This document shows positions 1 to 64,000 of a stretch of 64,000 bases of DNA, one piece after another (within the stretch, counting starts at the first letter, position 1; each line of letters starts with the position of its first letter). A program made the position numbers and the translations under genes. Under the pieces are notes generated by a model, which worked only from the letters and a program-made list of their open reading frames with translations, was not told the DNA's origin and did not search any database. This stretch comes from Longimicrobiales bacterium. Lineage in GTDB: Bacteria; Gemmatimonadota; Gemmatimonadetes; Longimicrobiales; Gaopeijiaceae. The stretch covers positions 3,072,001 to 3,136,000 of the forward strand of contig OZ242008.1 in NCBI GenBank assembly GCA_965204735.1. Reading direction: 5' to 3'.

Positions 1-1
1 G

Positions 2-1294
2 CTTCCCATGCCGGTCGATTACACGGGCAGCCATGCCGCGTTCGTGCAGCAAGCGCTGGCCGACTTCGGCTTGAAGGACCGGGACCAAGCGGGAACGTCG
101 GTGGTGGTGCCGCACCCGGAAGACGAGCTGACGGACCCGGACCGCCTCGCCTGGGCCGTGATCTCCCAGTACTTCTGGCCTGTGGTGGCGGGCGACTTGG
201 TGGTCGAGATCGTGGCGGCGGGCGCGCGGACTCGGACGATCGACGCCGAGACGATCGGCCGGGAAGTCCACCGCTGCGGCGCCGCTTCCGCCGACTCGGG
301 CGAAGAAGCCGCCGGACCGATGGCCAGGGCGATCGAGCTCGCCGCATGGGGCGCGGCCGCCCCGAAGGCCGGCGACGTGGAAGCTGTGGCCGCCCGCAAG
401 AAGCCGGCGGTGCCGCCCGGCGAGGTGCACGACGTTCGCAAGCGCTACGAACGGGGAGAGCGCTTGGCCTTCAGCGTCAGGACCAAGGTCCGCGGGCTGC
501 TGTCGCACTTCCGCGTCTTCCTGGAGAAGGACGACTCCCTCTCAAAGGGACACGACTACTACGTGCGCGGCCATCTGCACGTGCCGGGAATGGACTTCCT
601 GCACAACTTCCAGGCCCGGGCCCTGACTCTGGTCGACAACCGATCCCTGCTGGGCCACCTATTGCGGGACTCGGAGGGCCCTGCCCACGACAAGTGGAAC
701 GCATACGCCCGCCGTCTCAAGGACAAGGGGTGGCCGGCCGCGGCCGAGCGGGTCCGGGAAGCCCAGCGCGCGGCGGAGCGCATCCTCCTGCAGCTTGCCG
801 CCAAGCCCGAGGAGAAGCAGCGCGACGCGCTGGCGGACTTGTTTCCGTCGAAGATCACGGGGCGCGGGGGAAGGACCAGCGGCGGCAAGGCCCTCGGCGA
901 CGGGGACCGGTTGGATGGCGCCCAGGCGAAGCCCGTTCCCCGCGTCCGACGCGTTCAAGGCGGCATCGCGTTGACGACGGAAGCGACCGACGGCTTGGCG
1001 GGCACGACGTGGACGGTCCGGGTCGCGTACGACGTGGCCCGGGGCACTGCCCGCACTGCGTTCTCGCGCTTTGCGAGCGGCGTCAAGTCCGGTGCTCCCG
1101 ACTTCTCGTTGCGCGAAGACCGCTTGTCCGTGGAGCGCGCGGGCTGCACGGTCGAGGTGGTGACCGACAACGAGCTGCGCGTGGTCGTCACGAAGCCGGC
1201 GATCTCGTTGGCAGTGAAGGGCTTCGACGATCGGGACCTGCTGGTGGAGGTCTCGCAGGTCGAAGAGCCGACCGAGGAAGGCGGCGAGGCGTGA
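2..1294 (+). CDS. 5'-truncated hypothetical protein, probably the C-terminal part of a GHKL/MORC-like ATPase-family protein
   Basis: Frame is open from the window edge (..LPMPVDY). Contains 'GTSVVVP' (G2-box-like) and 'LLRDSEGPAHDKW'. Stop overlaps the next GTG (GTGA, 1291-1294). Family call is from recollection of the motifs only. Confidence 0.55.
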   Translation, partial: LPMPVDYTGSHAAFVQQALADFGLKDRDQAGTSVVVPHPEDELTDPDRLAWAVISQYFWPVVAGDLVVEIVAAGARTRTIDAETIGREVHRCGAASADSGEEAAGPMARAIELAAWGAAAPKAGDVEAVAARKKPAVPPGEVHDVRKRYERGERLAFSVRTKVRGLLSHFRVFLEKDDSLSKGHDYYVRGHLHVPGMDFLHNFQARALTLVDNRSLLGHLLRDSEGPAHDKWNAYARRLKDKGWPAAAERVREAQRAAERILLQLAAKPEEKQRDALADLFPSKITGRGGRTSGGKALGDGDRLDGAQAKPVPRVRRVQGGIALTTEATDGLAGTTWTVRVAYDVARGTARTAFSRFASGVKSGAPDFSLREDRLSVERAGCTVEVVTDNELRVVVTKPAISLAVKGFDDRDLLVEVSQVEEPTEEGGEA

Positions 1295-2067
1295 TCCGAC
1301 ACTTCAACAGCACGGGCCGCCGGCCGATCCAGCGTTCCCACGCCGTCGTGGCGCTTCGGCGGCTGAAGCCCGACGGTTCGCCGGAAGAGTCCGACTACTG
1401 CTTCGACTTGAAGCTGGACCTCTCGAGCTACCGCTTTCCTTCCGACGCGCGCGTCCGAGTGGAAGCTTGGCGCGGCAACGCCTTCCAGCGCTGGGAGTGG
1501 GGCACCGTCGGGCGTCCTGTTGCCCCTTCCGAAGCGGACCGGGTTCTTCGCGACGTGCCCGAGACGTGCCGATTCCGGGTCGCCGTCGTGCGGGCGGGCG
1601 ACTCCGGGCTGCTGCTGGGCTTGGCGGACAAGGTGTCGCCCCGGCGGCCCGTGGAGTCGATTCTGCCGCTGGTGCTCAAGGACATGGGAAGCGAAATCTG
1701 GAGATTGGAGTTCGGCGAAGGCGACGACCTGGTCGAGCTGTGGATCAACAATAGCGTCGCGGGGATGAGCGACGTGGTGCGCAACGACTCGACCTTTCGC
1801 GCGCTTGTGATGCCCCAGGTCCTGCGCTCGGTCCTGGAGCGCGGTCTGCTGGTGAGGAGGGAGCGACCGGACGACATGGAAGGTCCGTGGAGACCCTGGT
1901 TCGACTTGGCGGAGGACGTTCTGCCGGACCAGTCGCCGCCCGTGCTGGAGCACGACGCCCAAGACGACGAGATCGCCCGTGCCGACAGGTGGATTGACCA
2001 GGTCGTGGCGGCGTTCGCAAAGAAGCGCGTCAAGGCCGTGGAGCTGTACGGAAGGCGGAAGCGATGA
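1291..2067 (+). CDS. Hypothetical protein (258 aa, 'IRHFNSTGRRPI...')
   Basis: GTG start overlaps the upstream stop; GAGG RBS-like sequence upstream; globular composition; stop overlaps the next ATG (ATGA, 2064-2067). Confidence 0.75.
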   Translation: MIRHFNSTGRRPIQRSHAVVALRRLKPDGSPEESDYCFDLKLDLSSYRFPSDARVRVEAWRGNAFQRWEWGTVGRPVAPSEADRVLRDVPETCRFRVAVVRAGDSGLLLGLADKVSPRRPVESILPLVLKDMGSEIWRLEFGEGDDLVELWINNSVAGMSDVVRNDSTFRALVMPQVLRSVLERGLLVRRERPDDMEGPWRPWFDLAEDVLPDQSPPVLEHDAQDDEIARADRWIDQVVAAFAKKRVKAVELYGRRKR

Positions 2068-2840
2068 CGGCGGCGCAGCCTGCCGAGGCGAATGCTCCGA
2101 AGCTGGGCGCCGTGGTGGCCCGGGAGCTGACCGCAAGCGGCATCGCCCGAGCATTGCGCTTTCTTGCGGACGTGCGCGCCGACCCGGCGGGGCCGCCAGC
2201 GCCGCCTCGCGATCTTCTCTTCCACAACCGCTACAGCCGCCCCTTCGCCAACGCCCCGACCCTGGAGCCCCGCGCGTTCGCAACCCGGCGGGAGGTGGGC
2301 GAGTACCTGTCGCCCAGGCTGGCCCCGATCAAGCGACAGATCATGGACCGCGCGTCGTTCTGGTCGTGGCTGGGCATCTTTTACTTCGAGGGCACGGTGC
2401 GGGTGGTGGACGGCGCGGCTCGGCTGTCGGCCGGCGACGAAACGGTTGTGATTGATCCTGGGGACTCCTTGGCAACGAGGAGTATCCACAGCCACTACTT
2501 GAGGTCGGCTTGGCGCGTGTTCGAGGCGTACGGCGAAGACGCGGCCTTCCTGCTGAACCAAGCGCCTGGCTCTCGAAGCAACATCGCCGACCGCATCCTC
2601 AGGTCCCAGCGAGTCTTCAACTCAACAGGACTGGTCTCGCTCATTCTCCGCCTGTACACGCATCAGGGACGCCAGAAACAGGGCTTCATGCGCCGAGCCG
2701 GTGGACTTGTTCACCTGATTCGCGTCCTCGACCAGCTCGAGCGCACCCACGACGTCTACCACATGTCCCCCGACGCGCTGATCCGCATCCTGCCGCCCGA
2801 GTTCGACCCATGGATCGAGGCCGAACAGACGGTCAAATAG
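2064..2840 (+). CDS. Hypothetical protein (258 aa, 'FWSWLGIFYFE...QLERTHDVYHM...LPPEF')
   Basis: ATGA overlap with the upstream gene; aromatic-rich globular ORF; third gene of the coupled trio. Confidence 0.8.
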   Translation: MTAAQPAEANAPKLGAVVARELTASGIARALRFLADVRADPAGPPAPPRDLLFHNRYSRPFANAPTLEPRAFATRREVGEYLSPRLAPIKRQIMDRASFWSWLGIFYFEGTVRVVDGAARLSAGDETVVIDPGDSLATRSIHSHYLRSAWRVFEAYGEDAAFLLNQAPGSRSNIADRILRSQRVFNSTGLVSLILRLYTHQGRQKQGFMRRAGGLVHLIRVLDQLERTHDVYHMSPDALIRILPPEFDPWIEAEQTVK

Positions 2841-2858
2841 CTGGTCACAGTAGCACTG

Positions 2859-2887
2859 TTGACATGCGGAACGCGTAATGTTATCAA
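2859..2887 (+). promoter_or_regulatory. Putative sigma70 promoter of the fic gene
   Basis: TTGACA (2859-2864), 17-nt spacer ending in TGn, TATCAA (2882-2887), in an AT-rich intergenic region. Short inverted repeat acagt/actgt at 2847-2859. AAGGAG RBS before ATG 2931. Confidence 0.6.
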
Positions 2888-2930
2888 TCATTATCCGTCG
2901 TCGAAGAAGCTGCCAAATAAGGAGTCACAG

Positions 2931-4112
2931 ATGGACTGGCGCCGCTTTCGGTTCGAGTACCGCATCGGACTTTCCCCACGGAAGCTCGCCGCGCTGCTGG
3001 TGCGGATCGACGGGTACCGGGAAGCCGCTCGCAACCTCGTCCTTCCCCCCGATTGGAAGACCAAGCTCGATCGGCTCAACCGGATTCGGGCGATCCGCGG
3101 CACTACTGGACTGGAGGGCAACCCTCTCTCCGAGGAGCAGGTGGCCGAGGTTCTGGACGACGAGACCGGGGCGGCAGCGCGCACGAGGGACGGCCGGCAG
3201 GCTCGCAACGCCGAAGCCGCCCAGAAGTGGGTCAGGAGGCGGTTCGGCAGCGACGGGCCACCGCTGACCACGGGCGACATCCTCCGCATGCATCAGCTCG
3301 TGACGGTCGGCTCCGACGAGGCGGACAACGTGCCGGGTCGGCTTCGGAGCCACAACGTCAAGGTCGGAACCGACGCGCTGGGGGGCGTCCACCGGGGCGC
3401 CCCTCATCCGTGGGTCGAGCGGCTGACGGCCGAGTTCGTCGCCTTCGTCAACTCCCGCAGGGTGCGCAACGAGCATCCTGTCGTGCGCGCCCTCCTCGCC
3501 CACTTCTTTCTTGCGACGATCCACCCGTTCGGCGACGGGAACGGCCGGGTCTCCCGCTTGGTGGAGGCCGCCGTGCTCTACGAGGGCGGCTACAACGTCC
3601 ACGGCTTCTATGGTCTCTCCAACTTCTTCTACGTCCACGGGGACAAGTACAAGCTGCTTCTGCAGAAGTGCCGCCGATTCGTGCCTTTCGAAGTAGCGCC
3701 GTTCGTGGAGTTCGGGTTGGAAGGCTTCGCCAGCGAACTTGGCGGCATCAACAACTTCATCCGGACGAAGCTGAACCGCCTGGTCTATCGCGACATGATG
3801 TCGAGGGCGCTCGGCGTCAGGGTCAGCAAGCGCCGTCGGCTTCTCAACGAGCGAGAGTACAACCTGCTTCGCTTCCTGCTTGAAGAAACCGAGCCGAACG
3901 ATCCCTTCGCCGCCGAGCCGTCCCGCCGAGTCTCGCTTGCGGAGCTCGTCGATTCGCCCTTCGTGCGGCAGGTCTACCGTGACGTGACCCGCCGCACGTT
4001 CCGGCGAGAGCTGATGCGCCTTGCCGAGCACGGCTTCATCCGCTTCGAGCGCGACGCGGAGAGCGGCGACCACGCCGTGAAGGTGGAGTTCAGCGCGATC
4101 GGTCGCTACTGA
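2931..4112 (+). CDS. Fic/DOC family protein, class II (N-terminal auto-inhibitory motif), with probable C-terminal wHTH
   Basis: Fic motif HPFGDGNGRVSR; inhibitory (S/T)xxxE(G/N) motif TTGLEG; AAGGAG RBS. Confidence 0.9.
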   Translation: MDWRRFRFEYRIGLSPRKLAALLVRIDGYREAARNLVLPPDWKTKLDRLNRIRAIRGTTGLEGNPLSEEQVAEVLDDETGAAARTRDGRQARNAEAAQKWVRRRFGSDGPPLTTGDILRMHQLVTVGSDEADNVPGRLRSHNVKVGTDALGGVHRGAPHPWVERLTAEFVAFVNSRRVRNEHPVVRALLAHFFLATIHPFGDGNGRVSRLVEAAVLYEGGYNVHGFYGLSNFFYVHGDKYKLLLQKCRRFVPFEVAPFVEFGLEGFASELGGINNFIRTKLNRLVYRDMMSRALGVRVSKRRRLLNEREYNLLRFLLEETEPNDPFAAEPSRRVSLAELVDSPFVRQVYRDVTRRTFRRELMRLAEHGFIRFERDAESGDHAVKVEFSAIGRY

Positions 4113-4234
4113 CCGGAGAGGCGCGCGATCCAAGGAACCATGTTGCAGAGCAACAAGCCGTTGTTCGTGTCCGTCGGCGGGCTGGTGGTTTCGCCACTGA
4201 TACTGGCGTGCGCCGACGGCCACGCATCTTGGTG

Positions 4235-5002
4235 CTACTCGCCGCTCCGGCCGCAACATTTCTTGTACTTTCGGCCGCTGCCGCAGGGACATCGCTTGTT
4301 GCGCGGCGTTCTAGTTCGCAGGACGATAGGAGCGACTTCGACACGGTATCGGGCCTCGGTCCGCTCACCGCTGCTACGAGCCGCTTCCCGACACTCCAAG
4401 CCCAGCGCTGCATAGTCGGCTGCGGCGCGGCGAAAGTGCTTGCGGGCGTCGGCGGCGCCCTCTTCCAACGACACGCCGATTTCCGACGAAAGCTTCTTGG
4501 CCACGCCAGGCGCAGCGAAGAAGCCAAGGATCCACAACAACAGGCCCATGCCGTCAAGCTTGTCGTCATGCTCGTCCCAGTCTTTCTCCAACCAATAGTA
4601 CCCTTGCGCAAAACCTTGACTCCATTGGGCGACAGGAGCGTCCGAGTCGAGGTTGTCGATCGTATCCTCGCGGAAGACAATGTCCTTGGGCAACCGACCA
4701 TTGCCTCGCATCACGTCTTCCACGATGTCGTTGTACAGTGACATAAGCGCTCTGGTGATCCGCTCGGCTTCCCGCTTCGTCGCGAAGACGGGCAACTCGC
4801 CTCCGAATACCTGGGGCAACCATTCGGCCGGCAACACAAGCTCCGGCGCCGCCACGACCGAGAAGAGGAATCCCTCGATCTTTGCGAACGAGTAAACGCC
4901 AAGTTCCTGAACGTCCGGGCGCGAGAGGTACTCCGTCAGCACGCGACGCTGTCCTGCCGTCATGGACTTGGCGAGGTTCTCTTGCCAGCGTGGTCTTCTC
5001 AT
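4235..5002 (-). CDS. UPF0149/YecA family protein with C-terminal SEC-C motif
   Basis: 'EGFLFSVVAAPELVLPAEWLP', 'QWSQGFAQGY', and CPCGSGRKYKKCC. Start uncertain (5002 or 4963). Confidence 0.85.
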   Translation of the reverse strand: MRRPRWQENLAKSMTAGQRRVLTEYLSRPDVQELGVYSFAKIEGFLFSVVAAPELVLPAEWLPQVFGGELPVFATKREAERITRALMSLYNDIVEDVMRGNGRLPKDIVFREDTIDNLDSDAPVAQWSQGFAQGYYWLEKDWDEHDDKLDGMGLLLWILGFFAAPGVAKKLSSEIGVSLEEGAADARKHFRRAAADYAALGLECREAARSSGERTEARYRVEVAPIVLRTRTPRNKRCPCGSGRKYKKCCGRSGE

Positions 5003-5030
5003 CCTCAAGTCCGCCAGTACATCCAGCGCC

Positions 5031-6203
5031 TCAGCCTCGTTCCGCCGTAAACAACTCGGGGTCGATTCCCGGGACGATCTTCAGCGCGTTTTCGTAGTAT
5101 ATCTTTCGCAGGACCTGGTCGGGCAGGCCCAAGCCGTACATCTGCCAGAAGGCGTGGTAGCGGCGGTAGTAGTCGAAGTAGTCGTCCGTGGTCTCGAAGA
5201 CGCGGAAGTAGGTGTGGAACTCTTCCTTGTTGTACGAGTCCTTCCCCATGAGCGCTCGGTCCTGGTATCGGATCAGCCACTCGCGGGCAAAGCGGGGCTG
5301 CCGTCCGAGCTCGTACAGCACGGCGCCCAGGCCGACGTACATGTTGGGGATTTCGTCGAGCAACCGTCCAAGGCGGCCCAGGTCGTGGCCCAGCCAGCTC
5401 AGGTGGGCCGATATGAAGTTGGTGCCTGGATGGGCGCGGAAGAGGCTGTGCTGCTCTCCGATGATCTGCTCGAAGGGCGGGTAGTCGTCAGGCCGACGGA
5501 TGCGCCGAGGGCGCAGCTTGAGTTCCAGCCAGCGCTCGTTGAAGCGGTCGTGGGGCTGCCAGAACTCGGCCGGGTCCGCCGAGTGGATGAGGACGGGCAG
5601 ACCCAGCTCGCCGGCCTTGTCCCAGAGAGGCGCCAGCCGGGGGTCGTCCACGGGGATGCGCTTGCCGTCCACGTCCCGGTGGTCCATTCCCAGGCCCTTG
5701 AAGATCTTCAGTCCGACGGCGCCGTTGCGGGCATCCTCCGCCAGCTGGGCGGCGGCTCGTTCGCCCCACCCGGGCTCTCCCACGCCCCGGAAGCTCGTGT
5801 TGGCGAAGAAGACGAAGCGCCCGGGGTGACGGCCCGCCATCGCTTCCAATCCCTGCACCAGCGCCGCGCCGCTTCGTCCGGAGAGGTTCACCATCACGGC
5901 CATGTTGAGTTCGTCCATCTCGCCCACCAGCCGGTCCACGTCCTCGCTGGACATCGACGCGGCTCGCTGATGGCCGTGGACGTCGACGAACGGGAAGCGC
6001 GCCCGGGTCACCGGTTCGCCCGGCACGACCAGCGTGTTGCGCGGCTGGTACTCCTCGACCGTGACCTCCTGGGCGAGAAGGGCGCCCGGGGCCCACGCGA
6101 ACGTTCCGGCGGTCGAGCCGCCGACCAAGCCGAGAAGCAGCAGGCCGAGCTGCCCGACCGCCTTGTGCATGGTGCTGATGCGCATGAAGCGTCGCTCCGT
6201 CAT
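5031..6203 (-). CDS. Secreted amidohydrolase family protein (Amidohydro_2-like)
   Basis: DVHGH metal motif, 'GAVGLKI', 'PVLIHSAD', 'FISAH', 'GKDS'; signal-like N-terminus; ATGA overlap with upstream gene. Confidence 0.88.
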   Translation of the reverse strand: MTERRFMRISTMHKAVGQLGLLLLGLVGGSTAGTFAWAPGALLAQEVTVEEYQPRNTLVVPGEPVTRARFPFVDVHGHQRAASMSSEDVDRLVGEMDELNMAVMVNLSGRSGAALVQGLEAMAGRHPGRFVFFANTSFRGVGEPGWGERAAAQLAEDARNGAVGLKIFKGLGMDHRDVDGKRIPVDDPRLAPLWDKAGELGLPVLIHSADPAEFWQPHDRFNERWLELKLRPRRIRRPDDYPPFEQIIGEQHSLFRAHPGTNFISAHLSWLGHDLGRLGRLLDEIPNMYVGLGAVLYELGRQPRFAREWLIRYQDRALMGKDSYNKEEFHTYFRVFETTDDYFDYYRRYHAFWQMYGLGLPDQVLRKIYYENALKIVPGIDPELFTAERG

Positions 6204-7297
6204 TTCCTGTGGATCGTCATCAGAAGGTAGCGCTTCAGGCGCGAGAAGCGCTTCGGGCTCAGGGCGTCCATGCTGCGCAGGAGCCGGCACCGGGTCCGGT
6301 TCGCGACCGGTTCCAGAACGTAGTGGGCGGCCGGCCGCTTCGCCCGCAGCTTCTCCGTCGCAAAGTCGAAGACGGGAAGGCCGATCCGCTCCGCCAGCAG
6401 GCGCGCGAAGGCGAGCGTCGGCAGGACGTGCGGCGTCATGTCCTCCTCGCGGGCGATGCAATAGCCGGCTCGGTCGGCCCGCTCCCGAAAGGCGGCCAGC
6501 GACCAGCCGGAGCGGTCGCTCCCGGCAAGATCGGCCTTGGCCGGCTCGCTCCGGAGAGCGTTGTTCCCGGCCCGTCCCCCGCCGGGCCGGCCGCTCCCGC
6601 CGTCCAAGCTCTCGTCGCCCGAGACTGCACCGGCGCCCGTCGGCGCCCGAAAGTAGTCGGCCACGATCCACCGTCCCCCTGGGGCCAGCGCCCGGTCCAC
6701 CACGCCGAACACCCGCTCCGGGTCCATGTACTGGATCGACTCCGCGTGAAGAATGGTCCCGAAGCGGCCCTCGTGCTCTTCCACCGCCAGGTCTTCGAAC
6801 CGGCAGCGCATCACGGGAACGTCGGGGTAGGCCCGGCGGATGTGCTCGACCTGGTGGCGGTCCGGCGTCAGCCCGATCGCCTCGTGCCCCGCCGCCTTGA
6901 GCACGGCCAGCATTCCGCCCATTCCCGAGCCGGCGTCCAGGACCGGCGACCCGGGCTTCGGCGGACCAATCGCCTCCACGACCTTGCGCGCATAGCGAAG
7001 CTGCGCCCGGTAGAGGGCGTCGAAGCTGATCGCCTCCGGCGGCGTTGTCGGATCGTCGAAGTAGCCGTAGTGAAGGAAGTCGCCGGGCAACATCCGGCTG
7101 TAGAGCAGCAGCTGCGCGTTCCCCTCGACCGTCGGCGTTCGCGCATGGTTGCGGCGCAACTTGATCCGGCGCAGGGCGTGGGCGGGCAACAGAGCGCGTC
7201 CCAACAGCTGCCTGGCGACCCACGACGCCGAGAGCTTTGCCGAGTCGGCGGACGCGCTCCCGTCGCCCGACGAGTGTTCGCCTCCGCCGCCCGTCAC
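6200..7297 (-). CDS. Class I SAM-dependent methyltransferase (tocopherol/sterol/CFA-like clade)
   Basis: 'FLHYGYF', motif I 'VLDAGSGMGG', 'ESIQYM', 'LAPGGRWIVADYF'; GTG at 7297 overlaps the upstream stop. Confidence 0.82.
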   Translation of the reverse strand: MTGGGGEHSSGDGSASADSAKLSASWVARQLLGRALLPAHALRRIKLRRNHARTPTVEGNAQLLLYSRMLPGDFLHYGYFDDPTTPPEAISFDALYRAQLRYARKVVEAIGPPKPGSPVLDAGSGMGGMLAVLKAAGHEAIGLTPDRHQVEHIRRAYPDVPVMRCRFEDLAVEEHEGRFGTILHAESIQYMDPERVFGVVDRALAPGGRWIVADYFRAPTGAGAVSGDESLDGGSGRPGGGRAGNNALRSEPAKADLAGSDRSGWSLAAFRERADRAGYCIAREEDMTPHVLPTLAFARLLAERIGLPVFDFATEKLRAKRPAAHYVLEPVANRTRCRLLRSMDALSPKRFSRLKRYLLMTIHRK

Positions 7298-8067
7298 GCC
7301 TCGGCGATCCAGCCGCAGCACTTCTTGTACTTGCGGCCGCTGTCGCATGGACAAGGTTCGTTGCGGCCGATTGCGGCCGTCCGGGGGGCAGGCTTGAAGG
7401 GGTTTGCCGGGTACTGGCTGGCCGCCAGCTGGATCGGATCCCGCGCGGCGTCTCGGCACTGTGCGCCCAGAGCGGCGTAGCGGGCGGCGGCGAACCGAAA
7501 GACCGTGCAGGCCTTTTCGGCGGATTCCTCGATCGGCGCGCCGAACTCCCTCTGGAACTCCTTGGCCAAGTCCGGCGTGGAGAAGAAGCAAAGGGTCCAC
7601 ACCACGAAGGCCAGCTCGTCGGAGCCGATCCCGTGCTCTTGCCAATCCTCCTCCAGCCAATAGTGTCCCTGGATGAATCCCCGGCTCCACTGGGCCACGG
7701 GGGCGTCGTCGTCCAAGTTGTCGACGGGATCGTCCGTGAAGACGATGTCGTCGGGCAACATGCCGTCGCGTTGCGTCACGTCGCCGGCGATCTTGTTGTA
7801 GAGCGACATGACGGCCCCGGTGACCATTCTTGCCTCCACCGCCGTCGCGAAGGCCGGCACGGCGCCTCCGAAGACCATGGGCAGCCACTCGGAGGGCGGC
7901 ACGAGGTTGGGCGACGCGGCAACGGAGAAGAGGAAGCCTTCCAGTTCGTTGAACGTGTACGCCTGAAGGCCCTGAACGTCGGGGCGCGAAAGGTACTCGA
8001 TCAGCTCGGTGCGGCGGGCAGAGGTGAACGGTCGTGCGACGGCGCGCACCAGCTTCATCTCGCCCAT
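7294..8067 (-). CDS. UPF0149/YecA family protein with SEC-C motif (paralogue of 4235-5002)
   Basis: Shares 'EYLSRPDVQ', 'EGFLFSV' and 'DAPVAQWS' with the first copy; GRNEPCPCDSGRKYKKCC. Confidence 0.87.
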   Translation of the reverse strand: MGEMKLVRAVARPFTSARRTELIEYLSRPDVQGLQAYTFNELEGFLFSVAASPNLVPPSEWLPMVFGGAVPAFATAVEARMVTGAVMSLYNKIAGDVTQRDGMLPDDIVFTDDPVDNLDDDAPVAQWSRGFIQGHYWLEEDWQEHGIGSDELAFVVWTLCFFSTPDLAKEFQREFGAPIEESAEKACTVFRFAAARYAALGAQCRDAARDPIQLAASQYPANPFKPAPRTAAIGRNEPCPCDSGRKYKKCCGWIAEA

Positions 8068-8070
8068 CGG

Positions 8071-9141
8071 CTACCCGCGATTGAAGACGAAGTAGTCGTG
8101 CAGCGCGCGGGCGATCTGCGCCACGACGCGCTCCCGCTCCTCCACGGTGCGCTCCGACTCCTTGACGTACACTACGGCGACGACGTGGCCGGCGCCGTCG
8201 GGCAGGTCGACGATGCCCACGTCGTTGGTGGTCTGGCCGATCGTGCCCGTCTTGTGGGCGACTTGCGTGCCCGGCGGCAGCGCCCCCTTCAGCCTCGCTT
8301 CGCCCGTCCTGCACCGGTACATGATGTCCAGCAGCAGCGCCGAGCTTTCCTCCGACAGCAGCTCTCGATTCCAGATCATCCGCAGCAGGTCCGACATCGC
8401 CGCAGGCGTGGAAGTGTCGCGGGGGTCCGCGTTGAAGACGGCGTTGAGGGCCGCCGTGGCGGCGTCGTCGCGCTCCGCTTCGAGCAGCGTGCGGTACTCG
8501 GCGGGAGCGATGGGATCGGCTTCGCTCACGTCCGCCCGACCCAGCCAGTTGGCGATCAGCGCCCAAGTGGGCCGGTCCACGCGAATGCCGTCCAGCCCGG
8601 CGGCGCGCATCCTGGCCGTGACGGCGGCGGACCCGCCGGCCTCCCGCATGAGGATGTCGGTGGCGATGTTGTCGCTGATCTGCAGCATGAGCTCCAGGAG
8701 GTTGTGGACGGAGACGTGGAGGCCCGGGTCGTCCAGCAGGTCGCTGATGGCGCTGGAGGTCAGGAACACGTCGCTTTGCCGCACCTCCACCAGCTGGGAC
8801 AGGGAAAGCTCGCCGCGATCCGCCATCGACAAGATCTGCACGGCGATCGGAACCTTGTACGTGCTGGCCATGGGGAAGGGCTCGTCGCCGTTCAGCACGA
8901 CCCCGCGTCCCGTCTCCAAGTGGTACGCGGCCACGCCCACGACGCCCTCCGCCGCCTCGGCGAGCCGCTCCACCTCGGCGGCCAAGTGGACCAGGTTCGG
9001 GTCCTCTCCGAAGGTGCGGGCGTTCTGGGCGGCGGCGCCCGACGGGCCGGCGGCCGCGAGACCCGCGACTGCCCAGGCAAGGGCGACGAGGCTCGGCGCC
9101 GGGCCGGGCCGGACTATGGACGTGGGACTGGCGTTCGACAT
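8071..9141 (-). CDS. Class A beta-lactamase-like serine hydrolase with atypical omega loop
   Basis: FPMASTYK (SxxK), SDN, DPRDTSTP, HKTGT; signal peptide; GAGG RBS before ATG 9141. Confidence 0.88.
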   Translation of the reverse strand: MSNASPTSIVRPGPAPSLVALAWAVAGLAAAGPSGAAAQNARTFGEDPNLVHLAAEVERLAEAAEGVVGVAAYHLETGRGVVLNGDEPFPMASTYKVPIAVQILSMADRGELSLSQLVEVRQSDVFLTSSAISDLLDDPGLHVSVHNLLELMLQISDNIATDILMREAGGSAAVTARMRAAGLDGIRVDRPTWALIANWLGRADVSEADPIAPAEYRTLLEAERDDAATAALNAVFNADPRDTSTPAAMSDLLRMIWNRELLSEESSALLLDIMYRCRTGEARLKGALPPGTQVAHKTGTIGQTTNDVGIVDLPDGAGHVVAVVYVKESERTVEERERVVAQIARALHDYFVFNRG

Positions 9142-9259
9142 GGAAACGTTCCTCGACAAGGGATGCCTCGCATCGGCCCGAGAGAGGGCGGAGTCGGAGA
9201 CTCGCCCTGGGCTTTGAATTGGATCAGAACTAGTCTGGCTAGCGACTAGTGTCTGCCAG

Positions 9260-9288
9260 AAAATAGAGGGTCTGGCGCGATCTGGCGA
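9260..9288 (-). promoter_or_regulatory. Putative sigma70 promoter of the beta-lactamase-like operon
   Basis: Minus strand TCGCCA (9288-9283), 17 nt, TATTTT (9265-9260). Confidence 0.5.
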
Positions 9289-9307
9289 GTCGCAGGCGCG
9301 CGGACAG

Positions 9308-11167
9308 TGTCGTACCAATTTAGAAATGTCCGGTCTTACCAAGATAGAAATGTCCTCTTTCGGGCGATGTTCGGCGGGAGTCGAACTCGTGCCCGGGAGA
9401 GGAGCGAATGGAGTTGAGCTTGAAGGAGCGGGACCGGATCTCGGTGTTGAGGCAGGTGAGCGAAGGCGTGCTGGCGGCGGCCGACGGCGCGGCGCGCTTC
9501 GGGGTGACGGAGCGTCACTTCCGGCGCGTGCGCCGCCGGTTCGAGGCGGCGGGCGACGAGGTGGTCGTGCACGGGCTCCGGGGTCGGAGGTCGAACCGGT
9601 CGCTGCCGTCGGAGACGCGGGAGCAGGTGCTGGTCATGGCCAGGGACCCCGACTACGCCGACTTCGGCGCCACGTTTCTGGCGGAGCACGTCGAGCGGGA
9701 GCTGGGCGTGCGCGTCAGCGCGGAGACGCTGCGGGCATGGCGGAAGGGCGCGGGCTTGTGGCAGCGCAAGCGCAAGCGGGCGAAGCACCGGCGCCGACGG
9801 CCGCGTCGCGCCGCGCGGGGCGAGCTGCTCCAGTGGGACAGCTCGGTTCACGCCTGGCTTGAAGACCGGGGGCCGCCCGACCTCGTGCTGATCGCGCTGC
9901 ACGACGACGCGACGAGCGGGTTCATGCACGGTCGCTTCGTCGAGCGCGACACGGGCGCCGCGAATCGGCGAGCGATCGTCGAGTGCCTCGAACGCCACGG
10001 ACGGCCGAGGGCGGTATACGTGGACCACGCGGGCCACTTCGGGCAGCGCCTCGGCCCGGAGGGCAAGCGGACCCGGACGATCATCGGCACGGCGCTGGAG
10101 AAGCTGGGCGTCGAGGTGATCCTGGCGAACTCGCCGCAGGCGAAGGGCCGGGTCGAGCGGACGTTCGGCACGGCGCAGGACCGGCTGGTCAAAGAGATGC
10201 GCTTGGCGCGAGTCACCACGCTCGATGCGGCGAACCGCTACTTGGAGGAGCGGTGGGTTCCGTTCTGGAACGAACGCTTCACGGTGGCGCCGGCCGATCC
10301 CCTCGACGCCCATCGCCCGCTGCCTCAGGACATCGATCTGGAAGCCCTCTTCGCCGAGACGGACACGCGGGTCGTGGCCCGCGACTTCACCGTGCGCTTC
10401 GAGAACCGCTTCTGGCAGGTCACGGCCCGCGACGCCGAGGCGGCCGGCGTCGCGCCGGGCTCCCCCGTCGTCGTCGAACGGCGCCTCTCGGGCGAGCTGC
10501 GCTTCCGGCATCGCGGCTGCTACCTGACGCCCAAGGCCTTGGGGGCGGTCCGGTCGGCGACGCCCAAGCCGGCGCCCGCGCCCGCGACGGCCAAGCCCAG
10601 GCCCAAGCCGCCGAAGCCGGGAAGGGATCACCCGTGGCGCAAGCACTTCAGCGCCAGCGTGGCCCAGGCCGTGGCCAAGCGGGAACACCGCGCCGCCCAC
10701 TCCAACGGGACCGGTCCCGAGCGGTGCAGGACCTCGTCCTGAGCCCGCAGGCGGGGACGGCGGCTCGCACCCCCCTTCCCGCAAAGGTCGGACGCGACCG
10801 CAGTGTCGGCATCCGTGCCTCCGAGGCTTGCCGGCGCTGCGCAGGTCGCTCGGCGCACCACGACCGTCCGAGCTGGCAGGCTCAGTGCGAACTGCGAGCC
10901 ATCGGGGCAGCAGTGTCCGGACCCGTCCGCGTTGGCGTCCACCCGGCCAGAGCTTGGCCACGGCGACGACCTCGACTCGCCCGGCCGCCACTGGCCTTGA
11001 AGCGCCCGGAACAGGGCGCCCGGCGCCGTCCAGCCCAGGCTTGCTGGATCCGCGTGTCCTGCGCCCGACACCTGGCCCCCGGCCTCAGGAAGAACCCACC
11101 GTCCACACCATCAGGGGGGACATTTCTACTTTGGCCAACTACCGGACATTTCTACTTTGGCTTGACA
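9308..11167 (+). mobile_element. IS1202-family (ISNCY) insertion sequence, copy 1, 1860 bp, 17-bp target duplication
   Basis: TGT...ACA ends; each end carries two TAGAAATGTCC subterminal repeats; direct repeat cgcaggcgcgcggacag at 9291-9307 and 11168-11184. Confidence 0.93.
9408..10742 (+). CDS. IS1202/ISNCY DDE transposase (444 aa)
   Basis: N-terminal HTH; 'LLQWDSS', 'YVDHAG', 'SPQAKGRVER' DDE motifs; Pro-rich linker then 'DHPWR' tail; AGGAG RBS. Confidence 0.95.
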   Translation: MELSLKERDRISVLRQVSEGVLAAADGAARFGVTERHFRRVRRRFEAAGDEVVVHGLRGRRSNRSLPSETREQVLVMARDPDYADFGATFLAEHVERELGVRVSAETLRAWRKGAGLWQRKRKRAKHRRRRPRRAARGELLQWDSSVHAWLEDRGPPDLVLIALHDDATSGFMHGRFVERDTGAANRRAIVECLERHGRPRAVYVDHAGHFGQRLGPEGKRTRTIIGTALEKLGVEVILANSPQAKGRVERTFGTAQDRLVKEMRLARVTTLDAANRYLEERWVPFWNERFTVAPADPLDAHRPLPQDIDLEALFAETDTRVVARDFTVRFENRFWQVTARDAEAAGVAPGSPVVVERRLSGELRFRHRGCYLTPKALGAVRSATPKPAPAPATAKPRPKPPKPGRDHPWRKHFSASVAQAVAKREHRAAHSNGTGPERCRTSS

Positions 11168-11344
11168 CGCAGGCGCGCGGACAGCGAAGAGCCAACCTTG
11201 TGCAACCATGGTGCACGGTCGCCGCACCGCCAGTCAGCCCCCGGAGATTCCACACGTCGCGAGTGCAGTTCACGCCCCACAACAAGGCGTTATTGAAGCC
11301 GGGGGCGCCCAGGTGCTGGATCGACCTCGTTTAGGCCGAGTCAA

Positions 11345-11382
11345 GAAAGGCGGCGCCCCGAGCCGACGGTCGCTCAGGCGCC
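11345..11382 (-). terminator. Possible intrinsic terminator of the small lipoprotein gene
   Basis: GC stem cggcgcc...ggcgccg overlapping the stop codon, followed on the minus strand by cctttctt. Confidence 0.4.
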
Positions 11383-11742
11383 GACAAGACCCCAACCCCG
11401 TCCGGAGACTCCAGAGCCTTCTTGATCGCCCCGGAAGAACAGGTCGATGTCTTCCGTTGTCATCTCTGGAAGGCGACCTTCGACATCCCACCCTTCCTGC
11501 TTCCACAGCTTCCGCTCCCGCTCCTGTATGTGCGGCGGCAGCACCTCGATCGCTCCCTCGAAGAAGCGACCCTCCTTCAGCGCCCGCTCCCACCGCTCCT
11601 GTATGTGCGGCAGCGCCTTGATCGCCGCCTTGGCCACCCCAGGCGGCAACGGCTGCATGCCGCTGGGCTCCACTTCCGGCGTGGTCGAGTCGCACGCCGA
11701 CAAGGCGGCGACGATCCCGAAGAGCTTCCACTGCTTGGACAT
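11374..11742 (-). CDS. Small hypothetical lipoprotein (122 aa)
   Basis: Strong GAGGAGG RBS; lipobox LSAC; internal repeat PHIQER twice. Confidence 0.7.
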   Translation of the reverse strand: MSKQWKLFGIVAALSACDSTTPEVEPSGMQPLPPGVAKAAIKALPHIQERWERALKEGRFFEGAIEVLPPHIQERERKLWKQEGWDVEGRLPEMTTEDIDLFFRGDQEGSGVSGRGWGLVGA

Positions 11743-11842
11743 GCGACACCTCCTCATGGAGAGAACCTGCAGCACGGGTGATTCCTCCCCGGCTTGGCGA
11801 GCCGCTCGCCCGGCCCGTCAGGCTGGTTAGATTAACCTCGCA

Positions 11843-12904
11843 ATGAACCACGTACAGACTCGCGCTCCGACGGCCCTCGCCGTGCTGGCCGTCGCGACCC
11901 TTTTCTCGGCTTGCGGAGGCGGTTCCGGCGACCCTGCGCTCCCCGTTCCCGATCCCCCGCCCGACCCTCCCGGCCCGTGCACCATCGCCGCCCGCTGCGG
12001 GGCGCGCATCGCACTGGCCTCCGGCGCCTTCCTCCCCCACTACGCCACGTACCCGCTCGACCGGGGCGCCGCCGGCAGCCCGACCCCCGTCGTCCGCGCC
12101 GTCGTGGTCGTGCACGGGAACCTCCGCAACGCCCACGCCTACTTCGAGCGGGTGGTGACGGCCGCCGAGCAGGCAGGCCGCCTCGCCGAGACGTTGATCG
12201 TCGCCCCCCGCTTCCAGACCAGCGACGACGCCCCCCGGCCCGACGAGCCGTACTGGACCAGCCCCGGCTGGAAGCGCGGTCACCCATCCGCCGGCGGCGC
12301 TGCCCCGCCGATCAGCTCGTACCAAGCTCTCGACACCCTCGTCGCTCGGCTCGCCAACCGCACCCTCTTCCCCGACTTGGCCAAGGTCGTGGTCACGGGC
12401 CACTCGGCAGGCGGCCAAGTCGCCCACCGCTACGCCGCCGGCAGCCCGGCAGAGGACCGGCACGACCGCCTCGCCTTCCGACACGTGGTCGCCAACCCCT
12501 CGACCTACCTGTACCCGACGCCCGTCCGGGAGTGGGCGGGGGAGCACGTCGTGCCCGACGCCCTCGCTTGCCCGGAGTACGACGAATGGCACTACGGCCT
12601 CCAGGCCCTGAACCCGTACATGACCCTCCAGACCGCCGACAGCGCCCTCGCCCGACTGCTGCGCCGCGACGCCGTCGTCCTCGTCGGCGACCAGGACACG
12701 GGCTCCGCGTCCCTCGACCAGTCGTGCGGCGCCAACTACCAAGGGCCGAACCGCTACCAGCGAGGGCTGGCTCTGGTCCGCACCCTCGCCCATGTCTTCC
12801 CGGGGAGTCACCGCCACCGCGCCGTCGTCGTGCCCGGCGTGGGCCATTCGAGCACTGGGATGTACCAGTCGTCGCAGGGCCGGGACGCGCTCTTCGGGTG
12901 GTGA
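11843..12904 (+). CDS. Alpha/beta-hydrolase lipoprotein
   Basis: Lipobox FSAC; 'VVVHG', nucleophile GHSAGG, 'ANPSTY', 'GVGHS'. Confidence 0.85.
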   Translation: MNHVQTRAPTALAVLAVATLFSACGGGSGDPALPVPDPPPDPPGPCTIAARCGARIALASGAFLPHYATYPLDRGAAGSPTPVVRAVVVVHGNLRNAHAYFERVVTAAEQAGRLAETLIVAPRFQTSDDAPRPDEPYWTSPGWKRGHPSAGGAAPPISSYQALDTLVARLANRTLFPDLAKVVVTGHSAGGQVAHRYAAGSPAEDRHDRLAFRHVVANPSTYLYPTPVREWAGEHVVPDALACPEYDEWHYGLQALNPYMTLQTADSALARLLRRDAVVLVGDQDTGSASLDQSCGANYQGPNRYQRGLALVRTLAHVFPGSHRHRAVVVPGVGHSSTGMYQSSQGRDALFGW

Positions 12905-12919
12905 CGGCGCCGGCGAGAG

Positions 12920-12992
<73 letters not shown>

Positions 12993-13187
12993 GCCCAAAG
13001 CTAACCGAACGGAGGGCCGTGTCCACGGCGCTCTGGCCCGTCGTCGCCGCCCCCGCCGGCCCGCTGGATCGGGAACTCGCAGCAGAGGCCGGTGGCAAGC
13101 TGTTGCGGCTCGTCCCGACCGCTTACGTTCTCTCGGTTGACGACGCGCCCGGCGGAGACGGCCCCAACAAGGCAGCGCTGCGACCCC

Positions 13188-14681
13188 ATGACGGAGACGA
13201 AGCGGCGGCTCGACGCGACGGCCCCCGAGGCCCGTTCCGGGCTGCCCCCGTTCGAGAAGCGGACGCTCCCCGCCCCACCCAGGCCCAAGGGGCTGGCCTG
13301 GATCGGAGTGGTAGGACCGGGCGTCATCGTCCTGGGCGCCTCGGTGGGGAGCGGCGAGTACCTCCTGGGACCCGCCGCCTTCGTGCAGTACGGGCTCGTG
13401 CTGCTTTGGGTGACCCTGGCGGCCGCCTTCCTCCAGACGGTCTTCAACACCGAGCTGATGCGGTGGACGATCGCCACGGGCGAACCGGCCATCACGGGCT
13501 TCATGCGCACTCGGCCCTGGTCTTCTCTTTGGGCGATCTTCTACGCGTTGCTGTACTTCCTGCAGGTGGGCTGGCCGGGATGGGCCGGCACGGCGGCGGG
13601 CGCGCTCTTCTTTCTGGTCTTCCGCGACTTGGCCGGCCCGGAGCATGCGGACCTGGTCTACTTGTTCGGCGTGGGCACGTTCGCCTTGTGCGTCGCAATC
13701 CTGTTGTTCGGCAAGCGCATCGAGCGCACGCTGGAGCTCCTCAACTGGGTGCTCGTCTCGGTCGTCATCGCCGGGTTCTTGATCCTCGGGCTGATCTTCG
13801 TCCCGCTGGGCACCTGGGCCGACGCCGCCGCCGGCCTTGCTGGCTTCGACCGCAGGATCAGCGCCTTCCGCTTCTTGCCCGAGGGCGCGGACTACTTCCT
13901 GCTGGGCGCCTTCGCGGCCTACTCGGGCGCTGGCGGGGTGATCAACCTGACTCTCTCCAACTGGGCCAGGGACAAGGGCTACGGAATGGCCAAGGCGGCC
14001 GGCTACATCCCGTCGGCCCTGAGCGGGAAGAAGGTGACGCTGGCGTCGTCCGGCTACACCTTCGACGCAGGCACGCCCCAGGCCCAGGAGCGATGGCGCG
14101 GCTGGTGGCGGATCGTCCGCGCCGACCAGTGGGGCGTCTACTTCGTGGGCGCCGTGCTGGGAATGGTGCTCCCCGCCGTTCTCTACGTGACTTACCTCGA
14201 GAGCGGAGCCGACATCCGCGACCTGTCGATCGCCGCCGCCCTGGCCAACGCGATGGCCACTCGAGAAGGGGCGATCTTCGGAGGCGCGATCGCCCTGATG
14301 GGCGTATGGGTGCTCTTCAAGACCCAGCTGGACATCGTGGAGGGGATGACCAGGGCCGTCACCGACATCCTCTGGACCGGCTCGCGTCGCGTTCGCCGGG
14401 TCCGAGGCGGCGACGCTCGACGCGTCTACTACGCCGTCCTGATCGGGCTCGCCCTGTGGGGCGTGGTCGCGATGAAGATCGCCCAGCCCATCTTCTTGCT
14501 CCAATTGGGCGCGAACATGGCTGGAATCGTGTTCGTGGTCGCGTCGCTCCACTTGCTGTACATCAACACGCGCTTCCTGCCCAAGGAAGTGCGTCCGCCG
14601 CTTTGGCGTCGCGTGGCGCTCGTGGCCATGGCCGTGTTCTACGGCGCCTTTGTTGCGATGTGGCTTGGCAGCATGTTGTGA
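13188..14681 (+). CDS. Nramp-like (APC superfamily) secondary transporter
   Basis: 'GPGVIVLGASVGSGEYL', 'RWTIATGE', many TM segments. Confidence 0.8.
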   Translation: MTETKRRLDATAPEARSGLPPFEKRTLPAPPRPKGLAWIGVVGPGVIVLGASVGSGEYLLGPAAFVQYGLVLLWVTLAAAFLQTVFNTELMRWTIATGEPAITGFMRTRPWSSLWAIFYALLYFLQVGWPGWAGTAAGALFFLVFRDLAGPEHADLVYLFGVGTFALCVAILLFGKRIERTLELLNWVLVSVVIAGFLILGLIFVPLGTWADAAAGLAGFDRRISAFRFLPEGADYFLLGAFAAYSGAGGVINLTLSNWARDKGYGMAKAAGYIPSALSGKKVTLASSGYTFDAGTPQAQERWRGWWRIVRADQWGVYFVGAVLGMVLPAVLYVTYLESGADIRDLSIAAALANAMATREGAIFGGAIALMGVWVLFKTQLDIVEGMTRAVTDILWTGSRRVRRVRGGDARRVYYAVLIGLALWGVVAMKIAQPIFLLQLGANMAGIVFVVASLHLLYINTRFLPKEVRPPLWRRVALVAMAVFYGAFVAMWLGSML

Positions 14682-14731
14682 TCCGCCCAACGAAGCACCG
14701 ACTCGTTCCCCCAAACCTGCAAGGAGGCGCC

Positions 14732-15817
14732 GTGAGCTCCGACTTCCCGAAGCGCCCAGGGCCCTCGACGAGCCCTGCGCGCCCCATCAGCAAGCGCGAC
14801 TTTCTCAAGACCGCCGGAGCGGGCGCGGCGGCCGCCGCCCTCGGAGCCTGCGGGAACGGCAACCCCATCCGCTGGAAGCTCCAGACCTACGCCGGCGCGC
14901 CGCTGGCCGAGCACGTCGTCAGGCCGATGATCGAGTCGTTCAACGCCGTCGCCAACGGCGAGATGGTGATCGAGCTGTACACGGCCGACGAGCTCGTGCC
15001 CACCGCCGAGCTGCTCCCTGCGATGCAGGAGGGCGTGCTGGACGCCGTGCAGAGCGACGACGACTCCATGCAGTCGCCTGCCGACGTGTCGATCTTCGGC
15101 GGCTACTTCCCCTTCGCGACCCGGTACAGCCTCGACGTGCCCGTGCTCTTCAACCAGTACGGGCTGCGGCGAATCTGGGAGGAATCGTACAGCTTGGTCG
15201 AGAACGTGACGTGGCTGAGCGCCGGCGCCTGGGACCCGTGCCACTTCAACACCGTCGAGCCGATCCGACGGTTGGCGGACCTGGACGGACTGCGGGTCTT
15301 CACCACGCCTACGGCGGGCGAGTTCCTGACGCGCTTCGGCGTCGTGCCAGTCACTCTCCCGTGGGACGACGTGGCGGAGGCGGTGAGCAGGGGCGACCTG
15401 GATGGCATCGCGTGGTCCGGGATCACGGAGGACTACTCGGTCGGCTGGGCGGACGTGACCAACTACTTCCTCACCAACAGCCTGTCGGGCGCGTGGTGCG
15501 GATCGTTCTTTGCCAACACCCAGTCGTGGGAGGCCGTTCCCAGCCACTTGCAGGAGCTGTTCCGCGTGTGCATGGACAGCTCGCACTACTACCGGCTCCA
15601 CTGGTACTGGGGCGGCGAGGCGCGTCTTCGCACGCAGGGCGAGAAGCTGGAGCTGACGTCGATCCCCGACGACGAGTGGCGGCGGGTGGAGGAAGAGGCG
15701 GTCAAGTTTTGGGACGAAGTCGCCGCGACCAGCCTCCGCGCCGCTCGAATCGTCGCCGTGCTCAAGGAGTACAACGAGACGATGGAGAAGGCCGGCCGTC
15801 CCTACCGCTGCTCGTGA
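14732..15817 (+). CDS. TRAP transporter solute-binding protein (DctP/TakP-like), Tat lipoprotein
   Basis: AAGGAGG RBS with GTG start; 'SKRDFLK...LGAC'; 'WKLQT', 'LADLDGLRV', 'GDLDG'. Confidence 0.88.
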   Translation: MSSDFPKRPGPSTSPARPISKRDFLKTAGAGAAAAALGACGNGNPIRWKLQTYAGAPLAEHVVRPMIESFNAVANGEMVIELYTADELVPTAELLPAMQEGVLDAVQSDDDSMQSPADVSIFGGYFPFATRYSLDVPVLFNQYGLRRIWEESYSLVENVTWLSAGAWDPCHFNTVEPIRRLADLDGLRVFTTPTAGEFLTRFGVVPVTLPWDDVAEAVSRGDLDGIAWSGITEDYSVGWADVTNYFLTNSLSGAWCGSFFANTQSWEAVPSHLQELFRVCMDSSHYYRLHWYWGGEARLRTQGEKLELTSIPDDEWRRVEEEAVKFWDEVAATSLRAARIVAVLKEYNETMEKAGRPYRCS

Positions 15818-15832
15818 CGCGGTCGGCTCCGG

Positions 15833-16816
15833 TCAGCTCGGCAGCCTGAACCGCGTCAGCACCGGCAGGTGGTCGCTGGTGGTGTCCCGGTAGCGCGGCA
15901 CGTACTCGTCGACGCGGTACACCAGCGCCGAGCCGGCCTCGTACCAAGCCATCGCCTCGTCGGAGGCCAGGACGTGGTCGATCACGTCGTCGAAGCCCAG
16001 CACGGAAGTGGCGCCCCCCGCGCCCAACGTCGCCGTCGGGAAGACCCATTGGGGCGCGGCGTCGAGGAAGTTGCGGTACGGCGTGTCCCGCCCGCTGGCG
16101 ATCGATTCGTCCAGATCGTCGTTCCAGTCGCCCGGGACGAGGAGCGGCTCGGTGGGCCACGTCGCTTCCAGGTACTCCTCCAGCCCCTCGGACGCAGCGG
16201 CCCGTCGCTCCCACGAATCGGGCTCCGGGTTGGCCTTGGCGTGCAGCGCCAGCACGACCACGTCCTGGACGCCGCCGCCTGCCGAGACCCGCGCTCGCGC
16301 TTCCAGCGGAGGCCGCCCGGCGAACTCGTGGTTCAAGCCGCCTAGGACGATCCGGGCGTTCGCAAGCTCCACCACCGACCGCTTGTACACGAAGCCCACC
16401 TTGAGCTCGGAAGCGTGGTAGAAGGCGGCGCCGTCCGCCACCGCCGGGTCGTCGGCCAGCACTCCGTCGTAGCCGGGGAGCTCGGCCAGGAGGGCCGCGA
16501 AGGACTCGGCCGAGACCACTTCCTGCACCGCCCAAAGGTCGGCGTCGGCGCCGAGGATCACGTCCCGCACCCGCGCAAGCTGAAGGGGCTCGTCGATGGG
16601 CCCGGACGACATCGATCCAAAGAAGAGCAGGTTCCACGTCGCCACGTCGAAGGTGGCGTCGGTTCCCCTCGCGGGCACGGCGACGGGCGCGGGAAGTCCT
16701 GGCGGGTCCGGGGGCGGCGGGCCGGTCGGAGACGAGGGACCGCAGGCGGCCAAGGTCAGCAGCGGCGCCGCGAACGAACGCGCGGTCGGCCGAGGGCGCT
16801 CCGCCGCCTCTCTCAC
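15833..16816 (-). CDS. Endonuclease/exonuclease/phosphatase family lipoprotein
   Basis: 'ATWNL', 'AVQEV', 'LHAKA', 'GDWND', 'IDHV', 'SDHLPV'; lipobox LAAC; GTGA overlap. Confidence 0.9.
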   Translation of the reverse strand: MREAAERPRPTARSFAAPLLTLAACGPSSPTGPPPPDPPGLPAPVAVPARGTDATFDVATWNLLFFGSMSSGPIDEPLQLARVRDVILGADADLWAVQEVVSAESFAALLAELPGYDGVLADDPAVADGAAFYHASELKVGFVYKRSVVELANARIVLGGLNHEFAGRPPLEARARVSAGGGVQDVVVLALHAKANPEPDSWERRAAASEGLEEYLEATWPTEPLLVPGDWNDDLDESIASGRDTPYRNFLDAAPQWVFPTATLGAGGATSVLGFDDVIDHVLASDEAMAWYEAGSALVYRVDEYVPRYRDTTSDHLPVLTRFRLPS

Positions 16817-17259
16817 CAGGTCCCGCAGCTCGCAGCCAGCCGTTCCAAGGACAGTTTCCACCCCACCTCGTGGCCCTTTGCGGCCTCGTCCGACGGAAAC
16901 CCGCAATGGCTCAGCAGAACCTTCGTCCCGCCCTCCACCGCCCCGAACTCCACCGTGACGGTGGTGTCGACGCCCATCGCCTGGGGAGGCTCTCGCCAGT
17001 CCCACGTAAAGGCCAGCCGCAGGGGGCGAGCGATCTCCCGGTAGGCGCCGAACGCCGTGAACGCGCCGGCGCTGGTCTCCATGCGCACCGACCAGCTTCC
17101 TCCGGGCCGCAGGTCGTTGTCGGCAACGACGCGGGCCGTGGGATCGGGGCAGATCCAGCGGGCCACCTGCTCGGCGCTGCTCCAGGCGTCAAAGACGGCC
17201 TCCGGCGAAGCCGCGACGACCTGCGCCAGCTCGATCCGACGCGTCGGCTCGCCGTTCAT
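16813..17259 (-). CDS. SRPBCC/AHSA1 domain protein
   Basis: 'PEAVFDAWS', 'DLRPGG', 'RLAFTW', 'GTKVLLSH', 'GW..SLERL'. Confidence 0.88.
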   Translation of the reverse strand: MNGEPTRRIELAQVVAASPEAVFDAWSSAEQVARWICPDPTARVVADNDLRPGGSWSVRMETSAGAFTAFGAYREIARPLRLAFTWDWREPPQAMGVDTTVTVEFGAVEGGTKVLLSHCGFPSDEAAKGHEVGWKLSLERLAASCGTW

Positions 17260-17624
17260 GGCCCCCTGTCCTCCAGCCACTTCTTCCATGTCTCTTCGTC
17301 CACGCCGACCGTGAGCTTGTCGCCATGGCGCACCAGCGGAAGCCGCAGTATCAGCGGCTCCTCGCAGGCCACCTCCAGCCACCGCGAGTAGCCGTAGTGG
17401 ACCACATGGAGTCCGAGGGCCCGGGACCGCTTCGAGTTCCAGTCGATCATTGCATCGGCCCCGAACCTGTCGAAGAAGCGCCGCAGCTCGCCCTTCGCCG
17501 GGCCTCGCCGCCTGAAGTCCACGAAGTGAACCTGCACGCGGCGTTCCTGGAAGAAGCGCAGAGCCTTGCGCACTCCTGCGTCGCCTCGCGTGCCGAACAC
17601 TTGCACGGACGCCGGCTGGTTCAC
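17256..17624 (-). CDS. ArsC/Spx/YffB-family thioredoxin-fold protein
   Basis: 'VQVFG...RKALRFFQERR', 'GELRRF', 'LRLPLVR..KLTVG'; GTGA overlap. Confidence 0.8.
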   Translation of the reverse strand: MNQPASVQVFGTRGDAGVRKALRFFQERRVQVHFVDFRRRGPAKGELRRFFDRFGADAMIDWNSKRSRALGLHVVHYGYSRWLEVACEEPLILRLPLVRHGDKLTVGVDEETWKKWLEDRGP

Positions 17625-18319
17625 TCGGCGAGCTTCCTGGCCAGGGCGTCCAGCACGCGGTGGAGCGACCGCCGTTGCCCGCCGAAGAGCCGCTTCCAGG
17701 GGACCAGGGCCGCCGTTGCGCCCCCGGCCAGCGCCAAGGGAACGACGACAAAGGGGGTCGCCGCCCCAATCGCCACGGCGAGCGCTCCCGTGGCGGCGGC
17801 AGAGATGGGACCCACCCCGAGCGTCATCACCATCAGCCCGTTGCGGTAGTTGCCCAGCGCCCGGAGGCGGGTCCGGTCGCCTTCCGGGCGGATCGACACG
17901 TACCGTCCGCCCAGCTCGTCGCTGGCCCGCCACTCGAAGCCCCCCAGGACCTCCTCGACAATGCCCTGCCGCGAGAACTCGGTGCGGATCACGTCAAGAA
18001 GCTCGGGGAGCCGCTCCGGATCCAGTCGCGTCTGCACGACCCGCTCCATCTGCACCGTCGGGGGCATTCCAAGGGCGGAACGGGCGGCCGCCGACAGACT
18101 CGATCGGGCGACCTTGCCTTGGTCCCCTGCCACGACGAGCGCCGCCGCCTCGTCGATCCGCGCGCCGTCGATCCCGGCCTCCGCTCCGATCTCCCGCAGC
18201 TCGGTCAGCGTCAGCCCCCTGCCTGGATCGTCCCCGACGGCGCAAGCCCTCTCGCTCGCCTCCGCCGCATGTCGCAGGATGAGACCTGCTTCCTCGTCGT
18301 CGTACCGCCGCTCGCTCAC
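17621..18319 (-). CDS. Hypothetical membrane protein ('ERRYDDEEAGLILRHAAE...LTELREIGAEAGID')
   Basis: GTGA overlaps at both ends; two C-terminal TM segments. Confidence 0.75.
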   Translation of the reverse strand: MSERRYDDEEAGLILRHAAEASERACAVGDDPGRGLTLTELREIGAEAGIDGARIDEAAALVVAGDQGKVARSSLSAAARSALGMPPTVQMERVVQTRLDPERLPELLDVIRTEFSRQGIVEEVLGGFEWRASDELGGRYVSIRPEGDRTRLRALGNYRNGLMVMTLGVGPISAAATGALAVAIGAATPFVVVPLALAGGATAALVPWKRLFGGQRRSLHRVLDALARKLAE

Positions 18320-21105
18320 TGGTTCCGCCCCGACCCCGAACGACGGGAACCACGACGGAGGCCGCCGTCGCCGCCGGCCAGCGAGCGCAGTCGCGCTTCC
18401 GCTTGGTCGAAGCGCTCCGTCAAGCGCGGGATGGGCGCGTCGCCGTAGCCGGCGACCAGTCGGGCTCGCGACGCCTGGAGGACCTCCAGCAGCTCTGCCG
18501 CCGCCTGCCGACGCGCCTCGGGGTCGGTGCTGCCGCGCTCGCCGATCCAAACCGGGGCCGTGTGGGCGAACGGGGCCGTGTCCATCGACGGCCAGCGGGT
18601 CGTGCCGCCCCTGGCCCGCGCCGCGACCCATCCGCCGGCGGGCAGCTCGACCGTTCCCGCGTACGATCGCCGCCCGGGCTGGGCGATGCCCTCCTGGGCA
18701 AAGACCACTTGGCCGTTCACCAGCACTTCCACCGTGTCCACCTCCGTCGCCGTCGCCACTTCCAGCGACCACCGCGCGGGGCCGCTCGCCACGACGCCGC
18801 CGGGACCCGCGCCGCTGCGGTCGGCGTTGCGGGAACGAGGGGCCGCCCGGTCCTCTCCGCCGACCCGAAACTCCAGGAAGGGACCGTTGGTGACGAACGA
18901 ACGGCCTTCGCGCAGCGCGTCCAAGTAGGTCGGCCAGTCGAGGGCGCCGCCGGTGTCGACATAGACCCGCGTGACGCCCACGGCCATTGTGCGGTAGAAG
19001 TTCAGCATGACGTCCGTGCCTGCCGAGGGCGCCACCGCGACTCCCAGGTTCAGGAAGCGGCGCCAGAGGGCCGCGGTCCCCTCGAAGCTGCTCCACAGGC
19101 ACATGACCTCGAGCGCGTCCACGTCGCCCAGCACTGCGTCGGCGACCAGCTCGACCGGCACCCTCGCCCTGTTCGACTCCGCAAAGGGGTCGGCGACTCC
19201 CACTGGGTGGACGTAGTAGCCGATCCCTCCATGGCGTCGCCCGAAGGCGAGCGCTTCCGCGTTGGTCCTGTCGTCGCTCCCGTAGACCTCGTACCCAGGT
19301 CCCCACACCCACGGCCAGTGGAGCTCGGGCACCCCGATCAGCCCGACGTGTCCCAGGAAGTGCGAGCGGATCTCCTGGCCGAAGCGGATCAGCGGCGGGC
19401 CGTCCGACTTCTGCCACCCCCACAGGTCCTGGTCCTCGTAGCGGTTGTGAAGGTTGGCCAGCAGGGGCGTCGCCACGTCCAGCGCCTCGCCCCGCATCTT
19501 CAGCGTCATGTCCGACGGCGCCAGGTCGTAGGGGCCGCCGTAGTTGAGGTGGAAGTGGTGGTCGCCCGACATCCACCCGGCCTCGCGCGCGTCCCACACT
19601 GGGGCCAGCTCGAGCACGACCTCGGTCGCTTCGCCCGCCCGCGCCGTCACCGTCTTCCTCGCCTCCGGCGTCGCCAAGCCCTGCACCGCCGACACCTCGA
19701 CCTCGGCAACCCCGGCGACGTCCGTGGGAACCAGGACCTCCGCCAACCCGGAAGTGTAGAAGAAGACGCGCCCGCTAGCGCCGTCGAAGTGGGCTGCGCC
19801 GTGCTCCGGGGCGAAGGAATGACCGGATGCGTCCACGACGTTGAGACGAGCCGGCGTCATGCCTTCCCGAACTCCGTCGCCCGACCGCTCTTCCGGGCCG
19901 ACGCCGCTCGTTCTCGGACCGACGGCGCCCTGGCCGTCGGGCCGCCCGGAACTCCGGGTCCGAATCCGCAGCCTCGCCACCCCCGCTCCCCACTCCCACA
20001 CGCCGACCGCCACGTCCTCCACCGCTCCGCCGACGGCGCGCACCCGCTTCAGCCCCATCGTCTCCGTCTCGTCGGCCTGCGCGAAGTACACCCACGCCGC
20101 ATCGGGACTCCAAGCGGGCGCAAGGGGCGGGCCGCCCGGCGCCGCTTCGCCGGCGTCCGGCCGACCACCGTCCCGTCCAGTCCTGGCCAGCACCACCGGC
20201 GACCAGGGCTGTTCGACGCCGTGCAACCGCAGCTCCCAGCCGTCGCCCCCGCTGGACGGCCAGCCGACCGCAACCAGATTCCCGGCGGGATCCAAGGCGG
20301 GCCGCGCCATAGACGCGATGTCGCCCACCACGAGAGCGCGGACCTCCGCGTCGCTCCGGGACCGCACTTCGACCCGGTCGCCGCCGCGCTTTGCCAGCAC
20401 CAGGAAGCGCTCTCCGTCCGGGAAGGGCTGGGACCGCATCTCGATCCCGGGGTCGGCCGTGAGCTGCACGGCGGACGCCGCCGCGTTGGGGACCGTCTCC
20501 GGGCTCGCGGGCGCCCCGCGAGGGGATGCCGCCGGCGGGGTCGCGTCGTTCGCCATCGACACGGTCCATACGTCCAAGGTGCCGCCGCTCCCCGACGTGT
20601 AGTACAGCGTCCGTCCGTCCGCCGACCACGCCGGGTCCAGGTCGAGCGCCGGGGTGTCCACGACGGCCGCTTCCCGCCCGGACTCGCCGTCCACGACCAC
20701 GATCCACGTGTCGCTCCCGTCGTCCCGCACGAAAGCGAGCCGGTCGCCCGACGGAGCCCAGGCGGGGCGAAAGTCCAGCCCGCCGCCCTTTGTGAGCCGG
20801 CGGGCCGTCCGCGATTCGAGGTCCATCACCCATATCCATCCCCGCGCCGAGAAGGCGATCCGCCGCCCGTCGGGGGCCGGCGCAGGATCCGTCGGTCCCG
20901 TGGTCAGAATCGGCAGCTCGTACCCCTCCAGGTACACGTGGTGACCGTACCCCTGCACGCGAGGGTACCGGTTCTGCCATTGCGCCGCCCCGGGCGGGGC
21001 GGCCGCGGCCACGGCGAGAGCTCCAACCAGGAAGCGCGCCCCGGCCACCGCCGTCGCGGCCGCCAAGCGTCTGGCACGCGGGACCCCACTCTCTTCAGCG
21101 CTCAT
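18316..21105 (-). CDS. TolB-like (PD40) beta-propeller fused to a PHP-like CehA/McbA-type metallohydrolase
   Basis: Repeated P-A-W-x-P/A-DG motifs; 'SGDHHFH', 'GHVG', 'YVHP', 'AGTD', 'FVTNGP'; AAGGAGG RBS; signal peptide. Confidence 0.85.
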   Translation of the reverse strand: MSAEESGVPRARRLAAATAVAGARFLVGALAVAAAAPPGAAQWQNRYPRVQGYGHHVYLEGYELPILTTGPTDPAPAPDGRRIAFSARGWIWVMDLESRTARRLTKGGGLDFRPAWAPSGDRLAFVRDDGSDTWIVVVDGESGREAAVVDTPALDLDPAWSADGRTLYYTSGSGGTLDVWTVSMANDATPPAASPRGAPASPETVPNAAASAVQLTADPGIEMRSQPFPDGERFLVLAKRGGDRVEVRSRSDAEVRALVVGDIASMARPALDPAGNLVAVGWPSSGGDGWELRLHGVEQPWSPVVLARTGRDGGRPDAGEAAPGGPPLAPAWSPDAAWVYFAQADETETMGLKRVRAVGGAVEDVAVGVWEWGAGVARLRIRTRSSGRPDGQGAVGPRTSGVGPEERSGDGVREGMTPARLNVVDASGHSFAPEHGAAHFDGASGRVFFYTSGLAEVLVPTDVAGVAEVEVSAVQGLATPEARKTVTARAGEATEVVLELAPVWDAREAGWMSGDHHFHLNYGGPYDLAPSDMTLKMRGEALDVATPLLANLHNRYEDQDLWGWQKSDGPPLIRFGQEIRSHFLGHVGLIGVPELHWPWVWGPGYEVYGSDDRTNAEALAFGRRHGGIGYYVHPVGVADPFAESNRARVPVELVADAVLGDVDALEVMCLWSSFEGTAALWRRFLNLGVAVAPSAGTDVMLNFYRTMAVGVTRVYVDTGGALDWPTYLDALREGRSFVTNGPFLEFRVGGEDRAAPRSRNADRSGAGPGGVVASGPARWSLEVATATEVDTVEVLVNGQVVFAQEGIAQPGRRSYAGTVELPAGGWVAARARGGTTRWPSMDTAPFAHTAPVWIGERGSTDPEARRQAAAELLEVLQASRARLVAGYGDAPIPRLTERFDQAEARLRSLAGGDGGLRRGSRRSGSGRNQ

Positions 21106-21263
21106 GCTCCACCCTCCTTGGTCGGGCAACGCCCTTCGCCGCCGAGCCTCCGTGCAGGTTCTCTTCCTTGCCCCGCCCCGTCATCTTGACACGCGTTCTT
21201 CTAGAAAGCGACACTCTACCGAACGCATCTCGCTTTCGCACTCGACCCGCAGAGGGCCCGCCC

Positions 21264-21806
21264 ATGTCCGCCACGCGTCTTCCTGCTTGCGTCGCAGCAA
21301 CGCTTCTGGCGCTTCTTGTCGGGGCGCCGGCGAGCGCCCAAGACGCCGAAGGCGGCGCCCGCAGCCCTGCCGATCCCGACCCTCGGGGCAACGTCTTCCA
21401 CGACGGCTCCGCTCTTCCGTGGGGCGAGCCCAGCGACGGCGTCCGCTTCCTGCCGCTGTACGGAACGGACTACTCGGCGGCGGGCCGGCCCTTCGCCTTT
21501 CGCCTCCACGTGCAGCCGGGCTTCGAGCTCGGACCCCACACCCATCCGGTGACCGAGCACATCACGATCTTGTCGGGAACCCTGTTCGTCGGGTTGGGCG
21601 AAGCCATGGACAGGGAGGCCGCGACGCCCTATGGTCCAGGCAGCTACCTGGCGATCGGCGCCGACGTGCCCGCGTTCATGTGGAGCGAAGAGGCGACGAT
21701 CGTGCAGGTGCACGGAGTCGGCCCCTTCGCCACCCAGTTCGTCGAGTCTCCGGGCGAACGCGACGCGCCCGAGCCGCGGGGCCGGCCCGCCCGCCCAGGA
21801 AAGTGA
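21264..21806 (+). CDS. Secreted cupin domain protein
   Basis: 'GPHTHPVTEHITILSG', 'QVHGVGPF'; signal peptide. Confidence 0.85.
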   Translation: MSATRLPACVAATLLALLVGAPASAQDAEGGARSPADPDPRGNVFHDGSALPWGEPSDGVRFLPLYGTDYSAAGRPFAFRLHVQPGFELGPHTHPVTEHITILSGTLFVGLGEAMDREAATPYGPGSYLAIGADVPAFMWSEEATIVQVHGVGPFATQFVESPGERDAPEPRGRPARPGK

Positions 21807-22477
21807 ATCGACGCTCGGTGCCAACGTCGGCTTCGGGCCGGCGGCGTCCGTCGGCGCCGGTGCCCGCGTGGGCGCTCGCGCTCGCGCTCGCAACGACCGT
21901 CCTTCTGTCCCAGGCGGCCTGCGCCGTGTCCGACCCGCCGACTCTGGGGAAGGGCGACCCGGCTCCCGAGTTCTCCACCGTGTCCCTGAAGGGCGGTCGC
22001 TCGCTCTCGTTGGCCGAGTACCGGGGCGGCGCCCTCCTCGTCAACCTTTGGGCGACTTGGTGCGGCCCCTGCAAGACCGAGACGCCGTACCTGCAGTCTC
22101 TCTACGAGGAACACCAGGGCCGCGGCCTGCGCATTCTGGGCGTCTCCGTCGATCGACACGCGGACTTGCATGCGGTGGCCGACTTCGTCGAGGAAATGGG
22201 CGTCGAGTACGACATCGGCCTCGACCCGTCCGCCGTCTCCCGCGAAGCGTTTCGGGCCCCTGGCCTGCCAACGTCGGTCTTGATCGACCGCGAGGGCGTC
22301 GTCGCCTTCAGCTGGATCGGTCCGATCTCCGAAGGGGACCCCACCTTCCTGGCCGGACTGGAAGACACGTTGCGCCGCGGCCACGACGCCACCAGCGACG
22401 ACCGCCGGACCACCCCTGCGAAGCGCGCCTCCGCCTTGCCCCTTCCACGAAGTCCAACCGCAGGAACGATCCCATGA
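21803..22477 (+). CDS. TlpA/ResA-family thiol-disulfide oxidoreductase
   Basis: 'LVNLWATWCGPCKTE', 'GLPTSVLIDREG'; GTGA overlap. Confidence 0.9.
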   Translation: MNRRSVPTSASGRRRPSAPVPAWALALALATTVLLSQAACAVSDPPTLGKGDPAPEFSTVSLKGGRSLSLAEYRGGALLVNLWATWCGPCKTETPYLQSLYEEHQGRGLRILGVSVDRHADLHAVADFVEEMGVEYDIGLDPSAVSREAFRAPGLPTSVLIDREGVVAFSWIGPISEGDPTFLAGLEDTLRRGHDATSDDRRTTPAKRASALPLPRSPTAGTIP

Positions 22478-24255
22478 CGATTACTACGGCGTCCCTCGCC
22501 CTTGCCCTTCTGCAAGTTCCCCAGCTGCCGCCCGCCGTCCACTACGGGGAGTACGCCGTGGGCACGACGACCGGCGTCGCAGTGGACGCTCGCCAGCGCT
22601 TCGACCCATGGGGCGCCGCTTACGGCCGACCCCAGTACCGCGCCATGGTGCGGCGCGTCGAGGCCAGCGGCCAAAGACGCGCGGTGGTCTTCCAGCTGTG
22701 GTATCCGGCAACGCCCGCGAGCGGCGCGATGCGGCTGGACGGTCCGCGGTCGCCCTTCCCGGCGGCCAGCGGGCGACGCGCCAACTACTACGACCTCTTC
22801 TTTCAGGAAGCGGGGATGGCGCACGAGACCCTCGTCCAGCTCGCCCCCGAGCTCGTGCACGTTCGGGGCGGAGGCACGCTGGCGGACGCCGCGACCGAGG
22901 AACGGCGGGCCGCCATGGACGAGCTGTCCGAACTCGTCGCCGGCAAGCTCCTCGGAGGGTGGCAGGACGCGCGGCCGGCGGACGGCGCGTTTCCGGTGAT
23001 CGTGCTCGCTCACGGGTTGAGCGGCCACCACGCCCTGTGGGTCTCGCTGGCCGAGTTCCTGGCGTCGCGCGGCTACGTGGTGGCGGCGCCCACGTTCGTT
23101 TCCGACGGAACCGCGGCCATGGTCTTCCACGACGAGGACTCGCCGTACGCCAGACAGGCGTCGCCCGAGGAGTTGCGACGCACCTACCGGCTCCTGGCCT
23201 TCGAGCCCAAGGTCGTTCCCTACTTCTTCCGCCTGCTCTTCGACTACGAAGGCGACGAGGTGTTTCCGTCCCCGGAGGCATACGGACCGGACGGGGAGAA
23301 GATCGCCCCCGGCGGCGTCGAGCGCGCCACCACCATGATGCGCAACCTCTTCCGCCAGCGCGTTTCCGACATGGGGCTCGTGCTCCACACGACGCGCCTG
23401 CTGGGCGCGGACCGGGAGAGTTGCGCAACGGCCCTGGCGGCGATGGGCGCCACCAGCGCCGCGCGGAACTTGTGCGGTCTTCTGACGGGGCGCATCGCCG
23501 ACGGCCCGGCCGGAGTCGGCGGGCACTCCCTGGGATCGATGACCGCCCACTTCGCCGCCGACGCCTTGCCCGACGTGGCCGCCTCCCTGGGCTTCAACAA
23601 CGGCCCGCCGTTCAAGTGGACGCCCGAAGAGATGCTGGCCGGCGAGGCCACGGAGGAAGGGCTGCCGGGGGGCGCCCGCAAGCCCCTGCTGCTGATGATC
23701 GGCGACGAGGACGCCTTCGTGCAGTCGGTGTTCATGGGCCTCTTCCAGTCCAGGGTGAGACGAGCCGGCGGAGACCCTGCGGAGGCGTTCCCCTTGGAGC
23801 CCGAGCGCGCGCTCCCCGACCGCGACAACCCGCAGCCCGTGGCCCTGAGCACGTGGCGACGCGCGCTGTCGGACCGGGTGCTGGTCACCGTCGGCGACGT
23901 GGACCACAGCGTCTTGGTGGAGGACTTGATGCGGGACGTGCCGTGGCCCGCCTTCGAACGAGGCGAACTCCCGTTCGGAATCGGTGCGGAGCGGCGGCGG
24001 AAGCCGACCGGGGGCGCGGCCATGGACGCCGACCCCGAGCCCGGCGAACGCTACGACCTGCTGGGATGGGCCTCCGTCGAGGGCCCGGGCGACGCCGGCG
24101 GCGACGGCGAAGCGTACCTTCCCCATGTGGTGCGGGACTGGTACGCCCTGACGTGGTTCGACTGGCACCTCAAGGGCGACCAGGAGGCGCGGCGCAGGCT
24201 GGCCGGCGAAGACCCCTTCGGCGCGCTGACCTCGGTTCGCCGGGAGTTTCGGTAG
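22474..24255 (+). CDS. Alpha/beta-hydrolase (PAF-acetylhydrolase/dienelactone-hydrolase-like)
   Basis: 'QLWYPA', 'FPVIVLAHG', 'LASRGYVV', GHSLG nucleophile; ATGA overlap. Confidence 0.82.
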   Translation: MTITTASLALALLQVPQLPPAVHYGEYAVGTTTGVAVDARQRFDPWGAAYGRPQYRAMVRRVEASGQRRAVVFQLWYPATPASGAMRLDGPRSPFPAASGRRANYYDLFFQEAGMAHETLVQLAPELVHVRGGGTLADAATEERRAAMDELSELVAGKLLGGWQDARPADGAFPVIVLAHGLSGHHALWVSLAEFLASRGYVVAAPTFVSDGTAAMVFHDEDSPYARQASPEELRRTYRLLAFEPKVVPYFFRLLFDYEGDEVFPSPEAYGPDGEKIAPGGVERATTMMRNLFRQRVSDMGLVLHTTRLLGADRESCATALAAMGATSAARNLCGLLTGRIADGPAGVGGHSLGSMTAHFAADALPDVAASLGFNNGPPFKWTPEEMLAGEATEEGLPGGARKPLLLMIGDEDAFVQSVFMGLFQSRVRRAGGDPAEAFPLEPERALPDRDNPQPVALSTWRRALSDRVLVTVGDVDHSVLVEDLMRDVPWPAFERGELPFGIGAERRRKPTGGAAMDADPEPGERYDLLGWASVEGPGDAGGDGEAYLPHVVRDWYALTWFDWHLKGDQEARRRLAGEDPFGALTSVRREFR

Positions 24256-24292
24256 GGGGCAAGCCGGCGCCCCCGGCGAGGGCGGCTTCTCC

Positions 24293-24637
24293 CTACTGCT
24301 CGGGTTCTCCTGCTGCTCCTTGGGCGTCGCCCAACCCGTCCCCGTCCCCTCGCTTCTGCTGCCGCCCGGCCCGCTTCCGCAGCCACGCCCCCACCCCCGC
24401 CACCAGCCCCAGCGGCAGCAGCGTCAGCAGGCCCGTCGTGGCCAGGAAGGCGATCCGCGCCTCGTCGTCCCGGTCGAAGCACACCGGACAGGCATGAAGC
24501 GCCTCCGGCCAGAGGGCGACCATCAGTCCCGCCGAGCCGCAGCAAGCCGCAAGCGCGCCGAGGGCCGCGCGCCGACTCGAACCGCTTGGCGCCGCACTGC
24601 CCGCGCCGCCGTCCCCGAACTCCCGTCCGCCGGTCAC
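24293..24637 (-). CDS. Small oxidase-operon-associated membrane protein with CxxC
   Basis: 'ALHACPVCF' followed by one TM helix; GTGA overlap with the subunit III gene. Confidence 0.6.
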   Translation of the reverse strand: MTGGREFGDGGAGSAAPSGSSRRAALGALAACCGSAGLMVALWPEALHACPVCFDRDDEARIAFLATTGLLTLLPLGLVAGVGAWLRKRAGRQQKRGDGDGLGDAQGAAGEPEQ

Positions 24638-25230
24638 AGGTACACCTGGACGTAGAGGACCGGCCACACTGCCACCACGAAGTACCAGAAGAGCGCCACG
24701 GTGGAGAGCGTTTCCTTGGCGAGCCGCCCGGCGCGGAGCCTTGCCGTCGCCCAGCCCAGCGCGCAGAGCGCAACCACGGCGTGGACGGCGTGGGCGCCGA
24801 TGATCGTGTAGAAGAGGCTCCCGTAGGTGGACGACGTGAGGGTGAGGCCTTCCGCCAGCAGGGCGACCCACTCGACGCCCTGAAGCGCCACGAAGGCGGC
24901 CCCCAGAAGCGTCGCGGCCAGAAGGAGTCCGCCGACTCGAGGCTTGCCCTTCTCGTGCAGTCGGTGCGCGACCAGGAGGAGGAGCCCGCTCAAGACGAGG
25001 GCGCTGGTGTTGACCGCGGTCCGCTCGAAGGGAAGGCGGGGCTGGTTCGGCGGGGGCCAGACCGAGCCCGGGGCGCGGGACTTCACGATCACGTACGCCG
25101 AGACGAACCCGGCGAAGAGCATGACCTCCACGAAGACGACGAGGATCATTCCCAGCACGCCGTTCGACACCAGCTTCTCCGGCTTGCTCGGCCGGGGCCG
25201 GAAGCGGAGGACGGTGGCGTCGGCGACCAT
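24634..25230 (-). CDS. Cytochrome c oxidase subunit III-like protein
   Basis: 'EVMLFAGFVSAY', 'NTSALVLSG', 'FYTIIGAHAVH', 'FWYFV'. Confidence 0.88.
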   Translation of the reverse strand: MVADATVLRFRPRPSKPEKLVSNGVLGMILVVFVEVMLFAGFVSAYVIVKSRAPGSVWPPPNQPRLPFERTAVNTSALVLSGLLLLVAHRLHEKGKPRVGGLLLAATLLGAAFVALQGVEWVALLAEGLTLTSSTYGSLFYTIIGAHAVHAVVALCALGWATARLRAGRLAKETLSTVALFWYFVVAVWPVLYVQVYL

Positions 25231-25250
25231 TCGGCTTCCGGCGCGCGCGA

Positions 25251-25928
25251 CTAGGCGCGTCGCCGCTCCCGCAGTCCCTTCAGCGTCTCCAGCGCCAGCA
25301 GTCCGGCGCCGACCGACAGCATGATCGCCACGGCGTTGGTCCCGACCGCCACCAAGCCCACCACCGACCAGAACGCCACGTGGGTGAAGTTGTACCCGCC
25401 CGGCAACAGGTTGTCGTTGGACTTGGCGTCGGGCACCAGACCCGCCTCGGACGGCCGTGGGGAAGGGGCGCCGTGGCCTGCTTCCTCGGCGTGGTCTGCT
25501 TCCTCCCCGTGGCCGGCCTCTTCGACGTGGGCGACTTCCGGGATTCCCCGCTCCACGGCGGCCTGGGCCGCCACGTTCTCCCAGTTGGCGCCGGCGTGGT
25601 TCTGCACGTCGGGCGCGATCCCTCCCCAAAAGAGCGCCAAGAGGAGCACCGACGCCGCCAGGAACCACTTGGCGATCGGCCGCTCGATCGTGAGGTGCAT
25701 GAAGTGCTTGATCACCAGCCACGCCTTCACCACGGCGATGCCGAAGGCCGTGAGCAGCATGAAGAAGGTGGAGACGCGCAGGCCCAGCACGGGGACCTCG
25801 GCCTCGCCCAGCCGGGGCGCCAGGACGGGTCCCATGATGCTGACCGCCAGGAGCACCAGCAAAGTCAGGTAGACCCTGACGTAGTGGTTCGAGAGCCAGC
25901 CGGCGTTGGGGTCGGAGGGAGCGGCCAT
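25251..25928 (-). CDS. Cytochrome c oxidase subunit IV family protein with C-terminal extension
   Basis: 'YVRVYLTLLVLL', 'AVVKAWLVIKHFMHL'; His/Glu-rich repeat and one extra TM helix. Confidence 0.8.
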   Translation of the reverse strand: MAAPSDPNAGWLSNHYVRVYLTLLVLLAVSIMGPVLAPRLGEAEVPVLGLRVSTFFMLLTAFGIAVVKAWLVIKHFMHLTIERPIAKWFLAASVLLLALFWGGIAPDVQNHAGANWENVAAQAAVERGIPEVAHVEEAGHGEEADHAEEAGHGAPSPRPSEAGLVPDAKSNDNLLPGGYNFTHVAFWSVVGLVAVGTNAVAIMLSVGAGLLALETLKGLRERRRA

Positions 25929-25935
25929 GGTCCGC

Positions 25936-26505
25936 CTATTTCGCGATGTAGAGCAGTGGGAAGAGGAAGATCCAGACGATGTCGACAAAGTGCCAGTAGA
26001 TGCCGATCAGCTCCACCCGGTGGAGTTCGACGTTGCGCTTCGCGTCTCGGGCGACGAAGGCCATGATCACCGCGCCGGCGATCACGTGGAAGGCGTGGAG
26101 TCCGGCTGCGGAGTAGTAGAAAGCCCAGAAGGTGTTCGACGTGATCGTGTAGCCGTGGCTGATCTCGTACCACCACTCGTAGGACTTCACGCCGATGAAG
26201 ATGGCGGCGCCGGCGATCGTGAAGTAGAGGAACTTGGCCGCCGTCCTGCCGTCGCCCCTCTCCGCCGCCTGGTGCGCCAGCACTGCCGTGAGGCTCGACG
26301 AGAGCAGCACGAAGGTGTTGAAGGCCCCGATCGTCGGGTTCGTGTGGACGGCGGCGTCGGCCCACTCCGGGTGCCCCAGCCGGTGCATGACGTACGAAGC
26401 CAGCAGCCCGCCGAAGATCACCACCTCCGACGCCAGCACCCACCAGACGGCCAGCTTGCCCGTGGCGATTCCGGTGGCGGCTCGGGTCGTTGCGATCGGT
26501 CTCAT
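25936..26505 (-). CDS. ctaE: Cytochrome c oxidase subunit III
   Basis: 'LASEVVIFGGL', 'NTFVLLSSS', 'GLHAFHV', 'YWHFVDIVW'. Confidence 0.92.
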   Translation of the reverse strand: MRPIATTRAATGIATGKLAVWWVLASEVVIFGGLLASYVMHRLGHPEWADAAVHTNPTIGAFNTFVLLSSSLTAVLAHQAAERGDGRTAAKFLYFTIAGAAIFIGVKSYEWWYEISHGYTITSNTFWAFYYSAAGLHAFHVIAGAVIMAFVARDAKRNVELHRVELIGIYWHFVDIVWIFLFPLLYIAK

Positions 26506-26563
26506 CTGAGGTCGGTCTCGAGGCGGTCGGCTTGGGGGCTGTCGAGGCTGGGGGAGGGGCGGG

Positions 26564-28288
26564 TCAGTTGGGAACGTTCTGGGGCCAGTAGTCGTCGTCG
26601 CGGTCCGGCACGCTGTACTCGTACGGCCCCCGGTAGACGACGGGCATCTCGTCGGGGCGCCAGTTGCCGTGGGGCGGGGGCGACTCGGTGGTCCACTCCA
26701 GCGAGTTGGCCTTCCACGGGTTGCGCGACGCCTTCTTCCCGGAGCGCCACGACTTCCAGCAGTTGTAGAAGAAGACGAACTGGAAGGCGAGCATGACCAG
26801 CAACGAGACCGTGGCGATCACGCGCATGTTCTGAAAGCCCGGGCCCGCCAGTTCGGCGAAGTGCTCGTAGTTGTAGATGCGCCGGTGCTGGCCGCCCATC
26901 CCGAGCACGAAGAGGGGGATGAAGATGAAGTTGAAGGGGATGACGGTGCCCCAGAAGTGCACCTTGCCCAAGGTCTCGTTCATCATCTTCCCGAACATCT
27001 TGGGGAACCAGTAGGTGAACGCCGCGAACGTGCCGATGATGGCGATGGGGAAGAAGGTGTAGTGGAAGTGGGCCAGGACGAAGTAGGTGTCGTGGAAGTA
27101 GATGTCCGCGCCCGCCGCGCCCAGGAAGATGCCCGTGACGCCGCCGATCAGGAACTCGGCCACGAACGCCAGCGCCCAGAGCATGGGGGTCGTGAGGGTG
27201 ATCGAGCCCCGCCAGAGGGTGGCGATGTAGATGAAGCAAAGCTCGGCGATGGGCACCGAGATGAGGAGGGTCGTGATCGTGAAGAGGTTCGCCATCCGGG
27301 GATCTATTCCGGCGATGAACTGATGGTGCGCCCACACGAAGAAGCTCAGCACGCCCGTGGCGACGACGGTGAAGATCACCGTGCGGTAGGCGAAGAGCTT
27401 CTTCCTGGCGAAGGTGGTCATGATCTCCGCCACCACTCCCATGGCGGGGAGCAGCACCACGTACACCTCCGGGTGGCCGAAGAACCAGAACAGATGCTGC
27501 CAGAGCACCGGATCGCCCCCCATCCCCGGGTTGAAGAACCCCGTCCCCAGCGTCTGGTCGAAGAGCAGCATGATCGCTCCCGCCAGCAGAGGACCCACCG
27601 AGAGCATGAAGAGGATGCTGGCGATGACGATCATCCACACCACCACCGGCACGTCGAAGGCCCGCATCCCCGGCGCCCGCGAGTTCATGAGGGTGGTGAT
27701 GAAGTTGATGCCGCCCAGCAGGAAGGCGACGAACTCCAGTCCCACGCCCACGAGCCACAACGTGCTGCCCAAGGGGGTGAGGTTGTACGTCCCGTCGGCC
27801 GAGAGGGGCGGATAGGCCGTCCACGCGCCCGCGAACCCGCCTCCCTCCACGACCAGCGACGCCAGGATGACGATCGTGCTCACGAAGAAGACCTGGAACG
27901 ACAGGCGGTTGATCTTGGGGAACACCATGTCGTCCGCGCCCACCATGAGCGGGATCAGGTAGTTCCCGAAGGCGGCCAGGAGGACGGGCATGGCCACCCA
28001 GAAGATCATGATCGTGCCGTGGTTGGTGACCAGCGCGTTGTACTCGCCCGGCGAGACCAGCCCGAAGCCCGGGACCTCGAAGCCGGGGAAGGCGAGCTGC
28101 ATCCGGAAGACGTAGGCCATGAAGCCGCCCACCAGCGCCATGAACATGCCCGTGAACATGTACTGCATGGCGATGACCTTGTGGTCCGTGGACCACACGT
28201 ACTTCAGCCAGCCCTCGGGGCCGTGGTGGGCGTCGTGGGCGTCTTCGGGGGAGTGGTCGCGAACCGGTGCGACGGCGGGCTGCGTCAT
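26564..28288 (-). CDS. ctaD: Cytochrome c oxidase subunit I (A1 type)
   Basis: 'STDHKVI', 'NHGTIM', 'WFFGHPEVY', 'WAHH', 'AHFHY', 'RR'. Confidence 0.97.
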   Translation of the reverse strand: MTQPAVAPVRDHSPEDAHDAHHGPEGWLKYVWSTDHKVIAMQYMFTGMFMALVGGFMAYVFRMQLAFPGFEVPGFGLVSPGEYNALVTNHGTIMIFWVAMPVLLAAFGNYLIPLMVGADDMVFPKINRLSFQVFFVSTIVILASLVVEGGGFAGAWTAYPPLSADGTYNLTPLGSTLWLVGVGLEFVAFLLGGINFITTLMNSRAPGMRAFDVPVVVWMIVIASILFMLSVGPLLAGAIMLLFDQTLGTGFFNPGMGGDPVLWQHLFWFFGHPEVYVVLLPAMGVVAEIMTTFARKKLFAYRTVIFTVVATGVLSFFVWAHHQFIAGIDPRMANLFTITTLLISVPIAELCFIYIATLWRGSITLTTPMLWALAFVAEFLIGGVTGIFLGAAGADIYFHDTYFVLAHFHYTFFPIAIIGTFAAFTYWFPKMFGKMMNETLGKVHFWGTVIPFNFIFIPLFVLGMGGQHRRIYNYEHFAELAGPGFQNMRVIATVSLLVMLAFQFVFFYNCWKSWRSGKKASRNPWKANSLEWTTESPPPHGNWRPDEMPVVYRGPYEYSVPDRDDDYWPQNVPN

Positions 28289-29046
28289 TGCAGGGGCCCT
28301 CCGGGCTGGGCGGGGGCAAGCGTGCCGGCCGACGGCGTCGCGGCGACTTGGGTCGCGCTCGGCGCGCTTGGGGCGTTGGCCGCCACCCAGGCGGCGTGTT
28401 CTTCGGCGGTCTCCACCATCACGTCGGCCGCCATTACGCCGTGACCGAATCCGCAGATCTCGGCGCACTGGACGTCGAAGACGCCAACTTCGGTGGGCTG
28501 GAACCACCCGGTGATGCTCCTTCCGGGGATGGCGTCCTGCTTGATCCGCCACACGGGCACGGAAAAGCTGTGGAGCACGTCGGTGGCTTCGAGCTTGAAG
28601 TGGTAGGTCTTCCCGACCTCCACGTGAAGCTCGTCCACCTTGAAGATGTCGTCGGGGGTGTCCAGCAGGCCGTCGGGGCCGGGGTGCTGAAAGGTCCAGG
28701 CCCACTGCTGGCCGACGATGCGGAGCTCCGCGTCCGGGTTCTCCGGAAGCTCCAGCTTGATGTGGTGCCAGACGCGGAACGAGACCACGATGATCGCCAC
28801 GTCGCACACCAGCACCAGCAGGTGGGGGATGGTGATCCAGCGCTTGTGGACCTTGTTCTTTCCGTCCACGTAGTCGGCCTTGCGTCCCGGCTTGGCCCGG
28901 TACTTCAGGATGAGCCCCAGGAACACGGCCTCTGCGATGACGAACCAGACGCCGACCAGGATCAGCACGAGAAGGATCAGGCCGTCGATCTGGGCCGCGT
29001 AGGAAGACGCGACGGCCAGCAGGTTGTCGAAGAGGGTGGTTTCCAT
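28285..29046 (-). CDS. ctaC: Cytochrome c oxidase subunit II (CuA)
   Basis: 'DVLHSF' and 'CAEICGFGHGVM' CuA ligands; two TM helices. Confidence 0.96.
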   Translation of the reverse strand: METTLFDNLLAVASSYAAQIDGLILLVLILVGVWFVIAEAVFLGLILKYRAKPGRKADYVDGKNKVHKRWITIPHLLVLVCDVAIIVVSFRVWHHIKLELPENPDAELRIVGQQWAWTFQHPGPDGLLDTPDDIFKVDELHVEVGKTYHFKLEATDVLHSFSVPVWRIKQDAIPGRSITGWFQPTEVGVFDVQCAEICGFGHGVMAADVMVETAEEHAAWVAANAPSAPSATQVAATPSAGTLAPAQPGGPLQ

Positions 29047-29228
29047 CAGAGGATCACCGCCACGACGGTGCCGACGAACCCCACCGCCAGGAGCACGGTC
29101 CAGATGAGGGTCTTCTTGGCGAACTGGATCGCCTCGTTCTCGGCGTCCGGGGGCGCCGGCGGCACCTTGGCGGCCAGCTCGGCGTGGGTCGGACGGCCTT
29201 CGGTCGGCTGTAGGTTCTCGTCGGTCAC
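29046..29228 (-). CDS. Small single-TM protein in the oxidase operon (about 60 aa)
   Basis: GTG start; C-terminal hydrophobic helix; stop overlaps the ctaC ATG (TGATG). Confidence 0.6.
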   Translation of the reverse strand: MTDENLQPTEGRPTHAELAAKVPPAPPDAENEAIQFAKKTLIWTVLLAVGFVGTVVAVIL

Positions 29229-29244
29229 GGCGCTCGTGGCGTTC

Positions 29245-30273
29245 TCAGCGGCTGAGGGCGAAGACGTAGGCGGCGACGGCCCGCACCTGGTCGTCGGTGA
29301 GGGGCATGCCCGCGCGCGGCTGCATCTGGCCGGGGTGCTCGACGGGCTGCGGGACCCCGGTGTTGACCAGCTCCACAATCGACTGATACTCGCCGTCGAC
29401 GTTGAGCCACGCGTCGTCGGTGAGGTCCGGGGCCAAGGGTCCGCCCCCTCCGCCCTGGGTGTGGCAGGTGTAGCAGATTCCGGCGCCGTGGAAGATCGAC
29501 TGGCCTTCCTGGACCATCTCCGTGGTGACGCCGGCGGGCAGGACCGCAGGATCGACGGCCACCGGCGGCAGCGCGGCGGGCTCGGCGCCGGCGATCGCGC
29601 GCTTCGGCGGCAGGCGGCGCATCGACACGACGTAGGCGGTGACGTCCTCGACCTGTTCCTCGGTGAAGGCGGCCACGGAGGGAGTCATGAGGGCGCCCCC
29701 CACGTCGCCCGACTCGCCCCCCCGCACGCCGTCCCGGTACTTGCGGATCGACGAGGCGACGTACCAATCGCTCAGGTGCAGCAGCGACGGCGCGAACTGG
29801 GCTTGGTTTCCCCGCCCGTCCAGGCCGTGGCAGGCCGAGCAGAGGGCGGCGTACTCGTCCTCTCCCGCCTCCGCGTCTCCCTGCACCGCGCCGGTGGGCG
29901 GCGGGTCCGCCATGGGAAGGCTGGTCACGTACGCCGTGATGGCTTCGACGTCTCCCCTGGATTCGGAGAGCGAGCGCGACATGGGGCGCATCCGCAACCC
30001 CTCGACGTCCTGGTGGTGGTACCCCCGCCGGCCCTCTCGGAAGGCTGCCAGCTGCGCCTTGAGGTACCACTCGGAGGCGCCGGCAATGGCGGGGGCGCCC
30101 AGCACCTGATTGCCGGCCCCGTCCTCGCCGTGGCAGGGCGAGCAGGTGTCGAAGAGCTTCTCGCCCCGGGCCAGCTGCGGGTCGGCCTCGCCGCACGCGG
30201 CCAAGAAGATCAAGGCGACGGCATGAAGGGTCGGGGCCTGCGTGGATACGGTAGCTCGAGGCAGCCGCGTCAT
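29245..30273 (-). CDS. Trihaem c-type cytochrome lipoprotein (c4-like dihaem plus a third domain)
   Basis: CSPCH, CSACH, CYTCH; lipobox LAAC. Confidence 0.92.
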   Translation of the reverse strand: MTRLPRATVSTQAPTLHAVALIFLAACGEADPQLARGEKLFDTCSPCHGEDGAGNQVLGAPAIAGASEWYLKAQLAAFREGRRGYHHQDVEGLRMRPMSRSLSESRGDVEAITAYVTSLPMADPPPTGAVQGDAEAGEDEYAALCSACHGLDGRGNQAQFAPSLLHLSDWYVASSIRKYRDGVRGGESGDVGGALMTPSVAAFTEEQVEDVTAYVVSMRRLPPKRAIAGAEPAALPPVAVDPAVLPAGVTTEMVQEGQSIFHGAGICYTCHTQGGGGGPLAPDLTDDAWLNVDGEYQSIVELVNTGVPQPVEHPGQMQPRAGMPLTDDQVRAVAAYVFALSR

Positions 30274-30327
30274 TCGGTCGCGAAGTGGCTTCGGTGAAAG
30301 GCGCTCCAACGGTGGAGCGAACAACGA

Positions 30328-30356
30328 ATTCTACTCCAACGGGTGCGCCTGGGCAA
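30328..30356 (-). promoter_or_regulatory. Putative sigma70 promoter of the cytochrome c/oxidase operon
   Basis: Minus strand TTGCCC (30356-30351), 17 nt, TAGAAT (30333-30328). Hairpin cgctcca/tggagcg at 30302-30319 in the leader. Confidence 0.7.
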
Positions 30357-30375
30357 TAGGTCCGGCGGCGCTGGC

Positions 30376-32235
30376 TGTCGTACCAATTTAGAAATGTCCG
30401 GTCTTACCAAGATAGAAATGTCCTCTTTCGGGCGATGTTCGGCGGGAGTCGAACTCGTGCCCGGGAGAGGAGCGAATGGAGTTGAGCTTGAAGGAGCGGG
30501 ACCGGATCTCGGTGTTGAGGCAGGTGAGCGAAGGCGTGCTGGCGGCGGCCGACGGCGCGGCGCGCTTCGGGGTGACGGAGCGTCACTTCCGGCGCGTGCG
30601 CCGCCGGTTCGAGGCGGCGGGCGACGAGGTGGTCGTGCACGGGCTCCGGGGTCGGAGGTCGAACCGGTCGCTGCCGTCGGAGACGCGGGAGCAGGTGCTG
30701 GTCATGGCCAGGGACCCCGACTACGCCGACTTCGGCGCCACGTTTCTGGCGGAGCATGTCGAGCGGGAGCTGGGCGTGCGCGTCAGCGCGGAGACGCTGC
30801 GGGCATGGCGGAAGGGCGCGGGCTTGTGGCAGCGCAAGCGCAAGCGGGCGAAGCACCGGCGCCGACGTCCGCGTCGCGCCGCGCGGGGCGAGCTGCTCCA
30901 GTGGGACAGCTCGGTTCACGCCTGGCTTGAAGACCGGGGGCCGCCCGACCTCGTGCTGATCGCGCTGCACGACGACGCGACGAGCGGGTTCATGCACGGT
31001 CGCTTCGTCGAGCGCGACACGGGCGCCGCGAATCGGCGAGCGATCGTCGAGTGCCTCGAACGCCACGGCCGTCCGAGGGCGGTGTACGTGGACCACGCGG
31101 GCCACTTCGGGCAGCGCCTCGGCCCGGAGGGCAAGCGGACCCGGACGATCATCGGCACGGCGCTGGAGAAGCTGGGCGTCGAGGTGGTCCTGGCGAACTC
31201 GCCGCAGGCGAAGGGCCGGGTCGAGCGGACGTTCGGCACGGCGCAGGACCGGCTGGTCAAAGAGATGCGCTTGGCGCGAGTCACCACGCTCGAGGCGGCG
31301 AACCGCTACTTGGAGGAGCGGTGGGTTCCGTTCTGGAACGAACGCTTCACGGTGGCGCCGGCCGATCCCCTCGACGCCCATCGCCCGCTGCCTCAGGACA
31401 TCGATCTGGAAGCCCTCTTCGCCGAGACGGACACGCGGGTCGTGGCCCGCGACTTCACCGTGCGCTTCGAGAACCGCTTCTGGCAGGTCACGGCCCGCGA
31501 CGCCGAGGCGGCCGGCGTCGCGCCGGGCTCCCCCGTCGTCGTCGAACGGCGCCTCTCGGGCGAGCTGCGCTTCCGGCATCGCGGCTGCTACCTGACGCCC
31601 AAGGCCTTGGGGGCGGTCCGGTCGGCGACGCCCAAGCCGGCGCCGGCGCCCGCGACGGCCAAGCCCAGGCCCAAGCCGCCGAAGCCGGGAAGGGATCACC
31701 CGTGGCGCAAGCACTTCAGCGCCAGCGTGGCCCAGGCCGTGGCCAAGCGGGAACACCGCGCCGCCCACTCCAACGGGACCGGTCCCGAGCGGTGCAGGAC
31801 CTCGTCCTGAGCCTGCAGGCGGGGACGGCAGCTCGCACTCCCCTTCCCGCAAAGGTCGGACGCGACCGCAGTGTCGGCATCCGTGCCTCCGAGGCTTGCC
31901 GGCGCTGCGCAGGTCGCTCGGCGCACCACGACCGTCCGAGCTGGCAGGCTCAGTGCGAACTGCGAGCCATCGGGGCAGCAGTGTCCGGACCCGTCCGCGT
32001 TGGCGTCCACCCGGCCAGAGCTTGGCCACGGCGACGACCTCGACTCGCCCGGCCGCCACTGGCCTTGAAGCGCCTGGAACAGGGCGCCCGGCGCCGTCCA
32101 GCCCAGGCTTGCTGGATCCGCGTGTCCTGCGCCCGACACCTGGCCCCCGGCCTCAGGAAGAACCCACCGTCCACACCATCAGGGGGGACATTTCTACTTT
32201 GGCCAACTACCGGACATTTCTACTTTGGCTTGACA
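30376..32235 (+). mobile_element. IS1202-family insertion sequence, copy 2, 1860 bp, 17-bp target duplication
   Basis: Near-identical to copy 1; direct repeat ggtccggcggcgctggc at 30359-30375 and 32236-32252. Confidence 0.93.
30476..31810 (+). CDS. IS1202/ISNCY DDE transposase (444 aa)
   Basis: Differs from copy 1 at two residues (I/V, D/E). Confidence 0.95.
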   Translation: MELSLKERDRISVLRQVSEGVLAAADGAARFGVTERHFRRVRRRFEAAGDEVVVHGLRGRRSNRSLPSETREQVLVMARDPDYADFGATFLAEHVERELGVRVSAETLRAWRKGAGLWQRKRKRAKHRRRRPRRAARGELLQWDSSVHAWLEDRGPPDLVLIALHDDATSGFMHGRFVERDTGAANRRAIVECLERHGRPRAVYVDHAGHFGQRLGPEGKRTRTIIGTALEKLGVEVVLANSPQAKGRVERTFGTAQDRLVKEMRLARVTTLEAANRYLEERWVPFWNERFTVAPADPLDAHRPLPQDIDLEALFAETDTRVVARDFTVRFENRFWQVTARDAEAAGVAPGSPVVVERRLSGELRFRHRGCYLTPKALGAVRSATPKPAPAPATAKPRPKPPKPGRDHPWRKHFSASVAQAVAKREHRAAHSNGTGPERCRTSS

Positions 32236-32744
32236 GGTCCGGCGGCGCTGGCGGCAGTAGGTCCCGCGGCTGCGGGCGAAACCGGCGCGGCACCTTGGGA
32301 GCGTCGCGTGGTGACGACGATGGCGCCGCCCGTGAAGCCGGTTCCGAAGCGGATCGTGGCGTCCGCCGCCGTCATGAACAGGATGCGCTCGACGGTCCCG
32401 ATGGGGATTTGGGCCAAGTCGGAGCGGCTGCCCCTGGGCTGGCCGTCCACCACGACGCCCACCACCGGGTTCGGCGTGCCGGGCGTCCGCATGGGACGGA
32501 AGCGCAGCCAGTGGGGCCGCAGGATCGACACGGCCTCCATGACGTCGTCGGCGTTGAGCTCGTCCAGCTCCGCTCGCGTGATCAGGTTCCGGGTGCTGGA
32601 CGGGCCGGACTCCCGGGCGCCGACGGCGCAGGCGGCACCGAGCAGCGAGACCACGGCCAGGACCAGGGCGGCGGCGCCGGGCGCGCGGCCCGGGGGCGCG
32701 GCCCAGAGGCGGCGGCGCGCCGCGGGAACCGAGAAAGCGATCAT
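32220..32744 (-). CDS. Stand-alone TonB-plug-like lipoprotein; last codons replaced by IS sequence
   Basis: 'LITRAEL...LRPHWL...VVVDG...DATIRFGTGFTGGAIVVTT'; lipobox-like GAAC. Current stop lies inside the IS right end; the original stop is at 30331-30333. Confidence 0.8.
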   Translation of the reverse strand: MIAFSVPAARRRLWAAPPGRAPGAAALVLAVVSLLGAACAVGARESGPSSTRNLITRAELDELNADDVMEAVSILRPHWLRFRPMRTPGTPNPVVGVVVDGQPRGSRSDLAQIPIGTVERILFMTAADATIRFGTGFTGGAIVVTTRRSQGAAPVSPAAAGPTAASAAGPVKPK

Positions 32745-32778
32745 GGGCCTCGAAGGTGCCGAAGCGGGCCAAGCCGCG

Positions 32779-33534
32779 TCAAGGGAGGATGCGGACCGGG
32801 GGCGGCGGCGAACCGGGTCGCCCGACGTCGCGCCGCGCCGCCAGCCAGCCGTCGGCGTCGAGGATCGTCGAGAGTCCTTCGCCCTCCAGTGCGGCGCGGG
32901 CGTCCGCCGGGGCGTCGACCGCCACCACCCGCCTGCCCGGCACCGCCACCCGGACGGCCTCGCGCCACAGCCGCCTCCAATCCCCGCCGGCCAACACGAC
33001 TCCCTGGGCGAATCTGTCTCGGAAAGGCAGCGCGGCGCCGACCGCCATCGGGCTGATCCCAGGGGCGCCGCGGGCATCGCCGCCGGCCTCGGCGGCTCCT
33101 TCCACGCCTCCACGCGCCAGCACGACCACCTCTGCCCCGGCAACCCACCGCCTCAGCTGGGACACCCTCGCTCGAACGCCTTCCGACAGCACGAGCACGC
33201 CCGATCCTGCTGCGGCTCCCCCAAGGGCCGCGGCGATGCGAAGCTCGTAGTCGCCGGCTCGACCTCCGCCCGGCGCCCGGCCCGGGGCGGCGCCAGGAGC
33301 GGAGCGGGCGGAAGCATCGTCGCTCGGCGAGGCCGGATCGGCCCGCAGCGGACTCCTCGGCGGGGGCCGCAAGTCGGCGAACCCCCGCTCCACGGGAAAG
33401 GCGTCGCGACAGTTGGGGCACCCGAGCTCGCCTCGGCGCACCCGCCGCTCGCGCACCTCCCTGGCCAGCAGCACGAGCCCGAAGGCCGGGCCGCAGCGGG
33501 GACACGCCAAGTGGTCGACCAGCGCCACGTTCAC
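32779..33534 (-). CDS. Trm112-like Zn-ribbon protein with a degenerate methyltransferase-like C-terminus
   Basis: 'LACPRC...GELGCPNC...FPVERGFADL'; 'LPFRD', 'EAVRVAVPGRRV'. Confidence 0.7.
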   Translation of the reverse strand: MNVALVDHLACPRCGPAFGLVLLAREVRERRVRRGELGCPNCRDAFPVERGFADLRPPPRSPLRADPASPSDDASARSAPGAAPGRAPGGGRAGDYELRIAAALGGAAAGSGVLVLSEGVRARVSQLRRWVAGAEVVVLARGGVEGAAEAGGDARGAPGISPMAVGAALPFRDRFAQGVVLAGGDWRRLWREAVRVAVPGRRVVAVDAPADARAALEGEGLSTILDADGWLAARRDVGRPGSPPPPVRILP

Positions 33535-33549
33535 GCGGCCCGTCCCGCC

Positions 33550-33966
33550 TTACTTCCCCGAGTACTCGACCCAGTGGCGCGGGGTCTCCCGCAGGAGCAG
33601 CCGATCCAGGACGGCCGGCGGCGGCACCAACGGAGCGAGCCGCTCCCAGATCGCCACGACCAAGTTCTCCGTCGAGGGGACGGTCCCCTGGAGCCAGGGC
33701 ACGTCCAGGTTCAGGTTCCGGTGGTCCAGGTCGGCGACGACGTGGCGGGTCGCCAGCTCCTTCAGCTCCTTCAGGTCCATCAGGTAGCCCGTCTCCGGCG
33801 AGACGGGGCCGGTCACGGCGACCTCCAGCTCGTAGTTGTGGCCGTGCCAGTTGGGGTTGGCGCACTCGCCGAAGACGCGGCGGTTCTCCGCCTCGCTCCA
33901 CTCGGGCCGGGCCAAGCGATGGGCCGCGCTGAAGTGAAGCCGGCGAACGATGGTGACCCGTGGCAT
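33550..33966 (-). CDS. 6-pyruvoyl/6-carboxy-tetrahydropterin synthase family (PTPS/QueD)
   Basis: 'FSAAHRL', 'CANPNWHGHNY', 'LDHRNLN', 'STEN', 'ETP'. Confidence 0.93.
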   Translation of the reverse strand: MPRVTIVRRLHFSAAHRLARPEWSEAENRRVFGECANPNWHGHNYELEVAVTGPVSPETGYLMDLKELKELATRHVVADLDHRNLNLDVPWLQGTVPSTENLVVAIWERLAPLVPPPAVLDRLLLRETPRHWVEYSGK

Positions 33967-34020
33967 CCTCGGCTCCTCGGGGGTGCGCGCTTCCTGGGCG
34001 GAGATCCTCGTTGCCTACCT

Positions 34021-34064
34021 AAAGACGCGGAGGCCGACGCCCAGTCGTGGACGCCGGCCTCCGC
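34021..34064 (-). terminator. Intrinsic terminator of the putative 6S RNA
   Basis: Minus strand gcggaggccggcgtc...ggcgtcggcctccgc followed by gtcttt. Confidence 0.65.
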
Positions 34065-34215
34065 AAGTACCGGAGGCGCAGTGTTGAAGCCCGGGCTCAA
34101 CGGTTGGTGACTTTCCCGAGGCTTTCGCCTTCCCTCGCAGGGGCGTGACGTCCACTCCGGGAGGCAGTCCCGGCTCTTCCAGTGTTGGCTCAGAATGCGA
34201 GACCCTCCGGCACTT
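34065..34215 (-). ncRNA. ssrS: Probable 6S RNA
   Basis: Ends pair (aagtgccggagg/cctccggtactt); inner tgagcc/ggcttca stem borders a central bubble (aacactggaag; caccaacc); has its own promoter and terminator; no credible ORF. Confidence 0.7.
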
Positions 34216-34220
34216 CGGGA

Positions 34221-34249
34221 ATAATGAACGGTCGGGGGGCGATCCGCAA
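34221..34249 (-). promoter_or_regulatory. Putative sigma70 promoter of the 6S RNA
   Basis: TTGCGG (34249-34244), 17 nt, CATTAT (34226-34221), just upstream of the predicted RNA 5' end. Confidence 0.55.
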
Positions 34250-34339
34250 GGACGAACTTCCTCGGGGCCGCCGGACGGCCGGCCGAAGGCGCGTTCGGAC
34301 GACGGCGTCCGGCGACGGCGTCCGGGCTCGGGCCGCCCC

Positions 34340-35821
34340 TCAGTCCTTCCGTCCCGGCACGCCCGGCTCGGTCATCTCCCGCACGTCCAGCGCCTGGTCG
34401 ATCTCTTCGGGGTCCACGATCCCCATCTCCTCCACCACGTCGCGCACCGAACGGTTCTCCCGGGCCGCCTTCTTCGCCACCTCGGCCGCCTTGTCGTAGC
34501 CCACGTAGGCGTTGAGGGCCGTCGCAACGGCGGGGTTCCGCTCCAGCAGCTCCCGGGCCCGGTCGGGGCGGGCCTCGATTCCCTCGACGCAGCGGAGCGC
34601 GAACACCGACGTCGCCCCCGCCAGGACGTGGATCGACTCCAGCAGCGCGTCGGCGATGACGGGCATCATCACGTTGAGCTCGAAGTTCCCCCGCTGGCCG
34701 GCGACCGTGACCGTCGCCGCATTCCCCGTCGCCCGGGCGCACGCCATCATCAGCGCCTCGGCCATGACCGGGTTCACCTTCCCCGGCATGATGGAGCTGC
34801 CGGGCTGCACCGCGGGCAGCCTGATCTCCGCGATTCCGGAGGTGGGACCGCTGGCCAGCCAGCGGATGTCGTCGGCGATCTTCATCAGGCTCGCGGCGAC
34901 GGTGTTGAGGGCGCCGGCCAGGGAGACGCAGGCGTCCTTGGCGCCCTGGGCCTCGAAGTGGTTCTCGGCCTCGCGGAACTCGATCCCGTAGCGCGCGGAC
35001 ACGCGGGCGATGGTGCGCCGGGCGAAATCGGGATGGGTGTTGATCCCGCTGCCGGTCGCGGTGCCCCCCAGGGCCAGCTCCGCCATTTCTTCGCCCGCCC
35101 GCTCCAGGCGCTCGATCCCCTTCTCCGCCTGCCGGGCGTAGCCGCCGAACTCCTGCCCCAGGCGAACCGGGGTCGCGTCCATGAGGTGGGTCCGCCCCGA
35201 CTTGACGATTCCGTCGAACGCTCGGGCCTTCTCGGCCAAGGCGTCGCGGAGCCGGGCCAGCGCGGGAAGCAGATCATCGGCGAGGGCCGAGCGGCACGAC
35301 AGGTGAATGGCGGTGGGAATCACGTCGTTGGAGGACTGGCCGCAGTTGACGTGGTCGTTGGGATGGACCCGGCGTCCCTCGGTTCGGCGGCTTGCCAGGG
35401 CGGCGATCACCTCGTTGGCGTTCATGTTCGTGGAGGTGCCGGAACCGGTCTGGTAGACGTCCAGCGGGAAGTGGGCGTCCCACTTGCCGTCCGCCACCTC
35501 GGCCGCCGCCTCCGCTATTGCCTCGCCCAGCGCCGCCGGCAGAAACCCGAGTTCGACGTTGGTCTCGGCCGCCGCCTCCTTGAGGCGCCCCAGCGCCTTG
35601 ACGAACGGTCGGCCGAAGCGTCGGTCGCTGATGGGGAAGTTCTCGACGGCCCTCTGCGTCTGGGCGCCGTAGAGCGCGCCGGCGGGAACGCGCACCTCGC
35701 CCAGCGAGTCCTTCTCGATGCGGTGGGAATCAGCTTCGATGCGATGGGAACCGGCTTCGACGCGGTGGGAACCGGTTTCGATGCGATGGGAACCGGTTTC
35801 GATGCGATGGGAATCAGCCAT
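34340..35821 (-). CDS. fumC: Class II fumarate hydratase
   Basis: 'EKDSLGEV', 'QTGSGTSTNMNANEV', 'GRTHLMDATP', GSSIMPGKVNP. Confidence 0.96.
   Translation of the reverse strand: MADSHRIETGSHRIETGSHRVEAGSHRIEADSHRIEKDSLGEVRVPAGALYGAQTQRAVENFPISDRRFGRPFVKALGRLKEAAAETNVELGFLPAALGEAIAEAAAEVADGKWDAHFPLDVYQTGSGTSTNMNANEVIAALASRRTEGRRVHPNDHVNCGQSSNDVIPTAIHLSCRSALADDLLPALARLRDALAEKARAFDGIVKSGRTHLMDATPVRLGQEFGGYARQAEKGIERLERAGEEMAELALGGTATGSGINTHPDFARRTIARVSARYGIEFREAENHFEAQGAKDACVSLAGALNTVAASLMKIADDIRWLASGPTSGIAEIRLPAVQPGSSIMPGKVNPVMAEALMMACARATGNAATVTVAGQRGNFELNVMMPVIADALLESIHVLAGATSVFALRCVEGIEARPDRARELLERNPAVATALNAYVGYDKAAEVAKKAARENRSVRDVVEEMGIVDPEEIDQALDVREMTEPGVPGRKD
35714..35818 (-). repeat. 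5 x 21-bp coding tandem repeat at the fumC 5' end
   Basis: Encodes ADSHRIE/TGSHRIE/TGSHRVE/AGSHRIE/ADSHRIE. Confidence 0.95.
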
Positions 35822-36764
35822 GGGCCAGGAACCGTTCGGCTTCGAGGGCCGCCATGCATCCGGTCCCGGCGGCGGACACGGCCTGGCGGTAGAAGTCGTC
35901 CATGACGTCGCCCGCGGCGAACACCCCGGGGACGTTGGTCTCGGTGCGCCACGGCTTGGGCAGCCGGACGTAGCCGTTTTCCTTCAGGTCGATCTGTCCC
36001 TGGAGGAACTCGGTGTTGGGAGTGTGGCCGATCGCCACGAAGAGTCCGCCCACCTTCACCCTCGACTCCTCGCCCGTCGCGGTGTCGAGAAGGCGAAGGC
36101 CGGAGATCAGGTCGTCCCCCAGCACCTCGGCGACGGCCTTGTTCCAAAGGAAGCGGATCGACGGATGCGCCCTGGCCCGGTCCGCCATGATCCGGGAGGC
36201 CCGCAGCTCGTCCCTTCTGTGCACGACCAGGACGCGGGAAGCGAACTTGGTCATGTAGAGGGCGTCCTCCATGGCGCTGTCGCCGCCGCCCACCACGGCG
36301 ATCTCCTTGCCTCTGAAGTAGGGCAGCGCGCCGTCGCACACCGCGCACGCCGACACGCCTCCGCCGCTTCGGGCCAGCTTTTCCTCGCCCGGCACGCCCA
36401 GCCAGCGCGCGTTGGCGCCGGTGGCCACGACGACCGCCTGCGCCCGCGTCTCGCCGCCCTCCGAGGAGCGGAGGAGGAACGGGCGCCGCGAGAAGTCCAC
36501 CTCCACCACATCCTCGCTTGCGACCCGGGCGCCGAAGCGCTCCGCCTGCTTCTTGAAGTCCGTCATCATCTCGATCCCGCCGACGCCGTCCGGGAACCCC
36601 GGGTAGTTCTCCACGTCGGTGGTGAACATGAGCTGGCCGCCGGGAACCATGGTGCGGCTTACGGCGCCTTCGTAGACGATCGGGTTCAGGCTCGCGCGGG
36701 CGGCGTAGATCGCTGCGGTCCAGCCTGCGGGGCCCGAGCCGACCACGACCAGGGTCTCGCTCAT
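35814..36764 (-). CDS. trxB: Thioredoxin-disulfide reductase
   Basis: GSGPAG, 'VENYPGF', CAVCDG, GGGDSA, 'FAAGDV'; AGGAGG RBS. Confidence 0.96.
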   Translation of the reverse strand: MSETLVVVGSGPAGWTAAIYAARASLNPIVYEGAVSRTMVPGGQLMFTTDVENYPGFPDGVGGIEMMTDFKKQAERFGARVASEDVVEVDFSRRPFLLRSSEGGETRAQAVVVATGANARWLGVPGEEKLARSGGGVSACAVCDGALPYFRGKEIAVVGGGDSAMEDALYMTKFASRVLVVHRRDELRASRIMADRARAHPSIRFLWNKAVAEVLGDDLISGLRLLDTATGEESRVKVGGLFVAIGHTPNTEFLQGQIDLKENGYVRLPKPWRTETNVPGVFAAGDVMDDFYRQAVSAAGTGCMAALEAERFLAHG

Positions 36765-38029
36765 GGAGATTCCTCCTGGAAGAGGGCCGAAGCCCGGTAG
36801 CGGGCCAGCCCCCGAGCCAGAAGAAGCTTGACGCCGACCGCCAGGGGGACGCCGATCAAGAGGCCCGCGAACCCGAAGACGAAGCCTCCGAGAGAGAGGG
36901 CCAGAAGTATCCACACCGGGTGAAGGCCCACCGAATCGCCTACGATCCTGGGGCTGACGACGGCGCCCTCCAGCCCCTGGGCAACGGCGTAGACGACGGC
37001 GACCTTGATCAGCGCGACCCCGGGCTCGGGCATGACGAGGGCGATCAGCACCGCCGGGATCAGCGAGAGGATCACGCCCAGGTAGGGGACGACGCCCAGC
37101 ACGGCCACCACCGAGCCCAGGAGCAAGGAGTAGGGGATGCCGGCGACAAAAAGGCCCAGGCAAGTGATCCCGCCGACGATCAGGGCGACCAGCACTTGGC
37201 CTCGGAGGTAGCGGGAGAGGAGTGCGTCGTACTCGACGAGGAACTCCACGGCTCGGTCGCGAACCCCGGCCGGGAGCAGGGCGCCGGCCCGAGCCACGAT
37301 CTCGTCGTAGTCGCGGAGCAGGTAGAAGCCGAGCACCGGAGTCAGGACCAGGTAGCCGGCCACGGTGACCATGCTCGCGATCCCCCGGCCGAGCCCGAGC
37401 ACGGCGGCCTGGACGCCCTGGGCGATCCCGGCGAGGCGGCTCTGCAGGAAGTCGGCAACAGCTTGGCCGTCCACGGCCTTCAGGTCCAGCAACGGGAGGT
37501 CGACCCGCCCCAGGACCGTCTCCTCCAAGGCGGCCAGGACGCGGGGGGCTTCGGCCGCCATCGCCAGCGCTTGCCTGATCAAGGCCGGGACGCCCACCGC
37601 CAGCACGGCCGTCCCCGCGGCCGCGACGGGAACCGCCAGGAGCAGAATTGCGACGCTGCGGCTGATCCGGCGGAACGCCGACACTCGGTCCACCACGGGG
37701 TCCAGGGCGTAGGCCAGAACGAACGCCAGGAAGAACGGGGCCAGGAGGGAGCCGGCCGTGGAGAGCGCCCAGAGGAGCGTCAGGGCGGTGGCCAGGCCGA
37801 CGATCCAAGCGTGCCCCCGGACGCCGCGGAAGGGGATCAGAAGCCCCACCAGGACCCAGTAGAGCACGAAGGGGTTGAGGACGCTGCGCAAGCTGTAGAG
37901 GAAGAAGGCGGCGACGAGGATCAGGACCGCCGCCTGCACCGCGCGCCACGGACCGGGGCCGGGTCGGCTGCCCAGGGCTCCGCCGCCGGAAGCGCCGGGC
38001 GCGTCGCTCGCGCCGTCGCGAGTCACCAT
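36761..38029 (-). CDS. AI-2E family transporter
   Basis: 'PFFLAFVLAYALDP', 'YLRGQ', 'PYLG', 'LEG..VSPRIVG..VGLHP'. Confidence 0.9.
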   Translation of the reverse strand: MVTRDGASDAPGASGGGALGSRPGPGPWRAVQAAVLILVAAFFLYSLRSVLNPFVLYWVLVGLLIPFRGVRGHAWIVGLATALTLLWALSTAGSLLAPFFLAFVLAYALDPVVDRVSAFRRISRSVAILLLAVPVAAAGTAVLAVGVPALIRQALAMAAEAPRVLAALEETVLGRVDLPLLDLKAVDGQAVADFLQSRLAGIAQGVQAAVLGLGRGIASMVTVAGYLVLTPVLGFYLLRDYDEIVARAGALLPAGVRDRAVEFLVEYDALLSRYLRGQVLVALIVGGITCLGLFVAGIPYSLLLGSVVAVLGVVPYLGVILSLIPAVLIALVMPEPGVALIKVAVVYAVAQGLEGAVVSPRIVGDSVGLHPVWILLALSLGGFVFGFAGLLIGVPLAVGVKLLLARGLARYRASALFQEESP

Positions 38030-38463
38030 CCGGCCTCCTCGATCATGCCGCCGGCGCGGATCACCACGTTCCGCGTGTCTCTGTAGGGGATCTTGCGGGC
38101 GGCCTCCCACAGCGGGAACCACCCGCACTCGGTGATCCCCTCGGCCTTCTGGGGAACCGGGTCGCCCGTTCGGCTCCTCATCAGGAAGAAGGTGCAGTGC
38201 TTCAGGACCTTGCGGTGACCCCGGCGGAAGGTCCAGTGGATGGTGCCGAGTTGCGGCCCCACGGCGTCGGGCTTCAGTCCCGTCTCCTCCTCGACCTCGC
38301 GGGCGGCGGCCTCCTCTTCGCTCTCGCCGGGCTCCAGGTGGCCCTTGGGGAGGCCCCACTTGCCGTAGGGGTCGCGGATCACCAGGACGTTCCACGCTCC
38401 TTCCCGGTAGCGGACGAGCACGCCGCCGGCGCTGTGCTCGACTCGGGGGCGGTCGTAGGCCAT
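38023..38463 (-). CDS. NUDIX hydrolase
   Basis: Nudix box PKGHLEPGESEEEAAAREVEEETG. Confidence 0.92.
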   Translation of the reverse strand: MAYDRPRVEHSAGGVLVRYREGAWNVLVIRDPYGKWGLPKGHLEPGESEEEAAAREVEEETGLKPDAVGPQLGTIHWTFRRGHRKVLKHCTFFLMRSRTGDPVPQKAEGITECGWFPLWEAARKIPYRDTRNVVIRAGGMIEEAGW

Positions 38464-38480
38464 CGCCCGGACGCGCCCCC

Positions 38481-39467
38481 CTAGAACACCGAGAACCGCA
38501 GGTAGCGGCCCGGGTTCTCTTGGATGTCCTCGAGAAGCGCCCGCATCTCCGCCACCGCGGCGAACGCCTCGTCGGCCAGCGCGGGGTCCGAGAGCAGGCG
38601 CGCCACCGATCCTTCGCCCTCTTCCACGGTCCGCATCAGCCGGTCCAGCCGGGCGAAGGTGGAGTCGGCGCGGCGAGCGGCGCCTCGGAAGTCTTCCACG
38701 GAGGAGCCCAGGTGGACCGTCAGCTCCCGAAGGTTGGCGGCGGCGCCGGCGGCGTTCTCCACCAGCGTCTCCACTTCGGCGTCGGCGAGGATGCCGTCCA
38801 CTCGCTCGAAGGAGAGGCGGGCGGCGCGGGCGGCGGCGCTCAGCTCCCGGGCCGACTCGTCGAAGTCGGCCGCGAGGGTGCTGAAGTGCTCGGCCTGCTG
38901 GGCCACCACGTCCGAAAGGCCCTCGCTCAACTCCTGGATGTTGTCGATCGCCCTGCTGACGTTCCTGGCCGTCTCCTCGGTGAAGGCGATCTGAAAGCGT
39001 TCCGAGATCGTCGCCAAGTTGCCGGCGATCTCGTCGGCCGTGGCGGTCAGTCGCGACATGTCCGGGAGCACTGCGGCAGGCAGCACCTGGTCGCCCGGGT
39101 ACTCGAGGAAGGTCGTTCGCGGAAAGTCGCCTCGGGACACGATCTCGGCCTGCCAGGAGCCGAACATGGACTCGGGAGCAAGGAGGACGGCGGCGTCGGT
39201 CGGCAGCGCCAGCTCGGAGTGCACGGTCATCGCCACGAGCACGGCGTCGCCCGCCGGAGCCACCGAGACGCTCTCGACCGTCCCCACGGTCACGCCTCGG
39301 AACTTCACCGACGCCCCCGGGGCGAGCTGGCCCACGCCGGTGGCCGCAGCTTGGAGGGGCCGGCCTTCGGTTCCCCAGCCCCCCTTCATCCATATCGTCC
39401 CCACCGCGGCCACGGCGACGGCCAGCAGCACCACCGCGCCCACCAGGGCTTCACGTCCTCGGTTCAT
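38481..39467 (-). CDS. mlaD: MCE/MlaD family protein
   Basis: N-terminal TM helix, 'GASVKFRGVTVG', helical tail ending 'DIQENPGRYL'. Confidence 0.9.
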   Translation of the reverse strand: MNRGREALVGAVVLLAVAVAAVGTIWMKGGWGTEGRPLQAAATGVGQLAPGASVKFRGVTVGTVESVSVAPAGDAVLVAMTVHSELALPTDAAVLLAPESMFGSWQAEIVSRGDFPRTTFLEYPGDQVLPAAVLPDMSRLTATADEIAGNLATISERFQIAFTEETARNVSRAIDNIQELSEGLSDVVAQQAEHFSTLAADFDESARELSAAARAARLSFERVDGILADAEVETLVENAAGAAANLRELTVHLGSSVEDFRGAARRADSTFARLDRLMRTVEEGEGSVARLLSDPALADEAFAAVAEMRALLEDIQENPGRYLRFSVF

Positions 39468-40243
39468 CCGTGTCCTCCAGCGCTAGCGATTGCTGTTTCG
39501 GCGCCTGCGTAGGCCGTGGGCTCGCCGTCGACGAAGCCGCGCAAGATCGGGTCCGACGCGGCGCGCGCCTCGTCCGGAGTTCCCGTGAAGCGGTTCCTTC
39601 CCTCGTGCAGGAGGGTGATCCGGTCGGCGATCCGGAAGGCGCTGGTCATGTCGTGGGTGGCGACGACGGCGGTGGCGCCGAGCTCGTTCTTCATGCGCAG
39701 GATCAGACGGTCGATCACCGTCGTGGTCACCGGGTCCAGTCCCGTGGTGGGCTCGTCGTACAGCAGGTACTTGGGCGACGCGGCGATCGCCCGAGCGAGC
39801 CCGGCCCGCTTCCGCTGGCCGCCGCTGAGCTCGGAAGGAGAGCGGCCCTCCATGCCCGCCAGCTCGACCAGGGCCAGGCACTCGGCCACGCGGTCGCGGA
39901 CGCGTCCCGGAGCCCATCCGGGCAAGCGGCGGAGGCCCATCGCCACGTTGTCGCCGATCGTCATGGAGTCGAAGAGGGCCGCGAACTGGAAGACGTAGCC
40001 GATGCGGCGGCGCAGCTCGGCGGTCTCCCGGCGGTCCAGCGTGGGCACGTGCATCCCGTCCACCACGACCGATCCTTCGTCGGGCGCCAGCAGTCCCACG
40101 ACGTGCTTGAGAAGGACCGACTTGCCGCCCCCGGAGGGCCCCAGGACCGCCACGGTCTCTCCGTCGGCCACGTGGAGGTCCAGTCCCCTCAGCACCTTCT
40201 TGGGCCCGAACGCCTTCCGGACCCCGCGCAACGCGATGCTCAC
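39464..40243 (-). CDS. mlaF: Mla-type ABC transporter ATPase
   Basis: GPSGGGKS, 'FQFAALFDSM', LSGGQ, YDEPTTGLDP. Confidence 0.92.
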   Translation of the reverse strand: MSIALRGVRKAFGPKKVLRGLDLHVADGETVAVLGPSGGGKSVLLKHVVGLLAPDEGSVVVDGMHVPTLDRRETAELRRRIGYVFQFAALFDSMTIGDNVAMGLRRLPGWAPGRVRDRVAECLALVELAGMEGRSPSELSGGQRKRAGLARAIAASPKYLLYDEPTTGLDPVTTTVIDRLILRMKNELGATAVVATHDMTSAFRIADRITLLHEGRNRFTGTPDEARAASDPILRGFVDGEPTAYAGAETAIASAGGHG

Positions 40244-41022
40244 AGCAGGGTCGCCGCCCAGAAGGCGTCCAGCACGAGGATGATCATGCTTGCGGCCACC
40301 ACGGTGCGGGTCGTCGCGGCGCCCACCCCTTCCGCTCCGCCCGCCGCGGACATTCCGAAGAAGCAGCCCGCGCCCGTCACCACCGCGCCGAAGGAGGTCG
40401 ACTTGATCACGGCGAACCACACGTCCCAGGTATCGAAGAAGAGGCGCAGTCCCTTGACGAACTCGGCCGACGACATGTCCAGCAGCTGAAGCGCCGTGAC
40501 CCAGCCCGACGCGATCCCGAGGGCCACGGCCAGCATCACCACGACGGGGAACATGAGGGTGCCCGCCAGAACGCGGGGGACCACCAGGTAGGCCACCGGA
40601 TCGTAGGCCAGCGTCTCCAGGGCGTCCACCTGCTCCGTGACCCGCATCGTGCCCAGCTCCGCCGAGATGGCGGCCCCGACCCGACCGGCCAGCGTGAGTC
40701 CCGTGAGCACCGGCCCCAGCTCCATGATCATCACCTTCCCGACCAGAGCGCCCACGAAGTAGTGGGGGATCGTGCCCGTCAGGGTGTAGGACGCCTGCAG
40801 GGACATGACGATCCCGGTGAAGGTGGCGATGAAGAGCGCGATGGGAACCGACGCCACCCCGACCCGGGCCATTTGGGGGATCAGATGGGGTCCCCAGGTG
40901 CCGGCGGCCCCCATGGCCCGGAGCGCGGCGGTCGAGAGGAGCCAAGCGCGGCCCGCCGCGGCCAGGACGGCCAGAGCCGCCCGGCCGACGGCCGCCAGGG
41001 CGGCGATCGGAGCGTCGGTCAT
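40240..41022 (-). CDS. mlaE: Mla-type ABC transporter permease
   Basis: 'ELGPVLT..LAGRVGA.ISAELGTMRVTEQVDAL', 'GAEGVGAATT'. Confidence 0.93.
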   Translation of the reverse strand: MTDAPIAALAAVGRAALAVLAAAGRAWLLSTAALRAMGAAGTWGPHLIPQMARVGVASVPIALFIATFTGIVMSLQASYTLTGTIPHYFVGALVGKVMIMELGPVLTGLTLAGRVGAAISAELGTMRVTEQVDALETLAYDPVAYLVVPRVLAGTLMFPVVVMLAVALGIASGWVTALQLLDMSSAEFVKGLRLFFDTWDVWFAVIKSTSFGAVVTGAGCFFGMSAAGGAEGVGAATTRTVVAASMIILVLDAFWAATLL

Positions 41023-41120
41023 GCGGAACGATAACGGAACGAGTGCACTTGACCTGTCCCCAAGCGGCTATGATCGTTTCCGCATCGGGCACCTCCGCCT
41101 CTCCGGCCCGCCCTTGTCGT

Positions 41121-42431
41121 ATGGACATATTCGCACTGAGGAACAGCAGCGTGGCCGAACTCCACGGCTATGCGGAATCGCTGAACATCCCGCACGACTC
41201 CGGGCTGCGCAAGCAGGACCTGATCTTCCGTATCCATCAGGGGCTCGCTCGACGCGACGAGGCGCCATGGATCGAGGGCGTCCTGGACGTGATGCCCGAC
41301 GGCGCGGGCTTCCTGCGCTCGCCCGAGTGGAGCTACCTCCACAGCCCCGACGACGTGTTCGTGGGCCCGGATCGCGTGCGGGCGCTGGGACTGCGGAGGG
41401 GCGACGTGATCGCCGGCTTCGTGCGGCCGCCGGGGCGGGGCGAGCGCTACTTGGCCATGAGCTCGATCGACAGCGTCAACGGCTCGGGCACCGGCGACTT
41501 GAAGGAAAGACCCGTGTTCGAGGAGATGCGTCCCTGGTACCCGGTTCGGCGGCTGACGCTGGAGACTCCGGACGGACACGTGGGGATGCGGATGATCGAC
41601 TTGGTGGCGCCTGTGGGGCGGGGCCAGCGCGGCCTGATCGTCTCGCCCCCGAAAGCGGGCAAGACGACGATCCTGCGGAACGTGGCCCAGGCCGTGGCGG
41701 CCAACCACCCGGACGTGCTGCTGGTCGTGCTCCTCATCGACGAGCGGCCGGAAGAGGTGACCGAGATGCAGGAGTGCGTCCGGGGCGAAGTGGTGGCCTC
41801 CACCTTCGACGAGCCGCCGGCGCGGCACCGGCAAGTGGCGGAGATGGTGTTGGCGAAGGCGAAGCGCCAGGTGGAGCACGGTCGGGACGTCGTGATCCTC
41901 CTGGATTCGATCACGCGCTTGGCTCGGGCCTACAACTCCCTGGCTCGCCACTCGGGTCGAATCCTTTCGGGAGGCGTGGACGCCTACGCCCTGCAACGGC
42001 CGAAGCGGTTCTTCGGGTCGGCCCGGAGCTTCGGGGGAACGCCGGAGGCCAGGGGCGGGGGCTTGTGGGGCAGCAACTTGGGCGAAGCTCGGCGCGAAGG
42101 CTCGCTGACGATCATGGCCACGGCCTTGGTGGAGACCGGGAGCAGGATGGACGAGGTGATCTTCGAGGAGTTCAAGGGCACGGGCAACATGGAGCTGGTG
42201 CTGGACCGGGAGACGGCGGACAGGCGCATCTTTCCGGCGATCGACCTGAACCGCTCGGGGACGCGGCGGGAGGAGCTGCTGCTCTCGCCCAAGGAGCTCA
42301 ACCGGGTGTACTTGCTGCGCAACTTCCTGTCGGAGATGCCCGCTGCGGAAGCTGCCGAGTTCCTGGCGGAGCGGCTGGCGCGCCACTCGACCAACGCCGA
42401 GTTCTTGGCGGCGATGGCCGCCGGCGAGTAG
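41121..42431 (+). CDS. rho: Transcription termination factor Rho
   Basis: 'GFLRS', 'GRGQRGLIVSPPKAGKT', 'LIDERPEEVT', 'LDSITRLARAYN', 'EFKGTGNMEL'. Confidence 0.97.
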   Translation: MDIFALRNSSVAELHGYAESLNIPHDSGLRKQDLIFRIHQGLARRDEAPWIEGVLDVMPDGAGFLRSPEWSYLHSPDDVFVGPDRVRALGLRRGDVIAGFVRPPGRGERYLAMSSIDSVNGSGTGDLKERPVFEEMRPWYPVRRLTLETPDGHVGMRMIDLVAPVGRGQRGLIVSPPKAGKTTILRNVAQAVAANHPDVLLVVLLIDERPEEVTEMQECVRGEVVASTFDEPPARHRQVAEMVLAKAKRQVEHGRDVVILLDSITRLARAYNSLARHSGRILSGGVDAYALQRPKRFFGSARSFGGTPEARGGGLWGSNLGEARREGSLTIMATALVETGSRMDEVIFEEFKGTGNMELVLDRETADRRIFPAIDLNRSGTRREELLLSPKELNRVYLLRNFLSEMPAAEAAEFLAERLARHSTNAEFLAAMAAGE

Positions 42432-42469
42432 GACGGCGGGCGGGCCCTTCGCCGCATCGGGGAAAGGCG

Positions 42470-44332
42470 TCAGCGGGGCTGGTCGGTCCAGTCGTCCACC
42501 GCGTAGACGCGCCCTTGGTCGAACGCGACCACCAGCTCGTGGCGGGGCCAGTTGGCCTCCAGCACGGCCGACGCCGGGGCGACTCCCGGGCGACACCTGG
42601 GGCTGGTGTTGGTCCAGCCCTCGAACAGGAAGAGTCGGCCCGGCCCTGCGCCGACCGAACGAGACGGCGAAGCGCCCGGCGCGGGGCGGGCTTCGGGCGC
42701 CGACACCAGGTGGATGCTCTCCGCCGTTCCCCGGCCCGGCGTGGGGTTCCACGACCGCACCTTCTCCTGCACGGCGTGAAAGCCCCGCATGTACACCTCG
42801 ATTCTGGTCGCAGTTCTGTAGCAGGCGAAGAAGTAGTCGCCCGGTCGAACCGCCCCCGCCGCCGCCGAGGTCATCCTCAAGAGGCTTGGTTGCGAAGCGC
42901 GACCGTGAGGGGCCGCCTCTTGGACGGTCCATGTCGCGAAGGCGCCGAGAAGCAGCGCCGCGACTCCGCACGTCAGCACGGTTCGTCGCGGTCCGGCGAC
43001 CACGCCCGGCCATCGCGGCTCCATCCAGGCCAAGGCGCGCTCCAGCAGGAACCCGGCGCCCGCCCCTGCAAGGACCAGAAGCACCATCAGCGCGCAGATC
43101 GCCAATCGCGGCCGCAGGGGAAAGAGCGTGGGCAGCAGCAGCGCTCCCGTGGGAACGACCACCGCGAGAAGGAGCGTCCACGAGCGCCCGCAACTTCGGG
43201 CGGGAACGGTGGCGCCGGCGACCACGAGGGCCAGAAAGGCCCCCTGCGCCCACGCTGGAATCGTTGCGTGCCAGTGGTGCCAAGTCGAGACCGGCAGCGC
43301 AAGGAAGAGGAGGGCGCGCGATTGGGTGGTCAGCCCTCCGCCTTCCGCCCCGTAAGTGAGGGTGAGAGCGTCCAGCACGTCGCGCGCGCCCTCGGTCGCG
43401 AAGATCGGCGCGTAGAGCACGCCCGCGACCGCGAGCGCCGCGGCCGACCACGCAAGCGTCTTGGCGACGAAGGGCCCAAGCTCCCTGCGCCCGCACCTGC
43501 GCCATCGCGCCAGCACCATCCAGGCCACTGCGGTCGCGGCCGGAAAGATCATGACCGGCAGCACGAAGAAGCCCAGGCCGATCGCCGTGGCCCACGCCGC
43601 CCACAGCGCCTTCTTGCCCGGCGTCCGGATCAGGGTCTGGCCGCACAGAAGCGCCGACGTGAAGAGCAGCGTCATCAGCGTGTAGCCCCGCGCGTTGGTC
43701 GCGTACTCGACAAAGTAGGGCGAGACGGCCCCGAAGAGCGCGGCGAACAATGCGGCGGTCGATCCGTACTCCCGGCGCGCGAACCACCACAGCGCGGGAA
43801 GGAGGAGGCAGAACGAAAGGAACGCCGGCAACCGAGCCGCAACTCGATCCCATGCGGCGAACCGGTGCGCGATCAGGACCAGGAGCGTGTGCAGCACATG
43901 GGTGTTGGTCGAAGGGTACCTGCTCACGTTCACCGACAACGGCTCCGCCGCGCGGAGCAGGGTCCTGGTCTCGTCGTGCCCAAGAGGCGCGTCCAGGTAG
44001 TACGCAGCCAGGACGACGCCGGTCAAGGCCGCCACTGCCGCCGCGACGAGCTCCGCGCGCCTTCGGCTCGGGACGCCGTCCGAGGGCGCGGCGTGGATGC
44101 GGGCGGCCGCCCATGCGAGCAGGAGAGCCGCGGCGAACGCCGTCGCCGCGACCGCGACCTCCCCGGGCGGAAAGGAGCGAACCGAGTCGTAGACGTCCCA
44201 TGACGCGGTCGCTGCGAGGACCCCCGCCACAAGAACTCCAAGGCCGGCGGTCAGCGGCGCGCCCCATCGCCAGTACCAGTAGACGCGGGGACTTGCGTCG
44301 CGGCGGTGGCGGAGGCTCCCGAAGATCGTCAC
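42470..44332 (-). CDS. GT-C fold (PMT/ArnT-like) membrane glycosyltransferase, paralogue 4
   Basis: HDE motif, 'NTHVLHTLL', 'RLPAFLSF', 'ARGYTL'; many TM helices; GTGA overlap. Confidence 0.8.
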   Translation of the reverse strand: MTIFGSLRHRRDASPRVYWYWRWGAPLTAGLGVLVAGVLAATASWDVYDSVRSFPPGEVAVAATAFAAALLLAWAAARIHAAPSDGVPSRRRAELVAAAVAALTGVVLAAYYLDAPLGHDETRTLLRAAEPLSVNVSRYPSTNTHVLHTLLVLIAHRFAAWDRVAARLPAFLSFCLLLPALWWFARREYGSTAALFAALFGAVSPYFVEYATNARGYTLMTLLFTSALLCGQTLIRTPGKKALWAAWATAIGLGFFVLPVMIFPAATAVAWMVLARWRRCGRRELGPFVAKTLAWSAAALAVAGVLYAPIFATEGARDVLDALTLTYGAEGGGLTTQSRALLFLALPVSTWHHWHATIPAWAQGAFLALVVAGATVPARSCGRSWTLLLAVVVPTGALLLPTLFPLRPRLAICALMVLLVLAGAGAGFLLERALAWMEPRWPGVVAGPRRTVLTCGVAALLLGAFATWTVQEAAPHGRASQPSLLRMTSAAAGAVRPGDYFFACYRTATRIEVYMRGFHAVQEKVRSWNPTPGRGTAESIHLVSAPEARPAPGASPSRSVGAGPGRLFLFEGWTNTSPRCRPGVAPASAVLEANWPRHELVVAFDQGRVYAVDDWTDQPR

Positions 44333-46170
44333 GACGGTCCCCACTCGTTCAGCTTGTAGACCCGTCCGGCTCTGAACGCGGCAACCAGCTGGTGGTCCGG
44401 CCAGTCGGCTTCGAGGAGCTGCCATGCCGGCGGCCTGTCGTGGTAGCACCTGGGGCGCGCTTCGCCCATCAGCGCTTCAAAGAGGAAGAGTCGGCGCGGC
44501 GATGCTTCGCCATGGGACGTCGAGCCGTCCACGACGTCGATCTGGACCTTGGCGGCCGACACCCTGTGCACGCGTTGGCGAAAGCGCGGGTTCCCGGCAT
44601 GGTAGTACCAAGCCACGTCTTCCTCGATGGGATGGGCGGCCCTCACGTAGGCCATGCCACGAATCTCCACCCTCCCGCACATGGCAAGGTAGTCGCCCGG
44701 ACGGATCTGGTCGGCGACCGACGTCGCCATGGACGGCAGACTTCGCAGAGCGCGGAAGTAGTCCGTGTTCTCGGTCAGAGCGTCCGGCCTGCTGGCCCAC
44801 CACGAAGACATGCCGAGCGCCAGCGCGAGCGCCCCGCCCTCCAGCACGCGACGGCGCGATCCGACTGCGACGCTCGGCCAGCGGAGGCTCGCATGGTCCA
44901 CGGCCCGCTCCACCACGAACGCGGCAGCGACCCCCGCCACGAGCATGAACGCCAGCAGCGCCGAGATCAGCATTCGGGACTGGGGCAAGAACGGATACGC
45001 CAGGAGCAAGGAGAGGGACGCGGCCGTCGCCAGCAGCAACGTTCGTGTTTCTCGCTTCCGCGCGGGAACGCCGGCGCCGACGACGACGAGCGCCAAGATG
45101 CCGCCCTGCGCCCACGAAGGTATCGCCCAGTGCCACTCGCGCCACAGCACGACCGGCCGCGCGAGGAGCGGAAGCGGCCGTATCACGAACTGCGATCTCG
45201 CGCGCACGTGGTCGCCCAAGGCCACGACGTCGCTGGCGATCAGCGCCGGCAAGTACAAGACCAGGGCGACGGCAACCGCTGCGGCCGACCACGCAACCGT
45301 CCTGGTCGCGAAGCCGCCGAGCGCTTCGCGACCGTGCGTGCGCCACCGCGTCAGCACCATCCACGCCGCTGTCGTCACGGCAGGGAAGGCCATCAGCGGC
45401 ACAGTGTACAAGCCGAGCGCAATCGCTGCGGTCCATGTTGCCCACAGCCCCTTCTTCTCCGGGCTCCGCACGAGCGCGCGACCGCACAGAAGCGCCGTCG
45501 CGAACAGCAGCAGCATGAGCGTGTAGCCCCGGGCGCTGATGCTGTAGGCCAGGAAGTAGGGCGACGTTCCGACCAAGGCGGTCGCGAAGACGGCCGCCCG
45601 CGGTCCGTACTCCTGGCGCGCGAACCACCACAGCGCAGGCAAGAAGAGGCAGAACGACAAGAACGCGGGCATCCGAAGCGCGACTCGGTTCCACCCGGCA
45701 AAGTTGTGCACGACCCAAACCAGGATCGAGTGCAGGACATGGTTGTTGGGATCGTCGTACTGGCTTGCGGCCGCGGAGAAGCGCCGCGTCCCGAAGAAGG
45801 CGAGCGTGTGGCTCTCGTCCCATCGGTAGAGCGCGTCCAGGTGGTACGCTGCCAAGAAGACGCTCGTCGAGATCACGGCGAGCACGGCCAGAACCTCCGC
45901 GCGGCCGAGCGGGCGGCTGGCCCGTCGCGGGGGGCGGACCGGTCCGTCGCGCGCTGCAACCGCCCAGCACGCCCACAACGTCGCCGCGCAGGCGGCGGCC
46001 ACGACCGCGGCAGTGGGCATCGGCACGACCAGCATCTCGATCTTGGCCGTGGCGTCGAGGTCCAAGAGCCAAGCGGCAGCGGCGGCCGTGGCCGCGAGCG
46101 CGGCCGACGCCGCCGCCAGCGGCACGCCCCGCCGCCAGAACCAGCCGACGCCCGGCGAGTGCGGCCTCAC
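44329..46170 (-). CDS. GT-C fold membrane glycosyltransferase, paralogue 3
   Basis: WDE, 'PNNHVLHS', 'ARGYTL'; GTGA overlap. Confidence 0.8.
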   Translation of the reverse strand: MRPHSPGVGWFWRRGVPLAAASAALAATAAAAAWLLDLDATAKIEMLVVPMPTAAVVAAACAATLWACWAVAARDGPVRPPRRASRPLGRAEVLAVLAVISTSVFLAAYHLDALYRWDESHTLAFFGTRRFSAAASQYDDPNNHVLHSILVWVVHNFAGWNRVALRMPAFLSFCLFLPALWWFARQEYGPRAAVFATALVGTSPYFLAYSISARGYTLMLLLFATALLCGRALVRSPEKKGLWATWTAAIALGLYTVPLMAFPAVTTAAWMVLTRWRTHGREALGGFATRTVAWSAAAVAVALVLYLPALIASDVVALGDHVRARSQFVIRPLPLLARPVVLWREWHWAIPSWAQGGILALVVVGAGVPARKRETRTLLLATAASLSLLLAYPFLPQSRMLISALLAFMLVAGVAAAFVVERAVDHASLRWPSVAVGSRRRVLEGGALALALGMSSWWASRPDALTENTDYFRALRSLPSMATSVADQIRPGDYLAMCGRVEIRGMAYVRAAHPIEEDVAWYYHAGNPRFRQRVHRVSAAKVQIDVVDGSTSHGEASPRRLFLFEALMGEARPRCYHDRPPAWQLLEADWPDHQLVAAFRAGRVYKLNEWGPS

Positions 46171-48023
46171 CCTCCCTCCGTCCATTCGTGCACCACGTAC
46201 ACCCTCCCGTGGTGGAATGCGGCAACCAGCTCGTGGTTGGGCCAGTGCGCTTCCAGGAAGCGTCCGGGCAGCGGGGCTTCCCGCCTGCACCTGCGACGGG
46301 TTCCGCCCTTGAACGGTTCGAGCAGGAAGAGACGCCTCGGCGACGCTTCGGCCCGAGACGCCCGCCGGCGCGACGTGTCGATCGATCCGTCGGCAAGCGA
46401 GAGACGATGGACGGCCTGCCTCGTGTCCCTGCCCGCCTCGGAGAAGACGGCCACGCCTTCGTCGACGGGGTGGACAGCCTTCACGTGGATCATTGTTCCA
46501 TGCTCCGCCAGGCCGCAGGTCGTGAAGTAGTCGCCCGCCCGCATGTGCTCGTCCACGGACGACGTCAAGACCAGGCGACCGGTCGGCGCATGGAAGGGAT
46601 CGATGATGTGCTTCAAGCTGGCGGGCTTGAGCGCCCACCACGAGAACGCACCGGCGGCCACCGCCGGCGCGACGCACTCCAGCGCGCGTCGACCCGCCCT
46701 GGCGGCGGCGCCCCGCCAGCGCGCGGCCGAGTGCGTCAAGAGGCGTTCCAGGACGAACGCGGCGCCGACGCCTGCCGCGACCAGCAAGACCAGCAGCATC
46801 CACGTCAGCATCCGGGCCCGGGGCCGGAACGGAAACGCCAGCAGCACGAAGCCGGTGGCAAGACCCGTCGCCAACACGAGCGACGCAGCCCCCGGCCGCC
46901 GCGTCGCGTCGGACGGGAGACCTCGAACGGAAGCGCCGACGCCGACGACGATCAGTGCAAGGAGCGTGCCCCGAGCCCATGCGGGCGTCGTCCAATGCCA
47001 GTCGCGCCACACTTGTCCTGGATGAGCCCAGAGCGGAATCGACCCCAGCAACTGATGCTCCCGGGCACGAACGGCCTCCGACACGCCGACAACGTCGGTC
47101 GTCGTCAGTACAGGCAGGTACAGCGCCCCAGCAACGACGAGGGCGCCCGCCGACCAAGCCGCTGTTCTGCCCAAGAAAGGCGCGAACGCTTCGGAGCCGC
47201 ATCTGCGCCGACGCGCGAGCAACATCCACGCCACCGTAGTCGCCGCGGGAAAGACCATCAACGGCACGGTGAAGAAGCCGAGCGCGACCGCCGCGGCCCA
47301 GGTCGCCCAGAGCGCCTTCCTCTTCGGGTCGCGCACCAGCGCCCGCGCGCACAGAAGCGCCGTCGCGAACATCAGCATCATCAGCGTGTAGCCGCGGGCG
47401 CTGGCAGCGTAAGCCAGCATGTACGGCGACGAGGACGCAAGCGCCGTCGCGAACACGGCCGCCGACGGTCCGTACTCTTGGCGCACGAACCACCACAGTG
47501 CAGGCAGGAGAAGACAGAACGAGATGAACGCCGGCAGCCGAAGCACGACTCGACTCCAACCGCCGAAGTGGTGGGCGACCCATGCCAGGAGCGTATGCAG
47601 GACGTGGTTGTTGGGGTAGTCGTAACTGCTTGCGACCCCGGCAAGCGATTGCGACAGGTGCACCTGGAGCGGAAGTTCGTCGGGTCCGTAGGGCCCGTCC
47701 AAGCCGTGCGCGGCCAGCGCCGCCCCCGTCAACATTGCCGCCGCCGCCACGGCGTCCGCGCATCGGCGCGAGGCGACATGGCGCGCAGGAGCGGCCGGTC
47801 CTTCACCCCGCATCGCCGCCCAGAATGCGAGCAGCGCAATGGCGAAAGCGGCCGCGGCGGTCGCCAACTCCCGCGGCGGGACGACCTTGTCGACTTCCCG
47901 CATCGCGTCGAGTCCCAAGGCCAGGGCCGCGAGGACGGCCGCCGCGGCGAGCGCGGCCACGCCGGCCGCCAGCGGCGCTCCCCACCGCCAGAACCAGTTC
48001 CGTCCCGTCGACGGCGGCTTCAC
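46167..48023 (-). CDS. GT-C fold membrane glycosyltransferase, paralogue 2
   Basis: PDE, 'PNNHVLHT', 'ARGYTL'; GTGA overlap (alternative ATG at 48038). Confidence 0.8.
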   Translation of the reverse strand: MKPPSTGRNWFWRWGAPLAAGVAALAAAAVLAALALGLDAMREVDKVVPPRELATAAAAFAIALLAFWAAMRGEGPAAPARHVASRRCADAVAAAAMLTGAALAAHGLDGPYGPDELPLQVHLSQSLAGVASSYDYPNNHVLHTLLAWVAHHFGGWSRVVLRLPAFISFCLLLPALWWFVRQEYGPSAAVFATALASSSPYMLAYAASARGYTLMMLMFATALLCARALVRDPKRKALWATWAAAVALGFFTVPLMVFPAATTVAWMLLARRRRCGSEAFAPFLGRTAAWSAGALVVAGALYLPVLTTTDVVGVSEAVRAREHQLLGSIPLWAHPGQVWRDWHWTTPAWARGTLLALIVVGVGASVRGLPSDATRRPGAASLVLATGLATGFVLLAFPFRPRARMLTWMLLVLLVAAGVGAAFVLERLLTHSAARWRGAAARAGRRALECVAPAVAAGAFSWWALKPASLKHIIDPFHAPTGRLVLTSSVDEHMRAGDYFTTCGLAEHGTMIHVKAVHPVDEGVAVFSEAGRDTRQAVHRLSLADGSIDTSRRRASRAEASPRRLFLLEPFKGGTRRRCRREAPLPGRFLEAHWPNHELVAAFHHGRVYVVHEWTEGG

Positions 48024-49879
48024 GAGGCGCCGGACCATCCGTTCAGCGCGTAGACTCTGCCGTCGTGGAAAGCGGCCACCACTTCGTGGTCGGGCCATTG
48101 AGCTTCAAGGGACTCCCAGGCCGGCGACGTCTGCTTGTCGCACCTGCGCTCGCCTCCGTCGGTCGTCGCTTCCAGCAGAAAGAGACGCTCCGTCGGCGCT
48201 TCGCCGGGCGGCGCCGAGCCGGGCAGCGCCGATCCGCCCGGCCCGTCGGTCCGGTCCTCGGGGGCCGACACCCTGTGGACGTTCTGAGGACTTTGCGACG
48301 CCGCTTCAGAGTACGCGCCCACTTCTTCGTCGAAAGGATACGACTCCCGCAAGTAGAAGAGCGTCGGCCTCTCGACTTGACGGCAGGCGGTGAAGTAGTC
48401 GCCCGGGCGCATGTGCTCGTCGACCGACGACGCCATGGCCAGAAGGCTGCGCAACGGGCGAAAGACGCCCCTGTACACGATCAGCGCGTCGGGCCGGGTC
48501 GCCCACCACGACGAGACGCCGAGCAGCAATGCCACGACGCAGCACTCCAGGGCCCGGCGACCCGACTCCGCCGAGACGCCGCGCCAACGCTCCGCCGCTC
48601 GGAACGCGGCGCGTTCCACCAGGACCGCCGCGCCGACTCCCGCCGTCGTCGTGAGCACAAGCAGCGCCCAGATGAACATGCGGGCATGGGGCACGAAGGG
48701 ATACGCCAGCAGCAGCAAGCAGGTGGCGATACCGGCCGCCGACAGCAACGCCGCCCTTCGCCCGCCCGTCCGCCCGGGAACGGCGGCGCCGACGACGACG
48801 AGCGCAAGCAGGACGCCCTGCGCCCATGCAGGAACAGCCAAGTGCCAGTCGCGCCACATGGCGACCGGGTGCGCCGGAAGCGGAAGCGATCCCGCCAGGG
48901 AGTACCGTCGCGCGCGATGAAACTCTCCCACCTCCAGCACGTCGTTCGCCGCGAACACGGGCAGGTACAGGACCGCGGCCGCGACAACTGCGACGACCGA
49001 CCATGCGGCCGTCCTGATCACAAAAGGTCCCAGGGCGTCGCGACGGTGGGCGCCCCAACGGGCCAGCAGCATCCACGCCACCGTCGTCCCGGCGCAAAAC
49101 GCCATCAGCGGCACGGTGAACAAGCCGAAGGCGACAGCCGCGGCCCACGCCGCCCACAGCGTCTTCTTCTCCGGATTTCGCACCAGCGCCCGCGCGCACA
49201 GCAGCGACGTCGCGAACATCAGGAGCAGCAACGTGTAGCCCCGGGCGCTGGCGGCGAACGACAGGAAGAACGGCGACACCGCCGCAAGGGCCGTCGCAAG
49301 CCTGGCGGCAACCGGTCCGTACTCTTGGCGCACGAACCACCACAGCGCGGGCAGGAGAAGGCAAAACGACAGAAACGCGGGCAGTCGAAGCGCGACCCGA
49401 TTCCATCCGGCGAGCTTGTGCACGCCCCAAACCAGCAACGTGTGCAAGACGTGGTTGTTTGGGTCGTTGTACTTGCTCACCGCCACGGAGAACGGCTGCG
49501 TCGCATAGGCCGTCAGCGTGATGCTCTCGTCCCACTCCAGGCGCGCATCCAAGCCGTGTGCGGCCAAGACGACGCCCGCGACGATCACCAGCGCCGCCGC
49601 GAGAACCTCCGCGCGTCGGGGAGGCGGCATCCGGGACGGCGACGGGACGGTCGGCAGATCGCGCCCAACGAGCGTCCAGCCGCCCAGCAACGTCGCCGCA
49701 AACACGGCCGCGGCGACCGCGGCGTCCTGCAGGGGCACGACCCTGTCGTAGTCCCTGGCCGCCTCCGGCTCCCACAACCAGCCCACAACGGCGGCCCCCG
49801 CAGCAAGAGCGGCCAAGCCAACCACCAAGGGCACGCCCCGTCGCCAAACCGGGCCGAAGCCCGGCATGGGCGCCGTCAC
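48020..49879 (-). CDS. GT-C fold membrane glycosyltransferase, paralogue 1
   Basis: WDE, 'PNNHVLHT', 'ARGYTL'; start at GTG 49879 or ATG 49867. Confidence 0.8.
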   Translation of the reverse strand: MTAPMPGFGPVWRRGVPLVVGLAALAAGAAVVGWLWEPEAARDYDRVVPLQDAAVAAAVFAATLLGGWTLVGRDLPTVPSPSRMPPPRRAEVLAAALVIVAGVVLAAHGLDARLEWDESITLTAYATQPFSVAVSKYNDPNNHVLHTLLVWGVHKLAGWNRVALRLPAFLSFCLLLPALWWFVRQEYGPVAARLATALAAVSPFFLSFAASARGYTLLLLMFATSLLCARALVRNPEKKTLWAAWAAAVAFGLFTVPLMAFCAGTTVAWMLLARWGAHRRDALGPFVIRTAAWSVVAVVAAAVLYLPVFAANDVLEVGEFHRARRYSLAGSLPLPAHPVAMWRDWHLAVPAWAQGVLLALVVVGAAVPGRTGGRRAALLSAAGIATCLLLLAYPFVPHARMFIWALLVLTTTAGVGAAVLVERAAFRAAERWRGVSAESGRRALECCVVALLLGVSSWWATRPDALIVYRGVFRPLRSLLAMASSVDEHMRPGDYFTACRQVERPTLFYLRESYPFDEEVGAYSEAASQSPQNVHRVSAPEDRTDGPGGSALPGSAPPGEAPTERLFLLEATTDGGERRCDKQTSPAWESLEAQWPDHEVVAAFHDGRVYALNGWSGAS

Positions 49880-49942
49880 GGCGGGGAAGTCGTCGGACGA
49901 CCCCGCATTGCGTCCGTACGGTCGCGCATGGAAGTTGCGTTC

Positions 49943-50389
49943 ATGAATACTCTCCAGAAGGCCGCCAACACCCTGTTCGCAGAGGCTCTGGCCGCCACTG
50001 GCGCCCGGGACCCTCGCGACTACTATCGGGCCCGCCTGCGGGACCTGAAGCGCGCCAACCCGGCGGGGTACGCCGAAGCGGTGCAATACTACCGCGACAC
50101 GCTGGTTCCGTCCATAGCCGAAGGGGGCGCCGAGCCCATTGCGGCGTGGCGCGAGTACGGACTGCTGATCGCTCGCGCGACCGCCCCGGGACGCACCGTG
50201 GCCGTGGACGCGACGGGCCGGGCGCGCGACTACGGTCCTCCGGCCGACCCCGGCGAGATGATCCTGCACCTTCCGGACGCCCGGCAGGGACCCGCGTTGC
50301 TGGTGGGGCTCCCTCCCGAGCCGTCGCCTGCTCAATCGGCCACGTACGACTGGCTCGCCGCCGGGCGGAGGGGGCTGCGGGGGGCGTGA
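49943..50389 (+). CDS. Hypothetical protein (148 aa)
   Basis: 'GARDPRDYYRARLRDLK...YY...AWREYG...ILHLP...QSATYDWL'; globular composition. Confidence 0.75.
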   Translation: MNTLQKAANTLFAEALAATGARDPRDYYRARLRDLKRANPAGYAEAVQYYRDTLVPSIAEGGAEPIAAWREYGLLIARATAPGRTVAVDATGRARDYGPPADPGEMILHLPDARQGPALLVGLPPEPSPAQSATYDWLAAGRRGLRGA

Positions 50390-50562
50390 CGGCCGCGACC
50401 GGGACGGGCGCCGTGCCGGCCCGGGCGGGGCTGCGACGGCGGCCGCCACTTGGCCGGGGCGTGACGGCCACGACTGGGACCGGCGCCGTGCCCCCTCTGG
50501 TCGCGTTGGCCGGCGCGATCGCCGGCAAGGGGTGACGGCCATGGCCGGGACGGGCGCCGTGC
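50386..50562 (+). repeat. Three imperfect ~31-bp direct repeats of a gene-start sequence
   Basis: gtgacggcc...gggac.ggcgccgtgc at 50386, 50461 and 50532. Confidence 0.85.
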
Positions 50563-51338
50563 ACGTGAGCTGGGGGCGGGTCGCTTCGCTCGGCGGGAAC
50601 GTCCGGGCGGCCGGCGCAAGCCCCGCGCCGGGCGGTCTGGCGCTACTCTCGGAGGACGAGCTGGCCAGGGCCGAGCGGACCCGGAATGCGCTGGCCAGGC
50701 GGCAGTTCGTAGCAGGACGGGTCCTGCTGCGCAGGGCGTTGGGGCGCGCAACGGGGGTCGCGCCCGAGGCGTTCCGCTTCCGGTGCGAGGAGCGGGGAAA
50801 GCCGTTCCTGCCCGGGGGACCGCCGTTCAGCTTGTCCCACTCGGGCGACCGGGTGGTCGTCGCCGTTGGAACGGGAGGCCCGGCCGCGGGACGAGTGGGC
50901 GTGGACGTCGAGGTCGTGCGGCCCGTGCGACGGATGGCGGCCGTGGTGCGTCGTCGGTTCGCGCCGGAAGAGGCGGAGTGGTGGGCGCAGCAGCCTCCGG
51001 CCCGGCGCGCCGCCGCGTTCTTCCATATCTGGACGCGGAAGGAGGCGTTCGCGAAGGCGGTGGGACGAGGGCTGGCGTTGCCTGGGACGGCGTTTGCGGT
51101 GGCGACCGTGGACGGGCTCGCCGGGGCCCGACCGCCTGCCGGCTCGGACGACGCCGAGGCCGGGAGTTCGCTACGGGCCCTTCGCGCAGGCCCGCTTGCG
51201 CGCTTGGACCTTCCTGTCGAGCAACCTTCGCAGTGGAGCGTGGGCGGACTCCTGCCCGGGCCCGGCGCCGAGGCGGTGGGAGCGGTGGCGGCCGACTGGC
51301 CGGAGGCCGCAGTGGTGGAGGGCGCCGACCGAGGCTGA
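50532..51338 (+). CDS. Sfp-type 4'-phosphopantetheinyl transferase
   Basis: 'GKP', 'FSLSHS', 'VGVDVE', 'WTRKEAFAKAVGRGL'. Confidence 0.92.
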   Translation: MTAMAGTGAVHVSWGRVASLGGNVRAAGASPAPGGLALLSEDELARAERTRNALARRQFVAGRVLLRRALGRATGVAPEAFRFRCEERGKPFLPGGPPFSLSHSGDRVVVAVGTGGPAAGRVGVDVEVVRPVRRMAAVVRRRFAPEEAEWWAQQPPARRAAAFFHIWTRKEAFAKAVGRGLALPGTAFAVATVDGLAGARPPAGSDDAEAGSSLRALRAGPLARLDLPVEQPSQWSVGGLLPGPGAEAVGAVAADWPEAAVVEGADRG

Positions 51339-51352
51339 CCGGCCCTTGGCAG

Positions 51353-52276
51353 TCAGCCCCCGCAGGGTGCGGCGCCGGTCGTCGCGTTGGAGCAGATGGC
51401 GCCGTTCGCGTAGCAGGTGTAGCAGGCGGCTTCCGCCAGGCGCGCGTCGACCCGCGTCGCTTCGGCGAGGGTGTCCGCCAAGCGAGCGCTTGGGTAGTCC
51501 AGCAGTATCGGACAGGCGTACACGCCGTCGGCGGTCACCAAGCGAGCACGGGTGCAGAGGAGCTGATCCAGGTCGTAGCCGCACATCATCTCGTGGGTTA
51601 CCCGCTCGGCCGGGGCGTATCCGCGACTGCGGGCGCTCTCCTCGCCGATGAGGAGAGGGGGCAGGATCTTGAGGCGCGGGTCGTCGTAGCCCACGGCGGC
51701 CAACGAGCTCCTGAAGGCGCAGAGGGTGGCGCTGGTCTCGCAGTCGGTCCAGCTCTGCATTGCCGTGACGATCGGACGAAAGCCGGCCGCGACCAGCCGT
51801 CCCACGCCTTCCATCGCCCGCTCGAAGGCCCCGTCGCCTCGGATGGCGTCGTTCGCCGCCGCGGTCGGACCGTCTATGCTGACCCGAAACTCCAGGGCGT
51901 GGCTTCTGTTCGCGGCCACTCGCCGCAACGCATCGACCCGCCGGGGCGGCAAGAGCGTCGCGTTCGTGAGAACCGTGGCGGGACCGCGCGCGAGCACGTC
52001 CGCCAGGATGCCCTCCATCTCGTTGTTCATGAAGGGCTCGCCGCCGGTGAAGTAGTACTCCTTCACGCTCATCTCCGCCGACTCCCGCAACGCTTCTCGG
52101 ACCATGGCGCGGGACATGAACCAGAAGGAATGGTTGTCCGGCGAGCAGGAGATGAAGCAGTGGCGGCACCGGAGGTTGCACACCGTGCCGGCGACTTGGA
52201 ACCAGAGCTGGTCCAAGGCCGCAAGGGGCACGGCAGGAACGGCAGGGAGCACGGCGGGAGCGGCGGCCGCGATCAT
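51353..52276 (-). CDS. Radical SAM protein with Cys-rich C-terminus
   Basis: CNLRCRHC, 'FTGGEPF', 'LTNA', C-terminal C..CP..CYTC..C; AGGAG RBS. Confidence 0.92.
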   Translation of the reverse strand: MIAAAAPAVLPAVPAVPLAALDQLWFQVAGTVCNLRCRHCFISCSPDNHSFWFMSRAMVREALRESAEMSVKEYYFTGGEPFMNNEMEGILADVLARGPATVLTNATLLPPRRVDALRRVAANRSHALEFRVSIDGPTAAANDAIRGDGAFERAMEGVGRLVAAGFRPIVTAMQSWTDCETSATLCAFRSSLAAVGYDDPRLKILPPLLIGEESARSRGYAPAERVTHEMMCGYDLDQLLCTRARLVTADGVYACPILLDYPSARLADTLAEATRVDARLAEAACYTCYANGAICSNATTGAAPCGG

Positions 52277-52451
52277 TGGGACTCCTGTTGGGGGCTTCCA
52301 CGCCCGAAGGCTGTCGGTCTGCTTGCCTGGAAGCTTCTCGGCGTTGCCGGCCGCCCGTCGCGCTTGTGAAGGTCGTCGGTCGTGGCAAGGTTACGATTCC
52401 CTCCGACCGAGCTTTCCGCAACCCGTTCCCTCGCTCCATTGCCCCGCCCCG

Positions 52452-53888
52452 ATGCGATTCGAGACCGTAAACCCCGCCAACGGCCAGCTTCTTCGCAGGT
52501 ATCCCTTCCTTCCGCCGGAACGGCTCGAGGCGGCGGTCGAGAAGGCGGCGCGAGCCCAGCGGGAGTGGCGGCGGGTCCCCGTCCACGAGCGGGCCCGGGT
52601 CGTGGGGAAAGTCGCCGGCGTGCTGCGGGACCGAACCCGGCAGCTCGCCGAGACCGTCACGCAGGAGATGGGCAAGCCGCTTCGCGAGGCGGTGGCGGAG
52701 GTGGAGAAAAGCGCCTTGGGGTGCGAATACTACGCCGAGAACGGGCCTGCGTTCCTGGCGGACCGGCGGGTCGCGGGGGGACCGGTCGGGCAGGCCGGCG
52801 GCGCACCGGCGCTCGGAGGCGTGGACTCGCCGGCGGGCGCCGTCGATGGGAGGCCCGGCAGCTTCGTCTCGTTTCAGCCTCTGGGACTGGTGCTGGCGAT
52901 CATGCCGTGGAACTTCCCGTTGTGGCAAGTTGCAAGAGCCGCGGCGCCGGCGTTGACGGCGGGCAACGGAGTTCTCCTCAAGCACGCGCCCAACGTGCCC
53001 AAGTGCGCTCTGGACGTCGTGGAGGCCTTCGAGGCGGCGGGGCTTCCCCGCGGGCTGTTCGCGAACCTCTTCGTCGACGTGGAGACGACGGGGGCTCTGG
53101 TGCGCGACCGGCGGGTCCAGGGCGTGACGCTGACGGGCAGCACCGAGGCCGGGCGGAGCGTGGGCGCCGTCGCCGGCGCCGAGATCAAGTCCTGCGTGCT
53201 GGAGCTGGGGGGCAGCGACCCCTACGTGGTGCTTGACGACGCCGACGTGGAGCGGACGGTGGAAGCCTGCGTGACCGGACGGCTGATCAACGCCGGGCAG
53301 AGCTGCATAGCCCCGAAGCGGCTGATCGTGCACGAAGCCGTGGCGGACGAGTTCGAGGCGGCCGTGGTGGAGCGAATGGGCGCGGTCCGGGTGGGCGACC
53401 CCATGGCCGAGGCCACGGAGATGGGACCGCTGGCCAGGCGCGACCTGCGGGACCGGCTGGCGTCGCAGGTCGTCCGAAGCATCGACGCCGGGGCCAAGCG
53501 GCTGCTGGGGGGCGACGTGCCCGACGTGCCCGGCTGGTACTACCCGCCGACGGTGCTGGCCGGGGTCCGGCCGGGGATGCCCGCCCACGACGAGGAGCTC
53601 TTCGGGCCAGTGGCCAGCATTGTGCGCGCCGGATCGGAAGAAGAGGCGCTGCGGATCGCCAACCGCACGTCCTACGGGCTGGGAGCGGCCGTGTTCACGC
53701 AGGACCTGGAACGGGGCGCCCGGATCGCCCGCACGGAGCTGGAAGCGGGGTCGTGCTTCGTCAACGACTTCGTGAAGTCGGATCCCAGGCTGCCCTTCGG
53801 CGGCGTGAAGGCCAGCGGGGTCGGGCGGGAGCTGTCGGAGTTCGGCATCCGCGAGTTCGTGAACGTGAAGACGGTGGTGCTGGCGTGA
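52452..53888 (+). CDS. NAD(P)-dependent succinate-semialdehyde dehydrogenase-like ALDH
   Basis: 'IMPWNFP', 'LTGS', 'LELGGSDP', 'NAGQSCIA', 'EELFGPV', 'PFGGVK'. Confidence 0.92.
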   Translation: MRFETVNPANGQLLRRYPFLPPERLEAAVEKAARAQREWRRVPVHERARVVGKVAGVLRDRTRQLAETVTQEMGKPLREAVAEVEKSALGCEYYAENGPAFLADRRVAGGPVGQAGGAPALGGVDSPAGAVDGRPGSFVSFQPLGLVLAIMPWNFPLWQVARAAAPALTAGNGVLLKHAPNVPKCALDVVEAFEAAGLPRGLFANLFVDVETTGALVRDRRVQGVTLTGSTEAGRSVGAVAGAEIKSCVLELGGSDPYVVLDDADVERTVEACVTGRLINAGQSCIAPKRLIVHEAVADEFEAAVVERMGAVRVGDPMAEATEMGPLARRDLRDRLASQVVRSIDAGAKRLLGGDVPDVPGWYYPPTVLAGVRPGMPAHDEELFGPVASIVRAGSEEEALRIANRTSYGLGAAVFTQDLERGARIARTELEAGSCFVNDFVKSDPRLPFGGVKASGVGRELSEFGIREFVNVKTVVLA

Positions 53889-53901
53889 CTGGAAGATCGA
53901 C

Positions 53902-55650
53902 GTGACCAAGCGGGCCAAGATATCCGGCTCCAGCCTGAAGAACGCCTTTCGGGAGATCATCTGGCCCCGACGACGGCTGGTCCTGCTGGGGCTCGGGCTT
54001 ATTCTCTTCAATCGACTTGCTGGGCTGGTGCTCCCCGCTTCGAGCCGGTACCTGATCGACAACGTGATCGCCGAGGCCAACGTCGAGCTGCTCTACTGGC
54101 TGGTGGGCGCGGTGGCGGGCGCCGTGGTGGTGCAGTCCGCCACGTCCTACGCGCTGACTCTTCTGCTGAGCGTGGAAGCGCAGCACCTGATCGCCAACCT
54201 TCGCTCGCAGGTGCAGAAGCATGTGCTGGAGCTGCCCGTGCGAGTCTTCGACAATACAAAGTCGGGCGAACTCGTGTCGCGGATCATGAACGACGTGGAG
54301 GGCGTGCGCAACTTGGTCGGCACGGGACTTGTGCAGCTTGTAGGAGGGACGATCACGGCGGTGGTGGCTCTGGGCTTCCTGATGGGAATCAGCCCCGTGA
54401 TGACGTTGCTGGCGCTCGGGCCGCTGGCCGGCTTTGCGCTGGTGTCGACGAAGGCGTTCAAGAGGTTGCGACCGGCGTTTCGCAAGCGGGGCGAGATCGC
54501 GGCCGAAGTCACGGGGCGGCTCACCGAGGCCCTCGGCGGGATACGCATCATCAAGGGCTTCAACGCCGTGCGCAAGGAAGAGGACGTGTTCCGGGCGGGG
54601 GTCATGCGCATCTTCGACAACGTCAAGACGACATTGACGATGTCCAGCATGGTCACGAGCTTGGGCGCGTTCTTCATGGGCTTGGCCGGCGTCTTGATCA
54701 TGGCTTACGGCGGGCGCTTGGTGATCGGTGGAGAGCTGTCCGTCGGCGAGCTCTTCTCCTTTACGATCTTTCTGGGGTTCCTGGTGGCGCCGGTGGTGCA
54801 GATGGCGAACATCGGCACCCAGATGACGGAAGCCTTTGCCGGCCTGGACCGGACCGCCGATCTGCTGTCGTGGCCCCGCGAGGACGACGACCCTCGGCGG
54901 GACACGTCGATGCCGCCGGTGGGCGGACACGTCGTCTTCGAGGACGTGCGCTTTCGCTACGAGGACGACAAGCCGGTGCTGCGGGGAATCGACTTCGAGG
55001 CGCAGCCTGGGATGGTGGTGGCGCTGGTGGGAAGCTCGGGGTCGGGCAAGTCCACAATTGCGGGGCTCGCCGCGTCGTTTCTGGAACCGGAGCAGGGGCG
55101 GGTGGTGGTGGACGGCGTGGACTTGCGCAACGTGAAGCTGGCATCGTACCGGGCCCAGCTTGGCTTGGTCCTTCAGGACGACTTTCTCTTCGACGGGACG
55201 ATCCGCGAGAACATGCGCTTCGCCCGCCCGGACGCGCCCGACGCCGACTTGGAGCGGGCCGCGGATCAGGCGTACGTGACCGAGTTCACGGCGCGCTTTC
55301 CGGACGGGCTGGACACGGTGATCGGCGAGCGCGGCGTCAAGCTGTCGGGCGGACAGCGCCAACGGGTGACGATTGCGCGCGCAGCGCTGGCGGACCCCCG
55401 AATCCTAATCCTGGACGAGGCTACTTCGAGCCTCGACACCGAGAGCGAAGCGCTGATCCAGAAGAGCTTGGCCGAACTGATGCGGGAACGCACGACGCTG
55501 GTGATCGCCCATCGGCTTTCGACGATCCAGCGCGCCGACCTCATCCTGGTGATCGAGGACGGTCGGATCGTGGAGCGGGGCAAGCACGACCAACTGATCG
55601 AGCAGCGGGGGCGGTACCACCAGCTGTACACGGTTCAAGCCCGGATCTGA
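53902..55650 (+). CDS. ABC exporter, fused permease/ATPase (MsbA-like)
   Basis: N-terminal TM domain, GSSGSGKS, LSGGQ, DEATSSLD, AHRLST. Confidence 0.95.
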   Translation: MTKRAKISGSSLKNAFREIIWPRRRLVLLGLGLILFNRLAGLVLPASSRYLIDNVIAEANVELLYWLVGAVAGAVVVQSATSYALTLLLSVEAQHLIANLRSQVQKHVLELPVRVFDNTKSGELVSRIMNDVEGVRNLVGTGLVQLVGGTITAVVALGFLMGISPVMTLLALGPLAGFALVSTKAFKRLRPAFRKRGEIAAEVTGRLTEALGGIRIIKGFNAVRKEEDVFRAGVMRIFDNVKTTLTMSSMVTSLGAFFMGLAGVLIMAYGGRLVIGGELSVGELFSFTIFLGFLVAPVVQMANIGTQMTEAFAGLDRTADLLSWPREDDDPRRDTSMPPVGGHVVFEDVRFRYEDDKPVLRGIDFEAQPGMVVALVGSSGSGKSTIAGLAASFLEPEQGRVVVDGVDLRNVKLASYRAQLGLVLQDDFLFDGTIRENMRFARPDAPDADLERAADQAYVTEFTARFPDGLDTVIGERGVKLSGGQRQRVTIARAALADPRILILDEATSSLDTESEALIQKSLAELMRERTTLVIAHRLSTIQRADLILVIEDGRIVERGKHDQLIEQRGRYHQLYTVQARI

Positions 55651-56020
55651 GGGCGCTCCGGTCGCTCGTCGCTGCTTGCTGCGCGCTGTCCGTGCCCTCT
55701 TCCGCAGCCCCTTCGACCAACACGACGAAGCATCGCTCGATCTCTCGATGGAAGCTCGCCGGCAAACGCACCCAGTCCCGGGCTTCCACGACGAACGGGA
55801 TGCGCGATTCTTGAAAGGCTTCGGTCAAGGCGCCGAGGCGGGCCAAGGAAACCTTGGCGCCGTGCCGGCCCCGCACCACCAAGTCCAAGTCGCTGCCGTC
55901 ATGGCTCGGGCCTTGCACCCGACTGCCGTACGCCCACACCTCGGCGCCCGGAACGTGGTCGCGCAGGATCGAAACGATCTCCTTGCGGTGGCGATTCGAC
56001 AGGTGGAGCCGGCCGGTCAA
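55541..56020 (-). CDS. Minimal nucleotidyltransferase (MNT) antitoxin with a run-on C-terminus
   Basis: GS-x10-DxD motif (GSRVQGPSHDGSDLD); TTGA overlap with the HEPN stop. Confidence 0.88.
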   Translation of the reverse strand: MTGRLHLSNRHRKEIVSILRDHVPGAEVWAYGSRVQGPSHDGSDLDLVVRGRHGAKVSLARLGALTEAFQESRIPFVVEARDWVRLPASFHREIERCFVVLVEGAAEEGTDSAQQAATSDRSALRSGLEPCTAGGTAPAARSVGRACPAPRSDRPRSPG

Positions 56021-56454
56021 GGCTGCTGCTCCCTCGTGGACGCATCCGATTCGAGCGCCGCCGTCAGGCGCCTTGCGTCGGCGATGAACTGGGGCAGCAA
56101 GGAAAGTGTTTCGTCGGCAAGGATTTCGCCGTATTCGTGCGAAGTACTGTTGCGGGCATCGCGATACGCCAGCCACCGTTCGCTGCATTCGGGGGAAACG
56201 AGACCATGCTTTGCGGCGTGACGGAACACGTCCTTGAAGCGCAGCCTGTCCACTTGGCGCGTACCGGCAAAGAAGGGGCGCAGCCATCTTCTTGTCAGTT
56301 TGCCGCTCTGCTCCAGCACAACCTCGAACTCCTTGACGCATGCTGCGCGAAACACGTCATGGGCTACATCGTCGCGATCGACGTCTTGGAGCGCCGAATA
56401 AGCGGCTTCCAGCGTGCGAATGCACCGTCCGACGTTGTCGGCGCTCACGGTCAT
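56017..56454 (-). CDS. HEPN toxin (HI0074/NTase substrate-binding family)
   Basis: 'KEFEVVLE', 'FRHAAKHGL', R-x4-H-x-Y motif RNSTSHEY; ATGA overlap with thyX. Confidence 0.88.
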   Translation of the reverse strand: MTVSADNVGRCIRTLEAAYSALQDVDRDDVAHDVFRAACVKEFEVVLEQSGKLTRRWLRPFFAGTRQVDRLRFKDVFRHAAKHGLVSPECSERWLAYRDARNSTSHEYGEILADETLSLLPQFIADARRLTAALESDASTREQQP

Positions 56455-57497
56455 GGCGCGGACGTCCCGTGCTTCGCCACAGCGGCGTTCGCCTTCGCCT
56501 GCATGGCCGAGGCGTCGCGCATGGAGGCAAGTTTCAGGTCGAAATCGAAATCCGAAGGCGAACGTGGGGCAAGCTTGGCCTTGAGTTCCTGGATCTCTCG
56601 GGGAGAGAGGCCGCACTCGGCCAACGCTTTGTTGGACAACGTGGCGCCCGAACGCGCCGCCAGTCCGTCGTCGTCCGCCGCGATCAAGCGCGAGACCGCT
56701 TCCAGCTCGCCGCGGGAGAGTCGGTCCCCCATCACTTGGTAGTCGATCCATGCCTCGTAGCTCAGGGGGGCGACCCGCTTGACCATTCCTGCGATCACAC
56801 GGCCGTACTCCCGTATCTCCCACTGGGCGTGGGGGTCCACGCGAAGCGTCAAGAAGTGGAGAAGGTTGTGCAGGTCGATCTTCCAGTACCACTGGGTGTA
56901 AGTGGACAAGGGCAGGTCGATTCGCGCCAGTTCGCGGGCCACTTCCTGGTCCACAAGCCACCTGTAGTCATCCGCGGCTTTCTCTCTGGCGTTCTCCCAG
57001 CGTCGAACCGTCTCGCGGTAGAGATCGGAGCCGGGGGCCAGTCCGTCGGCGCTGAACCCCGGCAGCACGGACTGCTTCGCGCGACCCTGCTTGTTGGTGG
57101 CGCTTTGCAGCGCGAAGTGGCTTTCCTGGGGCTTGTAGAAGAGAAGCGGCATGATCGAGTAGCGGCCGCTGTACTCGTTCACCGACGCCGTGCGGTGGCG
57201 AATCCATTGGCGGGCGACGAAGATCGGCATCGAGCAGTGGAACTTGAGCTCGACCATCTCCGACGGCGTGGTGTGCAGGTGACGGCGGAGGTAGCGGAGC
57301 AGTCCCCGGGTCTCGGAGAGCTTGCGGGTGCCGTAGCCGTAGCTGACTCGCGCGGCGCGCTCCACGTCCTCGTCCGTGCCCATGTAGTCCACGAGCGCGA
57401 CGAAGCCGTGGTCGAGGACTGGGAAGTAGCCGCCGAGGATCTCCTCCGTCTCCGGGACGGTGGGGCGGCGCGTCGAGGGAACGGAGGGCGAGGCCAT
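56451..57497 (-). CDS. thyX: FAD-dependent thymidylate synthase
   Basis: 'AARVSY', 'HTTPSEM', RHRTASVNEYSGRY, 'ELARIDLP', 'HAQWEIR'. Confidence 0.96.
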   Translation of the reverse strand: MASPSVPSTRRPTVPETEEILGGYFPVLDHGFVALVDYMGTDEDVERAARVSYGYGTRKLSETRGLLRYLRRHLHTTPSEMVELKFHCSMPIFVARQWIRHRTASVNEYSGRYSIMPLLFYKPQESHFALQSATNKQGRAKQSVLPGFSADGLAPGSDLYRETVRRWENAREKAADDYRWLVDQEVARELARIDLPLSTYTQWYWKIDLHNLLHFLTLRVDPHAQWEIREYGRVIAGMVKRVAPLSYEAWIDYQVMGDRLSRGELEAVSRLIAADDDGLAARSGATLSNKALAECGLSPREIQELKAKLAPRSPSDFDFDLKLASMRDASAMQAKANAAVAKHGTSAP

Positions 57498-57866
57498 GGC
57501 CGAACGGTGCGCGGGGCGGAACAGGCGGCGGATCCTGCGGAAGAGCAAGGTACCGCCGACGTTGCTGGTCGGCGAGTTCAGTGGCCGCCGCGCTGGTTCG
57601 GCCGCCGCCGCACTGGCTCACCGGCCTGGACGCGGCGCCGGCCCGCCGTCAGTCCTTCGGGATCGGCGCCGACATCGTGAGCCGCTACGGCGCCGCGCCA
57701 GCTTGCCGGGACGCGACGCTGGTCGGCGGCCTGCCGCACCACGTGTCGCACTGGCTCACCGGCCCGCACTGGCTCACCGGCCCTTGGTGGTGAATACTTG
57801 TTCCTCGTCGACCTCGCCCCCGGGGCGTCCGGCCTTCCTTTCTCGCTCGACAAGAAAGCGCAAGCT

Positions 57867-58400
57867 ATGCGAACCCACTCTCGCCCGCCCATCCGTCGGC
57901 GCTGGTCCTGCCTGGCCCTCGCGACGGTGCTGACCCTGTGTCCCGCCGTCGCCTGCTCGGGTCAGGCCGACAGCTCCCCGCCCCACCCCGAGGAGGCCGC
58001 CGTCGTCCAGGTGGTCGAGCAGCTCTTCGAGGCGATGCGGACGAACGACGGCGAGCTGGCCGCCGCCGTCTTCCACCCCGAGGCCCGCCTGGGACGCGCC
58101 ACCAACGAGGGCATCTCGTTCACCCCTGTGGACGGCTTCGTCGAGGCCGTGGGCAGGGAGAAGGACCAGACGTGGGACGAGCCCATATGGGACTGGACGG
58201 TCCGAGTGGACGGACGGCTCGCCCAGATGTGGACCAAGTACGCCTTCTACCTGGACGGCGCGTTCAGCCATTGCGGCAGCGACGCCTTCGACCTCTACAA
58301 GTCGGACTCGGGGTGGCAGGTCGTCCAGCTGGTGGACACGAGCCGGCAAGAAGATTGCTGGTACCCGCCCGGGCGCGAGCCGGCGGAGAGCGAGCCGTGA
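57867..58400 (+). CDS. Secreted NTF2-like (SnoaL/lumazine-binding-like) protein
   Basis: 'QLFEAMR', 'WDEPIW...VDGRLAQMWTKYAFY...SHCG'; signal peptide. Confidence 0.82.
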   Translation: MRTHSRPPIRRRWSCLALATVLTLCPAVACSGQADSSPPHPEEAAVVQVVEQLFEAMRTNDGELAAAVFHPEARLGRATNEGISFTPVDGFVEAVGREKDQTWDEPIWDWTVRVDGRLAQMWTKYAFYLDGAFSHCGSDAFDLYKSDSGWQVVQLVDTSRQEDCWYPPGREPAESEP

Positions 58401-60361
58401 GCTGCGGGCGGGCCCCGCCGGGTCCGCACCGCTCCGCCCACGTCCTGGAGCGAGCCGTGAGCTGCGGGCGGGCCGGTCGAGCGACCGCCGCCCTTGCTCT
58501 GACGACCGGCGTCCTCGCGGCGGCTTGTTCGGGGGCCGGCTCGGGGCGGGACCGGCCGGCAGATGTGGAAGAGCTGGCTCGGGCGGTCAAGGACCAGATC
58601 GCCGTCGACGACCTGCTGGCCTACTCCGCCGCGGTGGCCGAACACGTGCGCCCTTCGGGAGGCCCTGGCGAAAACGCCGCCATCGACACGATCGTGGCGG
58701 TCTTGGAGGCTCGCGGCGTGCCCGTCGTCGTCCACGAGCTCGTGGCGTACGCGAGCGATCCCGTGTCTGCATCGGTCTCGGTTCCCGGAACGGACTTTCG
58801 CCCCCGCGCCATCACAATGGCCTATTCGGCCTCGACGGGGTCCGGCGGCGTCGAGGGCAGGGCCGTGGACATGGGCGGCTTGGCGAACCTGCCCCGCTTG
58901 GAGACGGGCACGGGGGAGCGGTTGGTGATCAAGGGCGAAGCCTTCGGCGCGGAGCTTCCCGACCTGACCGGCGCGGTCGCCTTCGTCGACGGCCAGCCCC
59001 GCAACGTGCCCACGACCGTGCTGGAGCGCATGGGAGCAACGGCCGTGGTCTTCGTCAACCCGGAAGAGCGCCTCAACGAGCTGATCGTCACGTCCACCTG
59101 GGGCAGCCCGTCCCTGATGAACCACCATCGGCTGCCGACGATTCCCGTGGCCCAGATCGCGCGGAGCGCCGGGGACGAGCTGCGCCGCCTGAAGGCCGCC
59201 GGACCTGTGCGCCTACGGGTCGAGACCGAGCTGCGGACGGGGTGGACGCCGATGCGCCTGGCGGTGGCGACCGTGGAACCGGGCGTGACGGACGAGCGGG
59301 CGGCAGAGGAAGTGTCGTCGGGCGCGCCCACGGCGACCGGGGCGTCCTCGGAAGCCGGCGCCCCCTTCGTGCTGCTGGGCGGTCACATAGACGGATGGCA
59401 CCACGGGGCCACCGACGAGGCCGCGTCCAATGGGGCGATGCTCGCCCTGGCCTTGGCTTTCCACGAGGTCCGGGACCGGTTGCGCCACGGGCTTCGGGTC
59501 GCGTGGTGGCCGGGCCACAGCAACGCTCGATACGCCGGTTCGACTTGGTACGCCGACGAGTTCTTCACCGAACTCCGTCAACGCGGACTGGCGTACATGA
59601 ACATCGACGGGGTCGGGCAGATCGGCGCCAAGCGGTTCGGGGCGACCGCGTCGGAAGCCTTCGGCGAGTTCGCGGCCCGCGTGGTGGAGCGGACGGAAGG
59701 CGCAGAGGTTGCCGCCTCCCGGCCCGGCCGCAACTCGGACCAGGCGTTCAACGGCGTCGGCCTGCCGCTGATCCAGTTCAATCACACGCGCCTGGCGGAG
59801 GACGGCGGCTACTGGTGGTGGCACACGCCGGACGACACCTACGACAAGATCGACGGCGCGGTCCTCAAGACGGACACCGACATCTACGCCGACGCGCTGG
59901 TCGAGATGCTGACCGGCGCTCCGTTTCCGGTCAGCCTATCGGACCAAGTGGCGGCGCTGGGCAAGGCCATGGCGGCACGGGACGACGAGTCGGGCGGCGC
60001 GACGAGGCTCGGCGAGCGCTTGGCCGGACGCATGGCGGAGCTTCGGAAAGTCGCCGAGCGTCTCGACGGCTTGGCGGAAGCGGGCCGGGTGAATCCCCTG
60101 GAGCAAGTCGCGGTCCTTCGACCGCTTCATCGGGTCATGTACGTGCCTCTCAACGTCTACCATCCGGATCCGGGCGTGCGCTTGGGACCCCTTCCCGGCC
60201 TGGCTCCAGCCGCCGTCCTGGCCGACGAGAGCACCCATCCGGATCGGAGGGGCTTTGCCGCTCCGGTGGCGGCACGGGAACGCAACCGCCTGATCGAGGC
60301 GGTGGACGACGCGCTGGCAGAGGCTCGACGGGTCGTTGCGGCCGCTGGAGAACGTCGATGA
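58397..60361 (+). CDS. M28-family peptidase with PA-like domain, lipoprotein
   Basis: 'GGHIDGWHHGATD', 'WWPGHS', 'YMNIDG', 'WWWHTPDDT'; start at GTG 58397 or 58457. Confidence 0.85.
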   Translation: MSCGRAPPGPHRSAHVLERAVSCGRAGRATAALALTTGVLAAACSGAGSGRDRPADVEELARAVKDQIAVDDLLAYSAAVAEHVRPSGGPGENAAIDTIVAVLEARGVPVVVHELVAYASDPVSASVSVPGTDFRPRAITMAYSASTGSGGVEGRAVDMGGLANLPRLETGTGERLVIKGEAFGAELPDLTGAVAFVDGQPRNVPTTVLERMGATAVVFVNPEERLNELIVTSTWGSPSLMNHHRLPTIPVAQIARSAGDELRRLKAAGPVRLRVETELRTGWTPMRLAVATVEPGVTDERAAEEVSSGAPTATGASSEAGAPFVLLGGHIDGWHHGATDEAASNGAMLALALAFHEVRDRLRHGLRVAWWPGHSNARYAGSTWYADEFFTELRQRGLAYMNIDGVGQIGAKRFGATASEAFGEFAARVVERTEGAEVAASRPGRNSDQAFNGVGLPLIQFNHTRLAEDGGYWWWHTPDDTYDKIDGAVLKTDTDIYADALVEMLTGAPFPVSLSDQVAALGKAMAARDDESGGATRLGERLAGRMAELRKVAERLDGLAEAGRVNPLEQVAVLRPLHRVMYVPLNVYHPDPGVRLGPLPGLAPAAVLADESTHPDRRGFAAPVAARERNRLIEAVDDALAEARRVVAAAGERR

Positions 60362-62310
60362 CCGCCCCTTCGGCCATGGCGCCGGCCGTCTGGTCCGCTT
60401 TGCGCGTCGTGGCCCCGGCCCTCGCTCTGGCCGCCTGCTCCGCCCAGCCCCCCGCCACCTCCCACCCCGTCCGCGACGGCGACTGGCCGTTCTATGGTCG
60501 CGACGCCGGCGGCGCCAAGCACTCCCCCCTGGCGCAGATCAACCGCGCCAACGTGGCCCAGCTTCAAGTCGCCTGGACCTGGGAGACCGGCGAAGAGCCC
60601 ATACCGGGACCCATGTCGCCCATCCGCGGCCAACGGGTCCGTCCCGGCAACTTCGAGGCCACCCCCGTCGCCTACGACGGCGTCCTCTACCTTTCGACGC
60701 CCTACAACCGAGTGGTGGCGCTGGACGGAAGCACCGGCTTGCCCCATTGGGAGTACGATCCCGGCACCGTGGAGTGGGGCCAGCCGCCGAACGGCACCGG
60801 CTTTGTTCACCGGGGCGTAGCGCTATGGCAAGGCCCCGGCGAGCGGCGGTTGTTCCTCAACACCCGCTGGCGACTGATCGCCATCGACGCCGACACCGGG
60901 CAGCCCGTCGAGTCCTTCGGCCACATGGGCGAGATCGACCTGACCGAGAATCTGATCTGGCCCACCAACCGGCTCCACTACACGCAGACGTCGCCGCCCG
61001 TTGTCTTCGAGGAGTTGGTGATCCTCGGCAACGGGGTGTGGGACGGATTCGTCTATCCTCGGGATCCGCCGGGCGCGATCCAGGCGTTCGACGCGCGCAC
61101 CGGAAAGCTGGCTTGGTCGTTCAACTTGATCCCCCAGCCCGGCGAGTTCGGCAACGAGACCTGGGAAGACGGAAGCTGGGACTACACGGGCCACACCAAC
61201 GCCTGGGCGCCGATGGTCGTGGACGAGGAGAGGGGGCTGCTCTTCGCCGGCGTCGGCACGCCTTCCAACGACTACTACGGAGGCCACCGAAAGGGCGACA
61301 ACCTGTACGCCGAGTCCCTCGTGGCCATCGACGCGCGCACTGGGACGAGGGAATGGCACTATCAGACGGTGCACCACGGGCTCTGGGACTTCGACCTGCC
61401 CGGCGCGCCCGTCCTCATGACCTTGGCCGTGGACGGCCGGGTCGTGGACGCGGTGGCCGTGGCCGGGAAGACCGGTTTCGTGTACACCTTCGAGCGGGAG
61501 ACGGGCGAACCCGTCTGGCCGATCGAGGAGCGCCCGGTGCCGGCCAGCGACGTCCCCGGCGAGACGACGGCGGCCACGCAGCCGTTTCCGACCCGCCCGC
61601 CCGCCTTCGCGGCCCAGGGGTTCTCGCGGGAAGACCTGATCGACCTGACTCCGGCCTTGCGCCGGGAAGCCGAAGCTCTGGTCGCCGGCTACCGCTTCGG
61701 CCCCCTCTTCACGCCTCCGTCGATGGAGGGCGCCTTCGCCATGCCCGGCATCCTGGGGGGAGGCAACTGGGGCGGGGCCGCGTTCGACCCGGAGTCCGGC
61801 TTCCTCTTCGTCAAGTCCTCCGAAGAGCCCAGCCTGCTGAAGATCGGACCCGCCGACCCCGAGACCACTGTGGCGGAGTACGCAATAGACAGAAGTTCCT
61901 TCCGCACACTTCGCGTGGCCGGCAACGTTCCCATCTCGAACCCGCCTTGGGGGACCGTCACCGCCATCGACATGGGCGCCGGCGAGATCGCTTGGCAGGA
62001 ACCGGTGGGCGAGCGCCCGGAGATCAGGAACAACCCGGCCCTGGCAGGGGTCGCGCTGCCGGCGCGGCTGGGCGTCGTCGGTCCGCCGGGACCCTTTGCG
62101 ACCGCAGGCGGACTGGTCTTCCTGACCGGCGGCTCCGACGTTCTCTACGCCTTCGACAAGGACTCGGGCGACGTGATCTGGGAAGGGCGGCTCCCGGCTC
62201 CGGGCTATGCGAACCCCATGACGTTTCTGGCCGCGGACGGTCGGCAGCTGGTGGTGATCGCCACCGGCGGACCGGAGGGCGGGACGCTGGTGGCGTTCGG
62301 GCTGCCGTAG
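60358..62310 (+). CDS. PQQ-dependent (glucose/quinate-type) dehydrogenase lipoprotein
   Basis: 'DWPFYGRD', 'SPLAQIN', 'HRGV', 'HHGLWDFD', 'GGGNWGG', 'LVAFGLP'. Confidence 0.92.
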   Translation: MTAPSAMAPAVWSALRVVAPALALAACSAQPPATSHPVRDGDWPFYGRDAGGAKHSPLAQINRANVAQLQVAWTWETGEEPIPGPMSPIRGQRVRPGNFEATPVAYDGVLYLSTPYNRVVALDGSTGLPHWEYDPGTVEWGQPPNGTGFVHRGVALWQGPGERRLFLNTRWRLIAIDADTGQPVESFGHMGEIDLTENLIWPTNRLHYTQTSPPVVFEELVILGNGVWDGFVYPRDPPGAIQAFDARTGKLAWSFNLIPQPGEFGNETWEDGSWDYTGHTNAWAPMVVDEERGLLFAGVGTPSNDYYGGHRKGDNLYAESLVAIDARTGTREWHYQTVHHGLWDFDLPGAPVLMTLAVDGRVVDAVAVAGKTGFVYTFERETGEPVWPIEERPVPASDVPGETTAATQPFPTRPPAFAAQGFSREDLIDLTPALRREAEALVAGYRFGPLFTPPSMEGAFAMPGILGGGNWGGAAFDPESGFLFVKSSEEPSLLKIGPADPETTVAEYAIDRSSFRTLRVAGNVPISNPPWGTVTAIDMGAGEIAWQEPVGERPEIRNNPALAGVALPARLGVVGPPGPFATAGGLVFLTGGSDVLYAFDKDSGDVIWEGRLPAPGYANPMTFLAADGRQLVVIATGGPEGGTLVAFGLP

Positions 62311-62313
62311 GTC

Positions 62314-63681
62314 GTGGAACCGCGCGAACGGGTGGCGGCCAAGCCGTGCGCGGGCGTCGGGTCGGCCCCGAGGTCGTCGGTCGCGGCGGCGCTGCTCCCA
62401 GCCAAGTGGGCGCTGGCGTCGCTGCTCCTGGCGTCCTGCGGCGGCGCCCCCACCGAACCGGCGGTCGCCACCTTGAGGGTGGAGCCCAAGGAAGCCCTGA
62501 TCGTGGGCGCGGGCGGGTCGGCGACCTTCACGGCCATTGCCTTGGACGCCGACGGAGCGCTGGTGCGGGTCTCGCCCGAGTGGTCGGTCGGCAACGGCGA
62601 GGTGGCCTCCGTCGGGAGCGGGGGCTCCGCCGTCGGCATCGCCGGCGGCGCCACCACCGTGACCGCATCCGTGGACGGACTGCGGGCCAGCGCCCGCTTG
62701 GAGGTGTACGTCCCGGCGGAAGTCGCCCATTACGAGCCCGGACGAAGCTACTTCGGCCGTCGCAACTACGTGGAGTACGTCCCCGGCGAGCTTCCCCTGA
62801 TCCTGTCGGCTTCTCACGGAGGCGTGGCGCTGCCGCGGGAGGTCCCCGACCGCGCGTGGGGCACGCTTCGTGCCGATCGCAACACGCTGGAGCTCGCTCT
62901 TGCCATGCGCGACGCCTTGGTGGAGCTGACCGGCTTCGCGCCTCACCTTGTTCTCTCTCACCTCCACCGGAGCAAGCTGGACCCGAACCGGGAGATCGAG
63001 GAGGCCGCCCAGGGCAACATCTACGCCGAACAGGCGTGGCGGGAGTTCCACGACCTGACCCGCACCGCTCGCGCAACCGTCTGGGGCGCCTTCGGCGAGG
63101 GATTGTACTTGGACGTCCACGGTCACAGCCACGACATCCCGCGCGTCGAGCTGGGCTACCTCCTCACCGCCGACAAGCTGAACGAGCCCGACGCCTCCTT
63201 GAACAGCTTGGCGGTAGTGCGCTGCACCAGCATCCGAGAACTGGGACGCGACTCGCCCATACCCTTTTCGCGGCTCTTGCGGGGCGCAACTTCCTTCGGC
63301 GGCTTGCTGCAGGAAGAAGGCGTGCGGTCGGTGCCCAGCCCGTCCGACCCGTCTCCCGGCGACGATCCCTATTGGCGGGGCGGCTACAACACCCGCGAGC
63401 ACGGCTCTCGATCCGACGGCGAGCTGATCAGCGGCATCCAGCTGGAGCACCACTGGTCCGGGCTTCGGGACACGGAGGAAAACCGCCGGGAGTACGCCGC
63501 CCGGGCCGCTCGGGTGGTCAAGCGCTTCATGACGGAGCACTTCGGGTACTTCGAGCCGGGGAGCGGGACGCGGGCCGGCGCGTCGCTGATGTCGCTGGAC
63601 GGTCGGGTCCACGCGACGGCGCCGGCGGGAAGAATCGCCCAGGCGGGCGCCACGGCCGCTCAGACCGAGGCGTGCCCCTGA
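62314..63681 (+). CDS. Lipoprotein with an Ig-like domain and an N-formylglutamate-amidohydrolase-like domain
   Basis: Lipobox LASC; Big-like 'WSVGNGEVASV..G'; 'PLILSASHGG', 'LDPNR', 'LDVHGH', 'IQLE'. Confidence 0.78.
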   Translation: MEPRERVAAKPCAGVGSAPRSSVAAALLPAKWALASLLLASCGGAPTEPAVATLRVEPKEALIVGAGGSATFTAIALDADGALVRVSPEWSVGNGEVASVGSGGSAVGIAGGATTVTASVDGLRASARLEVYVPAEVAHYEPGRSYFGRRNYVEYVPGELPLILSASHGGVALPREVPDRAWGTLRADRNTLELALAMRDALVELTGFAPHLVLSHLHRSKLDPNREIEEAAQGNIYAEQAWREFHDLTRTARATVWGAFGEGLYLDVHGHSHDIPRVELGYLLTADKLNEPDASLNSLAVVRCTSIRELGRDSPIPFSRLLRGATSFGGLLQEEGVRSVPSPSDPSPGDDPYWRGGYNTREHGSRSDGELISGIQLEHHWSGLRDTEENRREYAARAARVVKRFMTEHFGYFEPGSGTRAGASLMSLDGRVHATAPAGRIAQAGATAAQTEACP

Positions 63682-63861
63682 CGTACGCCCGGGGAGCCTC
63701 CGTTCGCTCGGCGTGCTTGTCGTCGCACCGCCGCGCCCCTGACCTACGCCCGAGGAAGCCCGGAAAAGAGTCCGGCCTCGGCCCAGGCCTATCGGCCCTT
63801 GGCCCGGCCGGAGGAGGCCGAGCCCAGATGGAGGAAGCTGAGGCCTGGACCAGCGCCGGCG

Positions 63862-63999
63862 CTAGCGCCCGATGCGCAATCCGAGCTGGAACTGCTGCTG
63901 GTCGTGCACTCCCGCCACGATCCTGCGGCTCCCCTGAACGATCCACTGGGGCTTGATCTCGTAGGCGAGCCCAATCGTCCACTGGCCGCCCAGCCCGTT
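63862..63999 (-). CDS. 3' end of a gene running in from outside the window, possibly an outer-membrane beta-barrel
   Basis: Frame NGLGGQWTIGLAYEIKPQWIVQGSRRIVAGVHDQQQFQLGLRIGR* has alternating beta-strand patterning. Confidence 0.45.
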   Translation of the reverse strand, partial: NGLGGQWTIGLAYEIKPQWIVQGSRRIVAGVHDQQQFQLGLRIGR

Positions 64000-64000
64000 G

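Follow-up and report, generated by a model that had tools for sequence, protein, structure and literature searches.

Landmark-guided insertion in related elements

Within the IS1202 family, which used to be called the ISNCY / IS1202 group, the insertion sequence (IS) described here resembles the ISTde1 subgroup. According to the available text of Siguier et al. (bioRxiv 10.1101/2022.12.17.520857), a glutamine replaces the lysine or arginine downstream of the glutamate of the DDE triad in this family, and the DDE motif of the ISTde1 subgroup is split by a subgroup-specific insertion. The same text and the accessible part of a paper from the Hall laboratory (PMC10132070) give target duplications of 15-17 bp for this subgroup, and what is available of the two family papers states no target preference for it. 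A sister subgroup, ISAba32 / ISAjo2, has dif and pdif sites as its target and is inserted 5 bp away from their XerC arm, and the authors suspect, in the portions available, that bound proteins or the site architecture are recognised (Siguier et al., 10.1101/2022.12.17.520857; PMC10132070).

Insertion beside promoters has been described for Mutator-like elements, namely TnGBS, ISLre2 and the ISKra4 group, whose insertion point lies upstream of sigmaA promoters, 15-17 bp from the -35; the available text also ties free orientation in these elements to near-perfect inverted repeats (Guerillot et al. 2014, PMC3942029). No report of promoter targeting by the IS1202 family was found in the literature searched.

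An IS1202-family element at two predicted promoters

The window analysed is a stretch of 64,000 nucleotides from the genome of a Longimicrobiales bacterium (contig OZ242008.1), and it contains two copies of the IS with the following features:

8071-9141, minus strand: class A beta-lactamase-like gene (PF13354) downstream of promoter 1, with GAGGA 8 nt before the ATG
9260-9265, minus strand: -10 hexamer TATTTT of promoter 1, separated by a 17-nt spacer from the -35-like hexamer
9283-9288, minus strand: weak -35-like hexamer TCGCCA of promoter 1, 2 nt (AC) past the duplication
9291-9307: left 17-bp target duplication of copy 1, exact repeat CGCAGGCGCGCGGACAG
9308-11167, plus strand: IS copy 1, 1860 bp, termini TGT...ACA, two TAGAAATGTCC transposase-site repeats per end
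9408-10742, plus strand: transposase gene of copy 1 (P0001), 444 aa, matching NF033594
11168-11184: right 17-bp target duplication of copy 1, exact repeat CGCAGGCGCGCGGACAG
29245-30273, minus strand: multi-haem cytochrome c gene downstream of promoter 2, with a lipoprotein-like signal peptide
30328-30333, minus strand: -10 hexamer TAGAAT of promoter 2, separated by a 17-nt spacer from the -35
30351-30356, minus strand: -35 hexamer TTGCCC of promoter 2, 2 nt (TA) past the duplication
30359-30375: left 17-bp target duplication of copy 2, GGTCCGGCGGCGCTGGC, single in the empty site of other metagenomes
30376-32235, plus strand: IS copy 2, 1860 bp
30476-31810, plus strand: transposase gene of copy 2, 444 aa
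32236-32252: right 17-bp target duplication of copy 2, GGTCCGGCGGCGCTGGC

The two copies differ by 12 substitutions and no gaps. Over residues 13-368 their transposase matches the profile NF033594 (transpos_ISNCY_2) with an E-value of 6.4e-99 and a score of 331.6 bits, the cut-off being 250, and more than 7000 relatives at E <= 1e-20 were found among 8000 candidates scored. The IS has the Tn7-like 5'-TGT...ACA-3' termini of the family with imperfect inverted repeats; both ends open with TGTC and carry two of the repeats listed above, as they do in 45 related elements. The residues D144, D206, E250 and Q257 do not vary among 19 sequences and lie on the RNase H fold elements of an AlphaFold model; they were assigned to the catalytic triad and the downstream glutamine by position and not by comparison with a reference member. 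All 12 full copies in this genome have duplications of 16 or 17 bp, and those of the 45 related elements measure 15-18 bp. The profile match, the TGT...ACA ends and the duplication length are thus shared with the ISTde1 subgroup, and the difference lies in the target, which here is a promoter. The ISAba32 / ISAjo2 subgroup has the same transposase family and, in the text available, likewise a protein-binding landmark rather than a fixed sequence as its target; it differs, according to the same text, in its 5-6 bp duplications, its constant orientation and the nature of the landmark, whereas the present IS, with duplications of 16-17 bp and promoter-bearing flanks, falls outside that subgroup. 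Plasmid members of the ISAba32 / ISAjo2 subgroup align only to residues 3-338 of the present transposase, and no bounded element was found for ISEsa1, an IS1202-like plasmid element.

In both copies the minus strand, followed outward from the left IS end, reads duplication, 2 nt, -35-like hexamer, 17 nt and TAnnnT, with the first T of the -10 as the 26th base past the duplication, exactly as the first-pass annotation had described. The expected transcription start lies about 110 nt from the start of the beta-lactamase-like gene and about 48 nt from that of the cytochrome c gene. The target site of copy 2 existed empty before the insertion: in contigs of three runs, each belonging to a different study, 30357 is joined directly to 32235, and the 1877 bases of the IS and one duplication are missing. 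Taken alone, the two sites of the window amount to no more than chance could give; the geometry is accepted as real because it recurs in the other 10 full copies of the genome, at 45 sites in relatives and at 96 metagenome ends.

Promoter signals in phase with the insertion point

The 12 full copies in this genome and the 45 elements in relatives make up 57 duplication-bounded sites; 35 of 80 related loci, in which the procedure used gave no such element, are excluded from these counts and enter a one-sided tally wherever an end was found. TTG occurs at offset 0-4 past the duplication in 42 of the 57 sites, against 4-12 in eight shifted frames. When it is combined with nAnnnT after a spacer of 16-18 nt, 36 sites qualify (shifted frames 0-3), and with TAnnnT 18 sites (shifted frames 0-1). 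At least 8 of 12 matches to TTGACA/TATAAT are reached at offsets 0, 2 and 3 in 21 of the 57 sites, with a background of 0.14 per offset; in the one-sided survey this E. coli consensus threshold was replaced by TTG+nAnnnT because it is too strict for GC-rich promoters. By the criteria used here, six of the 57 sites have TTG without a -10 and five have neither. It should be kept in mind that copies in one genome and in related genomes are not fully independent samples.

Among the 12 full copies of the genome itself, 10 have a -35-like and -10-like pair at the fixed place, seven by TTG+nAnnnT and three by TAnnnT alone. The targeted promoters include those of rplM, tRNA-Met, cytochrome c and a TonB receptor, and the 5' end of tRNA-Met lies 5 nt after the -10 of its promoter. 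The copies that fit poorly are copy 816092, whose TTGCCT points towards a convergent gene at its 3' end, copy 3490373, which sits between convergent genes with no motif, and copy 3827119, with TTGCCG on both sides; the motif is also absent from three internally deleted copies, which represent one event. Of the promoter-bearing flanks, 33 face a forward gene and 7 a reverse gene, compared to 39 and 24 for the other flanks, a contrast that is only modest and depends on a crude ORF/GC3 gene caller.

Independent support comes from metagenomes, where TTG+nAnnnT occurs at a distance of 14-18 nt from the edge of the IS in 36 of 96 ends (control 1.8) and where the pattern holds over a flank GC of 24-77%. 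With the -35 and the -10 both enriched in phase with the insertion point in relatives, in the own genome and in metagenomes, the promoter targeting proposed in the first-pass annotation is supported; its prediction of a TTG occupying offsets 3-5 and a TAnnnT that begins at offset 26 was confirmed. These data support the conclusion that an IS1202-type element with long duplications selects sigma70-type promoters, next to which it inserts at a constant distance without disrupting them.

Orientation and comparison with Mutator-like elements

The same annotation had held that both copies share position and orientation relative to the promoter. The position and its geometry recur, whereas the orientation does not: in the own genome the promoter lies to the left of the IS in about 4-5 copies and to the right in about 5-6, so it is by coincidence that the two window copies point the same way. 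Remoter clades, in contrast, are oriented with the left end adjoining the promoter (20 left, 1 right). These counts leave out the metagenome set, in which the N-terminal motif test is unreliable for telling left from right ends. Recognition takes place from one side only, since no motif was found on the opposite flank in 23 one-sided sites; the same flank rules out a symmetric target with the TTG word on both sides, at which the 12 own copies had hinted. Orientation is free in this clade and therefore forms no part of its targeting rule.

The IS shares with TnGBS, ISLre2 and ISKra4, as far as their available description goes, the fixed short distance upstream of the -35, the intact promoter and the occurrence of oriented members beside others that insert both ways. 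In this clade 18-19 bp lie between the -35 and the IS edge upstream of it, and in the remoter clades 15-17 bp. This is a functional likeness and not membership, for the transposase of those elements is Mutator-like (p-MULT) whereas profile and fold are ISNCY / TnsB-IstA-like here, an unrelated superfamily, and the duplication of this IS is much longer than the one given in that description. Free orientation has been tied to symmetric inverted repeats in Mutator-like elements; no such link is evident here, with an end identity by our own count of 79% in the free-orientation IS and 80% in an oriented clade.

As a separate observation, the fourth base of the ends correlates with orientation in a comparison of three clades only: both ends of the free clade start with TGTC, and the left end of the oriented clades starts with TGTA.

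Alternative explanations for the insertion pattern

That the two window flanks match by chance could be argued from there being only two sites and from the weak -35 of copy 1. It can hardly be credited, as the geometry recurs in 10 of 12 full copies and likewise in relatives and metagenomes, in each case measured against shifted or genome-wide controls. Random insertion with survivors only in harmless intergenic places would agree with most insertion sites being intergenic. It is nevertheless very improbable, because selection is unable to set a phase of 1 bp: of 24 own-genome flanks, 9 have a TTG that starts precisely at offset 2 and none has one starting at offsets 3-12, and the metagenome peak over the 96 ends is only 3 nt wide. 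A somewhat less remote but still improbable explanation is that the target resembles the tip of the right IS end (...GGCTTGACA) and that promoters are struck only because their -35 looks like this tip, which does read outward as TTGACA in this IS and in an Acidiferrales IS. The transposase would in that case pick up targets similar to the end to which it is already bound. The left tip, CGACA, lacks the word, however, and a clade with right ends TGTTGG... (tip CCAACA) targets promoters equally well (12 left, 1 right); the enrichment of the -10 would also be left unexplained.

The most serious competitor, though unlikely on balance, is that a DNA-binding domain of the transposase recognises a CTTG(C/A)C-like word by the cut site and that the -10 signal arises since such words in spacers are often real -35 elements. 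The TTG core is near-invariant on the promoter side of the one-sided sites (22, 22 and 21 of 23) and is preceded by C in 15 of 23, and one TTGCCT site of the own genome has a non-promoter context. The insertion offset, moreover, remains 2 whether the spacer measures 16, 17 or 18 nt (10 of 13 strict cases), so the insertion point is anchored on the position of the -35 and not on the -10. The preceding C and the C at hexamer positions 4-5 could reflect some direct reading of the DNA. Against this word as the whole explanation, a -10 accompanies 38 of 45 TTG-bearing flanks (84%), whereas the controls, all three drawn from this genome only, give 7% for genome TTGs, 9% for unmasked DNA and 13% for TTG[AC]C words in short spacers. 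Among sites without TTG (GTGCGC, TAGCGA, TCGCCA and others), 10 of 15 keep TAnnnT at the fixed distance (shifted frames 0.35), from which it follows that the promoter is recognised as a whole. The rule also holds in clades with widely differing IS ends and host GC.

A possible role of promoter-bound RNA polymerase

The best candidate for the mechanism is docking of the transposase on promoter-bound RNA polymerase. We consider it probable overall that this is an active IS1202-family IS with a TnsB/IstA/MuA-like DDE transposase and duplications of 16-17 bp which targets sigma70-type promoters, and that the polymerase holoenzyme guides it there. The staggered cuts lie upstream of the -35 hexamer at distances of 2 bp and 18-19 bp, which places the IS at about -55, at the upstream edge of the polymerase footprint; the 17-bp duplication preserves the native sequence beside the promoter. 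The transposase would not read the DNA alone and may contact the holoenzyme near sigma region 4, much as TnsB, MuA and IstA use a separate target-selecting partner. The likely consequence would be a safe landing site at which neither a gene nor a core promoter is disrupted.

The transposase consists of two HTH domains, an RNase H fold, a beta-barrel, a Pro-rich linker and a C-terminal helix starting at DHPWR. A sequence profile search of solved structures returned no matches at E <= 0.01, so a fold search was needed; the AlphaFold model (mean pLDDT 79.9) has the domain order of the IS1202 family, and its top Foldseek matches are IstA, TnsB and MuA. These enzymes choose their targets via a separate partner. 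Tn7 (TnsB-TnsC), Mu (MuA-MuB) and IS21 (IstA-IstB) share with the present IS the catalytic fold, the domain order and several transposase sites per end, and in all of them a C-terminal tail could engage a target selector. The difference is that this IS encodes no AAA+ partner, a role that promoter RNA polymerase would take in the proposed mechanism. A candidate adaptor is the P-D-H-P-W-R motif behind the flexible linker: residues 380-408 are disordered in the model and followed by a helix at 409-434, and the motif is present in 16 of 17 clade representatives. DHPW(R/K) is absent from the tail of ISKpn21, the one Xer-site-targeting relative compared; the relation between tail conservation and target type is a correlation only. 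When the full transposase was modelled together with sigma region 4 (residues 205-281) from the primary sigma factor of the genome, the predicted complex scored 0.00 (mark 0.32), a result that speaks neither for binding nor against it.

A parallel to this mechanism exists in Ty3 and Ty1, in which an integrase-fold enzyme is tethered to the transcription machine and lands just upstream of genes. These retrotransposons integrate at RNA polymerase III genes, according to the text available (PMC6673722), and they differ in being eukaryotic retroelements that use another polymerase and other adaptor proteins.

A more specific and tentative proposal, which we hold to be possible, is that an ATPase-less transposase of the TnsB/MuA/IstA type selects its targets via the host RNA polymerase holoenzyme by touching it near sigma region 4 with the tethered P-D-H-P-W-R motif, and that sister subgroups have swapped this tail for others suited to different landmarks, for example XerCD at dif.

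Implications

Promoter-guided transposition has so far been described for the Mutator-like TnGBS, ISLre2 and ISKra4, and an unrelated and very widespread family obeys the same rule here; the strategy has therefore evolved at least twice. The sparing of genes and core promoters would explain the tolerance of compact genomes for such IS. For annotators, the insertions are a free marker of real promoters in Gemmatimonadota and Acidobacteriota, in which promoters have hardly been mapped. Together with the Xer-site-targeting sister subgroup, the IS offers a tractable system for how a host protein-DNA complex steers a DDE transposase, a question that bears on the design of targeted insertion tools. 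If the proposal of an exchangeable tail holds true, the IS1202 family would represent a natural set of tether-swappable, landmark-guided integrases.

The insertion sequence and its two sites in the window

The host genome comprises 4.14 Mb at 69% GC in a single contig, and its relatives are Longimicrobiales (Gemmatimonadota) assemblies. Repeat search and BLAST delimited two IS1202-family insertion sequences (IS) in the window:

9308–11167, IS copy 1, 1860 bp
30376–32235, IS copy 2, 1860 bp

The copies are separated by 12 substitutions, without gaps; they start with TGTC and finish with GACA, carry two TAGAAATGTCC repeats per end, and are each enclosed by an exact 17-bp direct repeat, the target duplication. 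Their single ORF encodes a 444-aa protein (P0001 in copy 1) matching NCBIfam NF033594 "ISNCY family transposase" (331.6 bits, cut-off 250). In its AlphaFold model (mean pLDDT 79.9), two HTH domains, an RNase H fold and a beta-barrel (297–379) are followed by a disordered Pro-rich linker (380–408) and a helix (409–434) beginning D-H-P-W-R; the closest structural matches are IstA of IS21, TnsB of CAST and Tn7, and MuA. At the IS ends (window 9308–9331 and 11155–11167; same positions in copy 2), an outward TTGACA finishes the right end and a TAGAAA lies 13 nt inside the left end, a combination that would make a -35/-10 pair if the ends were joined in circular form, about 4 bp apart. Such an end-to-end promoter is discussed for copy-out-paste-in IS in one preprint (Siguier et al., bioRxiv 10.1101/2022.12.17.520857).

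On the minus strand, the left flank of copy 1 reads duplication, AC, TCGCCA, 17 nt, TATTTT, and that of copy 2 reads duplication, TA, TTGCCC, 17 nt, TAGAAT; the shared geometry described in the first-pass annotation is thus exact. Plausible gene starts lie about 110 nt (copy 1) and 48 nt (copy 2) past the transcription starts predicted near window 9253 and 30321, respectively. The gene behind the copy 2 promoter encodes a lipoprotein-type cytochrome c. That behind the copy 1 promoter (8071–9141, minus strand) belongs to the class A beta-lactamase family (PF13354, E 1.4e-52), and the organism carrying it is environmental and sponge-associated. Elsewhere in the window (42470–49847, minus strand), a tandem array of four paralogous genes, each about 1.85 kb long, shows 67–82% DNA identity between units; matches to the PMT_2 glycosyltransferase family were obtained for two of them.

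Insertion sites in the genome and its relatives

Twelve full copies are present in the genome, each with a duplication of 16 or 17 bp, besides three internally deleted copies representing one insertion event, one solo right end and fragments. With the offset counted as the nucleotides between the duplication edge and the -35-like word, a TTG starts at offset 2 in nine of the full copies' 24 flanks, at offset 1 in one and at offsets 3–12 in none, and a -35-like and -10-like pair occupies a fixed place in 10 of the 12 copies.

Examples of these pairs in the same genome
Gene; pair ahead of it (-35-like, spacer, -10-like)
rplM; TTGACA-18-TATTAT
tRNA-Met gene; TTGCCT-17-TAGCCT, tRNA 5' end 5 nt past the -10
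MazE-like gene; TTCGGA-17-TATACT
dicarboxylate symporter gene; TTGCGG-17-CATAAT

The misfits are copy 816092, in which TTGCCT points at a convergent gene's 3' end, copy 3490373, situated between convergent genes and without the motif, copy 3827119, with TTGCCG on either side, and the event behind the deleted copies. The latter (G000:C1:855652-856721, 1795354-1796423 and 3009048-3010090, on the genome's contig; about 1.07 kb each) miss roughly IS positions 397–1139 plus one terminal repeat unit and share an identical context within a larger repeated element, with an imperfect 17-bp flanking repeat and no promoter motif; they are one insertion, later duplicated along with the host repeat. The solo right end (705 bp, G000:C1:511962-512666) has TTGCCG in its outer flank, 18 nt from the IS edge. 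The copy ahead of rplM (G000:C1:1891295-1894613, locus L205) lies between the stop codon of the gene for the primary sigma factor (281 aa, P0122) and the strong rplM promoter, and that stop codon falls within the 16-bp duplication.

A profile built from 19 homologues recovered 80 loci in genome assemblies, of which 45 were kept as bounded elements (TGT/ACA ends and a duplication of 15–18 bp, no more than one mismatch being allowed) and the other 35 were left out of the bounded set. Bounding by the duplication does not bias towards a promoter motif, since the motif lies outside it. Together with the 12 full copies this gives 57 sites, whose flanks are all distinct.

Promoter words at the 57 bounded sites
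Pattern; sites; control
TTG at offset 0–4, at least one flank; 42/57; 4–12 (eight shifted frames)
TTG + nAnnnT at 16–18 nt; 36/57; 0–3
TTG + TAnnnT; 18/57; 0–1
At least 8/12 matches to TTGACA/TATAAT at offsets 0, 2, 3; 21/57; 0.14 per offset

Metagenome ends and an empty site

Scanning metagenome contigs for the family-wide end pattern TGT-N10-TAGAAATGTCC gave at least 124 stretches with at least 126 ends; once duplicates, inner subterminal repeats and ends flanked by less than 130 nt had been discarded, 96 ends remained among the matches listed. Among these, TTG + nAnnnT stood 14–18 nt from the IS edge in 36 (mean of shifted windows, 1.8), which is near the ceiling because a promoter can face just one of an element's two ends. 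By flank GC, again among the matches listed, the counts were 10/25 below 40%, 16/40 at 40–55% and 10/31 above 55%. Set against their controls, the -35/-10 counts at bounded sites and metagenome ends strongly support the promoter targeting proposed from the two window copies.

In three runs, each from a different study, contigs connect window 30357 directly to 32235 with at least 255 bases matched per side, skipping 1877 bases, that is, the IS and one duplication. This empty site indicates that the promoter is older than the insertion and that natural populations are polymorphic for the insertion. In metagenome runs X6 and X10, loose ends at window 30376 place the IS at other sites in other populations; their consensus left flanks, from mixed contigs with an agreement of 0.56–0.70, carry TTGTCG and TTGACT from 19 nt off the IS edge, in conformity with the rule.

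Orientation

The fixed orientation inferred from the window copies does not hold for this IS, as the promoter lies on the left in about 4–5 of the genome's own copies and on the right in about 5–6, so that the two window copies agree in orientation by chance; the rule does hold for remoter relatives, with left-to-right ratios of 12:1 and 8:0.

IS end facing the promoter, scored by TTG + nAnnnT
Group; left; right; both; no call/no data
This genome; 2; 3; 2; 5
Close clade, TGTC at both ends; 15; 8; –; 13
Loci with left end not found; –; 5; –; 9
Clade with left end TGTAG...; 12; 1; –; 6
Acidiferrales element; 8; 0; –; 3

In the Acidiferrales element the 15–16 bp duplication directly adjoins the -35, and TAnnnT follows at 17–18 nt in 6 of 8 bounded sites. 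Four loci of one related genome (L016, L018, L022, L057) share a family-type right end; the left-end pattern was not found where expected, and the left end of the element there is possibly variant or rearranged.

Recognition of the promoter and the transposase tail

Whether the whole promoter or only a TTG word is recognized can be judged from the -10. It accompanies 38 of 45 TTG-bearing flanks (84%), against 7% of all genomic TTG, 9% of those outside long ORFs and 13% of TTG[AC]C in short spacers. At the sites without TTG, window copy 1 among them, where the "-35" hexamer is for example GTGCGC, TAGCGA or TCGCCA, TAnnnT occurs exactly at the 17-nt-spacer position in 10 of 15 (shifted frames, 0.35). 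The offset from duplication to "-35" is 2 in 10 of 13 strict cases, with spacers of 16 (three cases), 17 (five) and 18 (two). Since the offset stays constant across spacer lengths, the position of the -35 determines where the IS inserts, with the -10 also required. No motif was seen on the opposite flank of the IS.

In its accessible part, the preprint of Siguier et al. (bioRxiv 10.1101/2022.12.17.520857) defines three subgroups, ascribes Xer-site targeting only to the 5-bp subgroup and gives no target for the others, and the word "promoter" is absent from the Hall laboratory paper (PMC10132070). Mutator-like TnGBS, ISLre2 and ISKra4 elements behave analogously and some members insert both ways round, according to Guerillot et al. 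(PMC3942029). No report of promoter targeting by the IS1202/ISNCY family was found in the full texts searched, which lie mostly outside the subscription journals. Relative to the literature found, the new elements are a clade that combines free orientation with a 2-bp offset, evidence for a role of the -10 even where a -35 word is missing, and the natural empty site.

Sixteen of 17 transposases, with all sampled clades represented, carry the motif P-[D/N/H]-H-P-W-[R/K] after a Pro/Lys-rich stretch; the sole exception appears frameshifted. In the Xer-site-targeting subgroup, plasmid-borne members align to residues 3–338 only, and one of them, ISKpn21, lacks the motif. TnsB, MuA and IstA contact target-selecting ATPases via their C-terminal parts, and this IS encodes no such partner; by this analogy the tail is a reasonable candidate adaptor. 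The transposase would dock on promoter-bound RNA polymerase holoenzyme, with sigma region 4, alpha-CTD and the beta flap as candidate contacts, a reading favoured because both promoter elements are read at canonical spacing, anchored on the -35 and from one side, as the holoenzyme itself reads them, and docking through the candidate tail adaptor is plausible.
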